Position numbers and translations under genes: made by a program. Shown here piece by piece: positions 1 through 64,000 of a stretch of 64,000 nt of DNA. Positions within the stretch are counted from its first letter, which is position 1, and every line of letters begins with the position of its first letter. Source of the stretch: Candidatus Omnitrophota bacterium (GTDB taxonomy: Bacteria > Omnitrophota > Gorgyraeia > Zapsychrales > Zapsychraceae); the NCBI GenBank assembly GCA_029261055.1, contig JAJDCA010000075.1, positions 77,573 through 141,572 of the forward strand, in the 5' to 3' direction. The notes beneath the pieces were generated by a model, which was not told where the DNA came from, searched no databases, and worked only from the letters and a program-made list of their open reading frames with translations.

Positions 1-2
1 AA

Positions 3-3000
3 TGGATAAATCGAGGGTTTGATAAATTTATAAAAAGGCTGGCCTCAAAAATCAGCAAGGACCAGAGGGATATTCAGGAGCAAGTTATCAAAGGTGCTAT
101 TAGTCGGGCAAGAATCGCGTATCTTGACAATTTTCAAAGTATTGTTTCTTTGAGAAAGGTTCAATACAGTCAAAGACTAGCAGATAATCTGCTTGATGTT
201 TTTTCAGAAGAGATAAATTTGATAACAGCACAGCTTAAAAATTACCGAGAGGTAAGCATATCTTCAGAAGATGCCCTTTATGTAGGATTGTTTGATGACC
301 TTCTTCATCTTTCCGGTGAGTTTATCCAAACAGAGGTATGTACGTGGTGTGATAGGGCTCGGCAGGTTAGGGAGGGAATGCAAGAAGGTATTCATTTTGC
401 TGTTATTGCTTTGAAGGATGCCCAAGGGCGGATATTAGGTTTTTCACAGGTCCAGATAATTAAAACACCCCTAAAGGGGAGTAAAGAAGAAGGTTCCCAG
501 GGGTATCGGGTTCTGTCCCTTACAGGGATAAATCTTTCCGAAAAGGCGATTCCGATCGATAGAAAAAGGGCGGTTTTGGTTATTCTTAAGGCAGCTTGGA
601 GTTTAGCTCAGGCTGCAAACTTACAAAAGGCAGTTGTCATTTATGCGAGTAATCTCCATTCAAATCAAGAAGACGTAAAGAGATATATTAGTGAATTTTC
701 AAGTCAGGGATATCTGAAGAAAGGCAATCTGCTTGAGACGGTAAAGTTGAGTCATAGTCCTTCGTACAGCTATCAGGAGGTGTATGTAATCGACAATCTA
801 CCGGAGATAGGGCTCATTACTACAGATAAAGAAGAAATAACAACGGCCCAAGAGAAGGAAGATTATCTTTTAGAGAGAAAACATTTAGGTTTTTATAATA
901 ACCTTGGCCATATTGTGCACAATGGAGAGTTGTCAGAAGAATATGCAGGGATGCTTAAAGAAGAGATAGAAGGAATATTAAAAACCATGCCGCAGGATAT
1001 TATTGAAGATTTAGGGCTTAATTTTGCCGGTGGAGGGATCAGCTTTAATGTCATTCATGAACCCTCTTTGGATCGCAGCACGATAAGCCGGACTCAGGAG
1101 GAGATTACGCTTTATTTGGGGGTGGATGTGCTCTATGGGGAGGGGAAAATTGAGACCTTAACGTTAAGGGAGCTTTTGGGCGAGGTTATTGCCTCTGTTA
1201 TCCTCGAAGATTATCAGCAATTGAAAGAAGCTTCAAAGACCAATGAAAACGCGTATTTTAAGATGGAATTGATAAAGGTGCTTTTAAATTATCGGGCTTA
1301 TTTGGCACTATATCATAAGTTGATTCAACGGAAAAACTGGACACCAGAAAATTATTTGGATGAAAAGATTGCGCAGGAAAGGAAGACATTATTAGCTGGG
1401 TACAGACAGGATTTGGAGAAATTTACAAAAGGCATGCATGGTGTCGCACAGTGGAATGTTTTTCTGAATATCATGGATGACGCGGATCCGGCATTTATGG
1501 TTATAAATTATGTGCATATCCTATTAAAAAATTCCTCATTAGACGAGAAGGGGATTTATACGATAATGATGAAGGTTAAAAATATGGATGTCTTGGGCAA
1601 ACCCAGCATTGCGCGGTTGAGGAATGTATTAAAGGAATTCTTTTTATCCGGGAAGGTAAGATTAAGAATAGGTCAAAAGGTAATAAACAATGAACGGTTT
1701 GATAATTTTGATGATACAGCTGCATTAACACAGGTCAAAGATACCCTGCTGACAACACAGGATGCCAATATTTTTTATCAATTAATACGAGAGGTTTTAT
1801 CTGGTTTACTACCGCTGGATGAAATCGGACTCAATAGTGAGATAAGCGATTTATTCGAGAAGGATATATTTTCATTGCCGGATAGAGAGGGTGTTTTAAG
1901 AAAGGTAATCCAGGATATTTTTACAAGACGCATAGGCGGAAAGGCTTTTATAGCATTAAAAGCACATCTTGCTGCAAATAGAGGGTTTAAAGAGATTCCT
2001 TATATAGAAGTTTTGAGTCAGGAATTAAATGAGGGAGAGGATGCCGATGATTATGAGTTTTTAAGGTACGTTGGGAATGAGGATGGTTTATACAAGTTGA
2101 TTTCAGATGAAGGTGATATAGTTCAGACACGGGATTGGGTGAGCCAGTTGTTTGTGATGAACCAGGAAAATGATGAGTCAACGCAAGCTTCTCCTCTCAA
2201 AGCTAATCAAGTAATACAAAAAGAGTATGAAGGAACAAGTTTTCTCGCCAAAGTCATAGATGCCGTACGTGGGAAAATTAATATTTTAAAACAAGAGGGA
2301 CAAATATGGGACGTAAAACGTAGTGAGGCATTAAAGATTTTAGCGCCATATATTTCTTACCTTGTTAATGCTCCACCAGATTCCATAGAAAAATTTGATG
2401 AAGTACGCCTCACCGCAAGTTTCAAAGGCACCAAAAATTCCTTCCTCGCTGTAAAATCAGAAAATGGCCGCAACATTCTTTACATTCATCTCTACGCCGT
2501 AGATAAGGTTGCTGATTTAGTTTCAAAACAGGCCGATAAAGATAAAGACTTTTTCCTTCAAGCCTTTGCCGGTCAAATCCGTCATGAACTTGACCGCCAT
2601 ATTAAGGAAGGCCTTGCCGATGGTCCCGAAGCCCAAAATCGTGACCTCGCCGACTTTACCAAACCTCAGCATTTAGACGAACTCACCGCCACGGTGTATG
2701 TATTAGATCACCCAGAAACATTTTATCTTCAAACAAATAAAGAATTTGAAACTGAGCTTAGAAATATTTATGCGATGTACAAGAAAAAAGAATCTACAAA
2801 AAGGCTGTTGCCCGAGGGCGATATAACTTCCCGTGGCGGGTTGAATGCCCTTGTAAAACTTACGCAATATGGGTTTAAGGCAGCAGTCTTTTTCGTTGGT
2901 TTTGTTGTTCATTTGGGAATAGTGACGGGTGTATATTTACTGTTTGTAGCTGGGGGGCGTTTGTTGTTAAAGGTTGTTGATGTATCGTTCCCGATTTGGC

Positions 3001-6000
3001 GAAGAATCTATGTTGAGTTGACACGTATCACAGGAGGATTTAATGATAAATCTGATTCTGAAGGAAATGAGAAGCCAGGCTCAAAGAACAAAACGCTTCC
3101 TAGCTTTGATCTCATGGCGGCAACGTTATTCGGGTATTTGGTAGCAAATCATTTAACAATTATGTTATCAGCTGGCGCGATTGCTGCACTTGTTGCGTTG
3201 AGTTTATTTGGAAAAATAGGAAAACGAACTATAGGTGAAGCAATAATCAATTTAACAAAAAGGTCGTTGCACAAGGGCTATATAATCTCCCGTGGCGGGT
3301 TGAATGCCCCTGTTCGGCTTCTTGGTTGGCTTGTCCGGCATACCGGCAAGGCAGCGGCCTTTTTAAAATATTTTAAAAAGAACTCTTTTTATTTTTTCAA
3401 TGGAATGAGTGTTGAGGGTTCCAAGAGTTTTACGTATGAGCAGCTTATTAATAGTAATAATTTTACTTACTTTAACAAGAGAGGCTTTTGGAAGGTTTCC
3501 AGTTTGGATTTCTTGTTTATTGAGAAGATAGGCATCATTTGGAATAGTTTTTGGGATCTTGGAGGTAATCGCCATAGCAATGACATCCTTATGGGAGGCA
3601 TTAAATTTATCGGAAGAGACAATAAGGGCAGGTCGTTGTTTCATGGTGGAGAAATCAGTGAAAGGAAAAGGAATAAGAATGATATCGCCCTGTTTGTGGC
3701 GATTAGAGGTCATCATAAACCGTATCTTCTGGGTTATTCCAAAAATCAAAGGAATTTTGAGCTGTTTTTAGCAGAAGAAGGTCATCTGTTGAAATTTTCA
3801 ATAAACGGGGAAGATCATGAAGGAGTTGTCTTTGTTTTTCAATTCCAAGATGAGAAATATGTTCTTCAAGCATTTTTAATGTCATCCAAAGTTCCTCCTT
3901 TAAGATTTATCGGGACATTTATTAATCAATTTATCCTTAGTGCTTCAAATATAACATATCTTTTAAGTCAGGGCAAGGCAGCGGCTTTTTATTCAATTTT
4001 AGCTAAAAGAGCAATTTTCTTATCGTCTGCTCCAGAAGGAACCCTACGGGTATCAAATCCTTTTTGGTTAAAAATTTTAATTAGTTCATGGGGAATATTT
4101 TCATCAAAAAGAAATTTCATAGAAGGTGTTGGGTTAGTTGACTTTGGCAAAAGGAACCGATTCACCGGTTCTAACGAGTTTGGTAGCAAAATGAAGCGCA
4201 GCCTGGATATGCTTTTTAGTCAGTTTGGGATAGTAGCGAGTGATGATTTCAGTGACCTCGATGCCGGCCTCAAGGAGTTCCAAAACAAGATAAATCATAA
4301 TGCGGGTTCCTTTAAAGCAAGGCCGGCCGTGGCATATGCGGGGGTTGATATCTATGTATTTACGGTAGTTAATCATGTATTTACTCTCCTTATTAAAAAG
4401 GATAGTCGGTCAAAATTAGTGTTTAACGGCAGTTTTGGAAAGTCTTTCTACAATCCATTTTTGTACAAGCCGGTCGTAAAGGATTCCTTCTTTGGTAGCG
4501 AGACGCCGGAGTTTGGCCATTTGACGAGGCTTAAGGGTAATCAGCAGATGGCTTGGTTTTGGGAATTCGAGATGCACTGGCTTCAATTCATCAAGATATT
4601 GAGTGCTGTCATGAGTATCCCAAAAGGCGGCAGCATCCGCGTCATTCTTAAATTTAGGGATTCTTTTGGTCGACATGTATTACCTCCTTTGAAAAAGTTT
4701 TTGTTCGGATCGGGACATGTTTCTAGCCGTAATAATATAGGCCAATCCTTTAGATTCATAGCGAGCCACCATAAACAAGTATCGTCCGGCGTACGATTGT
4801 CCGTAAATAAGATAAAGTCCATCTTTAGATTTCTTAAACAATGGTCGTCGGTAACAGGCTTCTTCCACTTCTTGAGTGTTCACTCCATGTCGCGCAATAT
4901 GGTTAATGTTCCAAGCATCCCATTCAAATTCAGTTATTCGCATCAATTTTCCTCTTTGTTAAAAAGGGTAGCATATGGAAGTAATGGTGTCAAGCTGCCG
5001 CAGGAGGAAAATCGACTAAAAAATAGTAATTCGCAATCAGGATGGTTTTTGAAAGCGGCCTTTTTTAGAGTTTTGAAAACGATAATATGGCCTACGCAAC
5101 AGCGTGTTGTATTTTTAGGGAAAGTAGCCGGTTTAACGTTAGGCCTTCTTCTGACGGTTATTGCGCCTGTTTTTGCTGGTGCTGGTGAGGTTTTTGTTGG
5201 CGGGTCTCCGGTTTGGATTGCGTTGGGAGGAATCATTGGTATAGGGATAGTATTAAACCTTTATAGGCGTGGGGGCAAAAAACAAGCAGAGGAGTTAGGG
5301 AAACAGGCAGGTACGATAAGGGAGGAAGGCAAAAAGACGGTATTACAGGTGATTAGCTCTTTTGCGATTGGTGGGGTGTCGCAGATGACTTCAAGTCTTT
5401 TATCAGATATAGAGAAAAATAGATTTACGGCAATAGTTTTATCCAGACATGTAGAAGGAGAGCGCGATAAAGAAATTGATCATCTTAGAAACAATGGTGT
5501 GAATTTTATTTTTGAGAAAAAGCAAAATTCATTTTTTAATAGTTTAGTCGATAAATCTATTATTCAACGAATAATATTCACGTTTATGTACATAAATAGG
5601 ACTATGTATAAGCCGTTCATTGGGTACTATTTATTTAAAACAATACAACCAGATGTGGTGCATTTTCATTCATCAAAGGGCTTAAGGCATTTTCCTATTA
5701 AATTTATTGCAAAGTTTATAATCAATGGCCCTAGAATTTTAACGACATATCATGATTCTGCATATGGTAGGAAGAAATTAATAAAGAAATATGGGCTGAT
5801 TTTAGGAGGTGTGATAAGCATTGCAAATTATTTTGATATGCGATTTATGAATGATGCGATTGTTGCGGTGACAAAAGCCCAAAATGTTGGTAGCGGCTCT
5901 AAAGTTCAGGTGATTGAAAACGGGGTTAATTTCGACTCGGTTCAAGAAGCCACACAGGATTTCAAACAGACCAGGTTTAAGGAATTAGCGAATACATTAA

Positions 6001-9000
6001 AAAATAATTTTGTCTTAGTAAATATTGGCGGGTTACATTCAGATAAAGGGCAAAAATATTTAATAACAGCTATGCAGACAATTATTAAGAAAATATCTAA
6101 CGTGAAGCTTCTTATTATTGGTGAAGGTCAAGAATATCAATCTTTAGAAAATCAAATAAAAGAGTTGAATCTTCAAGAGAGTATTGTTCTTTATGGAGCA
6201 GTAGATAATCAAGATGTTTCAAAAATTCTTTCTTTTGCAGATATTTTTGTTTTTCCATCAGTGTTTGAAGGGCTTCCTTTAGCCCCGTTAGAAGCCATGG
6301 CTATGGCAAAGCCTGTTGTGGCGAGTCGTGTAGGGGGGATCCCTGAGACTTTAGGTGAAGATGAAAGTGCAGGGTTATTAGTTCCTGCCAAGGATCCGAA
6401 AGCGTTGGCGGAGGCCATTATTCGGTTACATAACGATAAAGAATTATCTAAAAAAATGGGTGAGGCTGGACGAAATATAGTTCTTGAAAAATATACCGCT
6501 AAAACCATGGCCAAAGAATACATGGCCTTGTATGACCGCCTTCTTCTCGAAGCCAAGCCATTTCGTGTTTTGCGTTTGATTATGGATATTTTTCAGCATA
6601 TTTTATCTAGAACTCGAACTTTCTTTTTCCCAAAAAATTTTGATTACCATTTTGTTTTGAATCTAGGTTGGCAGGCCTGGTCTAAATTATTCAGCCTGCC
6701 AAGGTATATTCGTATACCTGTATTTATTTTCATTATTAGTGCTTGGTATATTTTTGGATTTCCTAGTATTGCGTTTGCTGATGGTGTTTTCTTTAGTGAG
6801 ACAATTTTTAGTTTAGACGTATTTGACTGGTTGTCGATTGTTTTGGGTGGGGGAATATTTATTTTTGTTGGGAAGACTTTTGGCATGTTTAATGACGGGG
6901 AGGAGGATAACGTTAAATATATTCCTGGCAAAACACAAGATGACGAGACTAAAAGACATGTCATGAATATTTATGATTCACCACCGAAGGGTGAGGAATA
7001 TCAGCTTTCTGCCAAAGAGGCGTATGACCAGATGGAAGCATTATTTGAAGAATACCAAAGTAGAATTGACAACTGGGAATATATCACCAATGGGGTGTCT
7101 GAAAAAGATTTTGCGCTTATTACGTATGCGGATTCCGTAACAAATAAGAATCAACCTAATGAAAAAGCTCTTAAAAATACATATAAACTTTTTAGAGGGA
7201 TTAAAAAAAGTAATGGGGGAATTAAAAAAACTAATAAGGGGAGATTTCCATTTACGATTTGGCAGCCAATATCCTTATTTCCTTCCAGTACAGATCGTGG
7301 TTATGGTGTGATTGACCATAAGGTTGTGGATCCTCGATGGGGAGACTGGGAGATGGTGGAGAAAATAGTCAAAGAATTCAATCTTAAATTGCAATTAGAC
7401 TATGTCATGAACCATATTTCTGATCAGAGTGAATTATTTACGGAATTTTTAAACGGGAATGAATTGTATAAACATTTCTTTACGTATTACAGGGCGACAT
7501 ATATTCAGGAAGAAATTGATGGGGAAATTGTTTATATGCGTAATGACGGAAGCCGGAGCCGGTTTGTTAATGGCGATGAAGGGGATCGTATTACGATAGA
7601 TATGTATAACGACCCAGAACAAAATATTCTCTTTGATCAATGGGATAACCGCGTGGATCGAAAGGATTTTGATCTCATAACCCGTCCACGAACTTCTGAT
7701 TTATTAACGGAAAAGACGCGGATAACGACAAGAGAAGATGGAACAACAGCAGCTATAAAAGTTATGGTCTGGACCACCTTTAGTCCTCACCAAATAGATT
7801 TAAACTGGCATAACCCTGCTGTTTTGGTTTTTATGACGGATGTATTTTTAAATCTTATAAGCCATGGGACAAAAATTGTCCGTTTAGATGCCGCCCCCTA
7901 TATATGGAAAGAATTGGGGACAAACAGCGCTCATCAAAAGAATGCCCATAAATTGGTAAAACTTTTCCGTTCAATGGCTGAAAAGGTTGCCCCTACTGTC
8001 AAGCTTCTTCCTGAAATTAACGCATCAATTGAAGATGCCAAGAAATATTATGGCGATGAGAGACATCAAGATGAAGGTCATATTTTATATGATTTTGGTT
8101 TCTTTCTCGAAATGGTATCGGCGCTCCAAAAAGGGGACGCCAAAGAACTTAGAAAATATCTTCAAATGCATCCCCATGTAAAGGAATATTATTGGTACGG
8201 TTTGCTTAAAGGGCATGATGGGGGGCCATTGTTAGCGGCTCAGAATATTTTGGATCCAGAACGATACTGGGATGTGATCACTTCATTTAAAGAGCACAGC
8301 GAAGATATGTATGGTAGGGAATTAATTATGTATCGCAAAGTTAAAAATTTAATGGATTCGCTTAAAGAGGATAATAACAGCTTAAGCACACATCTTAAAA
8401 ATATTCTTGGAAAAGAAAAGGTGGATGCCACGATTGATTTTGCTTTAAGCCTTTTAAAAGATAAAAAAGAGCGGCCGTGGGAATTTTATAAGAAGCTTAT
8501 AAGCTCTGAAGAAGTTCCATACGAATTAAATTCGACGGTGTGGAGCCTGTTGTCTTCTTATAGAAAAAAGGGAGAGAATATGTCCACGACAGCAGCTCGA
8601 TATTTTGCTGCATATGATCCAATATTCACCGAAGGCGTTATTCCTGCGATAGAAATTACGGACTTTTTTGGAATGGTGAATATGACTGCAGAGTACAAGG
8701 CGGTGGTTACCCTGGATCAATTTAAAAAAGCAAGTCTTTCCGAAGAGGATTTTAACATACTGAAAGAAATGGAGTGGTTTAAATTAGAAAAAGGAAGTCA
8801 AACAGAAGGATCCTTTAGAAAAGAATTGAAAAATATCAGAAATGATATCGAAAAAATGTTTTCAGATAATATAAAACGTAAATACGTCATCGAGGTTTTA
8901 GAGGCCGCTTTAGAAGAAAGATCATTACGTAGTGTTCACCGTTTTCATATAGAATTATCTGATGCTATAAGAAGAATGAATGATGAATCGCCAAAGGGGC

Positions 9001-12000
9001 GGGTACAGCCATTATTGAGGCTGGCTAATTATAGTAGCGAACATAAAGCTCTTCATCCGGATGGTGAGGAAGCGGTGATTGAATTAGCTAATAAAGAAGT
9101 TTTTGCCTTGGCGCGTAAACATGATGGGGAGGCTATCATAAGTTTACTGAATGTTTCGGGAAAGGCCCTTGACCTGGAAATACCGATTGCACAATTTTTA
9201 GCTAATGACAAAATTAAGTCCGGACCACTATTTACACGTGGCGATGAGTTAAAGATGTCGGATCTTATTCGAGAGGAAGAAAAACATATTTCATTAGATG
9301 GGAATATTGAAGTAATACGTATTCATATGGAACCGTATCAAGCTCTTAAAATTGAGACAACTGTCAAGGAAGATGAAATTGAGGATGATAAGGGGGCGCA
9401 AAGAGTAATAAAACTTTTTCAAGAAGGGTTGGCGCGCGCCGCGGTGGGTATCGGTATTATTTTTACAACCAGTTTGTTCGGGTTAAGCGATATAGCTACT
9501 TTTTTCTCATTTTTTATAGGCACAGTATTTTTAACATGGCCGTTGCTGCACCTCGACGTCCTTCCCGTGGTGGGTCGATCGCAGACTCGGGTTCCCCAAT
9601 CCAATGTAGCAGCAGCTTTTAATGTTGAGCCATTTCAGGGCGAAGATAAAAAATCATCGAAGGAAATTATGGATGTCGCAACAATTGAGTTTGAAGAATC
9701 TATGGATGCGTTGGGTAAAGAAAATAATCTTCGTACTTTGGAAGAGGGCGTAAGCGTGGCGTCCTCTTTGGGAGACGGTGCAAGAATGTCGAGAATACAC
9801 ACAAGAAGAAAAATGCCAACGCCAGCGCAAAGAGATAAATCGTTTTCTTCTGTTAATCTCGCTTTAGCACATATTTTTGAGGAAGATATTTATTTAGATA
9901 AGATTTGGAAAAGTGTATTAATGGTTTTTGGTGTGATTCCAGCACATGAATATGGGCATCGTATTCCAGGAAGCCGATGGTTTGAGGAAGGGCCTTTGAT
10001 GGATAAAATTTTTACAGGCACGATGAATTTGACGCGCGGATCGCCGCTTTCTGTATTCTTTTGGGGACCGATGATGAATTTAGTGGTCGGTCTCGGAATT
10101 GTCCTTTCCGTTGCATTGATCGGATTCGGTAGCATCTTCACTCCTCTTGCCCTCTTCGCCGGCACACTTCATTTAGCTGCTTTTATTTACGAGTTTGTTT
10201 CTCCGCAAGGAGATTTTCAAAAATTATATCAAGGGCTGTCGCACCGTAACGTTACCTCCCGTGGCGGGTCGGTCGTTTCGGTTGTAGTAGCGGCAGCCCT
10301 TAATTATATAAAAAATTTAGCCGCTGTTGCATCTCGTCGTCCTTCCAGAGGTGGGTCGATCGCAGACTCGGGTTCCCCAATCCATGCAGCAGCGGCTAAA
10401 TTAGCTAAATTTATTTTAAAGTTTTTAAAAAGGTCGCCGTTTATAACTACAGCGTTCCGCTTCCCGTGGCGGGTCGGTTTCGCTGTTCTAAGCGGCATCC
10501 TAGCGGCGACCTTTTTATTCTATTTTCCTGACGTAACATTTGACTCGAGCAGTCACTGGGAATTCCTCCTCTTTAGTTACGCGGCTCTGAGCAATTCTAA
10601 AGATTCTCAAAATGATGAAACGCAAATAACACAAGGAGGTATACCCGTGAAGGTTGGTGACTTTATGTCGGTTGATCTTTTGTTTGGTAAAGAAGCAAAA
10701 AATATAGTGTTCATGAGCATGGAAAACGTCCGAGAGAGAAAAAGTACTGTTGTGATATTAAAGAATAGATCGACGGGTAAAAGATTAAAAGTAAAGTTTG
10801 TAGCAATAAAATCGGAGGGTACAGAAGGTCTTTTAGTCAAATTTCGAAATCCGCAACGATCGCAAGAAGACTCATCCGTTTATAAAATTTATAAGGATAA
10901 GGATAAAAAAAATAAAATAGTGTTGGCGGATAAAAATGGAATACACATCAGAAATTTAAAGAATTTAAGAGGACGTATAAAACTTAACCTTAGCGAGGTT
11001 GCTAAACCCCAGAGGAGTTCTTTGCTTAGAAATTTCTTTTCTGAAACGGAACAAGCATCTCATGCGCTTGCTGTGGAGGGGGACAGGGTAATTAGACCAT
11101 ATTTAGAGAAAATAGGATTTTCAGAGGAAGAAATTATTGAGCTCGACCCTACAGAATATTTTTTAAGAATTGTTAAGAAATATAGAAAGAAGTTTGGAGA
11201 AGATCAAGAAGGTGTTATGGATGAAGAGTTTGTTATTGCAGAAAGGGTCAACGGAAAATTCCAATGGCGCCTTAGAGGGGGTGAAGAGGCCTTTAGGGAA
11301 ATGGCACAAGTAAATTTACACTTACTAAAGGAAGAAATCGCTTATCTTCTTATGCAGATTAAAGTTCATGAAGCGGGGGAAGATGAAGAAGAAGGCATGG
11401 ATAATCAAATAAAAACTATTGTATGGGTAAGAAATAATATACGGCCTGAGAAGGACATTCCGACGGCTCTTGATATTCCGCAAAGTCTCAACCTTAATCG
11501 CACAGCTAAGGCGGCCCTGGTAGAGTACCTAAAAATTTTAAATAAATCAAGAAGAGTGAATCCTGTCGGGGAACGGATTAAAGACGCAAAAGGTACTTTG
11601 GCCATTTTGGAAGATAAATTGAGTGGGTTGGAACGAAATAATCCCAAAAAGCTTTTGAAGGATGTCAGGCGTATGAAAATATTGGCAAGCAAACTCATTA
11701 ATTCCATGCGGTTAAGAAGGGACATAGGCCCTGGATATTCTTATACATTAAGAACGCTTAATAAACGCGTTACACGGTTAGCCGTCGACACATTAGACGC
11801 CATATTAATAGCGGTTGATACCTCTGAAGCCGATAAAAAAACTACACGTAAACTATTATTAACGGCTAAAAGATTTAAAGACATTATTGAATATAGTATT
11901 GCCTACGACGACATTATTAATAATCGGGAAATTATTGATACAGTTAAAGGATACCGGATACCTTATATTTCATTGAATTACAAGGGAAGCGTGATCAGAT

Positions 12001-15000
12001 TATTAGTAAGAGTTATCAATGTGTTGATATTTGGTATCAATTTTGTTGTTGGTTATATTTGGGGCATGTTCCCTCGTATTAGAATATCGCTGAATGTAAT
12101 ATTGGCATCCAGTAAAATTCTCATTAACAAAGGGAATGTCATTTATGGAGGTTTATATGAAGATGTTTCGGAGGGAGGTTCACCCAAAGAATATTTTGAA
12201 GCCGTGGGGCTGGGGAGTTATGTAGGTATTCAGTATTTACGTAATTCTGTATTGGAAGGAGAAGAATTTGGATTTCATGCCTTTACCATAGTCCGTAAAG
12301 TGAGTAGTCGATTTTTTACGTTAACGTGGCCTTTTCTTGCCTTGCTCTTTGCTTCTTCGACCCAAAGTTTTTGGGAAAAAATAATATCTCAAGATTTTTG
12401 GGGAAAAATAGAGCTCACGGATTTAGCGATATCGTATGGCATGTCTATAGGATTCTTTTGGCTGACATTAATACGAAAAAATTTAAAGTATCAATTCTTA
12501 AAAGGGAGATTTAGGAGAATTATTCGAAATAAATGGGTGTGGCTTCATGGATTAAAAAATAGTCGTATTGAGGCTTTGCAGGCATTGAGGGCGGCTCGAG
12601 AGAGAGAAATGTCTGCCCCACAACCTAATGTCGATATGATTATTGTTGTTGTTGGCGACAGTAAGGATAACGAGAAGCAGGTCGCTTTTGAGAATATGTT
12701 TGCCGGTTCTGAAGGTACTATTTGGCGAAATGATGTCCCGGTATTGATCGTAAGAAATAATCCTGGTAAAGGAAGTGGAAATGCACTTTTAAAGATGGCA
12801 GAACTTTTTGAAAATATTCAATCTCCTGCACTACAGGTTATAGATGCCATGCAAGATGATCCTGATATAACAATGGTTAATAAGGGGGTTCAAGTGAACG
12901 CCCTTGATCATTTAACGGGTAAAAATATTGAAGATTTAAGTATTATTGTAGCTACCAATGGACACGATGTGGATCCAAGCAAAAAAGAGTTATTATTCCC
13001 CGGGCTGGAGCAAAAGCTCGCCACACTGGAATATCAACTATCTAATGGTTATCTGGGAGCGCAATATGATAAAGATAATGCGAAAAATGGGCTGATTTTT
13101 CTTGATGGTGAGGGTGTTTATTTAGGGCCTGTAGAGCGAAGAGGAGATATTACATTGCTTTCAGCCATGGTCAGTTTAAAGAAAGTTCGCAAAGGCTTAG
13201 CCTTTTTTCATAGTAATTCTGAGGACGATGAAGAAGGCATTAAAAATATTTATGATAAATTTGCATTTGATTTTGTTCGGGAAAATCATCCACTCCGATT
13301 TGAGTGGCATGAGTTAAAAAAAGAACAAGTTCCAGTTGTTACCGGTGTGAAGCTTGTGAGTTTTAAATTTTTGTCGCTGCTCAATGATTTGCAGGCCCAC
13401 TTAACACAGGTTGAAAATGGTGAGAAGGATTATGAAGACATTTTAGCCACTATTAAAGATGCGGATGTAAGGAAAAAACTCACGAAATACAGAAAAAAGA
13501 TTGCCGGCATAAGGAATTTACCGATACGGATTTCCGACATTATAACGCCTGTCTTGCGCATAAGTACCGGGGCAGATAAGAAGCTTATCAAGTACCTTGA
13601 GGTTTATTACGCCGGAATGAAGAAAAGTTTACGGAATTTAAAATATAAGAAAAGCCCAACGGAAAATGAAGATATCGTTACTTTTTATGCTGAATTGTTT
13701 AAGTTTTATCGGGAATGGTTTAAAGGTAGAAGGAGTCAACCTTTTAGCTTTTATTCTCCACAGGTTACGCATGACGAGGCATTTTATTTTAAGAGGTTCA
13801 AAGATGAATCTAAATACAAAGATGATTTAGATGAATTTAACTCCATAGTGGAGGAAGCTGAAAATAATAAAAAATCAAGGGGAGCAGTGAAAAAGGCCGC
13901 CGGTTTCTTATTAGCCGCTATTGGAATTGCATGGGCTATACTACCGGCCAAAACTTTCGGCGATGATCTTTTAAGTCCTATCGGTCAGGCGTTGGCAGAG
14001 ACCTCTTCCTTTTGGCAATGGGTGACGATGGCGATAGGTGTTGGCGTATTTGGTTTTTTCTTGAAAGAATCTAGTATTCTGGTCAGCCAAGAAAATAAAT
14101 TTTGGGAAGAAATGAACCGTCGGGATCATGACGAGACAGTTCGTGAAAGAAAGATTAAGTGGCGGTTTCATAACAGAGGGGATGAAATTCTCGACACCGT
14201 TAAAATGGTACATGAAACAACCATTCAGCGGGCTGTTCGGAGTCCCGGCTACATTGAAACATTGTCGATGACTTTATTCTGGAGCCGTCTGCTCGTAGGG
14301 TTCAATAAATTTCGGAATGACCGGGTCACCGGACGGGTCAGGGCGATTGATTATCTCGTCAAGAAAATACAGGAGAACTGGTATCATTTGCCTTTTGCCG
14401 GGGTTATGGCCGCATTAGCCGGGCCGATTGCGCATGCTAATGATATGTTTTCAGGGCAAATTGTTTCCGGGAAAAAGGTGGGGCAAGCACTTCTTGATGT
14501 GTCCATAGGAGATTTAAACGATGAGAAGGGTATTTTTTCCACTGCGATAACGGATAAAGCCGGCACGATGCACTTGCCGCCAAACGAGAAGGCGTATGTT
14601 CTATTGGCCTCTAAACAATTTCGTATTAAGAATCCGGACGGAACATTCCAACAGCCTTCGATTTTAAAAACGCCCAAAGAAAATTTGGAATTTATGCTGA
14701 AACAATTACAGTCAGAATCACCGGTGGGAGTTATTACGATGAAAGATGTCATTATTGCTATCCCGAGGGATGAACGTAATGACGAGCTTGCTTTAACCAT
14801 TGAGCGTCAGGGGGCTACCGTGTTGCGTTCAGACAAGTATTTAAATTCTGTGTCTGTGCAGGTTGTCCTGCGTGCGAAAGCAGTGCCTGAAGAGCAACGA
14901 ATCACGGCAGCCATGGGCGTATTTACGCTGGATGAGAATGGGTTGGCTGGAATTTTGGCGCAGGGTCAGGACGGAGTTCTTTCGGCAAGAGTTGTTCCGG

Positions 15001-18000
15001 AAAGTTTTAGAAATTCTATGTTGATTGAAAAGGACGGGTTTCGTAAGGCTGCCTTCACACGATCGGAGATACTAACTTTAGCTAATTTTGATATTTTCAG
15101 CCCTGATGAAGATAGTGATGCCGCCGCTAAAGAGTATTCTCGCAGCGATAAACTATTGGCTAACTCATGGATGAAAGAAGTGAAGGAGGCCAGAAAGAAA
15201 GATTTTAGTAAATATGAAAATACGTATGATCGAAAGAGACATGTGTATCAAGTTGCGCATGACTTTAAAATGGATGCACCTTCCTTTATGAACAAAACAC
15301 GGACCGCTATCAAAATATTAAACGATGGGACAACGTTAGCATCTTTGGGATTTATAACGACAAGAACTTGGGATCAGGAATTAACCGAACAGGATTTAGC
15401 TCCCCGTGTCGAAGGGGACAAAGGCAAGGTATTTATCCTTGGGATTATTAAGGATTATTCTGGGTTACAGCTTAACGAGAAACCCATTCCTGGTGTCAGA
15501 ATTAATCCACAAACTGGTGACGCGGTGGTGCATATTGTTTCGTTTTACGACTCAGGGCGTGTGACTATTAGTAGGGTGGTGTTTAAATTGCGCATAGGAC
15601 CTCTTAATCAGCAATTAAGTCTTGAAAAAGGCAATCCGTCAGAGGGGAAGGTCCGGTATGATTTGGCCGTGGTGTATGACCTGTTGGGGTATTACCGGGA
15701 AGCCATAGATCAAATCAAGAAAGGATTGAAAGTTCGTGGCGCTGAAAAAAATATTTATAAAAAATTGAGTGTATTGAAGATTAATACTAAAGGTTTGCGT
15801 GTGCTGGACGGCACAAAACATTGGTCCGGTGTTAAATCTGCCATAAGAGGTTTTAAAAAAGTGGCGAAAGCAATAAAAGACTTTAAAGAAAAGAATGGGC
15901 ATGATTTAGATTTGTCCCTTTATCCGAAGGACATGGTTCGACGATTATATGAATTTATGGGAGACGCGATTTACAGGAACGATCCATACAAGGCGGCACG
16001 GTTTTATCGGGAGGCCTTGAAAATGGCCCCGCATAATCTTGGCTTGTACAAAAAATATTATGACCAAATCTTAAAAGATTCTTTGGATAAGTATTTTGTC
16101 CTTTTGGAAGATTTCATGAAAAGAAACAAAAGAGATCCCGATGGTAAGGAAAAGTTAGACATGGTGTTGTTTCAGATTGGCATCAGGGTGGAAAATTTTA
16201 AGGGGTGGTTTCACCTTCAGGACAATTTAAGTGAGGGGGAATTAGAAAGGCTGGGCCACCGATTAATTCTCAAAACCGCTTTGGAGGACGAGCATCCGGA
16301 TTATCGGACATGGTGGTATTTATATATTGAACAATTATTGAAAGACCTTAATGAGATGAGTCAGGGTGATTTGGTCTCACGGTATGAGTCTTTCGGTATA
16401 ACCGATACTCTTGCACATAATGTGATTGTTTACCGGGAAAAATTAGATCAGGGACAAAAAATGCGCCTGTATCAACTTTCCGATATCAAACAGTGGCATA
16501 CAGGGGAAAATAAGGGCCTGATTGTAAATTTATTGTATCCAAAGACAGAATTCATTGAGCAATTATTTCATTTTAAACGCGGTAAATTAAATGAACTGGC
16601 TAATGAGTCTATTCCTTCGGAAACAACGAAAGGAAGTAATGAGCAAGCCGGCATTAAATCTTTCAGTACAGAAATAGAAGCAGGTCTGGTGGCCAAACAT
16701 GACTACGAATATCAAAGCAAAATTTTTTCTTTGGCGTGGGCGCACCGTGATCGGGCCGTTGAGCTTTTGGGTTATGGCGACAGCGTTGGGGCTGAACGAG
16801 AATATAATACCGCCATCAATCTGTTTAAAGGCAATCGGGTTTATTTTGAAGGGGTCTTTCCTATGGATGCGCAAACGGCTTTGGGACATATTTTTAATGA
16901 GATGTTCTGGATTTTTTCAAAAGAAAAATATAAAAAATTTGCCATAGATAGTTTTCAAGTCGTGATTGATAGAGAGTTATTTGATATTGATTATAGAAAG
17001 GGTTATCAAGCGGATAAAAAACTTCCGGGTTTTCAGGAAGAAAGAGTTCGAGATTTCGGAGAGCTGGGGCAATTATTTTCGATGGGAGATCGGTTTTATG
17101 CTTCTTATGCCAGGGAACAGTTGAAACGTTTAATGGACCCACAACAATACGATGCTTTAATTCAAGATGTAGAAAAATATATGATCTTACTTAAGAGGGC
17201 GCAAGAGCCAGAACAAAGCACACAAGATAATAAAGGAAATGAAAAGAAAAATTGGGATGATTTACGGGTGACGATTGAGAATATTTTTAAAGTCGCAGAA
17301 AAAAATCTACTGGATAAGGGCGCGGTGGGGTTTAAAATTCAAAAAGCGTTTAGAAAGGCAGAGTTAATAGAAGGCGTAGATGAGGAAAGTTTTTCAATCA
17401 AAGATTATTTAGGAAGCTTCACTTCAAAGGAAGATGCGACCAGTGCAGCAGAGACGTTAAATACTGAAAACAATGTCACCCAATATAATCCGTACGTCGC
17501 CGACTTCCTCATTTGGTTAGCCCAGGCATGGCAAGAGCATTGGGCGTCGCGAAAGGATTCTTCATCAGACGATTCCTCTAACGGTCGGACTATCTTGTCG
17601 ATCATTCTTTGGTTTGCCTTTCTTCCAACTCTCTTATTCACATGGGCCATGCAGGTAGCCGTTTCCTCTGGCGCTAATTTCTTTGGGCCAATCGGGAATG
17701 CTGTTGCCGAGCCGTCGTCTATAGGGACGGTAGGGACGTGGGTGGGGGCATTTTTAGGGATGATGGGGATTTTGGGGCGTATTTATATGACGGGTCAAAA
17801 TACGAATGCTCGTACAGAGGAAGAGAAAGAAATGCAAAGCCATTTTGATCCAGGGGCTGGGTTGGGGTTTTTAAAAAGTATGTTAGGGACAAAATTATTA
17901 TCCGTGAATCAAGCTTCTGATTCCGGTCAGGAAGCAGCTAAAGAAGAATCGGTTGAGCATAAAAGGTTTGCGCTTTTAATGTCGAGGCTTAGCGTGCATA

Positions 18001-21000
18001 TGTTGAAATTTATGGGCAAGGATTTAAAAGACAATACATCCGGCCTTTTTAGAGCCAGGGAGTTTATCGCTAAAGAGTTGCGTTTAGTTTGGCACCATTT
18101 CCCTTTTTCCGGTGTTATTGCAGTTTTGTCTCAGGAATTTGAAAAATTGAGAAATATGTATAGTGGCGAAGTTATGGTCGGCAGGGAAATGGGCGAAGGA
18201 CCTACTTTTGATGTTATTCCGGGGGATTTTGAAAAGAAAAAAGGTTTTATGGACGACAATGTATTGGGCACTCTTATTTCTATGGGCGTGACAGATGAAT
18301 ATGGTGTCAGGCATGTGCCTCCGAATATTGATGCGGAGGTGATTTTGTTGGGAGAAAAATTTAGGCATGCAAAAATTTCCATCAACAATACCCCTGCAGA
18401 AAATTTGGCTATTATGAAGCGATACATAAATAAAGACTACAAGGATTTACGCATAGCGGTTCCATTAGGCAAGAAATATGACAGGCTGGCGAAGGCCATT
18501 CGTCAAACAGGGGCTCAGGTCATACGTCTTGATGATGAATGGACCGGTCCTATATTTGCCTTGAGTGATTACGATCGTATCCCCGGAGAAAAACGCTTGG
18601 ATGCCATTATGGGGGTTAGGCCATTAAATCAGGCGGTGTTGTCAGCTATTCAAGTGATAACGATGGGCGGCCGGATACGTGCCAGAGTCGTGCCTAAAAA
18701 TATTTCAGCCAGACGCGTGGCGCATGAAATAAGTGACGACGATGTATTTTCTTATGAAGAAGTGATCCTGTTAGCTAAATTTAATATATTCAGACCGCAA
18801 AGATTTTATAGAAGAGGAACTATAACGGATGATGACGCTCGCGCATGGTTGCAAAGAATTGAAAAGGCAATAATTAATAGGGATGTGTCATCAAGGATGG
18901 GAAGAATTATCGGGAATAAAAGATATGCTTATCAAGTCGCGCATGACTTTCAGATGACATTGAGAGAGTTTGTGAGAAAAACTGAGATGGCGCTTATGCA
19001 AATAGGGAAAAAAGAAACATTCCAAACCCTTGGTTTTAAGGGGGCGGAAGACTGGGATAAAGAATGGACCGAAGAAGATTTGGCGCCGCAGCATAAAGAA
19101 GATCATGGCAAAGTATTTATCGTCGGGATAATCAAAAATTTTAATTGGATGTATGCAGATATAGCAGATAAAACCCCTGTATTGGGCGTCCGCATTGATC
19201 ACAATACTGGGGTTGCCAAAATTAACGTCATTGTAGCCGGAGCTTCAGGGAAAATTGATATTGTCGAGACAACATACAAAACCGTCATCAGCACTGAGCG
19301 TGAGAAATTGGAAAAAATTAAAAGGGTAGGTAATAAAAAAGTAGAAGCAGCCATAGCGTTAAGCATGGGATTAGCCGAAGCTGGACATTTTGCCTTGGCT
19401 TTGAACAATCTGAAAGAAGCCTTGGAATGGGATGGAACAAGCCCCACACAAAAAAATGATTTAGAGCTTATGATATACAATATTCAAGGATTAAAGGCAC
19501 TCACAGAAACCCCAAAGTTAGAGGATATAGAAACAGCGGTTATTCCTCAATTTAAAAAATCCCAGGAGAAAGCGGGGGCAAACGATACGTATCGTCTTGG
19601 CCATATGCTCAGGAGAGTGTATGAATACTTAGGAGATGCGTATAAAAATCAAAAGAAATATTCTACGGCCATTAAGTATTATCATAAGGCTTTAAATCAA
19701 AATCATCAGGATAGTTTTCTTTATAATAAATTGTTTAAACAGGTGATGGAGAAAACCATCGCACGGTATAGAAGACAAATACAGCAAAGGATTAAGATAG
19801 CAGGAAGTTACGAGGGACTAAAATCCTTTAAAGTAAGGATAGTATTTAAAACGCGTTTTAAATCAAGGCATCTTAAGCATAAAGAAGATCCGAATAGAAT
19901 GTTACGTCAATTTTTACTGCGGGCGATTTTGAAAGAAGAGAAAAAATATTATCATACACTTTTAATACGTTATTGGGATCAGCTGCAACGGGACATTAAT
20001 CAACTTTCGGGAGATGCTTTAGTACGTCGTTACGGGGAATTGGGTATGGATGCAAATAAGGTTAGGTTTTTGACGGCATACAAGAAAGGGGAGTGGTATC
20101 ACTGGCTAATATTTTGGAAGAAGAATCGGATGAGAGCCATAGGGCTTTATCAGATAGATAAGGTCAAGAGATGGGATTATGGTTTTATTACGCGGTTAAT
20201 GCTTCCGGGTAAAGAGGTTATTGAAAAGTTATTTAATATCAGAGGTGGGCTGGCCAATGAATCAGAAAGAGAAGATATCCCTTCAGTGGAGGATCCGGTT
20301 GCTATGTTAGGCATGCGTCTTAAATTTTCCAGAGAAGAGCAACGGGAAGGTATTGTGAGAATGGATATAGGAAGGAATTATCAAAGGGAGGCTTTTTCCT
20401 TGGCGATGACGTTCCGGGATATAGGGGCCGAGTTATTTAGTGATGGACAGAAAAAAGGGGCTGAAAAAAATTATCGTCAGGCAACGGAGATACTTGAAAA
20501 AAATAGAGAACATTTTGAAGCGATATTTACTTTGACCGCTCAATTAAGACTGGCTGAAATCTATGAAGAAATGGAACAATTTTTTCCGGATCAAGGATAT
20601 TTAGACAGAGCGATCCTGGCCTATGAAATTATGACGGATAAAGAAAAATTTTATGAGGCGTATAAATATTTTAATGGGAAAGAGCGGAACCGACGAGATT
20701 TTGAAGGGATTATAGAATTTTATGGAAAAGAATTAATCAGGCGGGCCCAAGAACGGTTAAATCAATTACAGCCCTCCGAAGAGAAATCAAAAAAGAAGGA
20801 TAAGAAAGATGAAATACTTCGTACGATATCTTTATTGGGGCAGGCTCATATTCAGGCGGATCATTTAACAGAAGCAGAATTAACGAAAGCAAATACAAAG
20901 ATAGAATCTCTTGTTCAAAAAGGACGTGAATCGGAGCATATACAGACTACGGTTATTATTACCAGAGAAAATGAACATAGTAAATTTGTGAGGGCTGGCC

Positions 21001-24000
21001 TGAATTTTTTAAGGATTATTCAAGATGAGGATCTGTGGAAGGATGAAGGTATTCATATTTTTAGCGACGCCATCATCAAAGCTTATCAATTAGATGAAAA
21101 TGAAATTATTCTTTTTAATAGGTTGGTTAATATTAAAGCAGAAGTGAACGAGAAGGATAATTTGGACAGTGCTGAAGCTCATCAACACAAATCCCCCATA
21201 CCCAAAGTCATCTTAATGGGGCTGTTTGGTGTGCCGGGGGGGATTCTTACGTTTTTATTCGCTTCGCCATGGGTGGGGCCAGTTCTTTTGGTTTTGGCGG
21301 CGGTGTTCGGAATAGTAATACTGGCGGATATTATTGCATTTGGATGGATGATGTGGCGCGGGGCTGGGATAAGAAAAAGTACATTTTTTGAAAAAGTAGG
21401 ATTGGCTCAGCGAAGAGGAATGCTCCCCGCTGATTTATCCATAGACAAAATAAAAATTTCTAAGGACGGACGTTTAGGTTTATGGCAAAGCGCAGCATAT
21501 ATAGACGGCATTATCTATGTGCGGAGGGAGGCGGCGTATTCGCTTAATGCATTAGTTCGTCTGCTTCGGCATGAGATATATCATATGAATCAGAATGGTC
21601 TTGATCCACCTGTCCCTGTTGCTAACGTCCTGCTGCGAACTCCTTATCTTGCTGTGTATTATCTTTTTTCTTTCCTTTATTATTTATACCACGAACTATC
21701 CGCTGAGCTTTCCGAAAGGGCACCGGAACACCGCAGCCGTCATACAGAAAAAACACGGGAGATTTTTAAGAAAATAAATTTCCCCCACCTCAAGACTCAA
21801 CAGAAAAAAGATATTAGAAGGCTTATTAATGATTTGACCGAGTTTGGCCTTGACCAAGAAATCATTCAAGATATTGCGGATGTCTTGAGTATTGTTGATA
21901 AAAAATATACGTATACACCCGTTCGGCGTACTTTTGATGAAGCACAAAAAGTAGTTCAAGAATGGCATAAGAGACACGTTAATTTTGATGAAGTTCCTGA
22001 TGAGGCTGTTTTGGTTGGTGTGCTCCTTTATGATATCGGAAGAATTTTTATTCCCCACAAGATACTTTACAAAAAAGGATTACTTACACCGAAAGAAAAA
22101 GAAATCTTTAATAAAAAATTACAGTTAGGGACAAAATTTCTCGGCCTTATTCCGGGAATGAAAGACGTAACGGAAATTATTTTGTATCATTCGAAAGAAT
22201 ATTTTGGTGGAAGCGAATATTCCCAGGGCTTAGAAGGAAAATCTGCTCCCCTTGGCGCACGCATTGCCGCGGTGTTTGATGCTGTCGATGCTATGACATC
22301 AAACCTACCTTATCGTAAAAAGATATCCCGAGAAGAAGCGGTCATTGAGTTAGATAAACATAAAGAGTATCAGTTTGATTCGGATGTGGTGGATGCCTTT
22401 CTATCTGTTTATTCAGCAAACCGTCAGCCGTCAGGTTTACAACAAACAGAAAAAAATGTACGTATGCAACAAGATAGGGGTGACCTAAACACAGATGCAT
22501 TGTCCAGAATATTTAGAAGTATTTTGGAGAAAGTTGGAGAGCTCAAAGAAAAATTATACACTGACAAATTGACAGGCCTTAAGAATGTTGAATTTTATGA
22601 AGAAAATATTGCTTCAATTATTCGCAGTGCTCATGAGGCAAAACAACCACTTGCCGTGATCATGCTGGATATTGATCATTTTGGAAATGTTAATAATCAT
22701 TATGGACATGATGCAGGTGATCTTGTTTTAAAGAACGCTACCCACATTATTTCCCATGCCCTGCGCGATGATGATGATATTTTTAAAGTTATACGCAAAG
22801 GCGGCGAAGAAATTTATATTATTCTTCCGGGAGTAACGGAAGAAAATGCCATAAAAATTGCCGAAAGGATAAAAGAATTTCTGTCTTGGATTAGTCGAGA
22901 AGATGGCGAACGACTTACAGATCGTACTGCCGTTGATAGCGAAGGTCGCAGATTAACGCTTACCGTCAGCCAAGGTATTGAGGTATATACCCCTGATTCT
23001 TCTAAAGAATTTCTTTCGGATGATGATGTACAGCAAATAAAAACCGACTTGGGAAAACACTCTGATGCCGCATTGTATATCATCAAGGAAAATGGACGGA
23101 ATGGGTATAGGGTGTATCAGCCAGGGGATGAGGTAAAGGCTGAGGAACAATCTTCCGCTGGGAATAAGGGGACTAGTGCTTTGGCTGAAGAACCTCAGAA
23201 TTTGAGGGATCATATAAAAGAAAAGCATGCGGATCTTAGTGAACATGGAATTGTGGCTTTCGAGACGGATAAAGTTGAGAACGAAGTATCTTTTAATGCG
23301 GATGGTGCGGAATTGGTAAAGCGTCTTGAAGTAGAGAAGGGTATTACATTTAAGGAACAGGTGATTAAACTTAAAGATAAAAAAGGAAATAAGAATGGAA
23401 AAATACTTAAGGTGACTATTCCAGTTAATGCGCACCTTTCAGAGAATGCGCTTATGGCTCTTTTGCAAACGGCTCTGGCCGTGGCAGACCTACGCGATCT
23501 TCCTGATGACAAACCGTATTATCTTATTCCCGCCGCTTACATCCTTTCCCCAGATAATCAAGACAGTTCTTCTTCCCATCTCGCTGGTGTATATCCTAAT
23601 GCACGCTTGGTTTTTCTTTCTAATGAAATTCTTTACGGGGCATCTCAAAATAACGACGGGCCACCCGCATTTGTTACTCTGTTAAACGCACAATTTACAG
23701 GAACGCTTATGATTCGTAAAGGTGGAAAGAAGGTTAAGGTTGAGCCAGAAGAAATTGGTTTGGGTGATTTCTTTTTACGTCTTATTATCCGGCATGAGTT
23801 TAGACATATTGCCTATCCGAATCTTAGCGAAGAAGATTTGATGGCCTTTGATGCTTTTGACTTAATTACTTTTGCTCGGAGTATTAATGTGAAGGATAAA
23901 GAAATTGTCAAGAAAGTTGCCAGTGCACTTTTAGCGGAGAAAGTTATTAGTCAGGATTTTTACAATGCGATTGTAGGTTCAAATATATTACTAATTTACA

Positions 24001-27000
24001 AAAATGATAAATATCAGAAGCTTATTAAACATACGGTTTCAAAAAAAGATTTTGTTGCCCTTGATGGTGTAAAGATACAGGAACGCCTAGGAGGAACAGG
24101 ATCTCTGTTTATTGGTTATCCACGAGAATGGATACGATTAGTTAAATATCCTTTTGCTCCAATTAATTTTGATGTGGAATATGGATTTGTTACAAAAGTG
24201 CGCCTCCTTGATAGTTTGGGGTATGTATTTAAGGAAGAAATATTATTACGGAAAGAATCGGCAAATGGAAGCTTCTTGGGGACAATAGCTTCCCGAATAA
24301 ATAAAGATGAGTTCTTTAAATTTGATAAAGTGTGGATTAGAGGTAAAGTTTTAAGTGCTATGGGCATTTTAAGAGTTGGAAGAAAGGATCCTTGGATGTA
24401 TTTAGGTGCTAATTATGATGGTTATCCCGTAGACTTTTATGTTGAACAGGGGATGGTAACTAGAATCCATATTTTTGATGAGGAGGGAAAGCATGTAATA
24501 AAAAAATTGGAAGCAGCACGCGTATATGACTCCTACGGCCAGTTCATTAATGTCATATTTGGCGATATAACTCCTGCTGCGTTGGCAAAATTAGATGGAG
24601 TCATTATCAAAGATGTGCCTCTTCAAGAAAATGGCGACCTTATTTTCGGAACTATCAACTGGACTAGTTTTGAAAATTATCCAGGGGGTAAGGCAGATAT
24701 CCGGATTGTTAAAGGTAAGGTTGTTTTTGCTAAAATCGTGGAAGACGGTTGTTGTCAACGGGTGAACACTCGTGCTGGAGAAGGTTTTGGACAGACCCGA
24801 AGGAAAATATTATTAAAAGGCGAGCTGGCTCTACAGGAGCACATTGAGGTTTCTTTGAAGTCGGCAGGTATTTTAGATGCGCAGGCTGGGGATATTGCAC
24901 AAGTACTGGTGCGGCTTAAAGAAAATTCATTAGCCATACTCGTTAAGGATGGTCTACTTTCCAAAGAAGACGCCGATGCCTTAAGAGCATCTCGGTATCA
25001 AGCATCGGATGTTCAGGCCAATCTCGCGCATAGCTTACTTTTGCAGGCGTCGACCTATCAAAACTATGGCCTCTCACGTGGTCTGATTGATTTTCTTCTT
25101 CAGCCTATGTGGGCCTTATTGGACATAAATGCTCTTGACTATGATCTTAAGAAGAAGCTTGAAGCGTTCATACCTGAAAATAATCAAGATATAGGGACCC
25201 TTCTTTCCGAGGATCAAAATACTCTGGCAAAGAAATTAATTGAGTATATGGAGCTCTTCACACATATTCCGGTAAAGGAACCAAGAAATAAGATTCTTCC
25301 CCAGTCCAGGATAGACACTCTGCTCGCGCCGTTATTGGATCAGATGGATATTAATCAGATAGATAATAGAATTTATCAAGAAATCCGTACATATGAAGGT
25401 CGGGGATATTCGCTTGTCATGGACGGGCGGCTTAGATCATCTTCTAAAGAGCCTCTGAATGCGCAACGACTTGGGCATAAATTTCAGGAGCAAATACGCT
25501 TGTTTAAAGATCATGGCCTTCATGAGAAATTGATTGCATTTTTGTTTCAAACCCATCTTTTTCCGTGGGAGACCATCGCACGTTTTCTGCGGACTTACAG
25601 GCTCTTTAAAGATGTCACCAGAATTTGGGAAGCCTTGAGTTCTGATAATGTTGAAGCTCATATTAGAGAAGGGCTTAAAGATAGAGATGGTCAGCCAGGG
25701 ACTTTAGATAGAGAAAAACATCTCAAGAAATATGACCCAAATAAAACACCCGTTGCAGATTTAAATTCGCTTTTGGCAGATTTGAAATTCAGGAAAAATA
25801 TTTTAGACCTACTTCAGCAGGGCCCCGAATCCGTGGAATTTTCTTATGAGGTGGTTTATACGGATAATCAGATGCCCGTGGTGCAGTTTTATAAAAATAA
25901 CCTTCCGGATGATTTTAAGAATTTTGATTTTAATGAAATTACACAATTTATTTTTACAACACGTGCGCAAGGTCATGAATTATTTTTTGAGGTGACCGAA
26001 GTTATGGATGCTGGTAAATGGAAGGCTAAATTACGGAATGTTGGTCAGGGATCCATAGATTTACCCAACAAAGGCAAGCTGACCATAGTACCAGTTGCGG
26101 ATGTGAATACAGATCTTGAATCAAAAGCGGTTGATCAAATTATAGAAGATCAGAAAAATATTGATAAAGGAGATAAGCGCCCTGATAAATTTAGTCGACT
26201 TTTTGGATTGGCTCCACTCACACAGGACTCAAGGCCGACAACGGTTGAACATATTATGGATGAAAAGATTCCCTATCGTCTTAAACCGGGATCTATAGAT
26301 GAATATACAGGGGATCAGAGTCAGGAAACAGCCGTTCATTTAGCTTCGAATAATACAGAGGTAGTTTACATCGACGGGCCTGTCGGCACCGGGAAGACCA
26401 CGGTTATTGTAGAAATTATCCGTCAGGCTGTTTTGCAGGGCAAAAATGTCCTTCTGGTATCTCAAATGCATCGAGCTGTGGATAATGCTTTGTTAAAACT
26501 TTTAGAAGCCGATCCGGAAATTCCGGTTCTTCGCCTCGGAAAAGATCCATCACGTTTTGAGGAGGAATTCAAAAAGAAATTTTTAGATCAAGTTTGGCCG
26601 GGAGTTGTTGAAAAAGGACGAAACAATTCCGGAAGAGGAGATCCTCAAAGAGTGAAAAGAGTCCTGGATACGTTTGCTGAGAAACAAAAATCAGGAAAAG
26701 GATGGGTTATTGCTGCAAGCAGTACTGGTGTTGCGCTGGACCATATGTTTCTTGGTCGTGGTGTTGATGAAAAAGTTGTTGATTTGTTTGTTATGGATGA
26801 AGGTAGTAAGGAGAGAACGACAGGCGGGTTTGTTCCTATGCGTTTTGTAAAGGACGATGGTAAAATAGTAGTTTTTGGTGATATTAAGCAGCTTCCTCCA
26901 CATCCTTTGAGTAACGCACAAGTCAAATATCTTAAAGCACAGGGCATATCAAAAAAAGATATGGATGTCTTTAATATGAGTATTCTGGAATGGTTATTGA

Positions 27001-30000
27001 CACAACGTCCGCCTAAAGATAGTCATGGGCAGGTGTATGGGGATAGGGTTATGCTTTCTACGAATTGGCGCTCGCATCCATTTTTGGCCTCATTAATTTC
27101 TGATTGGAGCTACGATGGGGAGCTGATACCTAACGGATATGTAGATTTTGATAGAGATACATTCCGGATTATCAATATTTCTGATAAAGGCGTTGTAGCT
27201 GGAGCTATGCCTGAAGATGGTTATGAAGAAGCGGTGGGAACCTCTTTTAAAAATACTACTTCCGCGAATGAAGTTACGAAGGTTGTAAGACAACTCAAGG
27301 GAAAGGGCGTGAAGGCGCGGGGTATTACCAACATTACAGGTTATGCCGCACAGGTTGCATTGCTTAAAGAAATATTAGAAGGTATTGAGACTTCATCGAT
27401 TGATAATTTTCAGGGTCGGGAAAGTGATGCAACCATCATTGACCCTGTCCGGAGTAACCGTTTTAATGATATAGGGTTTATTAGCGACCTTAAGAGATTG
27501 TTGGTCGCTATGTCACGAGCTAATAATTATTTGGTCTTTGTTGGGGATATGAACACGATGTTAGGTGAACTTGATAAGCAGAAGCGCCCACATGATAAAA
27601 ATCGACTTAAAGAAATTGAAGATGCTAAAAGTCTCATGCAAATCATGTTTAATGATTATCTGGATAAATCCAGTATTTTCTTTGACGGGCCTCCACTTAT
27701 AGTTACTTGGTCTCCCCATGTTCAAAGTCTTTCGATGGATATGCCTTCAGCCAATCTCAAGCTGGCACGGATTGCCGATGGAATGGAAGCTTCTGTAAGA
27801 CCGTGGGTGCGATGGCTGGGTAAAATGCTTAAATTTTTCTTAAAATATATATTGGTTATCTTAACCCATGAGCTTGCACATTATTTGGGGGCGATGTTGT
27901 GGAAGCAGAAACCACGTGCTACTTGGGAGGAATTGAGTACAGTTGGTCGTACGCATGACGTTGACGGTGCCCCGCGTTTATTCGGCGCTATTGCCAATCT
28001 TATCATTGGTTTGAGCCTTGTGAAAATAGCCTTACTTTTTGGTTTTACTTTCCTTCCCTACGCAATTCTTGCGGGACTGGCTGCATTCATTGCCGCTTTT
28101 TATCTTTTCGCTGCGGTGATTGATATCATGCATCCACGCGGAGATTTTGCGCAATATGTGCAAGATCTGAGGGAACCGGTTAAAGATTTTTTTCATAACC
28201 TCAACTCCAGATTTGTTAAAACATTAGCTGTTTTTATTTTTATTATGGGGATTATCCACATTCTGCAGCCATGGGGTCTTGGGGTGCACATTGCTAATAT
28301 TGGTTTTGGGGTGTGGGGGGTTGGAAAATTAAACAATGCTAGTGTGGGTGTGAATATTGACCCAAATGGTCAGCGCATGGGGCGTCAGGCTTTTCCTGGG
28401 TTGATGGTGTCGATATCCGTTATGGACGCCGGGGCTGAGATGCGTGTCGAGGATAATCAGGGGAATGAAGTTGTCAGTTATAGTGGTTCGATTAAGACGA
28501 TCATCGACGTGTTACCGTATTTACAGTCGCGGGGTGTAAGCGCGATATACCTATACGGCGGTATTTATACCCCAAGTGAAATTTCGAAAGTTCTGCATCC
28601 AAAACGACGTTTTGAAGAAGAGCTGGTTAAGACAGAGAGAAAAGGCACCTACGTGGTCACAAACTATCCTGATAACAATACGAAGCAAATAGGGAATAAA
28701 AAATTTGCGGATGTTAATGGAATGCCTTTTTCTATGATGGGTATGACTGAAGATATTGCGGATCCGGAGAGTCTTTTAAAAATTAATCCTCAGCTTTCGG
28801 ATGGCAATGCCAGGGAAGATATTTTTGAATTGATACAAATAGCTAAGAAGTTAGGGTTAGAGGTTTATGCTGATTTAATTCCGTGGCTTGCGCCGGACGC
28901 GATCACGGCAGACAATTATCATTTGTTTTTGCATAAAGAGGTGGGGAATGATGAAGAGGAGACAAGGAGGATTAATGAAGAATTTAGTAATCTTCCTAAT
29001 GAAGAAGCCGAAGATAAATATCTTTTTAAATTTCTTAAATCTAAAAATGAAAGTTACGAATTTTATTTTGCCAAATGGATTCCCGAAAAAAATAATGAAA
29101 GAATTGTTCTTTTCCCTCGAGCAGATATTAATCTTCCTAGTGCCGATCAGGTGATATTAAATATGTGGCTGCCGGAAGTGCAGGCGTATTTAACCAACGC
29201 GGCCGTGCAGTGGTCCAAGGCCGGCGTGACAGGTTTACGGGTTGATCTGGCGGCTAAATTATTAAATAATAAATTAAAACGCCCAGAATATTCGAATCTT
29301 GTTACAGCGGAACAGAAGGAAAAAATTGAGAAATTTTACAAAAAAAGTTGGCAAGAATTTATGGAGTCTGACGATCCTGAAGATGAACCTTTATATCGCG
29401 TTATTCAAGATACGAAAAAAAAGATTGGAAATGAAAAACAAATGGCCTGGCTGATGGAGGCCTATGAACGAGGATATGATAATGCGGATATGTATACACG
29501 GTTATTAGATATGGATCCTTCTGTCAAAATGTATTTCGAATGGGTTAAGTTGGCTTATGAGGATGATGATGCGGGAGAAATGTCCAAGAAAATTTATAAT
29601 ACTATCTTTAAAAAGGAATACCGTGGACGGGTTGTGGTTTATGGGGCAAATTTTGATGAAGAGTCTCTTGTGAATATGATGGGTTCCCGGGAAGGATTAT
29701 TGATGATTTTGATTACTTTGGCTTATTTAGACGTCGGAGTCATGATTGACGTACGTGAGTGGATGGGGCATTCTGGGCAGATGATTAAAATCTCAGGTCC
29801 GAATCATCCATTTTTGAATGCGGAAGAATTGGAAGTTCGTTTAGAACCTAAGGGGTATGAAAAGGCATTAAGGCAAGGCCCGGTTGATCAGCTGATTAGA
29901 GACTTTCTTGAAGCCGTTCCTCAAGGGGATGTATCTGTAATTAGCGTAAAAAGTTCGAATAAGTCAGACAAGGATCACAAAAATAAACTTCTTAAGATTT

Positions 30001-33000
30001 CTTTTAATACGAAGTATGGAGAAACACGTATAAGTGTTATGTTAAATTTTAGTCCTCAAAGGACACCGTTTAATGAACAAAAGTTTATGCGGGGGCTTTA
30101 TCCTGAGGAGGCAAATCAGGATAACAAGAAAAAAGTAAAAATTGAACGGGGAGCATCCGTAACGATGTTTGGAAAACTTTGGAAAAATTGGCGATGGGCT
30201 AAAGAAGATCAATTTTATTTGATTGAAAATGAATGGGGATTTTATTTAGATAAAAACAGGCAGATTGAAGATTCAGAGAAGCTGAGGAAGGTTGGTTTAA
30301 AAATAAAGGTAACCAAGGATTCTTCAAACGAGGAATTATATCCACTGGAACCACGAAATTTGAAAGTCGCGTTAGGGAGGGATGCATCTGGTATTGAACC
30401 GGATAAAGTTGAAATGCTTTTTAAACAAGCACAGGAAGGTGGGGAGGAAGTAGAGCACGGAATAACAGTATCCACCCCATTATATCATTCTAAAAAAGAC
30501 AGCAGCGAGGAATTGATTGTCTATAATGGCATGACTTCCTTTCTAATGCCCGGGTATTATGCCGCTTATATATTGATTACAGTGGGCGGAACAACTTATT
30601 CTGTAAAAGAAACAGTTATATCTGTCAGCGCACCTAAAAAGGATGAACCATGGACGCATGGCCCGGTAATAACAGCCTTAAATGAGTCTGCTCAAAAAGA
30701 GGGTGGGGTGGTGTTTTCCGGTAATGGGAGCTCAGCGGTGGATGTCAAATTTCTTGAGAGTAGAGGCATTGGCGCGGTGTTGAATATTTCTAATGAATTT
30801 GATTATGTTTATTCTGTGGAAAGCGGCATAACGTATGAAAAAATAGTTCTGCCTGAGGAAAATGATAAAGAATTTCCGATGGATAAACTGCAAGAGGCGA
30901 TGGATTGGATTAGTCAGCATATTACAGAAACCAATGTTCTTGTCGTTAACCGTAAGGGCCTAAATTCTGTCGATACCGTAACGTTTGCTTATTTGTATAA
31001 GTTTGATTCCCGAAAAAGAAGTATTTGGGAGGTGGCGGAAGATATTAAACAGAAAAAAGCCGAGGCTTTCCCTCATTTGCAATTAGCGGAAAAGGCAAGT
31101 GAATTGCGGGATGCCCCGGAGATGACACAAAAGATGGTTGTCGATAAAAAAGTTAAGGAAATTGAGATAGTTGGTTTATCTGTGGATGGAACCAATTATT
31201 CTGTTGAGGAATTTCCAAACGAAATTCAAATAGGAAGTAAGATTGAAATTACAGCCGGTATTAAAGCAGAGGAAGGAGTCAAAGATCTTTTTGTTACTGT
31301 ACGGACAAATAGTGAGACAGGGTTTCCTTACAATGATATTAAAATGAAGAGCAGGGGAGTTAATACTACGAAACCAGAGCAAGGAAATATTTTCTATGCT
31401 GATTTTACGGTGAATCATCCGGGAAGCATATGGTTTACACTCTCCGCAGCCCCGTATGGTCCTGGAATTTTGCATGATTTTAAACGTAAGTGGATGGGGA
31501 AGAATATTGAATTTGAGGCGAACAATCAAAATATTTCTTGGGGGATGACGGAGGCGGATGATATGGCTGTGATTGAGGCGGCAATTCTTGATGATAATGA
31601 AGCCATAAAACCAGCTGATGAAAAGGTGACAGAGGCCTTTAATGTGGTGAAGAAGTCTTTACAGGATAATGGTCAGGGCGATTTAATAAAATTTATTGAA
31701 ATTAATAATTTTCGATTTGTTCACGTAAGCCATAAGAATAAGAGCAATCCACGTTCGCCACCGTATTATCTGTGGCATGATTCCCCGCAGAAATTTCTCC
31801 TCGCCCGAGCTATAAAATATCAAGAACAAAAATACTTCTTTGTTTCCTACGACTTCATTCTTCTTCTGATGGAACACAATAAAATTGACCTTCTTACCCA
31901 AATTCTTCTTAATGGGGGGCGCCACATACAAGGCGATCCTTTTTTAAAGAATGAAAATGTTTTAGATGGGCTCATGATTGTCGATCAATGGGCGAGGTTG
32001 GAAGCGATATTAGCTCAACCAGGACAACAACACAGCATTCCCCCCATTCAATCTTGGGACTGGGAAAGAGACGCCTCCAGAGAATTTAAGCTTCTGGAAG
32101 GTCAAGGGATTATTATTCGTAATAAAAAAGAATTTAAAGTGATTCTGTATGAAAAAGCGGCAGATCAAGATCATGATCCTATCTCTTCCATGAAATTTAA
32201 AGGTAAGGGGCATAAGTCAAATATTGTGATTCTGCAAGGGCTTAAACCGGGACAATATGTTTTGAAGTTTCAGTTTGAATCCGGCATGGAAGAACATGTT
32301 TATAATATTAAGGTTTTATCTGAGCAGCTTGGCGAGGCAATGTTAGGGGAACAGTTGGAAATATTCAAAGAAGGCGTGCAAAGAATTTTTGATAATGAGG
32401 GAAAGCCTGTTCTTATTTTAGATCTCGAAGATAATTTAACCGATGGGCGTGATGGCGATATTATTCCGGGGATAATAGAGATTCTTACGAAGATTTCAAA
32501 AATGGGAGGCGTATTATTTGGATTGAATACAGGGGCTGTTTGGGCCAGTGATAAAGATTATAAAGGTGTCGAGGAACGGGTGATACATAAGATACGGGAT
32601 CAATTTCATTTTGAATTTCTGATTTTAGATGAAGGGCAGGAAATTCGTGTTTGGGATGCCGAAGAGAAAGAATATAAAAAAATAGCCCTTCCGAAGAATA
32701 CTAAAGGGAAAGGTGTAGGGATTCAAGAGCTCATTAAATATTCTGAAAACCTACGTATTGAAAATGGTGTCTATATTGCGGATTTTCCGGATAATGAAGA
32801 TCGCAAGCAGCCCGCCATTGATGATTCTACCCTCGTTGAGCGATTAGGTGTTATTGTCTCCTCAGGACGCCTACGCGAAGATCTTAAAGTAAAATATCCA
32901 AACACCACAACCTTCATTCAATCCGCCCTGGGTGGTGTTTATGGCCCGGAAGTGACTCTTAGGTTTTTGCAAAGTTTTCTGGATGTTGTTGAGGCTGCAA

Positions 33001-36000
33001 ATAAGTCTGGAGAAATAGCGAAAAAAGGAAAAGGTAAATTTAATGTAATAATGTTCATGCTTGGAATAGGACTATTTATTGCGAACGCCCTGGTGAATTT
33101 GGTGGGAGATGTGGGTATGCCTACGGTTGAGGCCGCGACCATTGATGTTACTGGTCTGCATAACATTGATACGTTGGTATCGCAGAGTACGTCAGTGATG
33201 GCTACCGGTCTGAGCGCGGCGTTTGGGGTGAAGGAAGTTGGTTATATTCTTGGAGAAAGTTTACTATGGACGATGTATGCTGTAACATTTTTAGGTTTTA
33301 TCCTAAAACCTCTAATATGGTTTTCATATCAGATTTATGCGTCTATAAAAAGAAATTTTGTATCGATTTTTTTGTGGTTTGTGTTGTTCTTTGGGTTGAG
33401 TCAATTTGTGTTTGTTCTTCCAGAGGAAGGTATTGAATTTTGGAGATGGGCCCTTTGGGGCGGTGTGGGTGCTGCGCTGTTGGGATTTTTTTGGAATCAA
33501 GTATCCCCTTCGAATTTGGTTCAAACTATGGATGCCGTTTATAAAAAAAATATTCGTTCGGCGATTCGTCGGGCAAGGAAGCTTGGAAAGGATGTTGGGA
33601 TTGTGGTTACCGGTACGGGGGGGAGTGGCAAAACGAGAGAGAAGGATGTCCTAATGCAGCTTATTGAAAAAGAATCTGGCAATGCCCCGCTGGAAATTTC
33701 TTACGATGGGATTATGCTTGAAGAAGCGCCTGATGAGGACATAAAAAAGGCTGAGGATTTGTGGAAGAGTTTCTGGCAGGCTGTCATAGATAATCCGGAA
33801 GCTCAAAATAATTCGACAATTATTAAGACATTGCGTAAGCTGTTTGATGATTTTAATGCAGACCTTATGCAGCGAGGGTTTCGCTCATTTGATCTTCATT
33901 CGCCCAATTCATTTAATGGTGGCAAGCTTAAAGTACGGCAGGGGATGACTATGAAGTTTCAGGCGGATCGATATTTACGGCTTTGGAAGGCTTTGAGTGC
34001 GGGGGGGGATGTGACACCAGATAATTTTGAGCATTTATTGTATCCGGTATTCGATGACAATTCGCGGGGGCGTCTGCGTATCCGTTGGAAGGTGCGTGAT
34101 GGGAACGGGGCGTTTGAAATCGTTTTTCGTGCGCGGGATAACTTGCACGCGCGTATTGTGAAGGGCACAACCTCGGGCACGCCATCGCAATTGGAATCAG
34201 GGTATCAGTTGAAATTTTATATTGGCGATAAACTCTTGGACAATGAAGATGTTCCCCACGAAACGTCTGTTAAAGCTTTTGGGCTTAAAATTCTTGAGAC
34301 GGCTAATGCGCCTCCAGGGCAGATTGATTTTCAGTTAGCCCATAATATCATCCATCTGCAAGAGCCCACCCATACAAGCCTCCCCCAATATTATTATGAT
34401 GATTTATCTGCCAAAGAATTTCATCTGAGCGTTGAGGAAAATACGTTGCAGGAATTACGTATTTTTTACAATTCGAGTCCTCAAAAAAATAATCAGCCAC
34501 GTGTGTATATAGCTGAAGGTGTTGGCTCACATTTACCGTTTATGGCGACACATATTTTTAAAGAAGTGTTATTACGCGACGGGCATTCTACCGAATTTGT
34601 TAATAATATTTTGTCGGACAACGTTGTTCTTGAAGGGATACTTGTTTTGGTGGATATGGATCAGTATCCACGTTATTACAGATTAGTTCAACGAACGGAA
34701 TATCAGAAAGGGTATACAAAAGGGTCAGATGAATATATTAATGACCGTATTCAAATGGGGATAAGAGAAGATCCTGTGATTAATGCTGTTCGAGAAGCAG
34801 TAGATTTGCTGGTAGTGACAGGTCAGCGTTTGGCAGAGTACCTGTTAGGCCTTTACTATTCCGGCATATTGTCCCGCCCTCGTTTACAAAATAAACATCA
34901 AAAGAAAATACTCAAACAATTAAAACGATTGCCCTTGAGTGATTTGAAGGATATTTTTGCATCTAGTCACGATGCTGGGCATATGCGTTCACCATGGAAT
35001 CCGAACGACCTTCCGCGGAGTATCCGTGACCGTTTGACGACCATCAGTCAGCAAACAATTCTTAAAATTATAAAACAGAATGGGAACAGGTTAAACCATT
35101 TAAAGACGGTGGGGGAAATTACCGCCCTTACGCTTCATGGGTTGGTGATTAAATTTGATAATACATTCTGGAAATTTGATAAGGGCCTTATGGTCCATGC
35201 GTTTAGTCATTCACGAGTCAATTTTTATAATGAAGAGGTTAAAGAACGGCTTGGCGAAAGGATGGTGCCTGGACGAGTAATGGATTTGTCTTCTCTGGGA
35301 CCAATTACATATTTTGATTCCGAAGGATATGAACATCAAATTCATCTGGGGACAGTGCTGGTTCAGCAAATGGAACGGCCTTTGGATGATCGGCTTGCGG
35401 AGCTTATTAAAATGGAAGAACGTGCCCGTCTTTTTGGTCAGAATGCTTTGGCTGATCTTTATCGACGAGATGCTAAGGAAGTAATTATTCGATGGGTGAC
35501 GACATTAGGTGAAATGGCGGCATTGGGTTTCGAAGATAAGTCTCCTAAAACCAGCCGCTATGCGGTTATGTTTGTTCATGATTTGCTGGAAGGGTTGCGT
35601 GAAAATGTGGTGAGTTTGGGAATCAGTAGCCTTGAAAAAGTGACCGATAGACGGGCCGATCCTTTCTGGTTTATGAATGATTTGTCTTCATACAATGAAG
35701 TCCTAAATTCTATCCCTGAGCCGTTACGGAATGATTTTTTACAGGCTGTAGAAGATTATCAGCACAATAAGGCCCTTAAAATTTTTCCTAGGCGTATCCC
35801 GGCTCCATTTAATGGCAAAATTCTTTTAGAGCAGATGGCCTTTTTGAATGGTATTGATTTTCGTTTAAAACTTTATGCTTTGTCTAAAATATTTAAAAAG
35901 GAATACCGTGGTCTGGCGTCGATTCTTGGGGATAAAGTTAAGGTAAAGAAATTTATTGGGAGCATAACGATGCCCAATACTGCCGTTGAAGTCGCCATTG

Positions 36001-39000
36001 AATGGATTCTGACACGGTTATCAACTATGGATGATTCTGATGAGGGTGACATGGCTGCACGTATCGCACGCAATGGAGGTATCAACGGATTAAGAAGCAA
36101 CCTTTTGAGGCAATTAGGAATCCGATATTCTGTTTTAAGAAAAGAAAGCAGCAAAGACCGTCAGGAACTCGAAGCATTCTTTTGGTCGTTAGAGTATCGG
36201 ATTTGGGAAAGGAAAAAAACTTTTTTTGAAGGAAAGAATTCGGGGATGTTATCGAATGAAGTCTTTAAGGCGATCAAAAGAGGCGGAATTGAAGTTGATA
36301 AGAGGTTCGAAGATGACGAGTCGAATTTTCAGGATGCTCCAAAGCCAACTTCTATCCATTTAGGCTCGACCCGGCGTGACGGAAAAACAGATCCGGCAAA
36401 GATTAAAGCGGATGTGGCCGAAGATTCCAGAGAGATACAATTAGAAAAATATAATATTACATTCAAGGTTGATCAGCGGTTAATTAATGAATTGAAAAAG
36501 AAAATGAAGAATGTCAATGAGGATGAAGAAGTTGTTAAAAGGTTACAAGATTGGTTTTCCGAAGGCTTGGATGAGTTGGGGGCACTTAAGGATAACGATA
36601 GAGATGAATTAATAAAGGCTTTGGAGAATAAAGATGTTTTTATTGCACTTTTGGATGCCTCTGTAGCGACATTGGTAAGCATTTCTAATTTGATCGGTAT
36701 TAATTTTGATGTTCTTCAGCTACAAGAGGAGTTTTTAAAGACAAAGCTACAGGTGGGGGTAGTTCATGAGCTTCGACATGTGGCTGGGTTTAAGATGAGG
36801 GAAATAAATCTTGTCACGTGGGATGTTAATTTAACCATGGCATTACGGAAGAATGATGTATCGTCCCTTGTTGCTTTTGCTAAAAATTTACAGCAAATTG
36901 TTTATGCGCGTCAAATAGGATATTTGCATACATTAGCTGTTAAGGTCGATAAATTATATTTTGATTTGGAAATGACGGGCATATTTGAGGATTTTCCGGG
37001 AATATCTAAAACAGAAAAGAATCAAATAAGGTTTGCGTATTATGTTCTTTATGGTTCGAGTAGTCCTCTTTTAGCATTTATCCGTATGCCACACATGGTG
37101 AAGAGGCAGCCGCTAAATGTCATTTTCAAGGTAAAAGAAATTGGGCACATACAGGTGATACCAGGAAAAAATCCAGCATTTCAGGACGTTGAATGGATGG
37201 AACTCCTGGATAATTTAAGTATTGTTTTACGCAATCCATTAAATGGAGAAGAGCTTGTTGTAAAAATACAAGACCAGGTTGAAGATAATGTTTTAGTAGT
37301 CGTCAGAGAACCTCAAGGGCAACTTGATAAAGGACGGGTTTATCGTTTAGAAAAAGTTGGACAAAGTTTTATGTTGTTTGATGATTCAGATAAGAAAGGG
37401 GCTAAAAGTAGGATAAAGTTGCTTTTTGATACAAATAAAATACGTGTTTTAAATTTATCAGAGTTTGCCGAAAAGTTTGCGCAAGAAAATCCTGACATGG
37501 ATCATTTTATTCGTAAATTTAAATCCGTGATGATTATTTTAGGTATTTTAATCAGCCTGGTTGCTCTTTTTGCTGTGGTGGATCCAAGTGCAGGTTGGGC
37601 TTTGGGGGTTGGTGAGGTTGAGGGGGGTAAAGAGTTTGATGTGTTTACTAAAAGGATTCAGGCGTTCAGCCTATGGAGCTGGAGCCCATCGCTTTGGATG
37701 CTGATAAGCGTCGTGGGGCTGGGCAGTATTTGGAATAATTTTAACATTCAAGATCAACAGAATCAAAAGGATAAAACATCAGGGAATCTTCCAGAGGATA
37801 CCCTGCAGGGCATAGAATCTACCGCCGCGGCGATTACTTACACCCAGGATAAGACCAAGGTTTCTAGGGATGTGGATGATTATATGCAAGAGGAAAATAT
37901 AAAAGAGGAAGAGGTTAAAGTTTTTCTAGGTGAAACTTCAGATACAGACGTGACTCAATATAGGAATGCAGGCCAGATGCGCGGGGCCATAACCCAGAGC
38001 AAGGGTATTCAATTTATGGTAATGAATGATATTCCAAAAGACCAGAATATTCCGGAGATTAACGTGTCTCTGCCAATGCAGGAAAGAGTTCATCACAATG
38101 ATAAACCATCCGCGGGGATCTTGGGGGAGAGCCTTAAAAATGTTCTTGCCGTTGAGGCGTTCAAGGGATTGTCTAATGATGACCCCTACTTTATTATGCC
38201 TGCCGCGCATATTGTTTCTAAAGATGTGCAGGGACAAATACAAACGTACCTCTTGGCGGTGTTTCCGCATATGCGCGTCATCTTTCTGCAAAAAGATCTT
38301 TTGGAAGCCGTTAAAAAACTGAATGATAATCCTGAATTCAAGGAGGTTAATTTAGGCAGTGCTTTCCTCGAGATTCTATTAAGGCATGGGTTCCGCCGTA
38401 TCCTGCACCATAACCAAAATAAAGAAGTGAATGAAAAAGAATTTATAGCCTTGGATATGTATCATTTCATTAGCTTTGTTCAGATGCAGGTAAGGCAAGT
38501 TATATCTCAGAACTCCGTTGATGCCCTTCAAATTGTTGCTAAAGCCCTTTTTGATGAGGGAGTTATCAGGGAGGAATTTTATGATCAATTAACCCAAGTT
38601 CAGACATTTATTCTTCAAGATCAAGACGGCCAGTTCAAGGAAGATCATTTGGATGGGCTACCGGATGGCTTTCTTAAATTTAAAGGAGGCACTTTTCATG
38701 GACACTTGCTTGGTGCAGGTCATTTCACCGTTGTCGAAGGATACGAACATCGTTTTAGTAGATATGCTTTTTACCCTTATTCTTTTGATGTAGGCGAGGA
38801 AGAAATAACAGAGGTGCGCATTTATAATGCCTTGGGAAAGGAAGTGCAGAAAATTTCAGAATTCTCTAAGAAAAAATATGAGGCAAATCCTTTAGTTAAA
38901 ATAAATGGAGCTATTTCTAAAAAGAAACTTCTTAAAAAATCTGATTCCGTGATGGTCTTTTTAGATGATGCAGGGGAGAACCCCTTGGATGAGGCAGCAA

Positions 39001-42000
39001 GCAATGAAAATATTACGGGTTTAAGCGGCGGGAAGATAGTGTTTGAGAAAATTTCTATTAAAGAAAAAAGAGGCAATCTCATAGATGTCTTTATTCCTGT
39101 TCAGGTAAGTAATCAGCAGGAAAAGTTGAAAGCGATTGTTCGATTAGCCGTCGCACAGGAATTAGATAATACGGCTCCCTACTATATTGTTCCGGCCACG
39201 CATATTTTTTCTCGAGACTCCAATGGTAGAATTCATAACCATCCTTATGTCGTGCATTCTAAGGGAAAACGTATCTTAATTCACAAAGGATTTTTTGATG
39301 ATAAGGGGCAAAGTATGGCGGCTGAACTTAATCAAATTTTTCGTATTCCCATGGATAAGAATAAAAATAGAGTGGGAGATAATAGATTTAAAGGGCCGAT
39401 TAAGGGATTGGGGGATGCCCTTCTTTATATCACCTTACGCCAAGGATTTAAAGAGGTTCAGCATTTTCCAATTTCGAAAGAACAACGTGAGGCCGAGGTT
39501 GTTTACCAGCTCATAAGTCTTGTAGGGATTTTTCATGATGACACTATTGTCGCAAAGGTGGGCCAGCACCTTCAGGAAAAGAAAATTATTGCGGATAGGT
39601 TTTACAAAAGGCTTCAGACGGTAAAAAAGATCATTCTTTATTTTCTAGAGAGAAAATTTGTACGTCATTACCAAAAAGGAATTTTCAAAGAAATTTTTCA
39701 GAAGTTTGACAAGGCTACCTTCGCGACTCATTTAGCCAAGAATGGGAGCTTTGATGTGGGAGGAGAACATTGGTTGCGAAGAACACAATACGCTTTGTAT
39801 CCCATTGAATTTGACGTAGAAAACGGCAATGTTACCCGGGTACGGATCCTTGATGAACTCGGAGGCGTTATTGAAGAAATTGTATTTTATCGCCAAGAAG
39901 ATGAGCAAGGGACATTGTTAAATACCTATAGTTATGGGAGCCTTGATGAAAATAAAATAAACACCTTTGATAAGGTGTGGATAAAGCATGAGGACTTGAG
40001 ATTGGAAGAAGACAGTGTTTTTAGATTTATCTCTGTAGACCCTTTAGGAAAATTTAAATATTTTGAGCCGGGAAGCCGGGTCGAGCCTTATTTTGAAAAG
40101 GGAAGAATTACCAAGATTAAGATATTTAAAACGGGGAAGGTTGAAGAGAACACAGAGGGGACATTATTTGAACTTTATGACATCTATAACAAGGATGCAG
40201 TCTTCATTCGTTCTGTTTTTGTTGATACTTCTTCTGACCTCCCTCTGCAGGAATTAGCCGGTGAAGATGTGAATGAGGGGAAAGCCATAAGTTATAATTT
40301 TAAACATCAATGGGGTATTGCAAATGATCAACTTCTTACCTTCAGGGGGATAGGAGGCTGTTGTATGACAGATAAACTTCTTTCTCAAGAAGAGATAGCC
40401 CAAAAGAGCGATATGTATGCTCTTCAATCTCCTACGGTGAAAATGAAAGATTTAGAAAGAGATCTTCAGACCAGAAAAACCCTCTTAACCCAACTCAATG
40501 AGGCGTCTGAAAAAATATATTTTTCATTTGAGCAGGTACCTCAAGGCAATACAGGCGTTGTGAAATTAAGATTAAGCACCCTGTTCTCTTTACAAAAGAA
40601 TTTTGATTTTAAACAGATCGGCCAATTTATCTTTATTTTAGATGGTACAAAATATCATTATGAAGTGAGTGATATTTTGGATGAAGCTGAGTGGATAGTG
40701 CAATTGAGAAATCGCAACGGTTCCACGGAAGGCTTGCCTGAACAGGGCGCTTTTACAACAGCAGATATTTCAGGGCATAGGATAAAAGAAGAGTTAGCGC
40801 GCATTGAGCAAATAATAAAAGAGGTAAATATCAAGGAAGGCAGGGATGTAGACGAGGATGCAATACCATCAACACCGTATACGCGTCTTTTAGGATTAAC
40901 CCCGGATACTTCAGCGGAGAATGCCACGGAAATTATTCTTCTGAAGCAGGGGGAGGAACTTCAAAGGAAAATGGTTATAGGGGCTATCATTCAGCAGGCC
41001 GTTGCCGATGAGAAAAATGTTCTTTTGGTATCACGGAAATATCCGGATGTTGATCAGATTCTGGTTGTGATTTTAAATCAAGATCCGCATTTTCCTGTCC
41101 TTCGACTTGGGGCCAAACAATCAGGTTTTGATATGGAATTTCTCAAGAATTATGCTGCTAAGGTCTGGATAGGGGACCATGTGAAGGAAAATCTTGGTGT
41201 AGACGATGTACGCGAGAGTCCTGCGAAGAGTTTATTTCTCAGTAAGATAAAAAAAACCAAAAAAGGTTCTTTAATTGCTGCAAACAATGAGGGGATTGTT
41301 TCGGATACAAAATTCTTGACCCAAGGCACAGGCGAACAGCCCTTTGATATCATTATTATTGATCGGGCAGGCCAGGAGACCGTCACGGAGGCATGGGTGC
41401 CCATACAGTTTTTAAAGAACAACGGCAAAATGATTTTTGTTGATATGCAAAGTGCTTGGGAGCCATTTGGACTGAATAAGGCTCAGAAAAAGTATCTTCT
41501 TTTCCATGGCACGCAACAAAAAGATATCGACATTTTTAATAAAAGTTTTCTTCAGTGGCTGTTGGATTATGGGTATAAGAAACGTGAAAAAAATCTGGCA
41601 GATGATTCCCCTGATGTGTCAAAGGATACCGGTCTTATGCCTGACGGCAGCGGAAAATGGAGTAAAACTCTGCCGAATATATTAGGTATTGTAATCGGGT
41701 TGACCGCATTTTTTTCTGTTATGGATCCAAATGTTGGTTGGACGTTAGGATTGGAGGGCGTTGAGAATCTTAAAGGGTTTGATGTTGTGTCCTGGATTGT
41801 CACTTTGGGTATTGGTCTTGGGGTGTTGGCGGTTGGTATCACGGGCGGCGGGGCATGGTGGAAGAATTTGCCTGCAAGAGTGTTTTTTGTTTTTGCGTTG
41901 CCTCTGAAAGAGATAAGTCGTTTGGTTTTTGCTCTGATTCTGGGAGTTCCTCTGGGTAAGGGGGCGTGGAAACCCTGGCGATTATTGAGCGCGGTTCGGG

Positions 42001-45000
42001 TGGATGACTCCCGTGCCCCACCATGGAAAATTTTTATTATCCGCATTATTGGTCCGGCGGTTAATCTTTTGGTCGGTTTCACCGGATTCTTCCTTTTTGA
42101 CATTCCTTTATTTGACTTTACTTATGTTACATTTATAAGCACAGACACTTTCTGGTGGGTGTTTACTTTAACGAATTTTTTATTGTTTGTTTTTGATATG
42201 ATTTCTTCCAGCATTCTCAAACGCGGGGATGTGCATGAAGCTGTTGAGGGTTTGTCAAAGGGGTGGGATAAGGCCGTTAATAGGGGATTTTATAATATAA
42301 ATGCTAAAAAGTATTCTGTGGATGAAGATCCATTAATGCGCGAGGCAATGGAATCTGTTTTTGGGCAGGCTGTTCCTCAGGAGGTTATAAATCAATATGC
42401 AAATGAATTGCGTGTTCTTGATGTGGGGACGGGCAGGGGCCCTCTTCCTGAATTTGCCGCGACTGCAGGAGCTAAAATTATTGTCGGGATAGATCATTCG
42501 ATTCATATGCTTAAAGAGGCAGAACACAGATTTAATAATATAAAAACTTCAGCCAATATCCGTTTCATCAAAGGGGATGTGGAATATCTTGAGGATAGAT
42601 TAAAGGAATCCAAAATTACAGAACCATTTCATGTAACCACCATGTTTAATGTCCTGCCCGATTTAAAGAGAAAAGAAAATAAGTCTGTATTTGACGAGGT
42701 TTTTAAAGTGATGCTTGATGGAGGTTATTTCATTCTGGGTCAGAATATACAGCTTAATAAATTTGAGGATGAAAATAAGTGGAATATTAAAATTTTGCGA
42801 TGGAATATGAGGGGTTATCAAAAATTATTAGAAGAGACCGGTTTTGTTTTTGATAAAGTTTATGAAATTAAAAAAGTAACTTCAGATTTATTTATTTATG
42901 TTTTATCCGTCAGGAAACAGGATAAAAATTCTTCACAACAGGGATTGGACCCTGCCGGCATTAAGGCACTTGTTCCTCTATTGGTTACAATTGGAATTTT
43001 GATGGTTTTGGGAGGCGTCGTTGAAGCTGGAGAGGTAGAGGGTAATGAATTTTTATTCAATCAGGCAAGCATGGTGTGGACCACCATGAAGACACTTGCG
43101 GTCAGTGTGTGGAGTTTGGTGGGGTCTGTCGTGGGATTTGGGATTTTCTTTGGCATGGCTATTGTTCTAATTTTTTCTAAACAAAACTCTCCCGATAAGA
43201 CGAAGATTTCTAAAAATGAAAGAGAACAAACGACAGGTAATCAAAAAAGCTTGCTTCGTGAGTATTTCAATATTGTTTTAGAACAATTAGGGGAGAAGCT
43301 AGAGAAGATTGTCATTAAACTCGAAGACCGTGCAGGAAAACAGGTAGTAGAGTTTAAAGATGAAACTACGCTGCTCTTTGATAGTGACTTGGCCAGCCGG
43401 GCGCCGCCGTTGGATTCTTCTGATGCCGCATCCTTTCAAACACTTCTACGTGATATCCTTCGTCAAGAATTAGTTAGACATCGTGTGCATGGGGCCAGTG
43501 AATCAATGGCCGTTCGAGTAAGTCTTGATTATTTTAACCAATCAAGAAATAAACAAGAATTAGTTATTCTTCTTTCATCTTTCCAAAAATATTCCATTAA
43601 TGTGGATCAGCAGTATTTTGTTTTATTAAGAAATTTATTACCTCAAGAAATAGAAAAAAAGAAAACTGTTTTAACAGAGAAAGTGATAGCAGAAGCAGAT
43701 TATGCCAGTATTGAAGCCTTGGCAGCCTTAGAGCTTTCCGAAGCTGTTTTAGCAAATCAAGAATCAGATAAACAAGTCCTTGTTGCTGCCAATCTTTCAT
43801 ACGGTGGATTGGTAGTAGATATTATCGGACGTGATTTAGGCAATAATGACATAGATGTCGTTCGGACCAAGGTTGGCTCTTCAGAAAGTGAAAATAATCC
43901 ACATATATTTAAACCGCAGTTATTTGATGTTAAGACTTTGAAAAATTTGGTAACAGAGCAACCACACATAATTGTTTTGGATGGTACGTTTAATCCATTT
44001 GAGATTAGAAAGCAGGGGAGGCGGTCATTCGTAGGAGGCCGTTACTCAGATGCTTACCAGGGGTACAGAAATTTTGTATTGGCATTTAATTTAGCCCTTG
44101 CGAATGTCCAGAAAGAAACAAAAAGAGATGATCTGTTCTACCGTATTGGCAAGTTGAATGGATTTTTGAAGTCATTATATTCAAGTCATTATGGAGAAAA
44201 ATTTCTAGATTTTGTTCAATACCTTGAGTCTATTATGCGGGAAGTTGGTGATCAAGATTTACAATATTATTCTTTTGGATTCTGGAATCCTAACGGGTTA
44301 AATACAGTGTTTCGTGAATATAAGCAGCTGCAATTCAGAGCAAACGTGATATCTCCGGACAGTATCATTAAGCCAACGGTTATTTTTGCTAATGTTACGA
44401 TGCTTGACCAGGTTATTCCTCGCTCCCTTCATGAAGAGCATCATCCGCATAAACATGCGCCGGGATTCTTTGATTTAGTAGATTCGAAAGGTTTTATTAG
44501 AGAATATGATTGGCAGAGGGTTTCTTATCCGTTTTCTAAATTGGTAGGTGTTAGCCCTCAAGAAGATATTGAAAAAAATCAATTACTCATGAATTTAATA
44601 CATTCAAGATATCCTGAATTAAAGCGTAAATATTATCGGCCGGAATTGAAGGATGGTGAAAGTCAAAATCAAAAGCGAGGTACTTCAAACCTTAAGACAA
44701 TTCTTTCGCTATTGTTCACAATTGGAATTTTGATGGTTTTTGGAAGAGTCGTTGAAGCAGGAGAGGTGGAGAGTAATGAATTTTTATTCAATCAGGTAAG
44801 CATGGCGTGGACAACTCTGAAGACGTTTGTGGACATTCCTTTTGAGACAGGGGTGGCATTGATGGGGGCCATAGTTTTTAGGGGGCAACCTAAAGGTCGA
44901 CCAGTGCTCAAAACGCTTGTTCAGAATGGATTTTATTTGAGTGATGCCGAAGTAATCGTCAAAGAGCAGCAACTTTTTGCAAAGCGTGCCAAGATAGGAT

Positions 45001-48000
45001 TATCCGAACAGGATATTAAAAATATACATCGAGAGACTTACTGGAACACGCTTAATAATCATTTGAAATATACTGTGGCAGGAAAACGTGTTTTGAAAGT
45101 AATGATGATCAGCATACTTGTGGTTACAGGTTTATCCGTAGTGTTTCTGAATGGGCCATTAACAGAAATTTTGCAAGCGTTGATATTAGATTTTTTTGGC
45201 AGCGTAATGATTTTTACGGTTTTAGTAATGGGATTATTTTTGATTAAGACAGAAAAAATTTTAAATTTTATGGGTTTGCATCAGCCCTATTACAACAGAA
45301 TATTCCTATTCAATCAAAAGGAGATTAGTGAAAAATTTAGAAATATTCCTGATTTAAGCAAAAAAGCATGGCTTAAGTTAGTAGGCGCAAAAATATATTT
45401 TCAGGGTCTTATTGTCCATGAGACGGGACATCTGTTTTTTCCGCAAGCTTCTGAAGAAGTTCTTATTTCAATGAAGATCCTTCGTATTATGGAATTAGAT
45501 CAAAGTAAAATGACTCAATATGCATTTTTCTTATCCGCGGTTGATGGGGGCTCAATTGAAAGTTTTAAATTAGCACAACATGCTTGGCGCATAGGCGAAC
45601 GTACCGGTGATCATGAAAATGCCTGGGACTATTTAGTGCTGCTTGCTGAAGGAAAGACAAAAGAGGCTGAAGCAATGGCAAGAGGTAATGAGAATAGGGG
45701 CAATGATGATTCTATTCAGGTTAAGGTTTTTATTCCTTTGCCTTTGAGGCGTTATGTTGATGGTCAGAGTGTGGTTGAAGTAGAAGGGAGAGGGGCGAGA
45801 GAGGTGACGCTTAAGCAGGTCATGGAACGATTGTTTCGGGAGTACCCTGCATTAAAATTATATTTTGAAAGAAATATAGACGCAAGCATGACGAAGAAGG
45901 TAACAGAAAAAGCACAACAGATATTTTTCTTTGTCGATGGGAAAGACACTCCGGTGATTTTCAATCAGGAAGCATGGTCAAAGATTTTGGTTGAAAAAGA
46001 AATTCGCCTTGTGCCACACATGCATGGAGGGGTACTGAATAAAGAAGAGCGTATATTGCAAATTAAGGAGCTATTTGAGAAACGTGGGTACACGGCCAAA
46101 GAAGCGCAGCTCATTATTGACGTGCAGCAATTTTTGATCCCACATATCCGATCTTTTATTCCGAAGGATCTAGGAAAAAATGTTGGTATTATATGGATGA
46201 TTTATCCGCATACAGAAAGAAATCTTTTGCTGCATTCTTTGTATTTTGGATATGTGTTGATGGGGTGGATAACCCTATTTTTAGTGTTTTTGGGATTTGG
46301 ATTTATAAATCCAGAGGTTCTTTTATGGAAGGTCGCAGCTGGTCTGACATTGATACCTTTGGGCAGTTGGTACGATTCTTTGAAATACAATTTAAGAAAA
46401 CCTGGACATATTGGTTTCTTCAAAAAGGTTATTTTTCTCCCTCCAACAGGTTCCATCGATGCTCCGAATATTGTCCGTACGATGGTTCAGTCTCTTGTAC
46501 GTTATCAAGTAAGGGGCTTTTACCGTTATGGAGAAAATCTCGAATATGTCTTTGAGGCTATGGGCGCTTTACATTACATGGAATTGCACGGTTCTTTCAA
46601 GGGATCGTCTTTTAGCTCAAAGGCGAATGCTTTAGCCAGAGAGGCTCTAGAGGTCGGTAAAGAAGCTGGAGAAACCAAGAAGGCATGGACTTTTCTTGGC
46701 ATGATGGGTAATGGATCTAGAGAAGAAGTTGCTAGAGGGAAGGTTTTGGGGTTAAGTGAAGAGGAAATAAAAAAGACAAGCGCTTTTCGAAAGTTTTTCA
46801 GTTTCCGCGGCGCCTTGATGGCGGGATTGGGGTGGCTGGGTTTTGTTGTTTTATTTGGCAATGAGATTATGGAAAAAGGATTTATATTTGGAGGTTGGAG
46901 TGCGATACCAGCCAGTCTACTTCTTATGACGGGAGTCATCGGTTTTGTGACTCAATTCTCTTTAGCCTGGCGTATTCAGCGGGGTGTGAGGAGGCTTAAG
47001 GCATTGTTTAAGAGCGGCGAGATGGACTTGCCACCGCCGAGTACTGAAGATATTAAGTCTTTGGCTTTATCCATTATCGATCGAGCCAGGAAGACATCAA
47101 GAGGAGCATCTGTTGATATTAGATTTTATGAAACGTTAAGATCGTCTTTTAACGACATTCCTGAGGAACACTTAAATAAACCTGCCTGGATGGAAACGCA
47201 TTATGTTGACTCCCGGGACGATCGTGATAATGATCAACATTCCATTCGTATTCTTCATGTCAATATTCCATTACTAGATGCCATGAGTTCAGACCCGGAC
47301 GTCTTGCGGCGTATTCTTAAATCCATTTATAGTCACGAATTTTCCCATCTACGCGGCAAGGGAGAAGTTTATGCCTTCATAATTCAGAGCTTGAAGGCCT
47401 GGAGGATCTTTATTGGAGCTTTACCTAAAGCGATACTTCGGTTGTTACGCAGGATGGGCTTGGCAAGCCATTTAAGAAAGGTGACCCGACGCCTGATGTT
47501 TGTTTTACGTGCGCGCGCTGGGATATTTAAGACGATACTTTTATTTACCCTGGCGGCAAATTTTGTTTTGATGCGCTGGGCAAATGCTTTTAGTGACCAA
47601 GATGTTGCAGCCATAGGTTCAAATATTTTTAGTAGCGAGAATAGTGTAGGGATTTTAGGATTTTTGAGTGTGTGGTATCTGTGGAACACTGTTTCAAAAA
47701 GACGTTCTAAAAATAAAAGCCGACCTTTTGTTTTGAGAAATAAGATTTTATTCTTTCTTTATCGACGATTTAGAGTGATGTCAGCCAAGAGAGAATTTAA
47801 GAAAACGGTGCAAAAACTTAGAAGTAATTTAAAAAAAGGTATCCAAATTGATGTCATGGAAGGAACACAGGAATATAGTCAGGGATTGGTACAAGCTATT
47901 ATGACTTTTCTTAAGAGAAGAGGCGTTAGACAAGATGTGTCGGTTGTTTTATTAGGTTCTCTTGCAAGGGATATGACGCATGAGAGTAGCGATGCGGATA

Positions 48001-51000
48001 TAGTTCTTATTACAGATTCTTCATCTGCAGCTTGGGTTGAAAAAAGACTTTCTGGGTATTTTGGCTTGCGGGCGGCGTTAAGGAGCGTTTCTCATGAATT
48101 TGATACAATCATCGCAGGGAAGTTGATTTTTACGACGGAAGAATTTAAGGATCATATTGAAAATTTATCACAAAATATAATCCATTTTAGTGACAAAGAC
48201 AATTTTAAAGTTATAGTTAGTTCTCTACTATCTGCCCAACCTCATTTTTTCGCAAAAAAATCCCACAAAGATGCGATAGAAAATAGTTTGAAGAAATTAG
48301 CCGGAAATTTAGGGTTAATGTCGGCAATGAATATCTATGTACAAGAAGAATTAATAGAAAGTCGGAAAGTTTTTGATCAGAGCAACGCGTTGGATACTGA
48401 ATTAATTTTTTCTAATTTAAAACAGGCCCGTTTAGGTCAAAAAATTATTCATTCTCTAATTGCCTTGCTTCAATTTAGTGTGTTTCAGGAAACACGAGGA
48501 GCAGGTTGGCCTATATTTATGGCCGAGCAAGAAAATACAAAAGAAGCATGGCGGGCGTATCTTAATGCATTGGTAAGCAGACAAAATGTGTTTAAGAAGG
48601 AGGATGTTAATAAAATATTTGAGGGGTACGAAGCGTTTTTAAGTGCTTATAGGCCTCAAGGTATTAATAAAGATACGCTCATTAAGATTATGGAGGATTT
48701 ACGTCTTTTAGCTTTACAGAAAATGGAGGCTATTGAAAGTATGGCCGTTTTTGTTTATTTGCAGGGTCCTATTAAAAAGCATTTCAGGTCTAGTTTAGGG
48801 CTCGAGATAGGGCCAGTCACTATCAAACTCAAAGTTTTTGGATTTACCTTGGAGGAAGTTCTACATACATTAGAAATAAAGAATTATTTTGCAACTATTA
48901 AAAATGGGCAAATAGATGAAAATTTAACAATTTACATAAACAATGAAGAAGTGTCATTTCAGAATTGGAAGCACCAAAAAGTGCCATCCGGTGCGCAGAT
49001 AAAGATTGTTTCACATGCGCAAAATTATCATGAGGAAAGGAAGAAATCACAGAAATCTTTTAAGATTCTTGGGTTGATTTTGATGGCGGCTGCAGGGGTA
49101 ACAGCATTGTTTGCCGTATTCCCTCTGACGGGATGGACGAGCAGTATTCTTCCCGGGCTTGTGCAGGGTGCCGAAGGTAACATGGTTTGGTTCGGATTTG
49201 ACAAGGGTTTAGCGGGGATCGTTTTTGGGGCGGGATTGTTTGCGATAATGGGTTTCACTAGTGGCGCGTGGAATTTGCGTTCAAGTCAGGTGAACCCGGG
49301 TAAAAATAAGTTATTAGGTCCCGAGGCTTTTGGTCCCATTCAGCGGACGCGGTTGAGTTCTAAAAACGGAGAGCATTTTAGGAATGTTGTCGGCCGTGCG
49401 GTTATGGATAGTTCCGGTGCACTGCGTCCTGTGAAGGAAACTAAGGATGATTATCAGATAGCCTCGCGGCTTTCGGCAGTGACGGGAAGATTAGCTTTGG
49501 AAGTCTGTCAAGAGTGTGACTGGAGCGGGGTTATTGTTCAAGTTGTTCGCGATAGTGACCGGCTGGCGCGTTTTACGGAGAATAATGTAGGGGTAATGAC
49601 CATAGATGAGGATATCCTTACGATGATAGAAAAGGGACGCCCGGGGGCGTTAGAAACATTTGAACTCGGATACAAACACGAGCTTTATCACACGCATGTT
49701 TACAAAAATCGATTGGAGTTTAATCGTGTTTCGTGGATAGGTCAAGAAGAGCGTCTTGTGGAAGAGCTTTTTGTGACCGTGTTATACCTCAAAGATTTTC
49801 TTGCCTACAGCTCTGATACAAGAGAAGGCATTCTTAATCTTTTATCCGCGACAGATAATCCTTACGATCCTTTTCAATTCGGTAGGAATATCCTTCAGCC
49901 GATGCATGAAGGCGTCATTGAAAAGGGTCATTTACATAATGGTCAAGCTTTTCAGGAGACTTTAGTCGAGGTTTTACCGAAAGTTATCGCCTATATTACG
50001 GATACCGATTTTTATAATTATCCGGGTATTGATAGTGCTCGAAAAATTTTACGGGAAATACATCCTGATAATTTTAGAAAATATATACATGGATTAGATT
50101 TAAATTTACCTCCGGGCTTCATCGGGCGTTTTATTTATGCCGTAAAACGTATTCACGGGGTAGGCCGGTTTATTTTGGAAGACGGGGAAATGTATGAAGT
50201 TATGGTGGCGCCCTATTCTATAAATTATTCGAGAAATAGAGAAAATGAAAAGCGTAAAGAAAACGGCATGGTTAGTGTTTTTGTAGAGAATATAAGCGTT
50301 GGGCGTTCAAGTCCGAATGGTTTTAATGCGGATGATGGTACAGGTGTGGATCCTGTATTTGCTGGAAGTATGGATATGGCGACTATTGGACTTAATCTAT
50401 GGTTGGCACGTTTATTATTAGTTAAGGATTATATAAAATTGACTGCAAGTTCGGTAGAAATTATTACCCATCTTAGGGCGCCTAAATTGGACAGGCATGC
50501 TTTTTATTTGGTTGAGGATGGTTATCATGGGCATACATCAAACGCAAAATTAGATTTTGAGGCAAGGGCCAAAAACTTTAGGAAGCTTGGCTTAGCGCAA
50601 GTTATTCTTGAGGTGCTTTTGTCATATATCGCTCCAGGGGGTACAGTCACGCTGAGCATTATACATCCTGTTATTTTACGACAAATAAAAGAAGAAGATA
50701 TTCCTTGGGAAGACACAAAATTTGGAAAATTGTTTGCCAGCGTTGGTCTACTTAGAAGCGAAACGGGCGCATATATTGATCTAAATAAATTAGAACTTAT
50801 CAAACATACTAAAATCAGCACCCCACCGCGTGTCAATATCCAGTGGATTAATAAGGGCAATGTTTTTGGTTCGTATGCACCTACATTTAAACCACCCATT
50901 TTTTCATCCTTTCGTATCCACCTTACGCAGACCTGGAAATGGCTGAAGAATCGCCATCTCCCACCAGCCAATTTATTTTATTATTTAAGTCTGGTAATCT

Positions 51001-54000
51001 TAGCCCCGTGGGCCGCACGGTTAGGAAAGAAGACGTATGCCACAATTACAGCGTGGATTGGTTTGGGTGGGCTTACTATCGAAATTCCAGCATTGGTTTA
51101 CGCGGCATTGTTTTTCGGGCCGCTGGGAATGTTGGCTGTCATCGCAGCTCTGGCTGTGGGCGAAATCCTTTTAGAGCTTCTTGCGCTATGGCTGCTACCC
51201 GCGCGGGCACGAGGGGATATTGCCCGGCATACTTTCAAATCTATTGTACGTACCTTCAGCCGGAAGATGCGTGTCCTCTTGCCCTACGTAGGTCTGGCTA
51301 TCCTGTGGTTTGTCATTCCCTCAATCAGTTTTACCTTAGCCATTTTTATTCCCAGCTTTCTTATTCCCATTCTTTTTACCGTCTTCTTTCATGGCATTTA
51401 TGATATGAATTATTTCCAAAAGGTCTTGGAGATAGGAATTGATTGGGATAGAAAAAAGTATTCTTCTGTCGGCGGCGGGCGAAGGTTTGATGATGTCGAG
51501 AAACTTTTTAGTAGGGCTACGCAGCATGACCCCGACGCCCTGGGCCAGTTGGTTGCGTATCAGAAGAATTTTCCTGAGTTATTCTGGAGGCAGGTTGATT
51601 ATTTTTGGTATGACCGGAGCAACATCAATCATCTTCTTAAATTAGGTCAGGCCTCTGTTGATAGTTCTTTGAAGTCTAGAGAAATTCCTATTCCTAAGGT
51701 GATCAAGGATATTCCTCATTTAGATTTTTCCAGGGCAACCCCAGAGGATTTATTAAATCAAAAAGAGTATGAAGAGGTAAGAGAATTAAATTCAAGTCCA
51801 CAGGCAATAGTCTCAGCGATAAGGAATGTTTACAGACCACAGGATATAAACTTTAGTCTTTCTGAAACATTAGTACGCCGAGTTGATATCCATCAAGATG
51901 ATTTGATTCAAAAGGATTTTGAAGCAACCATTAAGAAGAAGCTCGGTAAAGATCAGGAAATTAATATTTATCAAATCGGTCTTGGAACCGAATATTTTGA
52001 AACTTCAAGTATTTTCACCGTATTAGAAAACGCATTTGACGCAAACAAGGTGTCTCCCAAAGATCAAAAAAAATGGACCATTAATTTTATTGGGATTGAT
52101 TTTGATTCAGAAGTTATTGAGAATTTTTGGCCAAGAGTTGTCGTGGAAAGCCCCTTTAACACCAATCTTAAGATTGGTCAGGGGGATACCCTTTATGAAG
52201 AGGCCATGCAAGAATTAAGCAAGTGGTATAAAGCTGATTATATTTTTCACCGGCATGTTTCTTATGCGAATCATTTGATCAGCCAGGGTAGTCTTTATTA
52301 TCCGGAAAATTATGAAGAAGTAGTAGATGAAAATGAGTTAAGCGCAATGATTAATGTTTATGCATCGACACGAAATATATTAAAACATTTAGCTAAGCCA
52401 GGGACACATTATATTATTGAACCCGCTCAAAACGGACCATTCCCTTTTGTGTTTTATATCCCGGGAACCGAAATTATTACAGTGAATAAACTCGAAGGAA
52501 ACAGAAAATATGATGATGAGCATGATATTAACAATATTGGGACAGGCATTCATGAGGTACTTGATCCTGAGAAGGTGGCCGAGGAGGGTATTAAATATTT
52601 ACTACAGTACAATGCGCATAAGAATAATTTTCAGGGCAACTTAGCGTACGTGTTGGGAAAAGAAGGTCTGGACCCATCTTCGTGGTTTTATTATTTCACC
52701 CGGTTTATTTTGGCAGTATTGATAAAGTTTAATGTGATGAAATCTGCCAAAGTAAAGTTGGGTAAAAAAATCAGCACGTGGGTCGGCCTCGGCGGGCTTG
52801 TGGTCGAGATTCCGGCGCTTATTTACGCGGCGCTAACCTTTGGCCCTCTGGGAATGCTGGCAGTCATCGCTACCCTGTCTGCAGGCGAAATATTCCTGGA
52901 ACTTCTCACCCTTTGGCTGTTACCCTCCCGGGCACGAGGAGATGTTGCGCGTTATGATGGATATTTCATTCTGCAGCTGTTTGGCAGAAAGATGATGGTT
53001 CTTTCACCTTACGTATTCCTCTCTTTATTGTGGATTCTTGCAACGCCCACCGGAGTTACGCTCTTCTTGCCCGTCCCCATCTTTATTCATGCAACATATG
53101 ATTATTATCAATTGCGAGATAGTTCCTCCGTAGGGACAGGTCGTAGCCTATCTTTACATCTGAAAAATATTCTCAAGATAGCAGGAGAGTATGTGACGAG
53201 GATTGTATCAAAAGTCCGAGCGCTCGGACTTTTGGTCAATGAAACTTTGGCCAAAGGGGCAGTCCTATCAGCCGGTTTGTGGTTAGTAGCCCCAGGGACT
53301 GTGCTGGCAGGCGGCATTACCGGTGGGGGGCTTGGAATTATTGAGCTGATTTCAGGGCAACTTCTGGAGATTTTAGTGAGTATAGTAGGGACGTTTACAA
53401 TAATATTTATTGTAAATACACTTTATAAAAAACGTGTTCGTGCAATCAGTAAAGATATGAAGGCGGAGATTTACGCGTCTTATAGTGTAAAGGCTGATGG
53501 GGATGAAGGGGCATCCGGAAATAATAATTACGATGAAAATCCAGGGTTTCAAAAAGCGGTTAAATCTATTTTTGGCCGCGCTGTTTCTACCAATTTTCTA
53601 AAAAAATACGAACATAAACTAAATGTTCTTGATTTATTAACAGGCCGAGGAGTTGTCCCATTTTTTGCTGTCAAGGCAGGAGCTAAGTCTATTGTAGGTG
53701 TAGATCATTCAAACCAGAATCTTGAATTGGCAAAGGCATATTTGGTAAAGGTTACTCACTTGGCAAAGGTACGTCTTATTGAAGATGACGTGAAGCATTT
53801 TTTGAGTGAATTTGAAAAGGATAGGCCCAGCATGGGGGCATTTCATATTGTCACCATGGTCAATGCTGTACATAGATTTGATGCAGAGTCTTTAAAATTT
53901 ATTTTTTCACAATCATTAAAAGTGCTGGAAGCGGGAGGACGATTGGTTTTATTGACACACGTTAAGCATTTAAGCCTCGATAGGGCAGGTTCATGGAAAT

Positions 54001-57000
54001 CATCGGATATCAAAGCCTATCAGAAGTTTTTAAAGAAAAGTGGTTTTATTCACGTTAACGCTTATCCAGCTGGGGAAATAAAGGGTAAAGTAAGAGTTTT
54101 TAATAAAAGTCATGAAGAAGAATTAAGAGATGCGCGTTGGACTATTGTTGTTATTGCAGCCGAAAAACCTGAGAATGATGCCTCCAAATCTTCGCGAGGC
54201 GCCCCCAGGAAGCTTCCCCAGATTTTCTACAAATTTTTCTTAAAACATTTTGTGAATGTAATAGTTCCTTTCCTCCTTTTTGTTCTCATCTATATGATCA
54301 GCGGGATAGAGTCTGTTTGGGCGGAAGGGGTGGTTGATAACATGGGCCTTATGCATTTAGGGCAAGCCGAAGTTAGCTCGCTGGGCTTTTTAAATCCGTT
54401 GGGAGATTTAGTATGGTTAGTGCCCATGGTGTTTATGGGAGGGATTAATGTTCAAAATAATCCGGAGGAGAATTCAACGAATGTGCGTAACGTCGTCCTT
54501 GATGAAGAGTTTATACAGGAAGCGGAACATGTGAAAAATCATTTATTAAAAGTTATAGGGGATGCCTTTAATATTGAAGATAACAAGGATTCCCCTCAAG
54601 CCCTTGCGCAAATTGCTGAAGCCTTTGCGCAGGCAGGTTTTATGACCCAAGCTTTCGACTTGGCCATGGAGGTTATCAAAGAAACAGAAACTATTATTCC
54701 ATCTCCGAAACAATTTAACGCCCGTGTTAAAGCCGCCGCTGTCCTTTGGAATATTGGTTATCATAATGAAGCTAAACAAGCCCTTAAAATTATAAATAGC
54801 GAAAACGGATCACATATAGGCAAAATTAATAATCTTTCAATATCATTGGCTCCTGAATTTATTCTACAGCAGCGGGGGCTGGTTGCACATGAGGAGAGTC
54901 AAAAAATTCGTAAGAATATTAAAGAAAATGTTTTTTATGGGTATAAGGAAAATCCTGACAGGAAAATTTCTGATCTTACGGTGTTAGCCTCTGCATTAAT
55001 TTCGGGAGAGTATCCTGAGGAAGGAAATTCGGTCCTTGATGATGCGAAAATAATCGTACAGGAAGGGATTAAAAAAAGTGCGGTTTGGGAATGGATTGAG
55101 GCCATCTCTGATTTGGCTGTTGTGTTTGCGCGTGCCGGTCGCGTACCTGAGGCCTATGAGATCATCGTAGGGGCACAGGGTACACCACTGCGTCAAGACA
55201 CAAGCGACACGCATAGGCATTCTGAGGCCCTAATTTCACTTGCCTGGGCTTTAATTCAGACTGGGCATAGAGAAGAGGGGCATACATTGATGGATAAGAT
55301 ACGTGTGAATATTGACACCGATAATTCTAAACTTAATATGCGGATTTTGGCGCGTATCGAATTGGCCATAGTGTTTGCCTTGGAGGGTAAAATTTTAGAG
55401 GCGAATGAGTTATTAGATCAGGTACGGCATGAAACCAGGACAATTTTAGATGAGAAGGATGCATTACGATCCTTGATTGTTAGTAAAACGATGTCAGCGC
55501 AGTCCGTGATTTTTCATGAGGCGTTGATGGCAGTAGCACCTTCTGTACGTACGCAAGTGATGAGTGTTTGGCCTTCTATCCAGGGCAAAGTTTCAATTAC
55601 GTTAGCGATAATTGGTGTAAAAGGACTTCTGAGTGAGGCTCCGGTGATGGAAGAGGTGAGTCCTGACGTATGGAAAAGGGTATGGAATAATTTGGAATAT
55701 ATTGACGTTTATCCATCACAAGGGGTACTGCCCACAGAGACAAACAGGATTTTGTTTTATATTATAAAATTGCTTAAGCGACCCGTTAGAGAAAAAGGCG
55801 ATTGGGCATTCTTAGAGACTCCGCCGTTATGGTTTAACACTATGCTTAAAACCCAATCTTCTCAAGGTCTGCCGTCATGGTTGACAAAGATTTGGCCGCG
55901 TTTTTCTTTCAAAGACAGACTTAGTTTTGGTTTGCTTATCATCACAGCAAAGATTCAGCATCTTCCTATAGAATGGCTGCGAGAGATGCCGCGGGATCAG
56001 CGTAAATACGTCTATTTTCAAGGAATGTTGAGCTTTTGGTGGGGCCAGGAATTCGGCCCATATCAAAAGGTGATGAAATCTCTTTTGAATCAGATTCCTC
56101 CTTCATCAAACTATGAAGAGCGTGTTCAATTTATTCATGCTTCCGTCATGTTGATGCGTTTGCTGGTGAGGGTCATGCCGACATTTAGGAGGCTGAGACG
56201 AACTGATTTTCTCGATGATTTGGTTAGCTCTTTATCCAAACCATCTGCAGTCCCTCTACTGGAGAGGATTCGACAAGTAGAGCAGGACATTAATAAATAT
56301 CTATTTAATAAAGTAGAAGATCTTTTGCATATTACTCTGGATAAAAATTATCCTTTGGATATTCTTCCCGACATCGATCTTTGGAGGGCTGTTTTTAATT
56401 ATGATTTGCAAAATGAGCCCCGTTTGCGTGATTTGTTCGGGCAATACGTATTGACATGGCAGCGCACCAGTGATTCAAAGCAGGCGAGCGTGGCGGCCTG
56501 GGAGTGGTTACAGTCTTCGTTAGAAAAGGAGACTGGAGAAAAAGTGAGTTTTGCTCATGATAGCGCGCCTGCACCTATGTCTTTTATGGGTAGTCCTAAA
56601 GTAAACCGAGCGCAAGCAGCTCAGGATGCTGTCGCCCAGCAGTATAAGGAGGCGCATTCTTTAGTGCAGCAATTGATTCAGAAATTACCGGGAGCAACCG
56701 TTACAGACGCTTTGAGTCAATTGTTAACACAATGGGGTGAACCCGGTACCCCATCTGAGGAAATAGTGAATCAACTAAGAAATTTATTAGGTCAGATTAA
56801 GATAACAAAAGATTTAGAAGTATACATAAAAACAATACGTAAGCATCTTCAGAAAGTCAAATCAATTGCCGGTGAAATTAATTATTTTGATGGGTCTCAG
56901 AATGTTCTCATTGGGGTTAGCATGGATCCGGTAGAGCGTTTGCATCTCGGATATCCTTCCCTTGGAGGCTCATGCCTGGATTGTATGACAGGAGGCGCAA

Positions 57001-60000
57001 AGCATTTTGCAGCAGGTTATGTGCTTCATCCCAAGATAGCAGTTCTCTATGCCTGGCGTGAACAGCCCGATGGGTCAAAAGGTGAACGGTTGGCCCGTGT
57101 GGTTGTCATGCAGACACCCCAAGGATTGATTCTTTTAAGTAATCTCAAGACGAGCACGGATTTGGAGTTGGGCAAGGCCTTCTCTGAATTCCTCTGGCGG
57201 TGGTCGCGGAAGGCAAATATTCCTTTGATGAGATTGGAAGGTGAATCTTTTCCATGGTTGACACTCCCGGCGGATACAGCTTCAGAAAAGATGGTCGTAG
57301 AGTTTCCTGCGGGAGGCCTTAGAGGAGAGTTTTATTCCGATGTCCTATTATGGGTAACCACATTTCCAATGGAAAGGATCTTAAACGTTCAACGTTATGT
57401 TCCTGAAACAATCGAGACGCATATGTTTTGGGCGGGGCATATTCAACCGGCCAATGGAAGTGAAGTGATCGTCACAGATGATAAGTCCATAGCTCTCACG
57501 TTTGCTTTGGCGCTGGACAAAAAAGAATTAGATGAATCCAAGTTGATTGATCAAATAGGGCTTAAAGGATTTGTGCATTTTAGGTATTCCGCAATTGTTG
57601 ACGGACATCCGCATGAGTATGACTGGTCAACGCCGGAACAGGATCTACCTTTGAATTGGGCGTCATTAAAAGTCATTGGACGTGATAAAGATAATAATTA
57701 TCTGATATCGGCAAAGTTTCATCCACCGAAGGAAATGATTTCTATCCGGTTCATCATCAGACTGCATACGAGGACGGGGCAAGAAATTTGGTTGAGCAAT
57801 TATACCGAAGACAACAATTGGGTGTGGACGGTAAATCGGGGAACGGTGATGAATGTAATAGTTCCTTTCCTTCTTTTTGCGTTCATCTATATGATCACCG
57901 GGGTAGCGTCTGTTTGGGCGGAAGGGGTGGTTGATAGGATGGAGCTTGGGATAAATGATGGAAAATGGGAATGGTTGGTGCGTATGGTTGCCGGCGTAGG
58001 AATTGTGGGAGGGCTAATAAGTCCGTTAGCTAAGAGAGATGCTGGGGTAAATCCATTTAAGAAAAGGCATGAAGAAATAAAACGAGAAAGAAAAGAGAAA
58101 GAAGCTATTCAAAATAAGGACACTCGTCCTGTTGACCAAGTAAAGGTTGTTGTGCCGCTCGTCGAACAGAATAATAATTTTATAAAAATTAAATCGGAAA
58201 AAAGTGCGCAGGCAGCTAAGTTAACATGGAATGGCCTCGAGAAAATTAGTGCCTTTTTTCAGATTATATTGCAACTAAAAAGGTTAATAATTAATTTTAC
58301 TTCTTTTGACATCAACAAGATACGCGAAATGGTATTTGGACCTTTTATTCTCATTGTTTTTATCATTGGTTTGATAGACCTGTTTACGCATGTTGAAACT
58401 GGCGTGGTGAATCATTGGCCAGTGGATTTGATGATTCCCTTGATGATGTTTAATAAAGTTCGTTTAGGGGATTTGGATAGGTTATTAAAGCGATTTAAAT
58501 GGAATGGTGTTTTCATAAAGGATCTTCCAATACACACAATTAGTCCAAGTTTTTATGAACATCAAATCGATAAGGACACTAAGATTACTTTGATAGAATT
58601 TATTCTGGAGGAAGGTAAGCAGAATAGAAAAAAATGGTATGTAAATAATCATCTGATTGGAGCCGCAAAGCTGACTGAAATAGAATTGAAAAAATATCTT
58701 CTGGATGACATATTCGATGTGTATTCGATTTTACTGCAAAAGAATGAGATTATTTCGAGCAAACAAATTTTAAAATTGTTAAGAAATAAATTAAAAGTGA
58801 TTAGTACTATTCGACAACTTGAACGATCGCTCCAGTGGCTAGAATTAAAATGGTTTCCGGTTCGACGCATGCCGATAAGGAAAAGGTATGAGGTAGGGCG
58901 TATTATTGATTTGGGCTGGGAGGTAAGCGGGGTTGTGAGTACAATGCCTAATATCATCAGTTCACATAATTGGGGTAAAAAATTACATAAACAATGGAAT
59001 GTCGATGGGAAAATTAACGGGATATTAATTTCTAAGCGAATTAATGTAATTAAAGAAATATATAAATTACAAAAAACTAGGGATATCATTGACGGAAATA
59101 AACGTAAAACAGTTGATGCCTTAAATAAAATTTTAAATAATTGGGAAAAATTAGATGAAGGGTCTCCACGCATTTCAAGATTAGATCTATTTGGGTATGA
59201 ACCAATATTACTCTATTTGGGTAAGAGTCGTACTGAATCTGAATTGAGGGTTTTTCCTGATTTAATGCAATTGCAACCAAAAGAACGTGAAAAGAAATTG
59301 CAGTTTGTATCAGGAGTAACAGATGATGAAATTGAAAGGTTGATTGGAGGTAAGAAAAAAAGAATTCTGTTTGCTCAAACAAGGAATAATAATTTTCAGA
59401 AGTTATCTCCAGAATATTGGATAAGATTAGCCTATAGTTTAGGATTTCGGGATTCTTTTATCCTTCTTGCAGGAGATGAACAAGATAATATTTTGCCTAT
59501 TATTGATATTCCTTACCGCATTAGGTTGTTACGATTATCGAAGGGGTTGAAGCGGGAGGATCTTGCAAAGAAATTAGGTGTGTCGAGAGAAATGATATCT
59601 AAATGGGAAAATGTAAATAAACCTTTGAAAATTTTACAAAAGTATCGTGCAGATCTTGCTGCTATTTTGGGAGTTAAGGAAGAAGATTTATTTGCTCAAA
59701 AGAAAAAGTCAGAAATGGAAGTTCATGGGGAAAGGGGGCCTGTTTGGTTTACAAAGAAAATCCCTGTAGCTCTCCAAGGAGCGCTGGCTGAATATGTTAA
59801 AGATATCCCTATCGGAGAGGCTCATGAGGTGAAGGTTAATACTGTGGGAAGCACCTTGGGGGACGTGATCCATAATTTACGTGAAGCATATCCAAAACTG
59901 GGGCGGAATCTTTTAAGCGAAAGGGGACAGTTGGATGTGCGGATCCATATCGAGGTTGATGGAAAAAGAGTGGACGGTCATTCTGACTGGGCGGCCATCC

Positions 60001-61652: not shown

Positions 61653-61794
61653 GAAAAAATAGACGCTATATTTAACCCGTTATTTCTAAACGAGTAATAA
61701 AACAAATATATTCTATGAAAAAAAAGACTATGTCGATAATTTTTGATAATTATTTTGTGTTGTTTGTAATATTGACACAAAGTGGCGTACTTAT

Positions 61795-61811
61795 GTCAGT
61801 GCAACTGACAA
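61795..61811. terminator. Short hairpin TGTCAG-tgcaa-CTGACA between convergent giant gene and mutL (possible bidirectional terminator)
   Basis: 6-bp perfect stem with a 5-nt loop in the 175-nt convergent intergenic region. There is no clear U-tract. Confidence 0.25.
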
Positions 61812-61827
61812 TGTAAAGGTGGTCGTA

Positions 61828-63681
61828 TTACGTGCGTAAAAACTGTTTATCGAGAAATGATTCGGACATTTCTATGACGGTGGGGCGGCCGTGGGGGCAG
61901 GTGAAGGGGTCGAGGCATTGGAGGAGTTGTTCGCGTATGGCTTCGGCTTGTTCGGGTTTGAGGGCATCACCGGCCATGATGGATGAGCGACAGGCACGAC
62001 GAGCCAAGGTATCGTGATCAGTGCGGGCAATGGTGTCGCCGGCGAGTAAGGCGCGTACGGCTTTCTCGACATTCTTTAAAAGAAGTGGTTGGCTGTGGAC
62101 GGCAATCGTTTCGTCATTCCATTGTGTTGTATCTAATCCCAATTGATTTAGGTTTTCCTGACATTCTTCCCATGATACGAGTTCTTGAGCGCTGAGTTTG
62201 ATGAGAATAGGGCTCAATAGGTTCTGCACTTCCACACTTCCTTTATTCATTTGTTGAATCAGTTTTTCATACGTAACACGTTCTGCCGCGGCATGCTGGT
62301 CGATAACTAGCAATGAGGGGGTTGATTCAAAGAAAAGGAATTTATGGATGAACGTCCCGACAAAACGGGCATTGGTTAATTTGCTTTGCAAGCTATCCTG
62401 TTTTTGTTGAAACAAGGTTTCACCGGCCATCGAATAATATTCAGCCTGCGGAAAGGCGTATTGGTCTGACGGCGCTGTGCCGCGATTCGGTGCACTTTTT
62501 GAATTACCTTTATCCGTCGCGGAATACTGCGTGTTAGATGGTTCAAATATTGATGGTGGCACAGTGGTGTCAAACGGCATGTCCTTTGTCGTCGTGCCGG
62601 TCAGGGCACGATCAATGGAATAAGGTTTATTAGCGCTGTTTTCAGTAGATGTGTCTGAAGAAGGATCTACGGCTTGTTTGGCCGCCGAGGCCTGCATTAA
62701 AGTGTTTTCACATAAATGGCGTAAGATAGAGGTGATGATTTGTTCATTCTTCATTTTGACTTCCCGTTTTGCTGGGTGAATATTCACGTCAAGATCTTCG
62801 GCCGGCATATTGATAGTAACAACAAAAAATGGATAGGTCCCTTGGGGCATAATGAGACGGTACACATTATTCATATGAAAGCTGATGTTTTTATTATCCA
62901 CTGGCCGGCCATTAATAAATACAAACTGCATATCCCTTCGAGAGCGTGTGATATTAATATCGCCAAGGAACATATCAACGGTAATATTTTTATCGGATAA
63001 TTCTTGCTGCGTGGCGAGAATATTATCTTTGTTGAGGTTTAAGGTCGCCGCGATGCGTGTTACGGGATCTTCAGTCGGGGCAAGGTCGAGTAATGTTTTG
63101 CCTTGATGCGTCAGAAGAAATCGGATCTTAGGGTGCAGCAGGCTGTATGGAATAAAAATATTCAGAATTTGATTAAGTTCCGTGGTGTTGGTCTTGAGAA
63201 ATTTTTTTCGGGCTGGGGTATTAAAAAAGAGTTCTTTGACTTCTATGGTAGTGCCTTTGTCCGGTGCCGGACCGGGCTTTAAACTTAATTGTTTACTTCC
63301 ACGTAAATGAATTTCCCATCCGGTATCTTGTTCAATAGTCTTGCTTTGTAAAGTCACGTCTGCAATAGCCGCGACGCTGTACAATGCTTCTCCGCGAAAT
63401 CCTAAAGAATGAATATCAAAAAGGTCTTCGGCGCTTTGAATTTTGCTTGTCGCATGTCTGAGGAAAATTTTTTCTAAATCATCTTGCCCAATACCGGAAC
63501 CATTATCTTTGATAGTAATGGCTGTCTTGCCGGCATCTTTCAGATGGAGTTCAATGCTGTCAGCCCCGGCATCCAGACTATTTTCCAGAAGTTCTTTAAC
63601 GACGGATGCCGGACGTTCAATCACCTCACCGGCGGCGATTTTACTGATGATATCAGATGGGAGTATGTGGACTTTGTTCAT
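61828..63681 (-). CDS. mutL: DNA mismatch repair protein MutL (GHKL ATPase N-domain plus endonuclease-type C-domain)
   Basis: N-terminus MNKVHILPSDIISKIAAGEVIERPASVVKELLENSLDAGA...ITIKDNGSGI...GFRGEAL. C-terminus carries VIDQHAAAERVTYE (the DQHAx2Ex4E endonuclease motif) and FTCPHGRPT. Convergent with the giant gene. Confidence 0.95.
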   Translation of the reverse strand: MNKVHILPSDIISKIAAGEVIERPASVVKELLENSLDAGADSIELHLKDAGKTAITIKDNGSGIGQDDLEKIFLRHATSKIQSAEDLFDIHSLGFRGEALYSVAAIADVTLQSKTIEQDTGWEIHLRGSKQLSLKPGPAPDKGTTIEVKELFFNTPARKKFLKTNTTELNQILNIFIPYSLLHPKIRFLLTHQGKTLLDLAPTEDPVTRIAATLNLNKDNILATQQELSDKNITVDMFLGDINITRSRRDMQFVFINGRPVDNKNISFHMNNVYRLIMPQGTYPFFVVTINMPAEDLDVNIHPAKREVKMKNEQIITSILRHLCENTLMQASAAKQAVDPSSDTSTENSANKPYSIDRALTGTTTKDMPFDTTVPPSIFEPSNTQYSATDKGNSKSAPNRGTAPSDQYAFPQAEYYSMAGETLFQQKQDSLQSKLTNARFVGTFIHKFLFFESTPSLLVIDQHAAAERVTYEKLIQQMNKGSVEVQNLLSPILIKLSAQELVSWEECQENLNQLGLDTTQWNDETIAVHSQPLLLKNVEKAVRALLAGDTIARTDHDTLARRACRSSIMAGDALKPEQAEAIREQLLQCLDPFTCPHGRPTVIEMSESFLDKQFLRT

Positions 63682-63690
63682 AATTTATTA

Positions 63691-63960
63691 AAGAAGCAGA
63701 GAAGTAAGAAACAAGATGCAGAGATTTAAAATGAGGGCCAGAGGTGTAAGAAGTAAAGAATAAAGAAAGAGGAATTAAAAAAATAGAGACAATTTTTAGT
63801 AAAACAGTATTAAACTTTTTCTTTTTTTTACGTCTCTACTTCTCACATTTTTGTTTCTTACATCTCTGCTTCTTACATCTTTGCTTCCTGCTTCTCTACT
63901 ACAGGCATCTTTACTTCTTGCTTCTAACCTCTCTGCTTCTTGATTCTTTGCGCCTTTGCT
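63691..63960. repeat. Imperfect inverted repeat (63691-63715 AAGAAGCAGAGAAGTAAGAAACAAG versus reverse complement of 63850-63874) followed by CT-rich tandem motifs (cttcttacatct / ctgcttct) upstream of mutL
   Basis: 23 of 25 positions match between the arms, with a spacer of about 135 nt. The motif AGAAGCAGAGA recurs at least three times in reverse complement across 63850-63960. Confidence 0.5.
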
Positions 63961-64000
63961 TCTATTTAACTGTTTCTTTCAGCTTCCCCAACACATTCAA

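Follow-up and report, generated by a model that had tools for sequence, protein, structure and literature searches.

A 5'-truncated giant gene of Omnitrophota that very likely encodes a membrane-studded multi-enzyme protein

The window, that is, the whole 64,000-nucleotide stretch of DNA analysed here, is very likely dominated by one genuine gene of an uncultured Omnitrophota bacterium, which encodes more than 21,000 residues and belongs to a class of giant proteins studded with transmembrane (TM) segments and carrying many enzyme domains ('Archaeovorin-like' or 'multi-enzyme metabolic cluster'). Combined with a membrane-tethered scaffold as its mechanism, this gene identity forms the explanation that we favour with moderate confidence.

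Frame +3 is free of stop codons between nt 3 and the TAG at 61650–61652, which amounts to 61,647 nt of sense sequence. The giant ORF (3..61652, plus strand) thus comprises 20,549 codons and the TAG stop, with its 5' end beyond the window edge; a mechanical ORF list places its start at nt 150, the first TTG. The sequence-only reading had described a single open frame from nt 3 to 61650, too long to have arisen by chance, and both statements hold. With a stop codon probability of 0.071 derived from base composition, 20,549 codons would remain free of stops by chance with a probability of about 1e-655. The +1 and +2 frames carry 49–117 stops per 3 kb, and no other frame stays open for more than 1,854 nt, a run that is the mutL gene on the minus strand. 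GC content follows the order GC1 > GC3 > GC2 in all 3-kb bins, and codon-position composition is uniform along the giant ORF. This periodicity in every bin, together with the stops in the other frames, indicates that the giant frame is coding-like throughout and not an artefact of chance or low complexity. An alternative genetic code was considered and is unneeded, because the frame is already open under table 11. Searches of both strands revealed no tRNA or tmRNA genes and no Rfam families at the gathering score, and no terminator was found past the stop of the giant ORF within 61400–62000.

As the sequence stems from a metagenome assembly and the giant ORF contains diverged internal paralogs, we considered whether several genes could have been fused in frame by an assembly artefact or chimera. 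This is extremely improbable. A stopless in-frame join across 61.6 kb by chance is not credible, and the uniform codon-position composition likewise argues against it. The longest DNA repeat in the window measures only 144 nt at 85% identity, so that an earlier concern over repeat-mediated misassembly is not supported; the paralogs are only ~30% identical as protein. Only seven short imperfect direct repeats (up to 144 nt) and no inverted repeats are present in the window, and TRF detected no arrays in the giant ORF except two 2-copy 21-mers. Moreover, the Logan contig SRR15505515_378, made by a second assembler possibly from the same reads and hence independent as an assembly, though not as data, is identical to the window over the 12,173 nt compared and carries the same ORF, with 17,098 codons reaching the contig end. 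Giant ORFs are also the norm in Omnitrophota, closed long-read genomes included.

A spacer of 175 nt separates the stop of the giant ORF from a convergent mutL gene (617 aa; 61828..63681, minus strand). Beyond it lies the 3' end of mutS (63962..64000, minus strand), the remainder of which extends past the window and is present on the Logan contig. Among the best 120 MutL matches (55–63% identity), all named ones belong to Ca. Omnitrophota/Omnitrophica, except one labelled hydrothermal vent metagenome. The best named homolog of the N-terminal module described below (P0002) is labelled Ca. Omnitrophota; one relative genome bears the label 'Planctomycetales'.

An upstream continuation of the gene beyond the window, as had been proposed, is supported by its relatives. 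All 13 related loci align starting at query residue 1, and the relatives' ORFs extend upstream by 864–2,450 codons to a stop, or stay open for at least 3,333 codons until the retrieved locus ends. The giant gene is therefore 5'-truncated by the window. What the relatives share with the giant protein is aa 1–738 only (3..2216, plus strand), a conserved 'N-module' that is the sole widely conserved module and part of a cassette extending upstream of the window. No colinear ortholog was found among the relatives, and the C-terminal 749 aa had no match below 1e-30 in 1.84 billion representatives. A self-match of the giant protein was absent from the protein databases searched, and a first metagenome scan for the 5' end was also empty.

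The N-module harbours a predicted GNAT-fold domain that is invisible to Pfam (aa 93–263; 279..791, plus strand). Its predicted topology, β1-α1-α2-β2-β3-β4-α3-β5-α4-β6-β7, is that of the GNAT superfamily; the region gave no Pfam GNAT match, and in a 5-sequence model the canonical acyl-CoA-binding motif Q/R-x-x-G-x-G/A is not evident by eye in β4-α3. As a 740-aa AF2 model was poor (pLDDT 49), only a cropped model was relied on. Cys113 of this domain is family-invariant and sits within the motif VCTWxDRxRQ. Of the seven relatives in which a stop precedes the ORF, six start with signal-peptide-like N-termini. In the relatives scanned, L003, L006, L007 and L009, HEAT repeats lie upstream of the homologous module, which suggests that HEAT repeats may also lie upstream of the window in the giant gene. 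L006 and L009 have no TM segment beyond the signal-peptide-like start, and the cassette is therefore predicted to be secreted in these two. The cassette as a whole (HEAT repeats, a conserved ~500-aa block and the GNAT-fold module) appears both in putatively secreted proteins of ~2,000 aa and inside giants, and its portability would make it a tractable fragment for expression.

About 12% of the giant protein can be annotated, with ~12 distinct families in one or two copies each. A domain search reproduced the order of GT4, GH13, GGDEF, SF1B helicase, two methyltransferases and HTH that had been read from the sequence. All of these lie on the plus strand. The GT4 glycosyltransferase (aa 1789–2175; 5367..6527) has an intact EX7E motif. 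GH13 domain #1 (aa 2424–2767; 7272..8303) is sucrose phosphorylase/amylosucrase-like, with regions I–IV and the catalytic D/E/D present; it is nearest to sucrose phosphorylase, which is consistent with GH13_18 but no proof of it. Further along the chain follow a GGDEF diguanylate-cyclase domain (aa 7519–7700; 22557..23102) with the motif GGEEI, an Upf1/IGHMBP2/DNA2-type SF1B helicase (aa 8771–9183; 26313..27551) with motifs I, II, III, V and VI intact, a class I SAM methyltransferase #1 (aa 14135–14259; 42405..42779) with intact motif I, and a Pol-beta-type nucleotidyltransferase (aa 15968–16043; 47904..48131, plus strand) with GS...DxD present. The GT4, GH13, GGDEF, helicase, methyltransferase and nucleotidyltransferase units are apparently active. 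Towards the C-terminus are an XRE-type HTH (aa 19838–19900; 59514..59702) and, also on the plus strand, a SAMP1/MoaD/ThiS-like β-grasp (aa 19945–20017; 59835..60053) whose AGG end leaves a diglycine embedded in the chain, and a C-terminal domain of unassigned function (aa 20270–20535; 60810..61607). The latter is also seen in stand-alone proteins of 255–320 aa and in proteins of 2,900–5,232 aa. A PDB sequence search with aa 12,601–20,549 returned no matches.

Several domains, all encoded on the plus strand, are predicted pseudo-enzymes. The HD-type domain at aa 7327–7462 (21981..22388) has genuine HD_5 homology (E=1.5e-21), and the HD-GYP match named in the sequence-only reading is real. The domain is nonetheless degenerate: YDIGR (for HDxGK) and YHSKEYFGGSEYS are found in place of the HD dyad and HHExxDGxGYP. 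Because YD replaces HD and GYP is missing, it is probably not a phosphodiesterase. A weak GH13-like domain #2 (aa 9605–9866; 28815..29600) is partly degenerate, and a dual-specificity-phosphatase-like stretch below the Pfam cut-off (aa 10239–10354; 30717..31064) has VN replacing the catalytic HC. A pseudo-helicase paralog (aa 13475–13854; 40425..41564) is devoid of Walker A and B, and ahead of it lies a paralog of the aa 7801–8252 module with a GCC pair at the homologous position. Methyltransferase #2 (aa 17875–17979; 53625..53939) is paralogous to #1, and its motif I is degenerate. An ancient internal duplication links aa 4653–5685 with aa 5890–6900 (13959..20702) at ~30% identity. Its second copy contains an FBPase_glpX-like region (aa 6026–6244) and TPR, and its first copy has zero matches elsewhere. 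The non-annotatable remainder of the chain combines such internal duplications, old and diverged, with sequence specific to the lineage.

Kyte-Doolittle analysis yielded 57 TM segments under strict and 63 under relaxed settings, short of the ~75 TM helices initially claimed. Most of the 57 strict segments occur in pairs. In 11 clean hairpins, K+R make up 18.4% of the outer flanks versus 5.0% of the loops (Fisher p=3e-7), and this charge bias appears to put the enzyme-rich body in the cytoplasm. By the same Kyte-Doolittle calls, several TM clusters hold one or three helices, so that inside/outside parity is untraceable along the whole chain. From around aa 1,465 on, the chain would be stitched to the inner membrane by ~25–30 TM hairpins, with their short loops outward and the long enzyme-bearing stretches in the cytoplasm, near GTP, ATP, SAM, NDP-sugar, NTP and DNA. 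Such a membrane-tethered scaffold could bring together modules that handle sugars, signal through c-di-GMP and act on nucleic acids. The N-terminal head beyond the window together with aa 1 to ~960 (HEAT repeats, conserved cassette, GNAT fold) would probably be exported; in relatives, this cassette follows a signal-peptide-like N-terminus. We propose this arrangement of a hairpin-tethered cytoplasmic scaffold with an exported head tentatively, as a plausible model rather than an established one. The charge bias nevertheless bears on the debate 'extracellular weapon versus membrane-tethered metabolon'.

The giant protein contains only 10 cysteines in 20,549 residues (0.05%), compared with 1.0% in MutL+MutS. 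All 10 are arranged as five pairs (CxxC or CC) and include at least one that is family-invariant. The two closest giant relatives are likewise cysteine-poor (0.10% and 0.04%), and the literature searched on such giants held no mention of near-zero cysteine. Neither hmmsearch nor hhalign supported the idea that the CxxC sites at aa 16502 and aa 18991 are diverged N-module copies. The near absence of cysteine is a counterpoint to a cytoplasmic scaffold and is what would be expected if a protein were exported in an unfolded state or resided outside the cell. Selection may have purged cysteine from the giant protein, which would amount to a design rule, so far unreported, that some megadalton bacterial proteins follow, although we consider this a rather doubtful proposition. 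If true, the chain or large parts of it might cross the envelope unfolded, or act outside the cell or in a host, despite the cytoplasm-type enzymes. Alternatively, a chain whose translation and folding last tens of minutes may be unable to afford unwanted thiol reactions. Taken with the ubiquitin-like diglycine inside the chain and the predicted secreted stand-alone GNAT cassettes, a purge could point to delivery of cytoplasm-type enzymes into a host cell. So extreme a depletion can easily be checked across published catalogues and may separate functional or topological subclasses.

Two rival readings concern what the protein does rather than whether the gene is real. An extracellular coat or attack role has been proposed for the giant protein of V. 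archaeovorus and for Archaeovorins, and published interpretations lean to the outside of the cell. By analogy, most of the protein described here would be extracellular, as a surface 'coat' or a prey/host-attack machine. The extreme cysteine depletion, which the two closest giant relatives also show, is in line with this, as are the signal-peptide-like starts of the N-module relatives, the predicted secretion of the L006 and L009 cassette, and the position of HEAT repeats, reported as extracellular in Archaeovorins, ahead of the module in relatives. However, the positive-inside bias at the hairpins assigns long segments to the inside, and the active-looking domains need GTP, ATP, SAM, NDP-sugar or NTP or, in the case of the HTH and the helicase, bind DNA, none of which is available outside. 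Moreover, no adhesin-type domains (dockerin, TSP3, lectin, Ig, RTX) were found in the giant protein, and its downstream neighbour is mutL, not a PilZ or secretion gene. We judge a mostly extracellular protein to be unlikely, if worth keeping in view.

A polyprotein, in which a single translated chain is processed into numerous functional fragments, for instance behind the β-grasp diglycine at aa 20017 or at other sites, is quite improbable. The SAMP1/MoaD/ThiS-like domain with its AGG end inside the chain would suit such processing, the N-module and the C-terminal domain occur stand-alone elsewhere, and the literature records C39 and S8 peptidases near the N-termini of other giants, possibly self-cleaving. 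Against this, no peptidase domain was detected across the 20,549 residues covered, no recurring cleavage motif was found, and the β-grasp scores fall under the family cut-offs. Cleavage would be compatible with either topology model. The membrane-tethered scaffold remains the mechanism that we prefer.

With 20,549 codons (giants being defined by at least 10,000 aa), MutL and N-module kin in Omnitrophota and 57–63 TM segments, the gene is a genuine single, 5'-truncated member of the giant-gene class to which it had been assigned in Omnitrophota, tiny host-dependent bacteria. Published Omnitrophota giants reach 85,804 and 147,155 aa, and catalogues list hundreds to thousands of proteins of at least 10,000 aa; a place 'among the largest bacterial genes' is therefore outdated, and 20,549+ aa is mid-range relative to the catalogue maximum of 147,155 aa (Nielsen & Lui 2026, bioRxiv 10.64898/2026.06.07.730766). 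The domain combination was also said to be 'not a described architecture'. This is correct only trivially, since ~80% of the catalogued giants are sequence singletons (Nielsen & Lui 2026); the content (GT1/GT4, methyltransferase, HD-type regulator, GGDEF, FBPase and TPR, with TM helices in between) is exactly that of the described 'Archaeovorin' or 'multi-enzyme' class. As the literature already describes TM-rich multi-enzyme giants of Omnitrophota with up to 147,155 aa, the protein constitutes no new architecture class. It is a further well-documented member of that class and opens no new category; the near lack of cysteine is its single unusual trait. It does offer three handles on Omnitrophota giants: the topology charge bias, the portable conserved cassette and the putative cysteine purge.

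The Archaeovorin type protein has 39,678 aa and comes from Velamenicoccus archaeovorus LiM; HEAT is the most frequent domain of Archaeovorins and is reported to be extracellular (West-Roberts et al. 2023, bioRxiv 10.1101/2023.11.21.568195). Like them, the giant protein has an Omnitrophota host, more than 20,000 aa and many TM helices. It shares their glycosyltransferase, glycoside hydrolase and methyltransferase combination (here GT4, two GH13 and two methyltransferases), and GGDEF, fructose-bisphosphatase-like and TPR regions are likewise scattered in mostly unannotatable sequence. HEAT repeats, here in the homologous upstream cassette of relatives, are a further likeness. Unlike Archaeovorins, the giant contains no divergent SecA_DEAD or SecA preprotein-binding domain (all tiles covering aa 1–20549 were free of SecA matches at E<=0.01), NUDIX, peptidase or HEAT in the 20,549 residues covered, the upstream part lying outside the window. 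Whereas Archaeovorins have small PilZ genes directly downstream, the giant is followed by its spacer and the convergent mutL. It adds the IGHMBP2-type SF1B helicase, the Pol-beta NTase, the HTH and the embedded β-grasp, as well as near-zero cysteine, which is unreported for that class.

The resemblance to the 'Multi-enzyme metabolic cluster' (Nielsen & Lui 2026) comprises many Pfam families with none dominant by copy number, a methyltransferase with an HD-regulator ('module 1'), GT1 with sugar metabolism ('module 2'), and about one TM helix per 330–360 residues. As in that class, repeats are old and diverged with no recent tandem DNA, and the giant is a sequence singleton. Dockerin-type and tandem-repeat-scaffold Omnitrophota giants have phylum, size order and membrane association in common with it, but the giant shows no dominant repeat and no arrays of the dockerin, TSP3, lectin, NHL or WD type.

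T1SS RTX adhesins of the LapA, SiiE and MpIBP type are built from tandem Ig-like/RTX repeats, with GGxGxD nonapeptide repeats at the C-terminus, and possess neither TM helices nor cytoplasmic-type enzymes. In contrast, the giant protein has 57+ TM segments, no tandem repeats and no GGxGxD motif. An NRPS/PKS or RTX-adhesin reading of the giant ORF was dropped, as no domains support it. What RTX adhesins and the giant adhesin-like ORFs of Chlorobium chlorochromatii (PMC10066038) do have in common with the giant protein is very large size, a paucity of cysteine and a tie to lifestyles of cell-cell association.

The frame that opens at nucleotide 3 (frame +3) is free of stops as far as the TAG at 61650–61652, a run of 61,647 nt or 20,549 sense codons. 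The sequence-only reading had described it as a single open frame with nt 150 as merely its first TTG, and both points held, the latter reflecting an ORF listing that demands a start codon. At a stop probability of 0.071 per random codon (window base composition), such a run has a chance of about 1e-655. The longest open run in any other frame measures 1,854 nt and is the minus-strand mutL, a real gene. GC1 (0.42–0.54) exceeds both GC3 (0.32–0.40) and GC2 (0.29–0.36) in all 3-kb bins of the giant ORF, and the two alternative sense frames carry 49–117 stops per 3 kb. Thus, the giant frame is coding-like from end to end.

A repeat-mediated misassembly, raised as a concern alongside the original claim, found no support. 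The longest direct DNA repeat in the window is 144 nt at 85% identity, inverted repeats were not found there, and Tandem Repeats Finder returned just two trivial 2-copy 21-mers within the ORF. Self-comparison of the protein did reveal internal paralogs, which are old (~25–48% identity) and therefore unable to mislead an assembler. Moreover, contig _378 (56,255 nt) of the Logan assembly of run SRR15505515, made by an independent assembler but possibly from the same reads, contains the same mutS–mutL pair. Its gene call of 17,098 residues reaches the contig end, and the part compared, 12,173 nt, is identical to window positions 51828–64000. The exact MutL sequence is also present in a 151,379-nt NCBI contig, indicating that the source contig extends well past the window.

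Downstream of the giant gene and convergent with it lie mutL (61828–63681) and the end of mutS, both on the minus strand. Among the best 120 MutL matches (55–63% identity), all named relatives are ‘Candidatus Omnitrophota/Omnitrophica’ except one hydrothermal vent metagenome, and the best named homolog of the giant protein’s N-terminal module (N-module; residues 1–738, nt 3–2216, plus strand, with residue 1 starting at nt 3) likewise belongs to Ca. Omnitrophota. The giant gene and mutL plus mutS have correlated codon usage (r = 0.71; out-of-frame control, 0.17). At third positions, the giant gene is richer in AT, with a GC3 of 0.365 against 0.459 for mutL and mutS (61828–63681 and nt 3–2648 of L001, the Logan contig with mutS), and encodes 1.49% Trp against 0.6% in the two repair proteins. 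tRNA and Rfam families had no matches in the window. The 280-nt mutS–mutL spacer (63682–63961, minus strand) holds four copies of a 15-nt unit at 63828–63887.

Domains were sought with Pfam in overlapping 1000-residue tiles, with NCBIfam on selected segments and with PDB sequences along the whole chain; all features below are on the plus strand. A GT4 domain (aa 1789–2175, E = 6e-42) with an intact EX7E motif is followed by a GH13 domain (aa 2424–2767) in which conserved regions I–IV and the D/E/D triad are all present; its best matches are sucrose phosphorylase (TIGR03852, 3.9e-33, under the family cut-off), amylosucrase and glucosylglycerol phosphorylase. Further along are TPR repeats (aa ~5217 and ~6539), an FBPase_glpX-like domain (aa 6026–6244), a GGDEF domain with the motif GGEEI (aa 7519–7700), an SF1B helicase of the Upf1/IGHMBP2/DNA2 type with motifs I, II, III, V and VI intact (aa 8771–9183; TIGR00376, 1.2e-50), a weak second GH13-like region (aa 9605–9866), a class I methyltransferase (aa 14135–14259), a Pol-beta-type nucleotidyltransferase retaining GS...DxD (aa 15968–16043) and an XRE-type HTH (aa 19838–19900). 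Four other regions are, by motif inspection, predicted pseudo-enzymes: the HD_5 domain, a degenerate HD-GYP with YDIGR (YD for HD) and without GYP (aa 7327–7462; nt 21981–22388); a sub-threshold DSPc-like phosphatase stretch whose catalytic HC is replaced by VN (aa 10239–10354; nt 30717–31064); a helicase paralog that has lost Walker A and B (aa 13475–13854; nt 40425–41564); and a second methyltransferase, paralogous to the first, with a degenerate motif I (aa 17875–17979; nt 53625–53939). The previously proposed GT4, GH13, GGDEF, SF1B helicase, two methyltransferases and HTH were thus recovered, whereas the HD-GYP proved degenerate. An unannotated P-loop, GTGGSGKT (aa 11204–11211; nt 33612–33635), directly follows a TM cluster in a region without a family match. 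In a SAMP1/MoaD/ThiS-like beta-grasp domain (aa 19945–20017; nt 59835–60053), the C-terminal diglycine (…FAGIAGG; terminal AGG) is embedded mid-polypeptide, with a TM hairpin and a 445-residue tail after it; processing or conjugation may take place there.

Recognised domains total ~2,400 residues, or 12% of the giant protein. Self-comparison identified ancient duplications pairing aa 4653–5685 with 5890–6900, 7801–9000 with 13026–13854, 14107–14299 with 17844–18033 and 16981–17160 with 17551–17714. The dark block at aa 4653–5685 has zero homologs in 5.8 billion proteins. An exhaustive HMMER search with the last 749 residues against 1.84 billion representatives yielded nothing below 1e-30, its matches being only to the HTH and to ~25 occurrences of a domain at the C-terminus (aa 20270–20535; nt 60810–61607, plus strand) with the motifs DLFPG.Y…W…D and GDV.FL.FV. 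Elsewhere, this domain forms stand-alone proteins of 255–320 aa and also occurs within proteins of 2,900–5,232 aa. Such scarcity of homologs matches the published picture, in which ~80% of Omnitrophota proteins ≥10,000 aa are singletons at 30% identity (Nielsen & Lui 2026, bioRxiv 10.64898/2026.06.07.730766).

For a specialist, the existence of a giant ORF is unsurprising. West-Roberts et al. (10.1101/2023.11.21.568195) described 46 genes >90 kb encoding up to 85,804 aa, and Nielsen & Lui reported 916 proteins ≥10,000 aa (5,761 including NCBI MAGs; maximum 147,155 aa), 94% of them with TM helices or signal peptides. The nature of the ORF had been read largely correctly, and the rarity and novelty of its architecture overstated. 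Host, size, TM density, domain repertoire, old diverged repeats and singleton status all resemble the ‘multi-enzyme metabolic clusters’ class of Nielsen & Lui. The ‘Archaeovorin’ type of West-Roberts et al. combines GT, GH, MT, GGDEF, FBPase-like, TPR and HEAT domains with many TM helices, usually alongside SecA_DEAD and with pilZ genes downstream. In contrast, SecA, NUDIX, peptidase and HEAT domains were not found in the visible part of the giant, and mutL rather than pilZ lies downstream. We thus place it in the broader multi-enzyme class, as merely ‘Archaeovorin-like’. Readings as a dockerin-type or tandem-repeat giant, as an RTX adhesin and as an NRPS/PKS were rejected on the basis of domain scans, Tandem Repeats Finder and motif inspection. 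Worth carrying forward are the pseudo-enzyme content, a portable HEAT–GNAT cassette and a charge bias of the TM hairpins.

The N-module is the only widely conserved part of the giant protein, with relatives (33–47% identity) in one GTDB genome and 12 metagenome contigs, plus four further database proteins. Alignments mostly start at query residue 1 and none later than residue 59, and the relatives’ ORFs reach 864–2,450 codons further upstream to a stop, or run off the retrieved locus after 3,333 codons or more. This agrees with the earlier claim that the gene continues upstream. Since the ~500 residues directly upstream are conserved in all relatives, the window boundary falls inside a conserved cassette, and the full-length protein has at least ~21,400 residues and probably more. 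HEAT repeats precede this cassette in the closest relative (L003, 47% identity), with PCMT, LMW-phosphatase and MBL/beta-CASP domains further upstream. Downstream of the N-module, the relatives’ sequence is unrelated to the giant protein. AlphaFold modelling of 740 residues gave low quality overall (pLDDT 49), with a confident core that matches GNAT acetyltransferases in Foldseek. By structure prediction, the N-module contains a hidden GNAT fold (aa 93–263; nt 279–791, plus strand), invisible to the Pfam tile scan and PDB sequence search, for which acyl-CoA binding is putative. Family-invariant residues, among them D98, D99, H102, C113, D117, R118, Q121, H131, K138 and D139, lie within or just before it. 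A 60%-identical N-module fragment (P0005) is labelled ‘Nanoarchaeota archaeon’ in nr, and the GTDB relative (L002, CAZAPN010000002.1) ‘uncultured Planctomycetales bacterium’; problems of binning or labelling are the probable cause, though a host-associated origin may also account for them. In L002 (11986–13392), the long ORF halts at one in-frame stop, beyond which its frame is open for a further 1,401 nt; sequencing error, gene splitting or readthrough may explain this.

Kyte–Doolittle analysis gave 57 TM-like segments under strict and 63 under looser settings, mostly in closely spaced pairs, fewer than the ~75 helices first estimated. In 11 clean hairpins, K+R make up 18.4% of the 20-residue outer flanks versus 5.0% of the connecting loops (Fisher p = 3e-7). 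Together with the positive-inside rule, this bias places the long inter-hairpin stretches in the cytoplasm and the short loops outward, which fits the cofactors of the active-looking domains (GTP, ATP, SAM, NDP-sugar, NTP) as well as the HTH and helicase. Six of the seven relatives with an upstream stop (L004, L006, L007, L009, L010 and L012) have signal-peptide-like N-termini, called by eye from a basic residue, a stretch of hydrophobic residues and ends resembling AxA, and HEAT repeats follow them. As L006 and L009 are stand-alone cassette proteins of ~2,000 aa without another TM segment, secretion is predicted for their HEAT and GNAT cassette. In one consistent though unproven reading, the head of the giant protein would be exported to ~aa 960, a few membrane crossings (TM 962, 1051, 1446) would follow, and the body from ~aa 1465 would face the cytoplasm, stitched to the membrane by hairpins. 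This arrangement matches what Nielsen & Lui term the ‘SP+TM’ class.

The near-absence of Cys is the point most worth carrying forward, and is cheap to test across published catalogues; the word ‘cysteine’ is absent from the main text of four relevant papers. Only 10 of 20,549 residues (0.05%) are Cys, against 1.0% in MutL and MutS, and at 0.8% Cys the chance of ten or fewer is ~1e-56. Trp, His, Met and Tyr show no such depletion. TGT and TGC are frequent out of frame (243–563 each), so the bias acts on the protein level. Cys poverty is typical of proteins exported unfolded or working outside the cell, and pulls against a cytoplasmic reading of the body. The two closest giant relatives are similarly poor, with 6 Cys in 6,158 aa (L003) and 2 in 4,663 aa (L005), while the other N-module relatives have 0.17–0.74%. 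All ten residues form five CxxC or CC pairs: C113/C116, C8250/C8251, C13453/C13454, C16502/C16505 and C18991/C18994. C113 belongs to the family-conserved motif VCTW, which accounts for one of the two Cys in L005, and two GCC pairs occupy homologous positions in paralogous modules.

Follow-up and report, generated by a model that had tools for sequence, protein, structure and literature searches.

A hairpin-forming repeat family inside a giant open reading frame of an Omnitrophota bacterium and its association with an antisense toxin–antitoxin island

Results

The host ORF and its toxin–antitoxin island

Most of the window (the whole 64,000-nt stretch of DNA that was analysed) is occupied by a single giant ORF (Table 1). 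The frame with coordinate mod 3 = 0 contained zero stops across bases 1–61652, whereas the remaining plus-strand frames had 30–78 in every 2 kb. Pfam content was that of a multi-enzyme protein, with GT4, alpha-amylase-like, FBPase_glpX, TPR, HD_5+GGDEF, AAA_11/12 helicase, methyltransferase and HTH_3 domains; no integrase, transposase or RAYT was found in the 64 kb. Logan contig SRR15505515_378, from an independent assembly, matched window positions 51828–64000 with 0 mismatches in 12,173 nt, and a Logan contig end falls at approximately 10355, within element e5. Giant multi-enzyme proteins of Omnitrophota have been described as ‘Archaeovorins’ (10.1101/2023.11.21.568195 and 10.64898/2026.06.07.730766). 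The host gene resembles these in its length of tens of thousands of codons, its many transmembrane segments and its modules (GT, TPR, FBPase, PGM/PMM, GGDEF and methyltransferase), and differs in that no SecA_DEAD domain was found among the Pfam domains of the window. Palindromic or hairpin repeats and opposite-strand genes within giant genes are unmentioned in either report.

A group of toxin–antitoxin (TA) genes lies antisense within the giant ORF, whose frame stays open throughout. There is no intergenic space, so the initial annotation’s picture of an island between genes does not hold. All four intact Pfam-matched TA genes are codon-aligned and contain zero TTA, CTA or TCA codons (joint P ~1e-11), which indicates that both strands are under selection; for mazF, which has none of these codons, codon resampling left the plus frame open in a fraction of 0.0004. 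The 60-aa ORF upstream of and overlapping mazF is a possible MazE-like antitoxin on the basis of this position, its status as a gene being uncertain since it has no family match. The frame of the DUF5615 remnant ends in a repeat-derived segment (tail 2, below).

Table 1. Features of the giant ORF, the repeat elements (e1–e6) and the TA island. Coordinates are those of the window; bit scores are for the covariance model (elements) or Pfam profiles (genes).
Feature	Coordinates	Strand	Core	Details
Giant ORF	1–61652	+		at least 20,550 codons; extends past the left edge of the window
e1, subfamily A	2798–2893	+	2829–2843	arms AAAAAGGCTGTTGCC / GGCAGCAGTCTTTTT; MFE −40.4, z −3.4; 90.7 bits; translated as KRLLPEGDITSRGGLNALVKLTQYGFKAAVF, directly followed by a hydrophobic segment
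e2, subfamily A	3257–3364	+	3288–3302	arms AAAAAGGTCGTTGC / GCAGCGGCCTTTTT; MFE −47.3, z −3.3
mazF/PemK toxin gene	3363–3749	−		full length, codon-aligned; PF02452, E 1.1e-18, profile 1–108 of 109
Possible MazE-like antitoxin ORF, 60 aa	3703–3885	−		not codon-aligned; no Pfam hit
Tail 2, solo copy of e2 3' arm (GGCAAGGCAGCGGCTTTTT)	3972–3990	+		no 5' arm partner
DUF5615 (PIN-like toxin) remnant	3989–4189	−		PF18480, E 1e-4, 22.5 bits (cut-off 23.8); profile 1–45 of 110 only
DUF433 antitoxin-type gene	4134–4376	−		full length, codon-aligned; PF04255, E 1.9e-20, profile 1–56 of 56
CopG/BrnA-type antitoxin gene	4416–4676	−		full length, codon-aligned; PF12441, E 1.2e-14, profile 1–78 of 79
BrnT-type toxin gene	4680–4946	−		codon-aligned; PF04365, E 6.6e-6, profile 1–77 of 77; 26.8 bits (cut-off 34.5)
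Tail 3, partial 3' arm copy AGCGGCCTTTT	5054–5064	+		1074 nt (3 x 358) past tail 2
e3, subfamily B	9533–9622	+	9563–9577	closing helix 9538–9550 / 9605–9617; 89.8 bits; core translated as LPVVG
e4, subfamily C	10228–10304	+	10257–10271	arms AAGGGCTGTCGC / GCGGCAGCCCTT; z −4.95; 32.8 bits, E 1.9e-6; core translated as SRGG
e5, subfamily B	10314–10402	+	from 10344	19-bp closing stem; variant core TCCAGAGGTGGGTCG; z −6.2
e6, subfamily C	10426–10517	+	10462–10476	perfect 14-bp arms TAAAAAGGTCGCCG / CGGCGACCTTTTTA; z −4.9; 93.6 bits; core translated as FPWRVG

Copies and anatomy of the repeat family

Six copies of the core TCCCGTGGYGGGTYG were found in the window at a threshold of ≤2 mismatches (2829–10476, all on the plus strand), against a chance expectation of 0.11 and with no other match in the 64 kb. 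This agrees with the at least six copies reported in the initial annotation, at positions 0–5 nt away from those given here. Every core lies within an imperfect palindrome of 75–110 nt with a closing stem of 10–15 bp, for which the consensus is (A)nGGYYGYYGY ... RGCRGCRRCC(T)n; the interior is branched and variable, with a conserved mini-hairpin core, UCCCG-UGG-CGGGUYG. The G+C content of the elements is 0.47–0.60 versus a background of 0.39. Covariance model R1, run over the 64 kb, returned exactly six elements, including e4 although it was absent from the seed, and Rfam gave no relative.

All six elements are inside the one stop-free plus-strand ORF that reads through the antisense TA island, a setting that the initial annotation had overlooked, and each copy is stop-free in its translated phase. 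Hydrophobic segments adjoin the copies, which lie in loops; across the remaining 53 kb no copies were found in other membrane-anchor loops, of which there are many. The pairs e1/e2 (86% identity across 59 nt) and e3/e4 each bracket a short module. The module enclosed by e3 and e4 has a paralogue at 27747–28238, in which the covariance model placed no elements.

The covariance model also detected three tandem copies at positions 2255–2506 of a second locus (L208), on the MAG contig CAZCLW010000001.1. These lie within another stop-free ORF, with PGM_PMM, HATPase and PALP domains, for which blastp gave no similarity to the giant ORF of the window. The source genomes differ in G+C content (0.39 vs 0.53), and the core is strongly conserved between them. 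In total nine copies in three clusters are known, six in the window and three in L208. Genomes and metagenomes were scanned for exact patterns, in one case among the matches listed, so absence elsewhere is weak evidence.

Conservation of nucleotides rather than peptide

Core starts in the window fall at mod 3 = 0, 0, 2, 0, 0 and 1, with translations SRGG (four copies), LPVVG and FPWRVG, and those in L208 are in phases 1, 1 and 0. The core is translated in all three phases and is therefore not a peptide repeat. Identity of the 15-nt core was 88%, alike for same-phase and different-phase pairs, while the 15-nt flanks on each side were at 32–35%; for different-phase pairs the values were 0.88 in the core and 0.32–0.34 in the flanks. 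The arms are more constant in phase: the 3' arm is in a single phase in 9/9 copies, read as Ala-Ala-Ala, and the 5' arm in a common phase in 8/9. The initial annotation had described two similar copies in shifted frames, and these were recovered at 9539–9603 (e3) and 10320–10384 (e5), with 91% identity over 65 nt; since their offset of 781 nt is 3n+1, the two are translated one base out of phase, with a common phase restored by the 3' arm. The conserved unit is thus the nucleic acid and not the peptide, as had been proposed from the window, and with the copies in the unrelated ORF the motif extends beyond one gene and one frame.

Hairpin structure and strand

Folding of the units gave hairpins, with z between −3.3 and −6.2 for e1, e2 and e4–e6. 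Across the nine copies, 86 of the 90 cells of the 10-bp helix are paired, and changes on both sides occur in 10/15 arm pairs; none of 500 shuffles matched the observed pairing or covariation. Pairing was 87.7% in the real register vs 36–54% in slid registers. The arms of e3 and e5, which are recent duplicates, show four differences, and pairing is kept in all four.

On the plus strand the nine copies contain 12 G·U pairs vs 1 A·C. The plus strand also folds better in 8/9 copies (sums of −345 vs −291 kcal/mol). The maintained hairpin is the sense-strand one, as mRNA or single-stranded DNA. Sense orientation is shared by all nine copies, each of which would also have a stop-free phase if reversed, although with three clusters orientation and phase amount to only ~3 independent observations.

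Copies of the 3' arm around the TA island

The tail GGCAAGGCAGCGGCYTTTT occurs as exact copies at 3345–3363 and 3972–3990 (0.03 expected). Tail 1, the former, is the 3' arm of e2, and the TA island begins directly 3' of the last stem base pair of e2 (3364), in the element’s final bases, where the mazF stop overlaps the T-run. Two more copies of this arm divide the island: tail 2, which is 627 nt (3 x 209) past tail 1 and coincides exactly with the cut point of DUF5615, and tail 3, after which the giant ORF reads KAAFF... and then a hydrophobic segment, as after e1. The tails do adjoin the mazF and DUF5615 stops, as noted previously; both stops (3363–3365 and 3989–3991, TTA on the plus strand) are made by the T-run ends of the tails. 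A terminator scan did not call the elements as terminators, and the proposed roles of the elements as cassette carriers or as terminators are unproven.

Discussion

Rickettsia palindromic elements (RPEs; Ogata et al. 2000) are described in the review PMC10969869 as hairpin-capable segments of ~100–150 nt lying in frame inside protein-coding genes, where they add a peptide segment tolerated by the host protein; there are several subfamilies. The elements of the window are likewise hairpin-forming, intragenic and in frame, with several subfamilies, and their in-frame survival resembles that of RPEs. They differ in sequence family and lineage, being found in giant ORFs of PVC/Omnitrophota-type metagenome genomes, and their core is read in three phases, whereas the review has every RPE encoding a conserved peptide. 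RPEs are scattered over many genes, whereas the copies here form clusters or tandem arrays within the membrane-anchor loops of one giant gene, with an arm that appears to be the insertion point of antisense TA cassettes. Short inverted arms and a stable hairpin are shared with REP/REPIN elements, MITEs, and the SPRITE and BOX/RUP clusters of Streptococcus pneumoniae; clustered copies, with elements beside or inside one another, recall BOX, RUP and SPRITE, and the terminator-like A-run/T-run ends recall SPRITE (PMC10969869). REP/REPIN elements, MITEs and the pneumococcal families are overwhelmingly extragenic, whereas the elements here are intragenic and translated, and no target-site duplication, GTAG-type REP head, RAYT or IS partner was identified for them. 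With its inverted arms, hairpin and clustering, the family is fairly described anatomically by the earlier term ‘MITE/REP-like’.

The observations of the initial annotation were confirmed overall and their interpretation was partly supported; an attC-like identity was not. TA cassettes are typical integron cargo, and attC sites too are structured, strand-specific imperfect palindromes (57–141 nt) directly after cassette genes, partitioning an array as repeated sites. It is conceivable, though improbable, that the elements are recombination sites of a cassette-capture system working like attC/attI, in which a site-specific recombinase acts on the folded element, or on its 3' arm, and inserts modules and TA cassettes into giant genes. 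Such a system would account for three copies of one 11–19-nt arm bounding and partitioning the island, the pattern expected from successive single-crossover integrations at one site, as well as for the overlap of cassette-gene stops with the site, the strand specificity of the fold, and the short modules bracketed by e1/e2 and e3/e4. However, the arm ends lack the R''/R' consensus (RYYYAAC / GTTRRRY), no bulged or extrahelical bases interrupt the 10-bp conserved part of the fully paired closing stems, and no integrase lies in the 64 kb. Nor does each cassette carry a complete site: tails 2 and 3, which lack a 5' arm, are half-sites that repeat one arm directly and are not separate attC sites, and the array is antisense in an open ORF. 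Truncation of DUF5615 at tail 2 also resembles illegitimate or homologous recombination more than precise site-specific exchange. Relics of intergenic bidirectional terminators, left by fusion of separate genes into the giant ORF, would explain the A-run, G+C-rich stem and T-run of e1, e2 and e6 and the location at module boundaries; this reading is already close to refuted by the mutual homology of the copies, also across genomes, by a shared 15-nt core that a terminator would not need, by tandem triplets and ‘loops’ of 45–80 nt, and by the result of the terminator scan and stems still under selection.

A linker repeated as peptide (KR-x-L ... SRGG ... AAAF before a membrane helix), with the PWRV and PVVG copies as decayed frame-shifted duplicates, would fit SRGG in 5/9 cores, the KR.. 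and AAA peptides given by the arm phases and the constantly adjoining hydrophobic segments. It is very unlikely, being already disfavoured by core identity (0.88) that is equally high across phases with near-random flanks; PWRV is moreover seen three times across two genomes, and substitutions in the arms compensate one another in the RNA and alter amino acids (L/S/P). Host cis-acting RNA structures are a more serious, if still doubtful, alternative: sense hairpins would act on the transcription or translation of a >60 kb transcript, possibly by pausing for membrane insertion of adjoining hydrophobic segments, 3' exonuclease protection, processing, or by letting an antitermination factor re-load at the conserved core. 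The compensatory changes and G·U bias towards the sense strand point this way, as do the uniform sense orientation even though reversed copies would have one or more stop-free phases, the constant placement beside hydrophobic segments and a core common to two unrelated giant ORFs in genomes differing in G+C. Against it, in 69 kb of giant ORF sequence no more than three anchor loops out of many contain copies, the tandem triplets and the variant core of e5 appear redundant rather than functional, and Rfam holds no relative. Both the conserved hairpin and the strand bias would also be seen with a mobile element of REPIN type, since REPINs are expected to have hairpin-dependent, strand-specific biology.

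The reading that we prefer, with a probability of roughly 0.5, is that of an RPE/REPIN/MITE-like sense-strand hairpin element that giant genes tolerate in their membrane-anchor loops and whose 3' arm is a recombination hotspot. Copies in an unrelated ORF and the element-free paralogue at 27747–28238 support independence from the host protein. No target-site duplication was definable at the elements, and neither an empty site nor a presence/absence polymorphism was observed, so that mobility is inferred. The lack of copies in the other membrane-anchor loops fits sporadic insertion or local duplication, but local duplication alone could yield clusters within a gene; the strong conservation of the core in genomes of 0.39 and 0.53 G+C could equally reflect a host function.

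As a mobile family, the elements would behave like RPEs, REPINs or MITEs, spreading or duplicating as selfish DNA via a hairpin intermediate. Because the giant ORF must remain open, the survivors would be only stop-free copies that add 3n bases. Two antisense TA cassettes may then have integrated at the hotspot in the 3' arm of e2, each leaving an arm copy behind (tails 2 and 3); tail spacings in multiples of three and the truncation of DUF5615 at tail 2 support such a hotspot. The TA cassettes would persist because their codons have been chosen to keep the giant frame open.

Structure and extent of the repeat family

The six core copies, the tail motif and the frame-shifted pair described in the initial annotation were all recovered. 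The conserved 15-nt core TCCCGTGGYGGGTYG occurred six times at up to two mismatches, against 0.11 expected, with all copies on the + strand between 2829 and 10476. Exact copies of the tail motif GGCAAGGCAGCGGCYTTTT were located at 3345 and 3972 (0.03 expected), with a shorter version at 5054, and the stretches 9539–9603 and 10320–10384 were 91% identical while reading one base out of phase. Core start positions modulo 3 were 0, 0, 2, 0, 0 and 1, giving SRGG in four copies, LPVVG in one and FPWRVG in one.

Folding of each unit, as proposed when the repeats were first noticed, placed every core within an imperfect palindrome of 75–110 nt, with minimum free energies of −33 to −47 kcal/mol and z-scores of −2.1 to −6.2. 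The closing stem has the form (A)nGGYYGYYGY ... RGCRGCRRCC(T)n, with inverted arms of 10–15(19) bp. The six hairpin elements, designated e1–e6, form three subfamilies of two copies each (e1/e2, e3/e5 and e4/e6). A covariance model seeded with five copies, leaving out e4, recovered e4 at 32.8 bits (E 2e-6) and nothing else convincing in the remaining 53 kb of the window. Rfam 15 had no match at gathering score over the whole window and none at E <= 1 in 2700–10600. Candidate solo arms were seen at 7981, 13891, 36094 and 44966; the two inspected, 13891 and 44966, were without a partner arm or core. Directly 3′ of e5, at 10394–10412 (+), GCTAAATT occurs in tandem (GCTAAATTAGCTAAATTT), with an alternative outer pairing with 10302–10321.

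Positions of the elements, antisense genes and other features (window coordinates unless marked L208, the second locus)
Feature	Position	Strand	Remarks
e1	2798–2893	+	
e2	3257–3364	+	
e3	9533–9622	+	
e4	10228–10304	+	
e5	10314–10402	+	
e6	10426–10517	+	
Tail 1	3345–3363	+	3′ arm of e2
Tail 2	3972–3990	+	copy of e2 3′ arm
Tail 3	5054–5064	+	copy of e2 3′ arm
TA island	3363–4946	−	three TA modules, antisense inside giant ORF
mazF		−	full length, E 1.1e-18
Possible mazE		−	no family match
DUF5615 remnant	3989–4120	−	profile positions 1–45 of 110, below cut-off
DUF433		−	E 1.9e-20
CopG/BrnA antitoxin		−	E 1.2e-14
BrnT		−	E 6.6e-6, below curated cut-off
Giant ORF	1–61652	+	stop-free; left end beyond window edge
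e3–e4 module	9621–10230	+	HExxH-type motif (AHEYGH), then hydrophobic segments
Paralogue of e3–e4 module	27747–28238	+	30% identical, THELAH..., without elements
Perfect palindrome	53209–53234	+	13+13 nt, no spacer, in giant ORF
mutL	61828–63681		domain search; downstream of and convergent with giant ORF
Inverted repeat	63739–63883		just past mutL start; 52-nt arms, 41 nt between
L208 elements	2255–2506		three tandem copies
L208 antisense ORF	138–1184	−	348 codons, no Pfam family

Conservation of the hairpin rather than of the encoded peptide

To the six window copies were added three from L208, the contig CAZCLW010000001.1 of a metagenome-assembled genome, and these nine related sequences were aligned by hand-set stem anchoring. 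With the caveat of this chosen anchoring and of so few, related sequences, 86 of 90 cells of the 10-bp helix were paired, and both partners had changed in 10 of 15 arm pairs (C-G to U-A, for example). None of 500 shuffles reached the observed pairing or covariation, and sliding the partner by one to three columns lowered pairing from 87.7% to 36–54%. The recent duplicates e3 and e5 have four arm differences, all of which keep or improve pairing. On the + strand there were 12 G·U pairs versus one A·C, and the + strand folded better than the − strand in eight of the nine copies. The G·U excess and the better + strand folding indicate that selection acts on the hairpin of the sense strand, either as RNA or as single-stranded DNA.

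The core showed no covariation and was instead conserved in sequence. Its mean pairwise identity was 0.88 compared with 0.32–0.35 in the 15-nt flanks, and pairs in different phases gave the same value (0.88 versus 0.32–0.34). With cores in three phases, this bears out the earlier proposal of a nucleotide-level element rather than a protein repeat. The opposing possibility, that the motif belongs to one gene and reflects a conserved peptide in one frame, was not supported: in addition to the three phases, copies are present in L208. The arms are fixed in codon phase (5′ arm 8/9, 3′ arm 9/9, the latter read as GCN GCN GCN, Ala-Ala-Ala), and the arm-to-core distances vary through compensating indels, those in e3 and e6 being phase-shifting. 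All nine copies lie in sense orientation and each has at least one stop-free phase if reversed; since they represent only three independent clusters, this bias is suggestive at best.

Distribution and second locus

A gapped pattern scan over 185,579 species genomes returned 96 matches, of which only L208 was real; the others were chance matches in G+C-rich genomes. L208 is labelled 'uncultured Planctomycetales' and has a G+C content of 0.53. One frame of its 8-kb stretch is stop-free and carries PGM_PMM, HATPase and PALP modules. Its cores encode NLPWRVV twice and ISRGGLK once, and its copies, too, sit between hydrophobic segments. Blastp detected no similarity (E <= 1e-3) between the L208 ORF and the 20,549 residues of the window, and the element family therefore recurs in unrelated giant ORFs. 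The antisense ORF of L208, in codon alignment with the PGM_PMM region, probably stays open by chance, lying as it does in G+C-rich coding DNA.

A metagenome pattern scan gave at least 120 single matches. Among those read, the sequences were either chance matches or conserved coding motifs from ordinary genes, for instance SRGG-type motifs in dehydrogenases and aspartokinases, and among the matches listed none passed the element model as a real copy. The viral contig scan likewise yielded no real copy. All nine copies (six plus three) are inside giant ORFs, a distribution that rests on 72 kb, made up of the 64-kb window and 8 kb from the second genome.

The giant ORF

The + frame at coordinate modulo 3 = 0 contains no stop over the span tabulated, a length of at least 20,550 codons, compared with 30–78 stops per 2 kb in the other two + frames. 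Its Pfam domains comprise a GT4 glycosyltransferase, an alpha-amylase-like domain, FBPase_glpX, TPR, HD_5+GGDEF, an AAA_11/AAA_12 helicase, two methyltransferases and an HTH, in modules separated by hydrophobic segments. This membrane-anchored architecture matches the giant multi-enzyme proteins published for Omnitrophota (10.1101/2023.11.21.568195; 10.64898/2026.06.07.730766). Window positions 51828–64000 are backed by an independent assembly, being identical to the Logan short-read contig SRR15505515_378 (0 mismatches in 12,173 nt). This contig breaks off at about 10355, within e5, at a stretch of 35 bases that is identical in e3 and e5, which indicates that the repeat family fragments giant-gene assemblies. 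The repeats thus matter in practice for the recovery of giant genes from short-read assemblies.

No close relative of the giant ORF was found in the protein and genome collections searched. A search of genome contigs gave no relatives of the residues from 5100–9500, for which the protein search returned nothing beyond generic glycosyltransferases, with identity of about 30% and coverage of 12%, and no homologous proteins were found for 9000–11000. Consequently, no orthologue or empty site was available for comparison.

Several further features of the region were observed. In translation, about 15–22 kb (+) contains two long paralogous stretches, e.g. ...YQVAHDFKMDAPSFMNKT...GKVFILGIIKDY... and ...YQVAHDFQMTLREFVRKT...GKVFIVGIIKNF..., whose sequences indicate an apparent old internal duplication of a multi-kb block. 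The e3–e4 module may be intramembrane metalloprotease-like and could process the giant protein. The perfect palindrome CAAAAGTCCGAGC|GCTCGGACTTTTG is a weak match to the element model (15.5 bits) without a core. The A+G-rich / T+C-rich inverted repeat near mutL has arms that are 71% complementary.

Antisense toxin-antitoxin island

The toxin-antitoxin (TA) island consists of small genes arranged in pairs and carrying domains of toxins and antitoxins, as in type II systems. Between 3364 and 5053 the giant frame has no stops, compared with 36 and 58 in the other + frames, and its read-through of the island would include the peptide ...SFTYEQLINSNNFTYFNK... Codon alignment with the giant frame was seen in all four intact Pfam-matched TA genes. 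In this layout TTA, CTA and TCA are the only − strand codons that give rise to a + strand stop, and they were absent from the 382 codons of the four aligned genes, compared with 9 of 126 in the two non-aligned ORFs (Fisher P = 2.8e-6). TTA is the commonest leucine codon in the giant ORF. Resampling of synonymous codons gave frame-open probabilities of 0.0004, 0.10, 0.11, 0.04, 0.004 and 0.02, or jointly about 1e-11.

Both strands of the island are under constraint: because the four aligned genes avoid stop-making codons, continuity of the giant frame has been selected and the opposite-strand genes have also been kept. Ribosomes would then have to be able to cross this stretch, and the antisense, codon-aligned layout would be the sole arrangement allowing this at no cost to the TA proteins. 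In the window and L208, no further antisense ORF of 100 aa or longer matched a Pfam family. A protein search with the concatenated TA query had no match at E <= 1e-5, an uninformative result probably reflecting a word-index limit, and exact protein look-ups of DUF433, CopG, MazF and BrnT found none on record, which would be expected of gene callers that choose the giant ORF.

Copies of one element arm delimit and subdivide the island. Element e2 is intact, and the island starts immediately 3′ of its last stem base pair (3364), with the mazF stop codon (3363–3365) overlapping the T-run of its 3′ arm. Copies of this arm recur 627 nt on, past mazEF (19 nt), and 1074 nt further (11 nt), both distances being multiples of 3. 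DUF5615 is cut exactly at tail 2 and its DUF433 partner is intact, so that DUF433 resembles an antitoxin orphaned when recombination took place at this tail. Past the third tail, the giant ORF reads KAAFF... and enters a hydrophobic segment, which also happens past e1. The tails and the truncation are consistent with the 3′ arm having recombined repeatedly, or with cassettes having taken the place of the 5′ parts of earlier tandem copies.

Comparison with known repeat classes

Rickettsia palindromic elements (RPEs), SPRITE and element clustering have been described previously (PMC10969869). Like RPEs, all nine copies lie in frame within ORFs free of stops and add no stop when translated; unlike them, the encoded peptide is not conserved across the three phases. 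Assignment to the RPEs by sequence is thus not supported, the lack of an Rfam match being itself no test of RPE membership. The suggestion of a MITE/REP-like element holds in part. The terminal inverted arms of 10–15(19) bp and the unit size of 75–110 nt, under ~300 bp, resemble MITEs, whereas the elements differ from REPs and REPINs in being intragenic rather than extragenic, in having GTAG only in e3 and e4, and in the absence of a RAYT from the window. There was no consistent direct repeat as a target-site duplication, the A-run and T-run ends pairing mutually and leaving the boundaries ambiguous, and no transposase in the window.

The suggested attC-like identity was not borne out. The ends are (A)nGGYYGYYG / CRRCRRCC(T)n and not R″ (RYYYAAC) / R′ (GTTRRRY) boxes, the closing helix is continuously paired, the tails are half-sites only, and no integron integrase domain is present within the 64 kb. 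A-runs and T-runs flank the stems of e1, e2 and e6, enclosing a 'loop' of 45–80 nt. The terminator scan called no element, and only sub-hairpins at about chance frequency; antisense e2, which in sequence has a weaker stem followed by UUUUUG, is a possible candidate terminator. Also rejected were a DGR template/variable repeat pair (e3 and e5 do not differ specifically at adenines), a −1 frameshift signal (canonical slippery heptamers are not formed by the A-runs, whose spacing to the stem is ~0) and an RfaH ops-like site (only 7/12 matches by eye).

Interpretation

In anatomy and evolution, the elements fit a selfish repeat of the RPE/REPIN/MITE kind that depends on its hairpin and is tolerated in linker loops, within a gene whose frame has to remain open. 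Their mobility is putative, as no empty site, target-site duplication or transposase was found. Foremost among the rival readings is that the elements serve the host as RNA within the giant transcript, which the same hairpin evidence supports, although the copies are sporadic and redundant in their distribution, and this speaks against it.

We consider it unlikely that the element is instead the attachment site of a cassette-capture system for giant ORFs. Defence and addiction cassettes, in this case the three TA pairs, would integrate at the 3′ arm, antisense and codon-aligned, and would be free of stops and of length 3n in the host frame through either pre-adaptation or rapid selection. If so, the giant gene would be a 'safe harbour' translated straight through its passengers, elements and cargo would be one growth route of giant genes, and the stop-free antisense island would be direct evidence of selection on end-to-end translation of the giant ORF.

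The portions of text searched in the two giant-gene papers (10.1101/2023.11.21.568195; 10.64898/2026.06.07.730766) mention no palindromic, hairpin or inverted repeats and no antisense genes. The elements constitute a new structured repeat family, so far specific to giant bacterial genes and present in two unrelated giant ORFs, and their evolutionary signal of compensatory changes, strand bias and phase independence is unusually clean for so few copies. Well-supported two-strand coding constraint in bacteria is, to our knowledge, rare. The case at the TA island bears on whether giant genes are truly read as one ORF.

Follow-up and report, generated by a model that had tools for sequence, protein, structure and literature searches.

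The locus analysed here, a 64,000-nucleotide stretch of DNA (the window), raises the question of which carbohydrate-active enzymes are carried as domains by one giant membrane protein, on which side of the membrane they would work, and whether they would belong to one pathway. The features concerned are the following, with nucleotide coordinates, strand, identity and basis.

1..61652, plus strand: giant ORF, listed start at nt 150, though the frame stays open as far as the window edge; >=20,500 aa
5106..5261, plus strand: TM hairpin before GT4, aa 1653-1704 (Kyte-Doolittle scan, K/R counts)
5367..5933, plus strand: N-terminal Rossmann half of GT4, divergent, aa 1740-1928 (Pfam Glyco_transf_4, below cutoff)
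6000..6524, plus strand: C-terminal, donor-binding half of GT4, aa 1951-2125 (Pfam Glycos_transf_1)
6720..6869, plus strand: TM hairpin between GT4 and GH13, aa 2191-2209 and 2222-2240 (hydropathy)
7053..9365, plus strand: GH13_18-like (glucosylglycerate-phosphorylase-type) domain, aa 2302-3072 (Pfam, relatives, AF2 model)
9429..9548, plus strand: TM hairpin after GH13, aa 3094-3133 (Kyte-Doolittle scan)
18078..18734, plus strand: divergent class II FBPase (GlpX)-like domain, aa 5977-6195 (Pfam FBPase_glpX)
28431..29669, plus strand: second, highly divergent GH13-like barrel, aa ~9428-9840 (Pfam Alpha-amylase)
30711..31091, plus strand: DSP-like pseudo-phosphatase, aa 10188-10314 (Pfam DSPc, PDB DUSP10)
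61828..63681, minus strand: mutL, convergent neighbour and taxonomic anchor (NCBIfam TIGR00585, E 7e-146)

The stretch 150..61652 on the plus strand is a single ORF of 20,500 aa that runs without interruption over 61.5 kb, and since its frame is still open at the window start, the giant protein is longer than 20,500 aa. It has about 50 hydrophobic segments and only 10 Cys, and it matches many different Pfam families, none of which dominates, with most of the sequence having no Pfam match; GGDEF, HD-GYP, ATP-dependent helicase, SAM methyltransferase, HTH and TPR domains are carried on the same polypeptide. The giant gene is assigned to Omnitrophota because the adjoining mutL has its closest relatives there, the nearest mutL genes (50-60% identity) being almost all from Candidatus Omnitrophota MAGs. 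The giant ORFs adjoining mutL in related MAGs showed no detectable similarity to that of the window.

Profile and structure-database matches show that the stretch from nt 5367 to nt 6524 is a real GT4 glycosyltransferase domain, of the retaining GT-B type, with the donor-binding half well conserved and the acceptor half divergent. Pfam Glycos_transf_1 covers aa 1951-2109 (E 8e-41 / 6e-42, 143.6 bits), and the intact E-x7-E motif that a sequence-only reading of this DNA had reported is present as EGLPLAPLE at aa 2040-2048 (nt 6267-6293). On the N-terminal half the Glyco_transf_4 match is weak (E 2e-5, 25 bits versus a cutoff of 28.5), and the NCBIfam alignments of MGlcDAG synthase and VpsD reach into this half. 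The whole segment has 51 NCBIfam GT4 matches, and the best matches in NCBIfam and PDB are TarM, BshA and EPS/PEP-CTERM GT4s (PDB: TarM, 1.7e-22; BshA-type 2jjm, 1e-21), with the sucrose-phosphate-synthase (SPS) structures 6kih and 2r60 ranked lower than TarM and BshA.

The second domain, which consists of a (beta/alpha)8 barrel followed by a C-terminal beta domain, is a GH13 domain, and its sequence and modelled fold are of the kind found in the sucrose-phosphorylase subfamily (GH13_18), with the glucosylglycerate phosphorylases (GGaP) as its closest relatives. The Pfam scan that had been suggested as a check thus returned GH13 as well as GT4 (Alpha-amylase, E 5e-16, 59 bits versus a cutoff of 22), and the signatures LITYAD, RLDAAPY and GHDG lie where they had been placed, at nt 7116, 7881 and 8211. 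The best of the 649 database matches (E 4e-52, 27-35% identity, ~196 bits) are standalone proteins of 560-640 aa named sugar, glucosylglycerate or sucrose phosphorylase, the consensus of which carries TETN and PYELN, the fingerprints of GGaP (PMC7178133). E. coli YcjM, a reference annotated as glucosylglycerate phosphorylase, is matched at 26% identity over 400 aa (E 3e-37); among annotated plasmid genes, "sugar phosphorylase" of Meiothermus and Priestia (E ~1e-38) stands above gtfA sucrose phosphorylase (E ~1e-18 to 6e-20). The catalytic triad is in place, with nucleophile D2580 (nt 7887-7889), acid/base E2622 (nt 8013-8015) and stabiliser D2690 (H2689-D2690 at nt 8217-8219), together with the further key residues D2382, H2422, R2578 and R2927, the phosphate loop R2512-P-R2514 and the Y2791-E2792 of loop A. 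All the checked catalytic, subsite -1 and phosphate-loop residues, which are invariant or nearly invariant columns in 119 homologues, are kept. The AlphaFold check also gave a confident model (pTM 0.83; pLDDT 79.8, exceeding 90 near the catalytic strands), and by Foldseek its target-normalised TM-score is 0.82-0.84 to GH13_18 phosphorylases and 0.67-0.69 to amylosucrases.

A rival reading denies that the domain is a phosphorylase and takes it for a hydrolase or transglucosylase of sucrose type, akin to amylosucrase, sucrose hydrolase or TreS, in which water or a sugar serves as the acceptor. Consistent with this, amylosucrases and sucrose hydrolases head the solved structures when these are ranked by E-value (7esh, 5e-25 from sequence and 1.6e-30 from Foldseek), the NCBIfam score of treS_nterm (105 bits, curated cutoff 678) nearly equals that of TIGR03852, sucrose_gtfA (117 bits, curated cutoff 334), and the +1-site motif PEIN is unlike that of every characterised GH13_18 clade. 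This is nevertheless unlikely, given that the GGaP-type match reaches its ~196 bits in the full database versus ~91 bits for the best PDB amylosucrase, that the Arg-Pro-Arg loop and the loop-A Tyr-Glu are kept, that the structural coverage is higher for GH13_18, and that sugar phosphorylases come first among the annotated plasmid matches.

The motif PEIN, in which E2622 sits and in which N2624 follows two residues on, leads to a further point: the domain is one of a rare subclade that is marked by PEIN in place of (T/S)ETN and by shared insertions. The only other member found among 1.84 billion representatives is P0121, an unannotated membrane protein of 4,260 aa from metagenome ERZ21869602 (locus L012), whose GH13 domain is 33% identical to the first GH13 of the window (E 2e-87) and has the PEINA motif and two insertions in common with it. 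P0121 likewise has TM hairpins flanking its GH13 domain, and it too carries a GT4. By contrast, its domain order is GH13 then GT4, the reverse of that in the window, its GT4 is TreT-like (PF21269), unlike that of the window, it lacks the 71-aa insertion of the window's GH13, and its remainder is unrelated to the giant protein. The co-occurrence of GT4 and GH13 is thus seen in n = 2 proteins with opposite domain orders. In its aglycone specificity the GH13 domain probably differs from all characterised enzymes.

Now we turn to the membrane. The sequence-only reading had placed a 3-helix membrane segment after the GT4. A membrane segment is indeed there, but it has two strong hydrophobic helices, the third being too weakly hydrophobic, and since the linker has two helices rather than three, the GT4 and GH13 domains are predicted to be on the same membrane side. 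The loop of this linker is acidic and has no K/R; the hairpin before the GT4 also has a short loop without K/R, with 5 K/R after its second helix, and in the hairpins around both domains the K/R-rich flanks are on the domain side. The K/R distribution at the three flanking hairpins therefore points to the cytoplasmic face for both domains, and they are most likely membrane-tethered putative enzymes facing the cytoplasm. Note that the basis for this topology is a crude hydropathy scan plus local charge bias, the N-terminus lying beyond the window so that the absolute orientation is not countable.

If, on the contrary, the domains faced outwards, to the periplasm or the cell surface, they would act on prey or host glycans in an Archaeovorin-like manner. 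In published work giant Omnitrophota proteins are interpreted as effectors directed at cell walls, and many such domains, sugar-metabolic ones among them, are predicted to lie outside the cell. Any signal peptide would lie beyond the window with the N-terminus, and across the whole protein the parity of the hydropathy count is inconsistent. However, besides the charge distribution, the GT4 needs nucleotide sugars, the GGDEF, HD-GYP, helicase, SAM methyltransferase and HTH domains on the same polypeptide need cytoplasmic substrates, and no SecA-DEAD, dockerin or HEAT domain was detected in the part seen, so that we regard an outward orientation as improbable.

Could the carbohydrate domains be decaying passengers or structural pseudoenzymes in an accreted mosaic gene, with no catalytic role? 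Other parts of the protein are in keeping with this. The DSP-like domain, which had been proposed earlier and is weakly confirmed (Pfam DSPc E 1.2e-4, 22 bits, below the cutoff of 33.5; PDB DUSP10 E 1.4e-4), is a clear pseudo-phosphatase, with HCxxGxxR replaced by NRKGLNSV so that the catalytic Cys and Arg are both lost. The second GH13-like barrel, likewise proposed earlier and now borne out by Pfam (E 4.5e-7, 29.9 bits versus a cutoff of 22) and by a PDB neopullulanase match (1.2e-4), keeps RVD (aa 9696-9698), the candidate acid/base E9770 and NFD (aa 9834-9836) but has neither His of conserved regions I and IV. The GlpX-like domain (Pfam E 6e-13, 48.8 bits), to which an older segment at aa 4587-5636 is paralogous by internal duplication, scores only 26.7 bits with NCBIfam glpX versus a cutoff of 259. 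In the first GH13 itself a loop contains a 21-nt tandem duplication, and 21 of the 79 near-invariant columns (conserved at >=95%) are changed, including His2372Gln at a His invariant in the 119 homologues, which themselves lose 0-6. Against this, the checked catalytic and substrate-contact residues of the first GH13 and of the GT4 are all kept, and the frame is uninterrupted. Moreover, P0121, an independent protein, has changes in 16 of the same 79 columns, and 11 of these coincide with changes in the window's first GH13 (hypergeometric P = 8e-5), an overlap that argues for shifted constraint rather than decay. Loss of catalytic role is thus very unlikely.

It is extremely unlikely that, as had been suggested from the sequence, GT4, HAD and GH13_18 make up one pathway for making and phosphorolysing sucrose or glucosylglycerate on one polypeptide: both glycerate contacts of GGaP are present (N2624, equivalent to Asn275, and E2792, equivalent to Glu383) and SPS structures are among the GT4 matches, but SPS is outside the top GT4 matches, the proposed GT-A-like segment at 12.6 kb (single-sequence AF2 model of pLDDT 40, unusable) and HAD-like segment at 32.4 kb have no homologue in Pfam, PDB sequences or the database, the DxDxT motif claimed for the latter is absent (no D.D.[TV] within aa 10601-11000, the nearest string being DLEDNLT), and the candidate parts are 4,000-8,000 residues apart with unrelated domains between them. 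Glucosylglycerate is normally made by GpgS, which belongs to GT81 and not to GT4.

We thus consider it probable that the locus encodes a very long Omnitrophota inner-membrane protein with a cytoplasmic GT4 domain and a cytoplasmic GH13_18-type phosphorylase domain that is closest to GGaP and belongs to a rare subclade. In such a protein, ordinary enzyme domains would be strung between two-helix membrane hairpins. The GH13 domain would follow the double-displacement mechanism of GH13_18, with Asp2580 forming the beta-glucosyl-enzyme, Glu2622 acting as the acid/base and Asp2690 stabilising the transition state; alpha-glucose 1-phosphate would then be released, reversibly, by a phosphate that the Arg-Pro-Arg loop and Tyr2791 hold in place. 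On the cytoplasmic face NDP-sugars and phosphate would be available, the GT4 would be located directly at the membrane, and the two domains might be coupled.

Compared with known enzymes, the nearest sequence family to the first GH13 is GGaP (EC 2.4.1.352; GH13_18; E. coli YcjM, Meiothermus silvanus GGaP), with which it has in common the catalytic Asp/Glu/Asp, the RPR loop, the C-terminal beta domain and the two GGaP markers (PMC7178133), namely the Asn two residues past the acid/base and the loop-A Glu. It differs from GGaP in PEIN, in the changed near-invariant positions, in four insertions of 25-71 aa (aa 2448-2487, 2706-2730, 2747-2779 and 2849-2919), and in being tethered by hairpins within a protein of >20,000 aa, while GGaP is a soluble enzyme of ~560 aa. 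The sucrose phosphorylase (SP) of Bifidobacterium adolescentis (1R7A/2GDU) has the same fold (TM-score 0.77-0.78 on target), and equivalents of its catalytic triad, Asp50, His88, Arg190, His289 and Pro134/Arg135 loop are present, but the SP loop-A fingerprint N(L/V)D(I/L/V)YQ is missing, with VPYELN in its place. Amylosucrase and sucrose hydrolase (GH13_4), which do not use phosphate, are very similar around the nucleophile, but a good sequence alignment is confined to the central ~150 residues.

As for the whole protein, the Omnitrophota giant membrane proteins tile glycosyltransferase, glycosidase, FBPase, PGM, HAD and methyltransferase domains (bioRxiv 10.1101/2023.11.21.568195; 10.64898/2026.06.07.730766). 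With the "multi-enzyme metabolic cluster" giants (Nielsen & Lui 2026) and the Archaeovorins (West-Roberts et al. 2023), the protein of the window shares the origin, a length of >10,000 aa, the many TM helices, the variety of Pfam families without a dominant one, the large share of sequence outside any Pfam match, and domains of the GT group 1, FBPase, methyltransferase, HD and TPR types; it differs in that SecA-DEAD, dockerin, HEAT, starch-synthase and PGM domains were not detected within the 20,500 aa seen. The fusion had been called unusual. This does not apply to the combination of many enzymes, which fits the published "multi-enzyme metabolic" class; a GH13 sugar-phosphorylase-type domain, however, is unmentioned in either preprint. 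The giant protein is therefore a new example of the known multi-enzyme giants of Omnitrophota, a kind of system already known, with one rare domain variant.

The sequence-only reading placed in the giant ORF of the window a GT4 domain with an intact E-x7-E motif and, after it, a domain of sucrose phosphorylase type, and these identifications are correct and well above chance. In a Pfam scan both domains are matched above cutoff. The GH13 domain (aa 2302-3072 of the giant ORF, to which all residue numbers refer; nt 7053-9365) matches PF00128 with 59.4 bits against the gathering cutoff of 22, with the motifs LITYAD, RLDAAPY and GHDG in place at nt 7116, 7881 and 8211, respectively, while the GT4 domain (nt 5367-6524) is matched as follows.

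Pfam matches of the GT4 domain
aa 1951-2109: Glycos_transf_1 (PF00534), E = 8e-41, and 6e-42 in a shorter piece; 143.6 bits against a cutoff of 26.4
aa 1740-1928: Glyco_transf_4, weakly matched, 25 bits against a cutoff of 28.5

The E-x7-E motif reads EGLPLAPLE (aa 2040-2048). In NCBIfam the domain gives 51 GT4 matches, all far under the equivalog cutoffs, with the PEP-CTERM/XrtA-associated and EPS glycosyltransferases, BshA, GlgA types and MGlcDAG synthase at the top, and in the PDB ranking TarM and BshA-type GT4 enzymes stand above the sucrose-phosphate synthases 6kih (1.5e-17) and 2r60 (9.5e-9). As sucrose-phosphate synthase is the best match in neither NCBIfam nor the PDB, a GT4 of that type is not supported. 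Judged from these matches, the domain is a bona fide GT4, without assignable donor or acceptor.

A search of 5.8 billion proteins with the GH13 domain gave 649 matches (best E = 4e-52), the best 120 of which are 429-920 aa long (nearly all 550-650 aa) and 25-34% identical to it by BLASTP; the named ones among these 120 are mostly sugar, glucosylglycerate or sucrose phosphorylases. In the consensus of the homologues, TETN follows beta-strand 5 and loop A contains PYELN, and these two motifs are the fingerprints of glucosylglycerate phosphorylase, GGaP (PMC7178133). YcjM of E. coli, annotated as GGaP, is 26% identical to the window domain over 400 residues (E = 3e-37), and among plasmid genes those labelled "sugar phosphorylase" (Meiothermus, Priestia; E of about 1e-38) rank above the gtfA sucrose phosphorylases (E = 1e-18 to 6e-20). 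The AlphaFold model, built from the homologue alignment, is a confident (beta/alpha)8 barrel, as expected for a GH13 domain, with pLDDT of 79.8 and pTM of 0.83, the catalytic strands being above 90 and the low values being present only in insertions. In Foldseek all top matches of this model are GH13; by E-value the amylosucrases and sucrose hydrolases lead, whereas the target-normalised TM-score is 0.82-0.84 for the GH13_18 phosphorylases and 0.67-0.69 for the amylosucrases and sucrose hydrolases. Based on the nearest relatives in the database, on plasmids and in E. coli, and on the highest target-normalised TM-scores, we infer that the domain belongs to subfamily GH13_18.

From the alignment, conserved regions II, III and IV of GH13 in the window domain would carry the Asp nucleophile, the Glu acid/base and the Asp transition-state stabiliser, the corresponding residues D2580, E2622 and D2690 lying in columns that are invariant in 119 homologues and aligning with YcjM. 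The residues retained relative to the 119 homologues, in columns that are invariant or nearly so, are D2382, H2422, R2512-P-R2514, R2578, D2580, E2622, N2624, H2689-D2690, Y2791-E2792 and R2927. Their roles (PMC7178133) are those of the nucleophile, the acid/base, the stabiliser, subsite -1, the phosphate loop and two positions that contact glycerate in GGaP, where the equivalence to GGaP and to the Bifidobacterium adolescentis sucrose phosphorylase (BaSP) is taken from motif reading. The phosphate-site residues are present as R2512-P2513-R2514 and Y2791, which by motif reading would correspond to the Pro134/Arg135 loop and Tyr344 of BaSP. The domain is of a new GH13_18-like type that is apparently catalytically competent.

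The domain departs from ordinary members in several features. At the end of beta-strand 5 the GGaP clade has (T/S)ETN, whereas the window has PEIN, in which Pro takes the place of Thr/Ser and Ile that of Thr, with Glu and Asn kept. The Glu that replaces Gln in loop A of the GGaP clade is shared by the window, as Y2791-E2792 in PYELN, invariant in the 119 homologues; sucrose phosphorylases sensu stricto have N(L/V)D(I/L/V)YQ in this loop, while the window reads EEVPYELN. Against the NCBIfam models the domain scores 117.5 bits for sucrose phosphorylase (TIGR03852; cutoff 334.4) and 105 bits for TreS (cutoff 678). Of 79 columns with conservation of 95% or more in the 119 homologues, it is altered at 21, as compared with 0-6 in the homologues themselves; at one of the 21 a His otherwise invariant among the homologues is replaced by Gln (H2372Q). 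It also has insertions of 40, 25, 33 and 71 residues, plus one of 13. Note that the 13-residue loop insertion coincides with a 21-nt tandem duplication (nt 7193-7242, 2.3 copies, encoding GIKK(S/T)N(G/K)), which is a recent small expansion within the enzyme domain.

Two explanations of the changed columns can be considered, erosion and a shift of constraints in a distinct lineage, and what bears on the choice is a second protein. When aa 1951-3072 (the C-terminal half of GT4, the hairpin and GH13) was compared with 1.84 billion representative proteins, the only long relative of the GH13 part was P0121, a membrane protein.

Locus of P0121
L012:3910-16692, plus strand: P0121, 4,260 aa, on a metagenome contig

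The GH13 domain of P0121 is 33% identical to that of the window (E = 2e-87); PEINA occurs in both, as do the insertion in domain B and a helical one that follows HDG. It has 16 changed conserved columns, 11 of which coincide with the 21 of the window (hypergeometric P = 8e-5), with the same new residue in both proteins at four of the coinciding columns. Because the two proteins have these changed columns in common, the comparison argues for the window GH13 being a distinct lineage under shifted constraints rather than an eroded one. Like the window protein, P0121 is a multi-hairpin membrane protein with a GT4; its GT4, however, is TreT-like and lies downstream of GH13, whereas that of the window precedes GH13. 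This recurrence of GT4 with GH13 is noteworthy, but a functional cassette cannot be established from two examples. The neighbours of P0121 are a gene with weak likeness to glycogen phosphorylase, a GDPGP1_C (GDP-glucose phosphorylase-like) gene, an ORF longer than 2,865 aa and several short unannotated genes whose ends overlap. At its C-terminus three near-identical repeat units of about 400 aa each are seen in the sequence. The subclade with PEIN is rare: peptide patterns revealed no close relatives of the window GH13 in the GTDB species-representative genomes or the JGI metagenome contigs, and the degenerate DNA pattern for RLDAxxYxWKE-32aa-PEIN had zero matches in the JGI metagenome contigs.

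The linker between GT4 and GH13 had been read as a membrane segment of three helices. It has two strongly hydrophobic segments of 19 residues (aa 2191-2209 and 2222-2240) separated by an acidic 12-residue loop, and the third helix is insufficiently hydrophobic, so that we read the linker as a two-helix hairpin. Over the giant protein a hydropathy scan gives 33-55 candidate transmembrane segments, depending on the threshold, mostly in closely spaced pairs. At the three hairpins that border GT4 and GH13, K/R are frequent in the flanks on the domain side (3, 5, 3, 1, 3 and 2 per 15 residues), while the inter-helix loops have none. By the positive-inside rule the two domains would face the cytoplasm, as far as a crude hydropathy method can tell for a protein whose N-terminus lies outside the window. 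The cytoplasmic side also fits enzymes dependent on NDP-sugars, phosphate, GTP, ATP, SAM and DNA. Note that the topology is drawn from the local charge bias of the hairpins alone; a parity count of transmembrane segments over the whole protein is unreliable, since the scan picks up buried strands, such as aa 9850-9868 in the second GH13.

This second GH13-like barrel (nt 28431-29669), also proposed from the sequence, holds up: as a short piece it reaches 29.9 bits in Pfam against the cutoff of 22, and neopullulanase is matched in the PDB with E = 1e-4. R-x-D, a candidate Glu and an Asp are retained in it, and both conserved His are missing. The proposed DSP-like pseudo-phosphatase is weakly matched (Pfam E = 1.2e-4, under cutoff; DUSP10 E = 1.4e-4), and since its loop, NRKGLNSVD in place of HCxxGxxR(S/T), has neither the Cys nor the Arg, the term pseudo-phosphatase fits. 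The HAD-like segment at 32.4 kb has no DxDx(T/V) (D.D.[TV]) in aa 10601-11000, where the nearest string is DLEDNLT. Neither this segment nor the GT-A-like one at 12.6 kb had a match in Pfam (E up to 1), in PDB sequences (E up to 1) or in the search of 5.8 billion proteins, and the single-sequence AlphaFold model of the latter (aa 4140-4420) is unusable, with pLDDT of 40. The string PGKGSGNAL may resemble the PGKG motif of GpgS. With the HAD unsupported by any search and the GT4 matching other GT4 types better than sucrose-phosphate synthase, a coherent sucrose or glucosylglycerate pathway on one polypeptide, as had been suggested, is not supported.

The giant protein as a whole has about 15 domain types in Pfam scans, and over 80% of its length is unmatched in Pfam, as estimated from the extent of the matches. 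Profile scans further gave TPR repeats, an HD-GYP and GGDEF pair, a Upf1-like helicase, two SAM methyltransferases, a nucleotidyltransferase, a YfdX-like segment, an HTH and a ThiS-like domain. A divergent GlpX-type FBPase (aa 5977-6195) is a carbohydrate domain absent from the sequence-only reading, and no additional one appeared when the full length was rescanned against Pfam as tiles of 1,000 aa. It is noted that weak domains are missed by hmmscan in 5,000-aa chunks: the second GH13 is visible, above the Pfam cutoff, only as a 567-aa or 1,000-aa piece. Giant proteins need tiled scanning.

Signalling and C-terminal domains
nt 21981-23102 (aa 7278-7651), plus strand: HD_5 (HD-GYP type) directly followed by GGDEF, E = 1.5e-21 and 7.7e-29
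nt 59514-60050 (aa 19789-19967), plus strand: HTH_3 and ThiS/ubiquitin-like beta-grasp, near the C-terminus, before the final transmembrane hairpin

The former is a c-di-GMP turnover pair within the giant polypeptide, preceded by a transmembrane hairpin at aa 7020-7063; HTH_3 and the ThiS-like domain are odd partners for a membrane enzyme array.

Genes of the window
nt 150-61652, plus strand: giant ORF, 20,500 aa, frame open at the first base of the window
nt 61828-63681, minus strand: mutL (TIGR00585, E = 7e-146), convergent with the giant ORF, the only other gene

As the frame is open at the first base, the giant protein exceeds 20,500 aa. The GC content is about 40% and the GC skew is positive throughout the window, and at this composition a 61.5-kb frame without stops cannot have arisen by chance. 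No tRNA or Rfam family was found in the 64-kb window. At nt 63820-63900, some 140 nt upstream from the start codon of mutL, there is a 15/30-nt tandem repeat with 2.8-4 copies. Among species-representative genomes, the five closest relatives of this mutL share 50-60% identity with it; four of them are labelled Candidatus Omnitrophota and one Deltaproteobacteria, and on this basis the window is taken as Omnitrophota. In two loci with mutL from Omnitrophota MAGs, an ORF convergent on mutL (L001:12399-21785 and L005:12708-21809, both minus strand) likewise stays open over more than 3,000 aa, up to where the fetched locus ends, and BLASTP similarity of the window giant protein to these ORFs was not found. 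The mutL-convergent position is kept in these MAGs, with content that is unrelated or hyper-divergent.

The giant ORF is extremely poor in cysteine: its 20,500 residues include only 10 Cys, every one of which belongs to one of five pairs, and this suggests selection against free thiols, with a few metal or redox sites retained. It also has old internal duplications of kilobase scale with 27-60% protein identity.

Cys pairs and internal duplications of the giant protein
aa 64/67, 16453/16456 and 18942/18945: CxxC
aa 8201/8202 and 13404/13405: CC
aa 4587-5636 and 5824-6851 (nt ~13908-17057 and ~17619-20702): duplication
aa 7752-8950 and 12637-13805: duplication
aa 16932-17111 and 17502-17665: duplication
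aa 14058-14250 and 17795-17984: duplication
aa 14257-14316 and 14834-14893: duplication

The duplicated segments take in the FBPase-like region, the N-terminal half of the helicase region, a methyltransferase and transmembrane bundles, and these diverged repeats imply that part of the giant gene expanded by internal duplication followed by divergence.

We consider the overall description of the GT4-GH13 protein given here to be reasonably probable, with the phosphorolysis step alone rated lower. A more specific proposal, which we offer only as a long shot, is that the PEIN GH13 would be a retaining alpha-glucoside phosphorylase of new specificity, confined to very large proteins, in which it is a module tethered to the membrane and works with the neighbouring GT4. 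On the inner side of the membrane this pair, as a conserved cassette, would convert an alpha-glucoside derived from an NDP-sugar into glucose 1-phosphate and back. If this proposal is true, the giant protein would be a membrane-anchored metabolon and no secreted effector. For the giants of Omnitrophota, extracellular effectors directed at the prey wall and membrane-anchored arrays of cytoplasmic enzymes are the competing ideas, and phosphorylase activity and the membrane side, if shown, would bear directly on their function. The window GH13 is a small object for such a test, having 770 residues, a seemingly intact catalytic centre, a confident model and a hairpin charge that predicts the cytoplasm. 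An active phosphorylase would, moreover, be a new specificity for GH13_18, a subfamily mined for biocatalysis.

Finally, we compare the protein with known giants. The Archaeovorins of West-Roberts et al. (bioRxiv 10.1101/2023.11.21.568195) have glycosyl transferases, glycosyl hydrolases, methyltransferases, FBPase, PGM and TPR, with many transmembrane regions; the further Archaeovorin traits, i.e. SecA DEAD-like, HEAT, NUDIX and peptidase, were not detected in the 20,500 aa seen, the N-terminal part lying outside the window. From a catalogue of 916 proteins, each 10,000 aa or longer, Nielsen & Lui (bioRxiv 10.64898/2026.06.07.730766) defined a class of "multi-enzyme metabolic cluster" and a sugar-metabolism Pfam module, with PF00534 in 127 proteins, and 46% of the proteins are TM-only, read as membrane-anchored with cytoplasmic domains. 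Having at least 10,000 aa, many transmembrane helices and many Pfam families, as in the multi-enzyme Omnitrophota class, the window giant protein fits this class. A GH13 domain of phosphorylase type is mentioned by neither West-Roberts et al. nor Nielsen & Lui, and a full-text search gave no literature with Omnitrophota and sucrose phosphorylase. The fusion had been called unusual; however, sugar-metabolic domains, GT group 1 included, are already catalogued in hundreds of such giants of Omnitrophota, so that it is unsurprising by itself. The GT4-GH13 fusion is an instance of a known phenomenon, and the new element is the rare, divergent GH13_18-like domain type, so far found only membrane-tethered beside GT4.

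Follow-up and report, generated by a model that had tools for sequence, protein, structure and literature searches.

The giant proteins described for the Omnitrophota, including the so-called 'Archaeovorin' type, are encoded by very long single ORFs and possess many TM helices; their domains include glycosyltransferases, glycosyl hydrolases, methyltransferases, peptidases and NUDIX. As enzymes that might process these proteins, peptidase domains of the C39 and S8 families have been named, while HExxH, zincin or M50 modules are mentioned in neither of the two accounts (West-Roberts et al. 2023, bioRxiv 10.1101/2023.11.21.568195; 2026 preprint 10.64898/2026.06.07.730766), and the published set comprises genes of more than 90 kb. 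Site-2 proteases (S2P), in turn, are defined by a three-TM core which carries HExxH and an Asp motif on separate helices (PMC10202637).

The window analysed here, i.e., a stretch of 64,000 nucleotides from a Candidatus Omnitrophota bacterium, encodes a giant protein with multiple membrane passes and enzyme domains, apparently of the kind known from this group, as the product of a single ORF that occupies most of the window:

1..61652, + strand: giant ORF, listed from 150; frame open back to the window start, N-terminus missing

Cut at the window start, this ORF measures at least 61.5 kb and its product at least 20,500 aa, with approximately 55 TM-like hydrophobic segments and numerous enzyme domains, among which GT4, alpha-amylase and methyltransferase domains were detected, and these domains are, as in the 'Archaeovorin' type, highly divergent from their families. 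An independent Logan assembly matches the final 9.8 kb of the ORF and the flank beyond it at 100% identity. No orthologs of the giant protein were found, nor were C39, S8, SecA or NUDIX domains within the window, from which the N-terminus is missing. A hydrophobicity scan returned no TM segment between aa 7064 and 9220, and this stretch of 2,150 aa, which holds the HExxH motifs at aa 7141 and 7882 as well as HD, GGDEF-like and helicase domains, the latter with an intact Walker A, is probably cytoplasmic and not prey-facing, because it combines the lack of TM segments with nucleotide-dependent domains.

A sequence-only reading of this DNA had reported eight HExxH motifs, all of which were recovered in the frame of the giant ORF, 0-5 nt from the positions given; two further motifs, HEEHH (44430) and HELVH (60618, beyond the range reported), had been overlooked. 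The ten copies compare with 0.62 expected from composition (Poisson P(>=10) = 1.3e-9), far above chance. Shuffled versions of the protein (2000 global and 2000 local, the latter in 100-aa blocks) contained on average 0.64 and 0.62 copies, with maxima of 5 and 4, respectively, while the giant protein contains each of the permuted control motifs (H.E.H, EH..H, H..HE and others) no more than 0-2 times. Counting only the five motifs without a detectable mutual relationship, P is approximately 4e-4 on the same Poisson expectation. Furthermore, 16 other large proteins that share the beta-repeat and helicase architecture (~37,000 aa in total) contain no HExxH at all. A compositional artefact, by which HExxH would be no more frequent than chance predicts for so long a protein, could account for the 0.6 expected copies and for HEEHH, which looks random within its His cluster, but not for ten copies where none of 4000 shuffles exceeded five; this explanation is refuted, its residual probability being negligible.

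The pattern PROSITE PS00142, which is known to overlook true zincins, is matched by one of the ten motifs only, ILTHELAHYL (aa 9240), the other nine missing it at one flanking or internal position. None of the motifs is followed by a His at +6 (SprT/Wss1-type HExxHxxxxxH), and no module attained significance against curated families (Pfam, NCBIfam, PHROGs) or PDB sequences. The motifs sort into four groups, i.e., class A, class B, singletons and HEEHH. Of the earlier proposal of eight copies of one repeated module, it thus stands that a repeated soluble module exists, while the motifs as a whole fall into several groups.

Class A consists of three paralogous membrane modules:

9840..10337, + strand: class A copy 1 (aa 3231-3396), with HEYGH at 9945-9959 (aa 3266), GPMMNLVVG at 10065-10091 and PQGDF at 10203-10217
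27732..28274, + strand: class A copy 2 (aa 9195-9375), with HELAH at 27867-27881 (aa 9240), GAIANLIIG at 27984-28010 and PRGDF at 28134-28148
41790..42281, + strand: class A copy 3 (aa 13881-14044), degenerate, with GPAVNLLVG at 42051-42077 and KRGDV at 42219-42233, HExxH lost

The two HExxH-bearing copies are homologous (30% identity, E 1e-7), and the stretch without HExxH, previously noted as M50-like, is a true paralog of both. The 20,500 aa contain the pattern G[PA]xxN[LIVM]xxG only three times, one per class A copy, and its instances GPMMNL, GAIANL and GPAVNL correspond to the G-P motif of M50, which opens the helix lying between the ligand-bearing ones. Likewise, each copy retains the Asp where the third helix ends, as part of [PK]-x-G-D-[FV] and at an equivalent distance. 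The GPxxN-like and P-x-G-D-F motifs reported downstream of 9945 and 27867 are indeed present. As in M50/S2P proteins (SpoIVFB 8vjl, M. jannaschii S2P 3b4r, RseP), HExxH is located at the C-terminal end of a hydrophobic helix, the G-P motif opens the next helix and the Asp ends the third. GP follows HExxH after 39-40 aa (44-47 in SpoIVFB and MjS2P) and the Asp follows GP after 49-53 aa (47-50 in those two), the entire span being 89-92 against 94 aa in both (8vjl and 3b4r), while hhalign places HExxH and GPxxN in register with the S2P profile.

Several features set class A apart from M50/S2P. The Asp resides in P-x-G-D-F instead of N-x-x-P-x-x-x-L-D-G, and no NxxPxxxxDG/LDG motif occurs in the whole giant protein; the modules form part of a protein of 20,500 aa, within which they have been duplicated and one copy is dead. 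The HExxH motifs, earlier assigned to TM helices, are helix-borne, but the HEYGH and HELAH helices are amphipathic and contain lysines, their hydrophobicity being no more than moderate (mean Kyte-Doolittle 1.06-1.26) and weaker than that of the two or three strong TM helices that directly follow. Copy 2 bears the only motif with a Pfam M50 match, a weak one (PF02163, 13.5 bits, E 0.046, 22 residues only, against a cut-off of 27.2), whereas copy 1 returned none, and a profile of the three paralogs retrieved no PDB chain at E <= 10. An hhalign comparison with SpoIVFB and MjS2P yielded P 3.2e-4 for two paralogs and 1.7e-3 for three; this match weakens to P 0.24 once HExxH is masked, and is no better than that of decoys in which HELAH was planted at the ends of other TM helices from the giant protein (P 0.001-0.04). 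Copy 3, devoid of HExxH, aligns with S2P from GP to Asp at a marginal P of 0.012. An AlphaFold model based on the three paralogs (pLDDT 46, pTM 0.30) was unusable and its Foldseek matches meaningless. The S2P arrangement proposed earlier consequently survives as regards motif order and spacing, but not as regards the Pfam cut-off, the LDG motif and the decoy-controlled profile comparison. Membership of M50 is not supported for class A, given the sub-cut-off Pfam score, the lack of an LDG motif and the decoy-level hhalign match.

The second class is soluble and is likewise represented by three paralogs:

23388..24074, + strand: class B copy 1 (aa 7747-7975), intact, with the PYYLIPAAYILS block, HEFRH at 23793-23807 (aa 7882) and Glu7894 at 23829-23831
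38061..38759, + strand: class B copy 2 (aa 12638-12870), degenerate, HGFRR replacing HExxH (aa 12746)
39066..39770, + strand: class B copy 3 (aa 12973-13207), degenerate, QGFKE replacing HExxH (aa 13098)

The (A/P)YY(L/I)xPAxHIxS blocks noted previously are present at 23511, 38181 and 39171, one in each paralog. The strings LRHEFRHI, LRHGFRRI and LRQGFKEV, which had been read as a consensus around several HExxH motifs, also exist, yet they represent one HExxH copy and two from which HExxH was lost. Among 1.84 billion representatives, class B homologs were detected in two proteins only, P0011 (1126 aa, ENA metagenome; two copies) and P0012 (311 aa, Logan), which share the conserved blocks and in which HE[IL][RH]HE is intact in all three copies. 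Unlike the giant protein, these are stand-alone proteins on short contigs, without beta repeats or helicase; both lack Pfam matches and annotation. P0012 additionally contains a TM region with HEVGH, and P0011 a gluzincin-type HEFIH-x16-NEGMTEY. Glu7894, eight residues past the second His (+8), is invariant in all six aligned class B sequences, and we know of no counterpart to the conserved blocks DxPYxIxPAxHIxSxD and HLAG.

AlphaFold predicted class B with a pTM of 0.71, with a block pLDDT of 85-89 around the HEFRH helix. The model exhibits strands between residues 46 and 80, HEFRH (138-142) on a helix spanning 127-144, and a further helix (150-168) that begins with the invariant Glu; for copy 1 only, HExxH is thereby predicted to lie on a helix that follows a beta-sheet subdomain, as in zincins. 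In having a small beta-sheet ahead of the HExxH helix and, after it, an antiparallel helix as possible donor of a third ligand, the model resembles the minimal zincins (selecase/minigluzincins, SprT/Wss1-like proteins and the YbeY fold). Proteins of this kind also head the structural rankings in two libraries: the six best PDB neighbours (Foldseek) are an M61 aminopeptidase, YbeY and selecase, and the best-ranked BFVD neighbours that bear a name are a phage metalloprotease and SprT-like proteins. Zincins fill these top ranks despite the fact that none of the matches is significant, all having E >= 0.02 (best 0.023 for M61 and 0.037 for the phage metalloprotease) with query-normalised TM-scores of 0.27-0.32. 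Profile searches of Pfam, NCBIfam, PHROGs and PDB with class B returned nothing relevant. In further distinction from the minimal zincins, class B comprises ~230 aa and precedes a beta-repeat array. The third ligand of SprT/Wss1 is a His at +6, while the class B candidate is the Glu at +8.

Two additional motifs belong to distant relatives of the class B helix pair:

36747..36929, + strand: HELRH module (aa 12200-12260), motif at 36765-36779 (aa 12206), Glu at +8
45384..45554, + strand: HETGH module (aa 15079-15135), motif at 45417-45431 (aa 15090)

The class B profile matched the modules at aa 12206 and 15090 with P 3.5e-4 and 1.8e-3, respectively, whereas all 60 planted-motif decoys scored worse (minimum P 3.8e-3). 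The similarity of the HETGH module, situated ~60 aa downstream of a TM cluster, to the class B helix pair is apparent from HETGHLFFPQASEE against HEFRHIAYPNLSEE, and HExxH-x7-E is common to 7882, 12206 and 15090.

The remaining motifs are the following:

21570..21584, + strand: HEIYH (aa 7141), solitary, ~80 aa past a TM hairpin and upstream of HD and GGDEF domains
47334..47348, + strand: HEFSH (aa 15729), solitary, ~60 aa ahead of a TM segment
49677..49691, + strand: HELYH (aa 16510), solitary, ~140 aa past a TM pair
60618..60632, + strand: HELVH (aa 20157), solitary, ~90 aa past a TM cluster, near the C-terminus
44430..44444, + strand: HEEHH (aa 14761), in the His cluster HEEHHPHKH

No relatives of the four solitary motifs were detected; these soluble copies, 7141, 15729, 16510 and 20157, align with none of the others past the pentapeptide, and their surroundings lend them no support. 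HEEHH is immediately followed by proline and is not preceded by a hydrophobic helix; judged by its sequence, it is probably a chance His cluster and no zincin site.

Classes A and B were found to be united in a duplicated cassette:

23388..28274, + strand: cassette 1, with class B, beta repeats (~23997-24719), SF1 helicase with Walker A GPVGTGKT (26313-27551) and class A
38061..42281, + strand: cassette 2, a paralog of cassette 1, with two class B copies, beta repeats, a helicase-like region (40425-41564) and class A

None of the three modules of cassette 2 has kept HExxH, and Walker A and Walker B have disappeared as well; this joint loss is the pattern expected if these motifs are catalytic in cassette 1. 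Of the relatives of the beta repeats, one is annotated as Ca. Omnitrophota and others are labelled Endomicrobiales or Deltaproteobacteria.

With moderate confidence, we favour the explanation that the giant protein carries independent types of strongly diverged zinc-dependent hydrolase (zincin-like) modules instead of one repeated module. Class A would represent a three-helix membrane module that binds zinc through the His pair of HExxH, where the first helix ends, and through the Asp of P-x-G-D, where the third ends, while G-P/A-x-x-N opens the middle helix; because this arrangement is that of a site-2 protease, class A most likely cuts inside or beside membrane-spanning segments. Class B would be a soluble alpha/beta module whose beta-sheet precedes the HExxH helix and whose invariant Glu, in the manner of small gluzincins, probably serves as third ligand. 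The modules at 12206 and 15090 appear to use the same type of helix pair, and the four solitary motifs, 60-150 aa from membrane segments, are probably similar minimal sites. If metal binding and peptidase activity are correctly inferred for these modules, the most likely substrate would be the giant protein itself, which may be cut into sub-proteins or freed from its membrane anchors.

The modules might instead be metal-dependent hydrolases acting on nucleic acid or on nucleic-acid-bound proteins, with class B as a YbeY-like nuclease or a SprT/Wss1-like DNA-associated protease that operates with the SF1 helicase. In the giant protein, class B is always followed downstream by beta repeats and then an Upf1-like helicase, which is in keeping with this, as are the probably cytoplasmic location of the stretch around 7882 and the YbeY and SprT-like proteins among its nearest structural neighbours. 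However, the site of YbeY is HxxxHxxxxxH and not HExxH, the SprT/Wss1 His six residues past HExxH is missing, relatives with beta repeats and helicase lack class B, and class A and the juxtamembrane singletons are left uncovered; this explanation is deemed unlikely. Similarly unlikely is a role as secreted or surface proteases against cell-surface proteins of prey or host, as part of a predatory toolkit of the Omnitrophota. Degradation of cell envelopes by Omnitrophota giant proteins has been proposed in the literature, which also predicts most domains to be extracellular yet calls such predictions unreliable, and the glycosyl hydrolase and glycosyltransferase domains of the giant protein would suit this purpose, but at least 7141 and 7882 lie in the stretch that is devoid of TM segments and also holds the HD, GGDEF-like and ATP-binding helicase domains, and an S2P-type arrangement is intramembrane.

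It is also conceivable, though somewhat more doubtful, that the motifs are relics, structural metal sites or pseudo-enzymes without catalysis, which accumulate as decayed duplicates. Three of the eight class A/B-type modules are demonstrably dead, nine motifs deviate from the strict PROSITE pattern and a significant family match is absent, all of which such decay would explain. Conversely, HExxH is stripped quickly where decay sets in, as in cassette 2, and the nine intact copies thus argue for selection; the retention of HExxHE in all class B copies of the unrelated P0011 and P0012 and the invariance of the Glu at +8 point in the same direction. Under the favoured explanation of zincin-like modules, these HExxH modules, which match no catalogued family, are candidates for enzymes that might cut giant proteins into working pieces.

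The giant ORF lies on the + strand with its frame open back to base 1 of the window, so that the N-terminus of the encoded giant protein is missing (aa numbers below run along this ORF). The ORF, its convergent neighbor and two HExxH motifs discussed below are located as follows.

Features of the window (nt positions)
150-61652, + strand: giant ORF, 20,500 aa
44430, + strand: HEEHH (aa 14761)
60618, + strand: HELVH (aa 20157)
61828-63681, - strand: mutL, complete, convergent with the giant ORF and lying 176 nt past its stop

Pfam matches in the giant ORF frame are spread over its entire length and include a GT4 glycosyltransferase, alpha-amylase-like domains, an FBPase_glpX-like domain, TPR repeats, HD_5, GGDEF, an AAA_11/AAA_12 SF1 helicase, two methyltransferases, a nucleotidyltransferase, HTH_3 and a ThiS-like domain, while approximately 55 segments possess a hydrophobicity sufficient for membrane spanning. 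This architecture matches that of the 'Archaeovorin'-type giant proteins described for Omnitrophota. The final 12.2 kb of the window, including the last 9.8 kb of the giant ORF, is 100% identical to a contig in an independent Logan assembly of SRR15505515, and the ORF is therefore not an artefact of one assembly pipeline. The only record of an identical MutL protein is Logan contig SRR15505515_378.

The sequence-only reading had listed eight HExxH motifs in the giant protein, all of which were found where it had placed them, together with two more (HEEHH and HELVH). The observation is confirmed and stronger than originally stated. Their frequency is not near the random rate, as ten motifs are present against 0.62 predicted from amino-acid composition, and 2000 global and 2000 local shuffles yielded means of 0.64 and 0.62, respectively, with a maximum of 5. 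Permuted motifs of equal composition occur 0-2 times each in the giant protein, Glu occupies the second position in half of its H-x3-H pairs, and HExxH was found in none of 16 other large proteins with the common beta-repeat and helicase architecture. The HExxH excess is real and particular to the giant protein. HEEHH forms part of HEEHHPHKH, a cluster of His residues in which proline immediately follows the motif, and one such copy is about the number predicted by the chance expectation of 0.6.

Two of the motifs, HEYGH (aa 3266) and HELAH (aa 9240), belong to paralogous membrane modules, here termed class A (aa 3231-3396 and 9195-9375; 30% identity, E 1e-7). A region previously described as a third M50-like stretch devoid of HExxH is indeed a class A paralog (aa 13881-14044), which has lost HExxH, although its membership of M50, like that of the other two copies, is not demonstrated. 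The G-[PA]-x-x-N-L-x-x-G and G-D motifs are retained in all three copies, and the giant protein has no further occurrence of G[PA]xxN[LIVM]xxG. Site-2 proteases (S2Ps; peptidase M50) are defined by a core of three TM segments with the HExxH and LDG motifs on different segments (PMC10202637). When compared with SpoIVFB (8vjl) and the M. jannaschii S2P (3b4r), using sequences taken from the PDB, class A shows matching positions, in that HExxH closes helix 1, GP starts helix 2 and Asp closes helix 3, with the following spacings.

Motif spacing in class A and in the two S2Ps
HExxH to GP: class A 39-40 aa; S2Ps 44-47 aa
GP to Asp: class A 49-53 aa; S2Ps 47-50 aa
HExxH to Asp, total span: class A 89-92 aa; S2Ps 94 aa

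In contrast to the N-x-x-P-x-x-x-L-D-G of the S2Ps, the Asp of class A is embedded in P-x-G-D-F; the HExxH helix of class A is amphipathic. Further results speak against M50/S2P membership: the Pfam M50 model scores 13.5 bits on one copy (cut-off 27.2) and does not match the other HExxH copy, while hhalign P values of 3.2e-4 to 1.7e-3 against the two S2Ps rose to 0.24 once HExxH was masked. Furthermore, 28 other TM helices from the giant protein, each given a planted HELAH at its end, returned hhalign P values of 0.001-0.04; the profile comparison therefore says no more than 'HExxH after a hydrophobic helix', and was discarded as support for M50. An AlphaFold model from the three paralogs reached a pLDDT of 46, rendering its fold-search matches meaningless, and a PDB sequence search with the class A profile returned nothing relevant. 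Class A is S2P-like in arrangement and not a demonstrated M50 member, with the case for true homology about evenly balanced; should the S2P relationship be genuine, class A would constitute an intramembrane protease built into its own probable substrate.

The second, soluble module, termed class B, is represented by three paralogs at aa 7747-7975 (HEFRH, aa 7882), 12638-12870 (HGFRR) and 12973-13207 (QGFKE). The three flanking strings from which a repeated HExxH module had been proposed thus do represent one paralogous module, of which a single copy is intact and two are degenerate. The stretch aa 12150-13345 served as query for a full HMMER search across 1.84 billion cluster representatives, which returned 18 matches, 16 of them to beta repeats downstream of class B; class B itself was matched only by P0011 (a protein of 1126 aa with two copies) and P0012 (311 aa), in which all three copies carry an intact HE[IL][RH]HE. 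The six class B sequences have in common the blocks DxPYxIxPAxHIxSxD, HLAG, LN and GxGDxxLxxLLxHExRHE, as well as an invariant Glu, located 8 residues past the second His in the intact copy of the window. No homolog was found by word-indexed search, whether the query was the class B region, the six-sequence class B profile or the class A profile; no orthologs were detected in GTDB genomes, JGI metagenomes or IMG/VR, which were scanned with a 601-aa inter-motif stretch, the intact class B copy and the profile of class B, and a PDB sequence search with the class B profile returned nothing relevant.

An AlphaFold model from the six-sequence class B alignment (pLDDT 68.5, pTM 0.71) predicts strands within residues 46-80, HEFRH on a helix (residues 127-144) and the invariant Glu at the start of another (residues 150-168). 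Foldseek searches with this model against the PDB and a viral library gave no significant match. The six best PDB matches are an M61 aminopeptidase (E 0.023), YbeY (three chains) and selecase (two), with anthrax lethal factor at ranks 11 and 13, and the viral library is headed by a phage metalloprotease, SprT-like proteins and a 'zincin protease' fusion. The ranking in these two libraries supports a predicted small zincin-like fold for class B, without implying membership of any family.

Additional motifs were observed in the two class B-bearing relatives. In P0011 (locus L002), the two class B modules are separated by a stretch (aa 495-525) bearing a gluzincin-type HEFIH-x16-NEGMTEY, while P0012 (locus L003) ends in a TM region with HEVGH, 19 residues from the C-terminus (aa 281-311; weak M50 match, E 0.38); the association of HExxH types with class B therefore extends beyond the giant protein. 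The beta repeat (~65-70 aa, consensus like GGRxWxxFxxYPxAxVExDVxxGxVTxVRIxDxxG) lacks Pfam annotation and is common to the 16 large proteins P0001-P0010 and P0013-P0018, whose labels, where the source is named, include Omnitrophota, Endomicrobiales and Deltaproteobacteria MAGs. Several of these share the same helical linker and SF1 helicase after the repeat. Ahead of their beta repeats, relatives possess a different conserved module, HE[YF]xE followed by SH and SPFH motifs (P0008 aa 635 and 2540; P0009 aa 1214; P0010 aa 650 and 1442; P0013 aa 1054; P0016 aa 1057), for which homology to class B was not demonstrable (hhalign P 0.1-0.18).

Each of the other soluble motifs was compared with the class B profile, using as control 60 decoys, each a random stretch of the giant protein given a planted HExxH. 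The modules at aa 12206 (HELRH; P 3.5e-4, 51 columns) and 15090 (HETGH; P 1.8e-3, 39 columns) scored better than all decoys (minimum 3.8e-3), while those at aa 7141 (HEIYH; 0.026), 15729 (HEFSH; 0.077), 16510 (HELYH; 0.31), 20157 (0.65) and 14761 (0.31) did not. A single family comprising all soluble motifs was rejected for the latter five. The spacing HExxH-x7-E is common to aa 7882, 12206 and 15090 (e.g., HEFRHIAYPNLSEE vs HETGHLFFPQASEE). The motifs at aa 7141, 15729, 16510 and 20157 are each preceded by a hydrophobic helix-like stretch, with a TM cluster 60-150 aa away, and none of them is matched by Pfam, NCBIfam, PHROGs or the PDB; across all ten modules, Pfam, NCBIfam and PHROGs (E <= 10) produced a single match, a 22-residue M50 hit on one module. 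An HTH_3 domain located 370 aa before HELVH suggested an ImmA/IrrE-type arrangement, a reading that was not retained, given that three TM segments and a ThiS-like domain intervene.

Class B, beta repeats, SF1 helicase and class A form a cassette of ~1,600 aa that occurs twice in the same order.

Cassettes and beta repeats (nt positions in the window)
23388-28274, + strand: cassette 1 (aa 7747-9375)
~23997-24719, + strand: beta repeats
38061-42281, + strand: cassette 2 (aa 12638-14044)
38517-38849 and 39597-40259, + strand: beta repeats

Cassette 2 has lost HExxH three times, in both class B modules and in class A, as well as Walker A (GPVGTGKT to KQGEELQRK), Walker B (DEG to DRA) and the C-terminal half of the helicase. 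This coordinated decay shows that motifs vanish quickly when not needed, which in turn argues that the nine intact HExxH copies are probably kept by selection; cassette 2, with its catalytic motifs all decayed, represents a natural negative control.

Other repeats and compositional features were also noted. A tandem duplication of ~1,050 aa (24-33% identity) spans ~13911-17057 and 17622-20702 (aa 4588-5636 and 5825-6851), the FBPase_glpX-like match falling in the second copy, and several shorter TM-rich repeats show 52-60% protein identity (window 54253-54339 vs 57850-57936; aa 16937-17111 vs 17507-17665; aa 14257-14316 vs 14834-14893), including one 87-nt stretch that is 92% identical in DNA. 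Cysteines number only 10 across 20,500 aa (0.05%), every one belonging to one of five pairs of the CxxC or CC type (aa 64/67, 8201/8202, 13404/13405, 16453/16456 and 18942/18945), and cysteine is also very low in several related large proteins. Judged by module coordinates rather than alignment, the CC pairs at aa 8201 and 13404 are similarly placed within the two cassettes, each flanked by the beta repeats and the helicase region. Another Walker A-like sequence, GTGGSGKT (33612-33635, aa 11155-11162), lies in a region without a Pfam match. The GGDEF match at ~22557-23102 (aa 7470-7651) is strong (E 9e-28), yet lacks the GG[DE]EF signature, and this diguanylate-cyclase-like domain may be inactive.

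The best-supported reading of the modules predicts standard zincin chemistry, in which zinc would be held by two His together with a ligand further along the chain, an Asp in class A and a Glu in the class B type, and the motif Glu would act as general base. The sequence-only interpretation is partly supported: the motifs do not form a single repeated module, and the class A motif arrangement and the class B predicted fold are each consistent with divergent zinc hydrolases. As regards their target, aa 7064-9220 is free of TM-like segments and contains HD, GGDEF-like and ATP-binding helicase domains; the motifs at aa 7141 and 7882 are therefore probably cytoplasmic, which favors an internal role over an attack on prey.

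Omnitrophota giant proteins of 20,000-150,000 aa are known, which may act as one chain or as cut pieces; cutting into smaller polypeptides has been raised, with C39 and S8 domains near the N-terminus as the only candidates, and neither report mentions HExxH, zincin or M50 (10.1101/2023.11.21.568195; 10.64898/2026.06.07.730766). Self-processing by HExxH modules is accordingly a new but unproven hypothesis. In its fullest form, which we consider unlikely, the giant protein would be a membrane polyprotein that processes itself: embedded S2P-like intramembrane modules and juxtamembrane mini-zincins, of protease families without catalogued relatives, would cleave the chain, its own transmembrane anchors included, to yield many individual enzymes. 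The sequence-orphan modules are putative variants of the zincin kind, housed in a giant protein of a kind already known. Class B is extremely rare and, if active, would found a new zincin family. The giant protein supplies nine concrete candidate catalytic sites along its chain, with named residues to mutate, and self-processing, if true, would give bacteria an equivalent of viral polyprotein maturation.

Follow-up and report, generated by a model that had tools for sequence, protein, structure and literature searches.

An HD-GYP-fold domain followed by a GGDEF domain lies at positions 21855-23102 (+) of the window, the 64,000-nucleotide stretch of Candidatus Omnitrophota DNA analyzed here, and occupies residues ~7236-7651 of a giant open reading frame (ORF). 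The HD-GYP domain has lost most of its metal-binding histidines, and the GGDEF domain combines intact ligands with substitutions that are absent from its homologues. The module may well be a cytoplasmic, membrane-proximal c-di-GMP sensing or feedback node inside an Archaeovorin-like giant membrane protein, a reading to which we give an even chance. To our knowledge, the giant proteins of Omnitrophota are almost entirely uncharacterized, and how their many enzymatic modules are regulated is not known. The module comprises ~430 residues, which is small enough for excision, and it carries a clear testable prediction, namely that it binds c-di-GMP and does not hydrolyze it. Practical starting points for experiments on such giant proteins are few, and this module is one of them.

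The degenerate HD-GYP-fold domain (21855..22424, + strand, aa 7236-7425) was identified by Pfam and PDB sequence matches, alignments, AlphaFold, and Foldseek. The Pfam family HD_5 (PF13487) matched aa 7287-7413 with an E-value of 5.5e-22 and 78.7 bits (cut-off 27.2), covering profile positions 42-170 of 170. By sequence, the domain also matched the solved structures of PA4781 (4r8z, E 7e-13), PmGH (4mcw), and DvhD (9rbz). The AlphaFold model reached a pLDDT of 81.7, with values below 50 in the loop of aa 7351-7359 (the GYP loop), and its Foldseek matches were 4r8z (E 1e-7, TM 0.65/0.68), 9rbz, and 4mcw. A sequence-only reading had proposed both domains and had named the lack of a significant HMM match for either as the result that would count against them; the scans with PF13487 and PF00990 instead scored well above their cut-offs, so both domains are real. 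Every motif quoted in that reading is present in the translation (LLYDIGR, ILYHSKE, GGSEYSQG, LTGL, DIDHFGNVNNHYGH, RDDD, and GGEEI). Its span of 21940-23125 needs adjustment, because the coding frame starts at 21939 and the fold begins ~28 residues earlier, near nt 21855, which left the first lost His outside the span.

The signature residues of the HD-GYP domain are changed at five places on the + strand. The first His is Pro7257 (21918-21920), HD is Y7294-D7295 (22029-22034), the third His is Lys7323 (22116-22118), HHE is contained in Y-H-S-K-E (22185-22199), and GYP is E7356-Y-S7358 (22215-22223). In addition, WDG has become FGG, and the R of pYR has become Leu7386. The HHExxDGxxGYP signature therefore reads H-S-K-E-Y-F-G-G-S-E-Y-S. 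The aligned metal-ligand positions are P7257, Y7294, D7295, K7323, H7347, K7349, and D7377, so that only one of the five His remains, alongside both Asp. The earlier claim that all catalytic signatures are substituted holds for HD, HHE, and GYP as motifs, but the Asp of HD, one His of HH, and the Tyr of GYP are retained; conversely, the alignment of metal ligands confirmed its losses and added two that it had overlooked, Pro7257 and Lys7323.

Comparison with 17-19 canonical HD-GYP domains gave 35 conserved columns (15 or more of 17 relatives), and the query keeps 25 of them. The 10 changed columns include four of the five His, together with the D, G, and P of HHExxDGxxGYP, and 22 of the 28 other conserved columns are retained. 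The domain is more degenerate than 159 of 160 HD-GYP domains from the nearest representatives; at least three of these His are missing in only one of the 160, and the G of GYP, which is Glu here, is present in all 160. Judged from its sequence, this domain cannot hydrolyze c-di-GMP as a metal-dependent phosphodiesterase, because the His residues that build the two- or three-metal center are missing.

The closest functional parallel is DvhD of Desulfovibrio vulgaris (PDB 9rbz/9rc0), in which SQ replaces HD and MN replaces HH, and which binds c-di-GMP without metal and does not hydrolyze it (PMC13090378). The two domains share the HD-GYP fold, and neither retains the HD dyad or the HH pair. DvhD sits on the cytoplasmic face of a membrane protein, as the query domain probably does too. 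In a pairwise phmmer alignment, six of the eight canonical-site c-di-GMP contacts of DvhD (L577, K582, Y621, M646, Y652, and R653) are identical in the query (L7312, K7317, Y7357, M7382, Y7388, and R7389, respectively); these residues are generally conserved in the family, and their retention may reflect fold constraint, not ligand binding. The bridging-site P567 aligns with P7302. The other two contacts are not kept: R650, which contacts a phosphodiester in DvhD (PMC13090378), is Leu7386, and E668 is Lys7405. These two losses speak against a sensing node, as does the Glu that replaces the invariant Gly in the poorly modeled GYP loop. GYP is kept in DvhD, whereas the query has EYS. DvhD is also an ordinary-size dCache-TM-PAS-HD-GYP protein that regulates a Lap-type protease, whereas in the query a GGDEF domain follows and the protein has at least 20,500 aa. 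If the parallel is true, the query would be a second, independently evolved case of the metal-free HD-GYP receptor mechanism, itself described only recently, with a substitution pattern of its own (YD / H-S-K-E / EYS). For c-di-GMP biology alone, the module adds little that is new in kind, as comparable domains are already known.

The surroundings of the module suggest a position close to the membrane. A two-helix transmembrane (TM) hairpin with a short SPWVGP loop (21207..21338, + strand, aa 7020-7063; hydropathy peaks 2.15 and 2.95) lies ~170 residues upstream. The 30 residues that follow TM2 carry a net charge of +5, against 0 ahead of TM1, and the hairpin has a strongly basic C-terminal flank. 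The positive-inside rule makes the segment downstream of the hairpin probably cytoplasmic. A cytoplasmic position of the module also agrees with the basic character of the stretches behind TM2 and in front of the domain, and with an ATP-dependent SF1 helicase encoded in the same inter-TM segment. An HExxH motif, HEIYH (21570..21584, + strand, aa 7141-7145), stands between the hairpin and the domain in a module without family assignment. The sequence-only reading had described a TM bundle and an HExxH module directly upstream; both were found, but the bundle is this two-helix hairpin. After HEIYH comes an aromatic hydrophobic helix (nt 21612-21710), whose best 19-residue hydropathy of 1.19 is below TM-like values and whose two flanks are basic.

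A resemblance to DUF4157 was considered for the HExxH segment at aa 7141, and one to site-2 (M50) proteases for the two modules with HExxH/GxxNL/PxGDF (aa 3234-3380 and 9200-9363). Neither assignment was supported in Pfam at E up to 5, NCBIfam, or a PDB-sequence profile search, and Pfam returned nothing for the HEIYH segment even at E up to 5.

HD-GYP and GGDEF are joined by a stretch at 22425..22556 (+), which consists of a 22-residue linker, probably flexible, and a 22-residue helix (aa 7448-7469) that runs straight into GGDEF. AlphaFold models were made per domain from separate alignments (A4 and A5). In the model based on A5, the helix corresponds to residues 6-27 with a pLDDT of ~96, and the best Foldseek matches of the helix-GGDEF model include the coiled-coil or stalk constructs GCN4-WspR (3i5c) and DgcB (6ttr).

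The GGDEF domain (22557..23102, + strand, aa 7470-7651) was identified by Pfam, NCBIfam, alignment A5, AlphaFold, and Foldseek. PF00990 matched aa 7470-7651 with an E-value of 1.1e-28 and 100.4 bits (cut-off 23.8), and TIGR00254 gave 107.7 bits. Solved structures matched by sequence were 3ign, PleD, and WspR. The model has a pLDDT of 90.2, and Foldseek aligned it with WspR, SiaD, PleD, and DosC, with a target-normalised TM of up to 0.87 (WspR, DosC). The domain shares its fold with PleD and WspR, which are I-site-regulated diguanylate cyclases, and it keeps PleD D327, N335, D344, R366, G368, G369, E370, E371, K442, R446, R359/D362 (the RxxD), and R390. The ligand set of an active cyclase is thus present as D7507 and E7553 (Mg), N7515 and D7524 (guanine), and K7646 and R7650 (phosphate). 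The signature itself is GGEEI (22800-22814, +), with Ile for the final Phe372.

Other positions depart from PleD and WspR. The domain has DIDHF, and Gly7512 (22683-22685, +) stands for PleD Lys332, which is described as a transition-state stabilizer (residue roles from PMC12943098 and PMC7288161). Among 114 homologues, none has Gly at this position (K in 111, R in 2). Asp336 is Asn7516, so that ND reads N7515-N7516, and Asn likewise occurs in none of the 114 (D in 110, E in 2). NRR has become NVE, with V7480 and E7481 for Arg300/301, and further changes are R313 to Ser and Tyr367 to Lys. Lys332, the near-invariant Asp336, and Arg300/301, which would be expected in an active cyclase, are all replaced here. 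The query also has no receiver domain, which separates it from PleD and WspR. Catalytic activity of the GGDEF domain is therefore doubtful: Gly for Lys332 and Asn for Asp336 are each found in 0 of 114 homologues, and NVE and a 3-residue insertion after RxxD add to these changes.

In the putative I-site, RDDD (R7539-D-D-D7542; 22764-22775, +) corresponds to RxxD and R7573 to R390. The I-site proposed from the letters keeps these residues but differs in spacing, as RxxD is 8 rather than 5 residues before GG. The loop is lengthened by a 3-residue insertion, D-I-F/K (22776-22787, +), which separates RDDD from the GGEE strand and is seen in only 1-2 of 119 homologues. Two more insertions of 6 and ~12 residues lie further on in the domain, in which K7646 and R7650 are retained. 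The same reading had correctly noted NN for ND and I for F; Gly7512, NVE, and the 3-residue insertion had escaped it. A Hypr GGDEF, which makes cGAMP and is recognized by Ser at PleD Asp344 (PMC12943098, PMC7288161), was ruled out, as Asp344 is kept as Asp7524.

In the proposed sensing node, the dead HD-GYP domain would bind c-di-GMP, or a close relative of it, without metal, as DvhD does, with a resulting shift in the geometry of its dimer or stalk. The GGDEF domain would bind GTP and c-di-GMP and would be at best a weak cyclase. Together, the two domains may report or locally buffer the messenger level, and their state may be passed to neighbors in the same polypeptide, which are the HExxH module, the SF1 helicase block, or the TM hairpin. 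A more far-reaching form, which we consider rather improbable, is an in-cis c-di-GMP switch of the megaprotein. In this form, GGDEF would make or hold the messenger, the dead HD-GYP would read it, and the change in geometry would be relayed via the TM hairpin (inside-out, of the LapD/DvhD type) or the flanking HExxH modules. The host would be a predatory or epibiotic nanobacterium, in which the switch would gate those functions of the membrane-embedded protein (at least 20,500 residues) that are surface-exposed or concern processing.

The GGDEF half can also be read differently. It may be a working, product-inhibited diguanylate cyclase that feeds effectors elsewhere in the cell, with the dead HD-GYP as a dimerization scaffold or spacer that binds no nucleotide. 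The intact GGEE, both Mg and both guanine ligands, K442/R446, and the RxxD/R390 triad argue for this reading and correspondingly against the sensing node, as they are compatible with a competent cyclase. A confident fold with a stalk helix of the cyclase-dimerizing kind, and the reported link between GGDEF domains of giant proteins and neighboring PilZ genes (West-Roberts et al., bioRxiv 10.1101/2023.11.21.568195), point in the same direction. Against it stand the substitutions of Lys332 (the transition-state stabilizer) and Asp336, the changes of NRR, Tyr367, and Phe372, and the fact that the giant ORF has no PilZ gene downstream. On balance, a working cyclase is somewhat unlikely. The claim that the module is a sensor or receptor pair rather than an enzyme pair is supported for the HD-GYP half by the lost His and the DvhD parallel, whereas the GGDEF half, with its ligands and GGEE intact, may still act as a cyclase.

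No close relative of the module was found. A search of 5.8 billion proteins gave matches of at most 44% identity that covered one domain only, in collections that did not contain the giant protein itself and may miss relatives inside other very long genes. Species-representative genomes yielded one distant Sumerlaeales GGDEF and no close relative of the module, and no module relative was found in JGI metagenome contigs. In a search of 1.84 billion representatives, the best matches were to the neighboring helicase block, not the module, and two relatives of this block (P0122 and P0125) are without the HD-GYP/GGDEF module. As none of these searches gave a close homologue, there is no way to demonstrate purifying selection, which weighs against the sensing node.

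These data also fit a decaying relic, in which both domains were left from an ordinary HD-GYP/GGDEF signaling protein caught by a fast-evolving giant gene and now serve as folded filler with no nucleotide function. Besides the missing homologues and the bare helicase-block relatives, the substitution of invariant positions in both domains and the visible decay of another duplicated domain in the same ORF agree with this explanation, as does the description of giant-protein domains as highly divergent (West-Roberts et al., bioRxiv 10.1101/2023.11.21.568195). In contrast, the substitutions are non-random and concentrated on the His and GYP, whereas the direct GGDEF ligands all survive, as do 22 of the 28 remaining conserved HD-GYP columns; HMM scores of 79-108 bits and confident models also speak against decay. 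A relic is judged unlikely.

The best sequence relatives of the query are GGDEF-HD-GYP hybrids (e.g., P0001-P0011, PAS/GAF-GGDEF-HD-GYP), which combine both Pfam families in a single polypeptide, are 28-44% identical per domain, and include one annotated as Candidatus Omnitrophota. They are 430-770 aa proteins with sensor domains, in which HD, HHE, and GYP are intact, save for partial loss in P0008. GGDEF precedes HD-GYP in 131 of the 150 best representatives, whereas the order in the query is reversed and rare. This rare order is shared, in a single aligned stretch, by the REC-HD-GYP-GGDEF proteins P0155 (Lachnospiraceae bacterium, annotated diguanylate cyclase), P0187, and P0227. Their HD-GYP is canonical and their GGDEF altered (GGDEY in P0155, AGDEF in P0227), which is the reverse of the query. 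An ordinary bifunctional pair that makes and breaks c-di-GMP, like the common hybrids, would agree with two Pfam families well above threshold and with nearest relatives whose motifs are intact. It is nevertheless very improbable, as four of five His ligands and the G and P of GYP are gone, and DvhD, with comparable loss, was inactive with every metal tested (PMC13090378).

The host of the module is a giant ORF at 3..61652 (+) with at least 20,549 codons in the window, an open 5' end, and a stop at 61650-61652; the sequence-only reading had not recognized this embedding. The listed ORF covers 150..61652, and a frame check found the same frame stop-free over nt 3-150. Over the whole window, there are 58 stops in this frame. 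An independent Logan assembly contains the same gene, called as 17,098 residues and ended by the contig edge, on a contig 100% identical to window 51828-64000. Although assembly is difficult for very long repetitive genes, and internal duplications do exist in this ORF, a mis-assembly or chimera as the source of the ORF and of the module's embedding is scarcely credible given 61.5 kb without stops against 881-2011 stops in each of the other five frames, uniform GC per codon position along its length, repeats that are only 23-60% identical at the protein level and thus too diverged to mislead an assembler, and a second assembly that is identical over the 3' 12 kb.

The ORF encodes ~60 hydrophobic segments by hydropathy and a mix of glycosyltransferase, methyltransferase, glycoside hydrolase, fructose-bisphosphatase, TPR, and GGDEF domains. 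GGDEF domains, and PilZ genes beside the giant genes, were already reported for Archaeovorin-type giants, a class in which a divergent SecA_DEAD helicase and a downstream pilZ are common but not universal (West-Roberts et al., bioRxiv 10.1101/2023.11.21.568195). Neither of two preprints on giant genes mentions an HD-GYP partner of GGDEF. The query resembles the Archaeovorin-type Omnitrophota giants in phylum, size class, many TM segments, and domain mix, and by this mix its sequence matches that class. It differs in having no SecA_DEAD, HEAT, or NUDIX domain in the 20,500 residues within the window (SecA at E<=0.01) and in being followed by mutL, not pilZ. Near aa 15,300, a putative ThiS-like domain with HMHGG at its end received no support from Pfam. 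Neither the ORF within the window nor the region downstream yielded PilZ or any other c-di-GMP effector, and a second helicase paralogue in the ORF has decayed with loss of its Walker A motif; both observations count against the sensing node. Downstream of the ORF, mutL is followed by mutS. These flanking genes assign the organism to Omnitrophota, and the named best matches of MutS (64-73% identity) are all from Omnitrophota/Omnitrophica.

The window is dominated by a giant open reading frame (ORF) on the + strand (150..61652; 20,500 codons), in which residue i begins at nt = 150+3(i-1). Over the whole window its frame contains 58 stops, all outside the ORF, and the other five frames contain 881-2011 each. 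The frame is also free of stops between nt 3 and nt 150, where the first possible start lies; therefore, the gene may start upstream of the window. Counted over window 3-61652, the ORF has at least 20,549 codons in a frame unclosed at the 5' edge, and the true gene product may exceed 20,500 amino acids. The next gene on the 3' side is mutL (61828-63681, - strand), which is convergent with the giant gene. mutS lies beyond it on the matching Logan contig (locus L001, 63-2648), and every named best match of MutS is from Candidatus Omnitrophota or Omnitrophica (64-73% identity).

The domains predicted in the giant ORF are a GT4 glycosyltransferase, an alpha-amylase, two FBPase_glpX-like blocks, TPR, an SF1 helicase, two methyltransferases, a nucleotidyltransferase, HTH, and ThiS, together with ~60 hydrophobic segments. 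By sequence, this set is that of the "Archaeovorin" category of Omnitrophota giant proteins, many of which were reported to carry GGDEF domains (West-Roberts et al., 10.1101/2023.11.21.568195). The same study found pilZ genes downstream of most Omnitrophota giant genes. In contrast, no downstream pilZ occurs in the window, and mutL and then mutS follow instead. HD-GYP is unmentioned in that preprint and in a 2026 survey of 916 long Omnitrophota proteins, and no SecA_DEAD domain was found within the window.

The module of interest (about residues 7236-7651) comprises an HD-GYP-fold domain followed by a GGDEF domain. Both families, named in a sequence-only reading, were significantly matched in Pfam: HD_5 (PF13487) at residues 7287-7413 (78.7 bits, E 5.5e-22) and GGDEF (PF00990) at residues 7470-7651 (100.4 bits, E 1.1e-28), with 107.7 bits for the latter region against NCBIfam TIGR00254. 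Among sequences of solved structures, the HD-GYP half matched PA4781 (4r8z, E 7e-13), PmGH (4mcw), and the Desulfovibrio vulgaris protein DvhD (9rbz), and the second half matched 48 GGDEF chains, including PleD and WspR. AlphaFold models, computed separately for the HD-GYP and stalk-GGDEF regions from alignments of trimmed homologue domains, had pLDDT values of 81.7 and 90.2, and Foldseek recovered the same families from them (TM 0.65/0.68 to 4r8z, up to 0.87 to WspR and DosC). All motifs quoted in the sequence-only reading occur in the translation of the giant-ORF frame. Its span, 21940-23125, equals residues ~7264-7659 (codons begin at 21939), but the HD-GYP fold begins ~28 residues earlier, near nt 21855.

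Alignment with 17-19 canonical HD-GYP domains showed Pro7257 at the first histidine position, Y7294-D7295 at the HD dyad, Lys7323 at the third histidine position, H7347-S-K7349-E with one inserted residue at HHE, Gly for the Asp of HHExxDG, and E7356-Y-S7358 at GYP. The substitutions reported earlier as YD, YHS, and EYS are upheld; within them, the Asp of HD, one His of the HH pair, and the Tyr of GYP are retained. The query keeps 25 of the 35 columns that are conserved in 15 or more of 17 relatives; the ten changes (H->P, H->Y, K->R, H->K, H->K, D->G, G->E, P->S, I->A, and R->L) therefore cluster on metal-binding and signature positions. A census of 160 HD-GYP domains, drawn from the 150 best representatives, found any given one of the five histidines in 142-159 domains; just one domain lacked three or more, and all carried the G of GYP. 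Judged from these residues, the domain is unable to build the two- or three-metal centre, and phosphodiesterase activity is not expected.

A fold search with the HD-GYP model brought up DvhD, whose structures (9rbz/9rc0) were released in 2026. This protein has SQ at HD and MN at HH, binds c-di-GMP metal-free without hydrolysing it, and serves as a receptor of the inside-out kind; at its canonical site, the contacting residues are L577, K582, Y621 (the GYP tyrosine), M646, R650, Y652, R653, and E668 (PMC13090378). A pairwise phmmer alignment showed that six of these eight are identical in the query (L7312, K7317, Y7357, M7382, Y7388, and R7389), whereas R650 and E668 are replaced by Leu7386 and Lys7405. 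The bridging-site Pro567 is also kept as Pro7302. By analogy, this retention favours a receptor role without proving it: the contact residues are conserved family-wide, whatever the cause, and model confidence is lowest in the GYP loop (pLDDT < 50).

The GGDEF domain was compared with 114 homologous domains in PleD numbering, using published residue roles (PMC12943098, PMC7288161). D327, N335, D344, R366, G368, G369, E370, E371, K442, and R446 are kept; a Hypr-type enzyme was ruled out by the kept D344. I-site residues R359/D362 are present as R7539-D-D-D7542 and R390 as R7573, in agreement with the RDDD I-site proposed earlier. However, a three-residue insertion after RxxD, present in only 1-2 of 119 sequences, makes the spacing to GG eight residues rather than five, and the model shows this stretch as an eight-residue loop joining helix and strand. 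Lys332 is replaced by Gly7512 (K in 111 and R in 2 of 114 homologues) and Asp336 by Asn7516 (D in 110, E in 2). Other changes are Arg300/Arg301->Val/Glu, Arg313->Ser, Tyr367->Lys, and Phe372->Ile. A 22-residue helix (residues 7448-7469) immediately precedes the domain, an arrangement resembling that of cyclases regulated by a stalk or coiled coil. These residues suggest that GTP binding should be retained and that c-di-GMP is probably bound. Turnover is in doubt because K332 is described as a transition-state stabiliser (PMC12943098 / PMC7288161).

There is about an even chance that the module is a c-di-GMP sensing and feedback node, in which the HD-GYP domain would bind c-di-GMP without hydrolysing it, as in DvhD, and the GGDEF domain would retain substrate and product sites with weakened catalysis. 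For the sensor or receptor pair suggested earlier, the DvhD contacts favour the HD-GYP half; the GGDEF half is equivocal, with nucleotide ligands kept but Lys332 lost. Those kept ligands also suit an active cyclase beside an inert HD-GYP partner, a possible but less likely reading that has the same lysine loss against it. It is unlikely that the module is a decaying relic, since its substitutions are targeted rather than scattered; this reading carries some weight because a duplicated SF1 helicase copy in the same ORF, lacking the GxGKT Walker A motif and any Pfam match, shows domain decay after duplication. A normal enzyme pair is very improbable given the lost metal ligands, and an artefact is the most improbable of all. 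The ORF is carried by a 151,379-bp NCBI contig and by the 56,255-bp Logan contig SRR15505515_378.

The module has its best relatives among ordinary proteins 430-770 residues long (28-44% identity per domain), which differ in having largely intact motifs and the reversed order, GGDEF then HD-GYP. An exhaustive HMMER search found that order in 131 of the 150 best representatives and the query order in only three clusters (P0155, P0187, and P0227), whose HD-GYP domain is canonical. Searches of representative genomes and JGI metagenome contigs yielded no close relative. Because the protein collections lack the giant protein itself, homologues within other very long genes may have escaped detection. 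The top representative matches, P0122 (3,777 aa), P0125 (1,625 aa), and P0231 (6,247 aa), share the downstream beta-repeat and helicase block, and inspection of P0122 and P0125 showed no c-di-GMP module. Taken one at a time, the components have precedents: HD-GYP receptors with degenerate motifs, GGDEF domains with an I-site, either domain order, and GGDEF domains in giant Omnitrophota proteins. The combination is new: a very degenerate HD-GYP domain with an unseen substitution pattern and rare order, fused to a GGDEF domain in which Lys332->Gly and Asp336->Asn are unique, within a membrane protein of 20,500 residues or more.

Upstream of the module, a two-helix hydrophobic hairpin (residues 7020-7063), with a strongly basic segment after it (net charge +5 over 30 residues), precedes HEIYH (residue 7141), an aromatic helix too weakly hydrophobic to span a membrane, and a basic stretch (+6) before the HD-GYP domain. 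The HExxH module noted earlier is present, and the supposed transmembrane (TM) bundle is only this hairpin. The next TM cluster lies at ~9306, past an SF1 helicase (AAA_11/AAA_12 in Pfam, ~8722-9134). The whole 2,200-residue segment between them would be cytoplasmic because of the positive-inside rule and the need for GTP and ATP. Directly after GGDEF stands a "PYYLIPAAYI...RLIIRHEFRH" module (window 23343-24095, residues ~7750-7990) without a match to any known family; its paralogues near 12650-12830 and 12990-13240 have RHGFRR and RQGFKE in place of HExxH. Beta-rich repeats "YP.AP..FDV..G.V..VR.L" (window ~24000-26300, residues ~7960-8700) then precede a CC pair and the helicase.

Ancient internal duplications are extensive (23-60% identity): 4604-5599 with 5841-6822, 7658-8160 with 12548-12826 and 12968-13368, 8608-8950 with 13499-13805, 14058-14250 with 17795-17984, 16932-17111 with 17502-17665, and 18035-18099 with 19234-19285. 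The gene has therefore grown partly by copying its own blocks; no second copy of the module was found in the ORF, though many other blocks are duplicated. HExxH occurs ten times (residues 3266, 7141, 7882, 9240, 12206, 14761, 15090, 15729, 16510, and 20157); 2000 composition-preserving shuffles averaged 0.66 occurrences and never gave more than 4. Most of these motifs follow a hydrophobic helix, several stand 60-140 residues past a TM hairpin, and none matches a Pfam peptidase family; speculatively, they might mark where a polyprotein processes itself. Two paralogous HExxH modules (30% identity; window 9849-10349 and 27747-28289, + strand; residues ~3234-3400 and ~9200-9380) carry the motif in a hydrophobic helix, with G[PA]xxNL and PxGDF in later TM segments. 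We take them to resemble site-2 (M50) intramembrane proteases, an identity unsupported by Pfam, NCBIfam, and PDB profile searches.

A ThiS-family beta-grasp domain (window ~59830-60050, + strand, residues ~19905-19977; 25.4 bits, cut-off 22.5) lies near the C-terminus directly past HTH_3 and ends in ...AGIAGG, and a weaker ThiS-like match occurs near 16233-16288 (19.7 bits). A GG-ended ubiquitin-like fold within a larger protein is a hint of cleavage or conjugation chemistry. Only 10 of 20,500 residues are cysteines (0.05%), encoded by 10 TGT/TGC codons against 502 and 972 in two other frames. All of them belong to five close pairs, three of the CxxC type and two of the CC type (64/67, 8201-8202, 13404-13405, 16453/16456, and 18942/18945).

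What the first reader, a model, noticed from the sequence alone, without database searches (positions are those of the whole stretch)
25840..27560. Intact Upf1-like SF1B helicase domain inside a membrane giant protein, with a decayed paralogous copy at 40.5-41.6 kb
All canonical motifs are present (GTGKT, DEGS, GDxxQLPP, DNFQGRESD, Arg-finger motif VI). A conserved N-terminal accessory domain (NFDFNEITQFIF...) precedes the domain and is also duplicated. The second copy has lost Walker A and B and the QLPP motif, so it is likely a pseudo-enzyme scaffold. A nucleic-acid motor domain within a polytopic membrane protein that also carries carbohydrate enzymes is unexpected.
Basis: partly seen in the sequence, partly recalled or inferred. 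Interest (0 to 1): 0.6.

Follow-up and report, generated by a model that had tools for sequence, protein, structure and literature searches.

The report
Helicase cassette inside giant membrane protein
A seemingly functional RNA/DNA helicase of the Upf1/IGHMBP2 type, plus a catalytically dead half-copy, sits in a >20,500-residue membrane-anchored protein of an Omnitrophota bacterium; the helicase belongs to a small clade, not mentioned in the papers I could search, found in very large or signal-peptide-bearing proteins of a few phyla.

Summary
The window is almost entirely one ORF (150-61652, 20,500 aa, still open at the left edge). MutL next door places it in Omnitrophota.

**Copy 1.** Residues 8534-9176 (nt 25749-27677) form a complete Upf1-like SF1B helicase. 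Pfam gives AAA_11 at 4e-18 and AAA_12 at 3e-31. All motifs (Q, I, Ia, II, III, IV, V, VI) are present. The AlphaFold model matches IGHMBP2 and Upf1 at E about 1e-28.

**Copy 2.** The copy at nt 40425-41585 is a true paralogue (32% identity, E 2e-53). It lies within a collinear intragenic duplication of about 1,300 aa. It has lost Walker A, Walker B and motif III. It also lacks the whole RecA2 half and runs straight into a membrane hairpin. It keeps non-catalytic conserved residues about as well as copy 1, so it looks like a retained dead module rather than uniform decay.

**Family.** The helicase belongs to a discrete clade (Omnitrophota, Elusimicrobia, Auribacterota) with a conserved upstream beta-repeat array. 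Charge distribution places the window's copy in the cytoplasm. Several stand-alone relatives nevertheless carry Sec signal peptides, which I cannot explain.

**Verdict.** This is a new variant of a known kind. The substrate and biological role are unknown.

The parts
150..61652 (+). Giant ORF (20,500 aa in the window, open at the left edge) that hosts everything below
   Evidence: Pfam domains: GT4, alpha-amylase, FBPase_glpX, TPR, HD_5, GGDEF, AAA_11/AAA_12, two Methyltransf_25, NTP_transf_2, HTH_3.
21207..21338 (+). Tight hydrophobic hairpin (aa 7020-7063) that opens the 2,220-aa soluble loop carrying HD_5, GGDEF and the helicase
   Evidence: The 6-residue loop has no K or R; the right flank has 3-4 K/R.
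23121..26999 (+). Duplication unit 1 (aa 7658-8950): HExxH region, beta-repeat array, helical linker, 1B and RecA1
   Evidence: Self-BLASTP shows collinear matches to aa 12548-13805.
23976..24794 (+). Array of three ~90-aa beta-rich repeats (aa 7943-8215), part of the conserved cassette
   Evidence: Conserved upstream of the helicase in P0121, P0242, P0250, P0240, P0241, P0239, L004, L006 and others. AF2 mean pLDDT 77. No significant PDB fold match.
24795..25748 (+). Helical linker (aa 8216-8533); the part from about aa 8428 is conserved across the clade
   Evidence: The AF2 helices here have low to moderate pLDDT.
25749..26165 (+). Subdomain 1B of copy 1: stalk helix, six-stranded beta-barrel (contains NFDFNEITQFIF), stalk helix (aa 8534-8672)
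   Evidence: AF2 model residues 107-245. Foldseek alignments to IGHMBP2 and Upf1 span about 670-700 columns.
26316..27020 (+). RecA1 (1A) of copy 1 with a short 1C insertion: Q motif GDQSQE, Walker A GPVGTGKT, Ia VSQMHRAVDN, Walker B DEGS, III GDIKQLPP
   Evidence: Pfam AAA_11 E 3.9e-18. Motif coordinates. Clade conservation.
27042..27563 (+). RecA2 (2A) of copy 1: motif IV WRSHP, motif V DNFQGRES, motif VI AMSRAN (Arg finger)
   Evidence: Pfam AAA_12 E 3.2e-31. Alignment to IGHMBP2 4b3g.
27597..27677 (+). C-terminal helix of the cassette (aa 9150-9176)
   Evidence: AF2 H723-749. Conserved in relatives.
27822..28268 (+). Membrane cluster after the helicase (aa 9225-9373): hydrophobic HELAH segment followed by three hydrophobic segments
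   Evidence: Paralogous to aa 3234-3380.
37524..37730 (+). Hairpin (aa 12459-12527) preceding duplication unit 2; paralogous to the hairpin after copy 2
   Evidence: (aa 12398-12531 matches 13773-13907).
37791..41564 (+). Duplication unit 2 (aa 12548-13805), collinear with unit 1. Its HExxH positions read HGFRR and QGFKE
40425..40844 (+). Copy 2, 1B-like stalk and barrel (aa 13426-13565; NFDFKQIGQFIF)
   Evidence: BLASTP against copy 1.
40914..41585 (+). Copy 2, RecA1-like domain without catalytic motifs (aa 13589-13812). No RecA2 follows
41667..41840 (+). Hydrophobic hairpin immediately after copy 2 (aa 13840-13897)

Best explanation
**Copy 1.** Copy 1 (aa 8534-9176) is a catalytically competent Upf1-like SF1B helicase. 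By analogy with Upf1, IGHMBP2 and Sen1, it would grip single-stranded RNA or DNA across RecA1/RecA2 under the 1B barrel. It would use ATP hydrolysis at the RecA1-RecA2 interface to move 5' to 3'. It is the core of a conserved cassette: beta-repeat array, helical linker, 1B, RecA1/1C, RecA2, C-terminal helix. Here the cassette sits in a 2,220-residue loop, shared with HD and GGDEF domains, between two membrane hairpins. The charge distribution says this loop faces the cytoplasm. The motor is therefore held at the inner face of the membrane and can only act on nucleic acid that comes there. The most obvious such nucleic acid is RNA being translated at the membrane, including the giant's own 61-kb mRNA. 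That last step is inference only.

**Copy 2.** Copy 2 arose by an old intragenic duplication of about 1,300 aa. It lost the ATPase residues and the whole RecA2 half, and the HExxH motifs of its unit were lost as well. It cannot be a motor. It is retained as a folded 1B plus RecA1-like module, with a structural or binding role.

**Shown:** fold, motifs, clade membership, the duplication, and the pattern of loss. **Inferred:** catalytic activity, polarity, topology, substrate and role.
For: **Identity of copy 1.**
- Pfam AAA_11 and AAA_12.
- PDB sequence matches: IGHMBP2 at 1.4e-27, Upf1 at 1.7e-15, Dna2 at 2.2e-12.
- AF2 model with pLDDT 76 and pTM 0.74, showing stalk, barrel, stalk, RecA1, RecA2.
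- Foldseek top hits: IGHMBP2 at 5e-29, then Upf1, ZNFX1, Dna2 and SETX.

**Likely activity.**
- Copy 1 keeps 18 of 18 clade-conserved catalytic-motif columns.
- The same motifs are conserved in about 35 clade members from several phyla.

**A discrete clade.**
- Profile scores fall from 508-868 bits to 307 bits outside the clade.
- NJ monophyly in 50 of 50 bootstraps.
- Members lie in ORFs of 1,330 to more than 5,743 aa, or are complete proteins of 952-1,402 aa.

**Topology.**
- There is no hydrophobic segment between aa 7063 and 9284.
- In 13 isolated hairpins, K+R is 6 of 214 in the loops against 77 of 390 in the flanks (Fisher p = 3.7e-10).
- Relatives show the same trend: 7 of 144 against 63 of 414, p = 7e-4.
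- The loop also holds a GGDEF domain, which uses GTP.

**Copy 2.**
- E 2e-53 against copy 1.
- Sister to copy 1 in 200 of 200 bootstraps.
- No closer relative among 1.84 billion representatives; the best is 37% identical.
- Catalytic columns kept 3 of 18, against 24 of 43 for other conserved columns (p = 0.006).
- Faster evolution: 52 lineage-specific changes against 29 for copy 1.
Against: - No biochemistry exists, and the RNA-versus-DNA preference cannot be read from sequence.
- Topology rests on a crude hydropathy scan and the positive-inside rule. SignalP and DeepTMHMM were not available, and the N-terminus of the giant lies outside the window.
- Several stand-alone clade members (L004 ORF, P0121, P0124, P0241, P0250 and others) have a canonical-looking Sec signal peptide and no other hydrophobic segment. 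That predicts export of the helicase and sits badly with a cytoplasmic role.
- Copy 1 sits on a long branch and keeps only 29 of 43 non-catalytic conserved columns.
- ORF integrity says nothing about copy 2, because any stop codon there would also remove about 6,700 downstream residues.
- The c1+c2 sister grouping could be inflated by long-branch attraction. Against that, both share the barrel sequence NFDF..I.QFIF, which is absent from the other members aligned.
- The role on membrane-bound mRNA has no direct evidence.
Confidence: 0.6

Rival explanations
1. The cassette is an exported effector. The helicase is carried across the producer's membrane by Sec, and possibly onward by a secretion system. 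It works where ATP is available again, inside a prey or host cell, on that cell's RNA or DNA. In the giant, the large loops would then face outward or be inserted into the target membrane.
For: - Complete relatives start, immediately after an in-frame stop or at their annotated Met, with a positively charged n-region, a 12-16-residue hydrophobic core and an A-x-A site.
- Examples are L004 (MKNRSVRGICALFLTLGLTLPAFA|LRQ), L008, P0121, P0124, P0241, P0250, P0255 and P0259.
- Several of these have no other hydrophobic segment.
- Omnitrophota are described as predatory or host-dependent, and giant genes often lie near type II secretion genes (paper 10.1101/2023.11.21.568195).
- That paper's TMHMM runs placed most domains outside the cell.
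Against: - In the window's giant the hairpin loops are almost free of K/R and the flanks are rich in them (p = 3.7e-10). That is the signature of large segments staying in the cytoplasm.
- Multi-hairpin relatives show the same pattern.
- In L006, L008, P0239 and P0254 a second hydrophobic segment before the helicase would return the chain to the cytoplasm.
- The loop also carries GGDEF and HD domains, and the protein carries GT4, methyltransferases and an FBPase. All of these use cytoplasmic cofactors.
- The 2026 preprint reads such giants as anchored in the inner membrane with a cytoplasmic bulk.
- No signal-peptide predictor was run.
Confidence: 0.12
2. The helicase is the sensor arm of a Mokosh-like antiviral system that has been fused into the giant protein. 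It recognises phage RNA or replication intermediates.
For: The best PADLOC hit is MkoA (E 5.7e-51, profile positions 617-1081 of 1112). MkoC also hits at 4e-14. Mokosh is defined by a COG1112 Upf1-like RNA helicase plus a PLD nuclease (paper 10.1101/2022.05.11.491447).
Against: - Only the helicase part of the MkoA profile is matched.
- No PLD nuclease or Ser/Thr kinase domain was found anywhere in the 20,500 aa.
- The general IGHMBP2-family model scores equally well, at E 5e-51.
- Neighbours of the stand-alone relatives are a methyltransferase, housekeeping enzymes and other large ORFs, not defence genes.
- The clade is separate from the other Upf1-like bacterial helicases sampled.
Confidence: 0.08
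3. Copy 2 has no function of its own. It is a decaying remnant of a segmental duplication. It stays in frame only because a stop or frameshift would destroy the roughly 6,700 downstream residues.
For: - All ATPase motifs are lost and RecA2 is missing.
- The HExxH motifs of its duplication unit are also lost.
- It evolves faster than copy 1, with 52 against 29 lineage-specific changes.
- No orthologue or closer relative exists in any collection searched.
Against: - Loss is concentrated in catalytic columns (3 of 18 kept). Other clade-conserved columns are kept at nearly the rate of the active copy (24 of 43 against 29 of 43). Uniform neutral decay would not do this.
- At 32-37% identity with essentially no DNA similarity left (a single 40-nt, 80% match), the duplication is old. 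Even so, core strands such as KNVLLVS, PVLRLG and FD(I/L)xIxD survive.
- At least one other large clade member (P0254, 5,205 aa) also carries a motif-dead cassette.
Confidence: 0.3
4. Copy 1 is an ATPase switch or a protein-handling motor rather than a nucleic-acid motor. This follows the idea that SecA-DEAD domains in other giants help export the giant itself.
For: West-Roberts et al. propose a self-export role for the SecA-like domains of other giants. This giant has no detectable SecA_DEAD domain, so another P-loop motor might substitute.
Against: - The motifs that contact nucleic acid in SF1 helicases (Ia, III, IV, V) are conserved across the clade, and the 1B barrel and stalk are present.
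- To my knowledge, no Upf1-like helicase is known to translocate polypeptides.
- Fold matches are exclusively to RNA/DNA helicases.
Confidence: 0.05

Closest known systems
IGHMBP2 / Upf1 (Upf1-like SF1B RNA/DNA helicases; PDB 4b3g, 2xzo)
   Same: All SF1 motifs are present. The order RecA1, RecA2 is the same, and 1B (two stalk helices plus a beta-barrel) precedes RecA1. Sequence E is 1.4e-27 and fold E is 5e-29.
   Different: - About 21-22% identity, and half the TIGR00376 cut-off score (173.9 against 348.9 bits).
- A shorter 1C prong.
- A clade-specific helical insertion after motif III (LSNAQVKYLKAQGISKKDMDVF...).
- Motif Ia reads VSQM(H/N)xAVDN rather than PSNxAVDN.
- No CH, R3H or zinc-finger domains.
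- Preceded by a beta-repeat array, and embedded in a membrane protein or preceded by a signal peptide.
Mokosh MkoA / MkoC helicase domain (anti-phage)
   Same: A bacterial Upf1-like helicase core. It is the best PADLOC hit, at E 5.7e-51.
   Different: No PLD nuclease and no kinase are present. There is no defence-island context in the relatives examined, and the clade is separate.
Giant multi-enzyme membrane proteins of Omnitrophota ('Archaeovorin'-type and multi-enzyme class)
   Same: More than 20,000 aa, dozens of hydrophobic segments, glycosyltransferase, glycoside-hydrolase-like, methyltransferase, GGDEF, HD and TPR content, and frequent internal duplication. The Omnitrophota origin is supported by MutL.
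   Different: The motor domain reported for those giants is a divergent SecA-DEAD domain. An AAA_11/AAA_12 Upf1-like helicase is not mentioned in the main text of either paper, and no SecA_DEAD domain is detected here.
Inactivated helicase folds kept as scaffolds in RecC and AddB (RecBCD/AddAB). This comparison is from my own knowledge and was not tested here.
   Same: An SF1 helicase fold that has lost its ATPase motifs but persists next to an active SF1 motor in the same machine.
   Different: RecC keeps both RecA-like domains and has a known role in Chi recognition. Copy 2 here keeps only 1B and a RecA1-like domain, lies about 4,600 residues from the active copy, and has no known role.

Membership tests
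Upf1-like SF1B helicases | Two RecA-like domains carrying SF1 motifs Q, I, Ia, II, III, IV, V and VI | tested here: met
   Copy 1: Pfam AAA_11 and AAA_12, motifs located, aligned to IGHMBP2. Copy 2: not met. Motifs I, II and III are lost and RecA2 is absent.
Upf1-like SF1B helicases | Subdomain 1B: two antiparallel stalk helices topped by a beta-barrel over RecA1 (PMC5452015) | tested here: met
   AF2 model: H107-130, six strands at 136-220, H225-245. Foldseek alignments to IGHMBP2 and Upf1 cover about 670-700 columns. By homology the region is also present in copy 2.
Upf1-like SF1B helicases | Subdomain 1C ('prong'): a helical insertion in RecA1 | tested here: inconclusive
   The model has only short helices (H378-387, H405-419), partly at low pLDDT. 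The segment is about 30-40 residues shorter than in IGHMBP2-type sequences.
Upf1-like SF1B helicases | ATP-dependent 5'-3' translocation and unwinding on RNA or DNA | not testable with these tools
   Needs purified protein.
IGHMBP2 family helicase (NCBIfam TIGR00376) | Score at or above the curated cut-off (348.9 bits) | tested here: not met
   173.9 bits, E 5e-51. It is a relative, not a member.
Mokosh defence system (MkoA+MkoB or MkoC) | Upf1-like COG1112 helicase domain | tested here: met
   PADLOC MkoA at E 5.7e-51, over the helicase part of the profile only.
Mokosh defence system (MkoA+MkoB or MkoC) | PLD-family nuclease in the same protein or an adjacent gene | tested here: not met
   No PLD or other nuclease family at E<=0.01 anywhere in the giant. 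The neighbouring gene is MutL.
Mokosh defence system (MkoA+MkoB or MkoC) | Ser/Thr kinase domain on the helicase protein (type I) | tested here: not met
   No kinase family.
Omnitrophota giant membrane proteins | ORF of at least 7,000-10,000 aa with many transmembrane segments and multiple enzyme domains, in an Omnitrophota genome | tested here: met
   20,500 aa or more. About 64 hydrophobic segments. About ten distinct enzyme or regulatory Pfam families. All named MutL relatives are Omnitrophota/Omnitrophica, at 55-63% identity.
Omnitrophota giant membrane proteins | Divergent SecA-DEAD / SecA preprotein-binding domain (said to be in most full-length giants) | tested here: not met
   No SecA family at E<=0.01 within the window. 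The N-terminal part outside the window is unseen.
Giant/large-protein Upf1-like cassette clade (defined here) | Signature motifs GD(Q/E)(S/A)QE, VSQM(H/N)xAVDN and STN(Y/W)RSHP, an insertion after motif III, and an upstream ~90-aa beta-repeat array | tested here: met
   Monophyly in 50 of 50 bootstraps. Bit-score gap from 508 to 307.

The most novel reading that the evidence does not exclude
The clade is a family of exported helicases. The stand-alone, signal-peptide-bearing members, and possibly the cassettes in giants, would be delivered by predatory or host-dependent Omnitrophota and Elusimicrobia into prey or host cells. There an ATP-driven 5'-3' motor would strip or unwind the victim's RNA or DNA. 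This would be a Sec-exported effector helicase, a kind not known to me.
Probability: 0.1. Interest if true: 0.85.

Novelty: new variant of a known kind. Interest (0 to 1): 0.5.

Why it matters
Giant proteins of Omnitrophota are among the largest known, and most of their sequence has no assigned function. This finding adds one confidently assigned, apparently active nucleic-acid motor and shows it is not a one-off. It is the core of a conserved cassette that recurs in large membrane proteins and in signal-peptide-bearing proteins of at least three candidate phyla.

If the motor works at the inner membrane face, it becomes a candidate for handling the extremely long, membrane-tethered mRNAs of such genes. 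How 60-kb-plus mRNAs are translated and protected is an open problem. If the motor is exported, it would be a new kind of effector.

The dead half-copy gives a dated, internal example of how these giants grow. Blocks of about 1,300 residues are duplicated together with their membrane hairpins, and catalytic sites are then lost wholesale. The stand-alone members (952-1,402 aa) make the biochemistry tractable.

Tried and rejected
- **Structure prediction with genome-derived relatives.** It was redone with admissible sequences.
- **Orthologues of copy 2 for a dN/dS test.**
  - 1.84 billion representatives gave only 26 hits, all 37% identical or less.
  - The JGI metagenome scan with copy 2 gave none.
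  - The second metagenome scan, with the clade profile, returned mostly generic Upf1-like helicases, because one pattern was the Walker A motif. At most L014 and L015 cover the N-terminal extension.
- **HExxH regions.** No Pfam family was found; the only trace is Peptidase_M50 at E 0.36.
- **Nuclease or kinase partners.** No nuclease, PLD or kinase partner for a Mokosh reading turned up.
- **Supplementary tables of the giant-gene preprint.** They are not held, so I cannot exclude that AAA_11/AAA_12 is listed there.
- **First tree script.** It timed out and was replaced by a faster NJ. NJ with simple distances is a weak method, so only the strongly supported groupings are used.
- **Considered and rejected:** that copy 2 was acquired independently (rejected), and that the ORF is an artefact (61.5 kb without a stop at 40% GC; the same locus occurs in an independent Logan assembly).

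Full report
**1. What is in the window.**
The + strand is one ORF from base 150 to 61652, encoding 20,500 aa. The same frame has no stop back to base 3, so the gene starts upstream of the window. The only other substantial gene is a convergent MutL at 61828-63681. Its named relatives, at 55-63% identity, are all "Candidatus Omnitrophica/Omnitrophota". The identical locus also occurs on an independent Logan assembly.

Pfam finds the following in the giant:
- GT4 (E 7.6e-41) and alpha-amylase (2.9e-14)
- FBPase_glpX and TPR
- HD_5 (aa 7288-7413) and GGDEF (aa 7470-7651)
- AAA_11 and AAA_12
- two Methyltransf_25 domains, NTP_transf_2 and an HTH

A Kyte-Doolittle scan finds about 64 hydrophobic 19-mers, mostly in tight pairs. 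This matches the giant, membrane-anchored, multi-enzyme proteins already described for Omnitrophota (10.1101/2023.11.21.568195 and 10.64898/2026.06.07.730766).

**2. Copy 1 is a complete Upf1-like helicase.**
AAA_11 (E 3.9e-18) covers nt 26313-26594 and AAA_12 (E 3.2e-31) covers nt 27042-27551. The nearest solved proteins by sequence are IGHMBP2 (1.4e-27), Upf1 (1.7e-15) and Dna2 (2.2e-12). The motifs are all present: Q (GDQSQE), I (GPVGTGKT), Ia (VSQMHRAVDN), II (DEGS), III (GDIKQLPP), IV (WRSHP), V (DNFQGRES) and VI (AMSRAN).

An AlphaFold2 model of aa 8428-9181 has pLDDT 76 and pTM 0.74. It shows a stalk helix, a six-stranded beta-barrel, a second stalk helix, RecA1 with a short helical insertion, RecA2 and a C-terminal helix. 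Foldseek returns IGHMBP2 (5e-29), then Upf1, ZNFX1, Dna2, SETX, Aquarius and nidovirus nsp13.

This is a hallmark of the family (PMC5452015), not an extra domain.

**3. It belongs to a discrete clade.**
A single-sequence search found one close relative: P0001, an Omnitrophota fragment at 36% identity. Ordinary IGHMBP2-like helicases followed at about 30%. A scan of one genome per species found nine loci in Omnitrophota, Elusimicrobia (including an Endomicrobium) and Auribacterota. In every one the match lies in an ORF of 1,330 to more than 5,743 aa, and several run off their contigs.

A profile search added P0121-P0124 at 508-868 bits, followed by a drop to 307 bits. A search with copy 2 added about twenty more members. 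The clade is monophyletic in 50 of 50 NJ bootstraps against other Upf1-like helicases.

Its signatures are GD(Q/E)(S/A)QE, VSQM(H/N)xAVDN, STN(Y/W)RSHP, a helical insertion after motif III, and usually QGGEN in motif V. Conservation extends upstream through a helical linker to an array of ~90-aa beta-rich repeats (window aa 7943-8215). This array recurs, in variable number, in many members. It models confidently (pLDDT 77) but has no significant PDB match.

Some members are complete stand-alone proteins: P0124 (952 aa), P0123 (1,258 aa) and P0121 (1,402 aa). Their neighbours give no functional hint. The best PADLOC hit is Mokosh MkoA (5.7e-51), but it covers only the helicase part of the profile. 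TIGR00376 (IGHMBP2 family) scores equally well yet reaches only half its cut-off. No PLD nuclease or kinase is present. The cassette is therefore neither a Mokosh system nor an IGHMBP2 orthologue.

**4. Copy 2.**
BLASTP between the two regions gives E 2e-53 and 32% identity over 425 aa. It covers the stalk and barrel (NFDFKQIGQFIF) and RecA1. Walker A reads QGEELQRKM, Walker B reads DRAG, and motif III reads VDMQSAWEP. The alignment stops just after the clade-specific insertion. Twenty-eight residues later a hydrophobic hairpin begins at aa 13840, so there is no RecA2 domain.

The duplication is a block. Residues 7658-8950 are collinear with 12548-13805, including the HExxH region and the beta repeats. 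Unit 2 is bracketed by two paralogous hairpins. Within unit 2 the HExxH positions read HGFRR and QGFKE.

Copy 1 and copy 2 are each other's sisters in 200 of 200 bootstraps. Their DNA shares only a single 40-nt match, so the duplication is intragenic and old. Nothing closer than 37% identity to copy 2 exists among 1.84 billion representatives or in JGI metagenomes.

I took the columns that are at least 85% conserved in 26 other clade members. Copy 1 keeps 18 of 18 catalytic-motif columns and 29 of 43 others. Copy 2 keeps 3 of 18 and 24 of 43 (Fisher p = 0.006). Copy 2 also has more lineage-specific changes (52 against 29, chi-square 6.5). The loss is therefore targeted at the active site while the structural core is kept. 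That favours a retained non-catalytic module over uniform decay, though without orthologues this is not a selection test. An intact reading frame is not evidence here, because a stop would truncate the rest of the giant. One other member, P0254 (5,205 aa), also has a motif-dead cassette.

**5. Which side of the membrane?**
No hydrophobic segment lies between aa 7063 and 9284. HD_5, GGDEF and the helicase therefore share one 2,220-aa loop. In 13 isolated hairpins, the short connecting loops hold 6 K/R in 214 residues, while the 15-residue outer flanks hold 77 in 390. The protein average is 0.131 (Fisher p = 3.7e-10). By the positive-inside rule the hairpin tips are outside and the large segments are cytoplasmic. 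This suits enzymes that use ATP, GTP, SAM and nucleotide sugars, and it agrees with the 2026 preprint's reading. Multi-hairpin relatives show the same bias (7 of 144 against 63 of 414, p = 7e-4).

Against this, many clade members with a defined N-terminus begin with what looks like a canonical Sec signal peptide. In L004, P0121, P0124 and P0241 it is the only hydrophobic segment, and an A|LR junction recurs after it. Taken at face value, those helicases are exported. I could not run a signal-peptide predictor, and I leave this as the main unexplained point.

**6. Most likely mechanism.**
- **Shown:** a complete, motif-intact Upf1-like fold in a conserved cassette, and a dead half-copy produced by block duplication.
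- **Inferred from the family (Upf1, IGHMBP2, Sen1):** single-strand binding across RecA1/RecA2 under the barrel, and ATP-driven 5'-3' movement.
- **Inferred from topology:** the motor is tethered on both sides to the inner face of the membrane.
- **Speculative:** its substrate is membrane-proximal RNA, for instance the giant's own co-translationally tethered 61-kb transcript.

The rivals are an exported effector, a Mokosh-like sensor, a non-nucleic-acid ATPase and, for copy 2, a functionless relic. They are weighed in the report sections.

**7. Novelty.**
Both the helicase family and the giant-protein class are known. The motor domain highlighted in giants so far is SecA-DEAD. Neither paper's main text mentions AAA_11/AAA_12 or a Upf1-like helicase, and the supplements were not available. 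The clade is distinguished by its beta-repeat partner, its restriction to very large or signal-peptide-bearing proteins, and the dead half-copy. It is best called a new variant of a known kind, of moderate interest.

Noticed in passing
L004:2558-9259; P0121, P0124, P0241, P0250, P0255, P0259; L008:1424-15094: Many clade members begin with a canonical-looking Sec signal peptide: a positive n-region, a 12-16-residue hydrophobic core and an A-x-A site. It is often followed by a conserved 'LR' (AFA|LRQ, ALA|LRT, AYA|LRP, GYA|LRI). In L004, P0121, P0124 and P0241 it is the only hydrophobic segment. That predicts export of an ATP-dependent helicase.
   Followed up: partly
window aa 3266, 7141, 7882, 9240, 12206, 14761, 15090, 15729, 16510, 20157 (e.g. 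nt 23793-23807, 27867-27881): The giant has ten HExxH motifs against 0.6 expected (the maximum in 2,000 shuffles was 4). They recur near module boundaries. No Pfam family was found. They may be metalloprotease-like modules that could process the giant.
   Followed up: partly
window 27822-28268 (aa 9225-9373) and 9849-10289 (aa 3234-3380): Two paralogous membrane-embedded modules share the pattern HE(L/Y)(A/G)H ... G(A/P)xxNL ... (H/S)P(R/Q)GDF. The pattern is reminiscent of site-2-protease (M50) motifs. One module directly follows the helicase. The only Pfam trace is Peptidase_M50 at E 0.36.
   Followed up: partly
window 38382-38396 and about 39441 (aa 12745, 13098): In duplication unit 2, the positions that align with the HEFRH of unit 1 read HGFRR and QGFKE. 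The whole duplicated block, not only its helicase, has therefore lost its putative catalytic residues.
   Followed up: partly
window 23976-24794 (aa 7943-8215): Three ~90-aa beta-rich repeats form a conserved partner of the helicase across the clade. AF2 gives pLDDT 77, but there is no significant PDB fold match. The domain may be undescribed.
   Followed up: partly
P0254 (5,205 aa), residues about 2508-3007: Another large clade member carries a cassette in which motifs I, II, III, IV, V and VI are all degenerate. Motif-dead versions of this helicase have therefore arisen more than once.
   Followed up: no
window 22011-23102 (aa 7288-7651): HD_5 (HD-GYP-type, E 7.9e-21) and GGDEF (E 6.6e-28) domains lie in the same membrane-bounded loop as the helicase. 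This suggests c-di-GMP turnover next to the motor.
   Followed up: no
window aa 4587-5636 vs 5824-6851; 14058-14250 vs 17795-17984; 16932-17090 vs 17502-17654; 14257-14316 vs 14834-14893; 18035-18067 vs 19234-19266: The giant contains several other internal duplications, ranging from 28% identity over about 1,050 aa to 76% over 33 aa. Some include methyltransferase modules and hairpins. The giant has grown by repeated block duplication at different times.
   Followed up: no
window 1-149: The giant's reading frame is open to the first base of the window. The true N-terminus, and any signal peptide, is not visible. The Logan contig for the same locus also ends inside the gene.
   Followed up: partly
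(databases): The window's own giant was not returned by the helicase-domain searches of the word-indexed database. Its copy-2 region found no match above 37% identity in the 50%-identity representative library, where the longest hit was 5,205 aa. Very long ORFs may be under-represented there, so counts of cassette-bearing giants are lower bounds.
   Followed up: no
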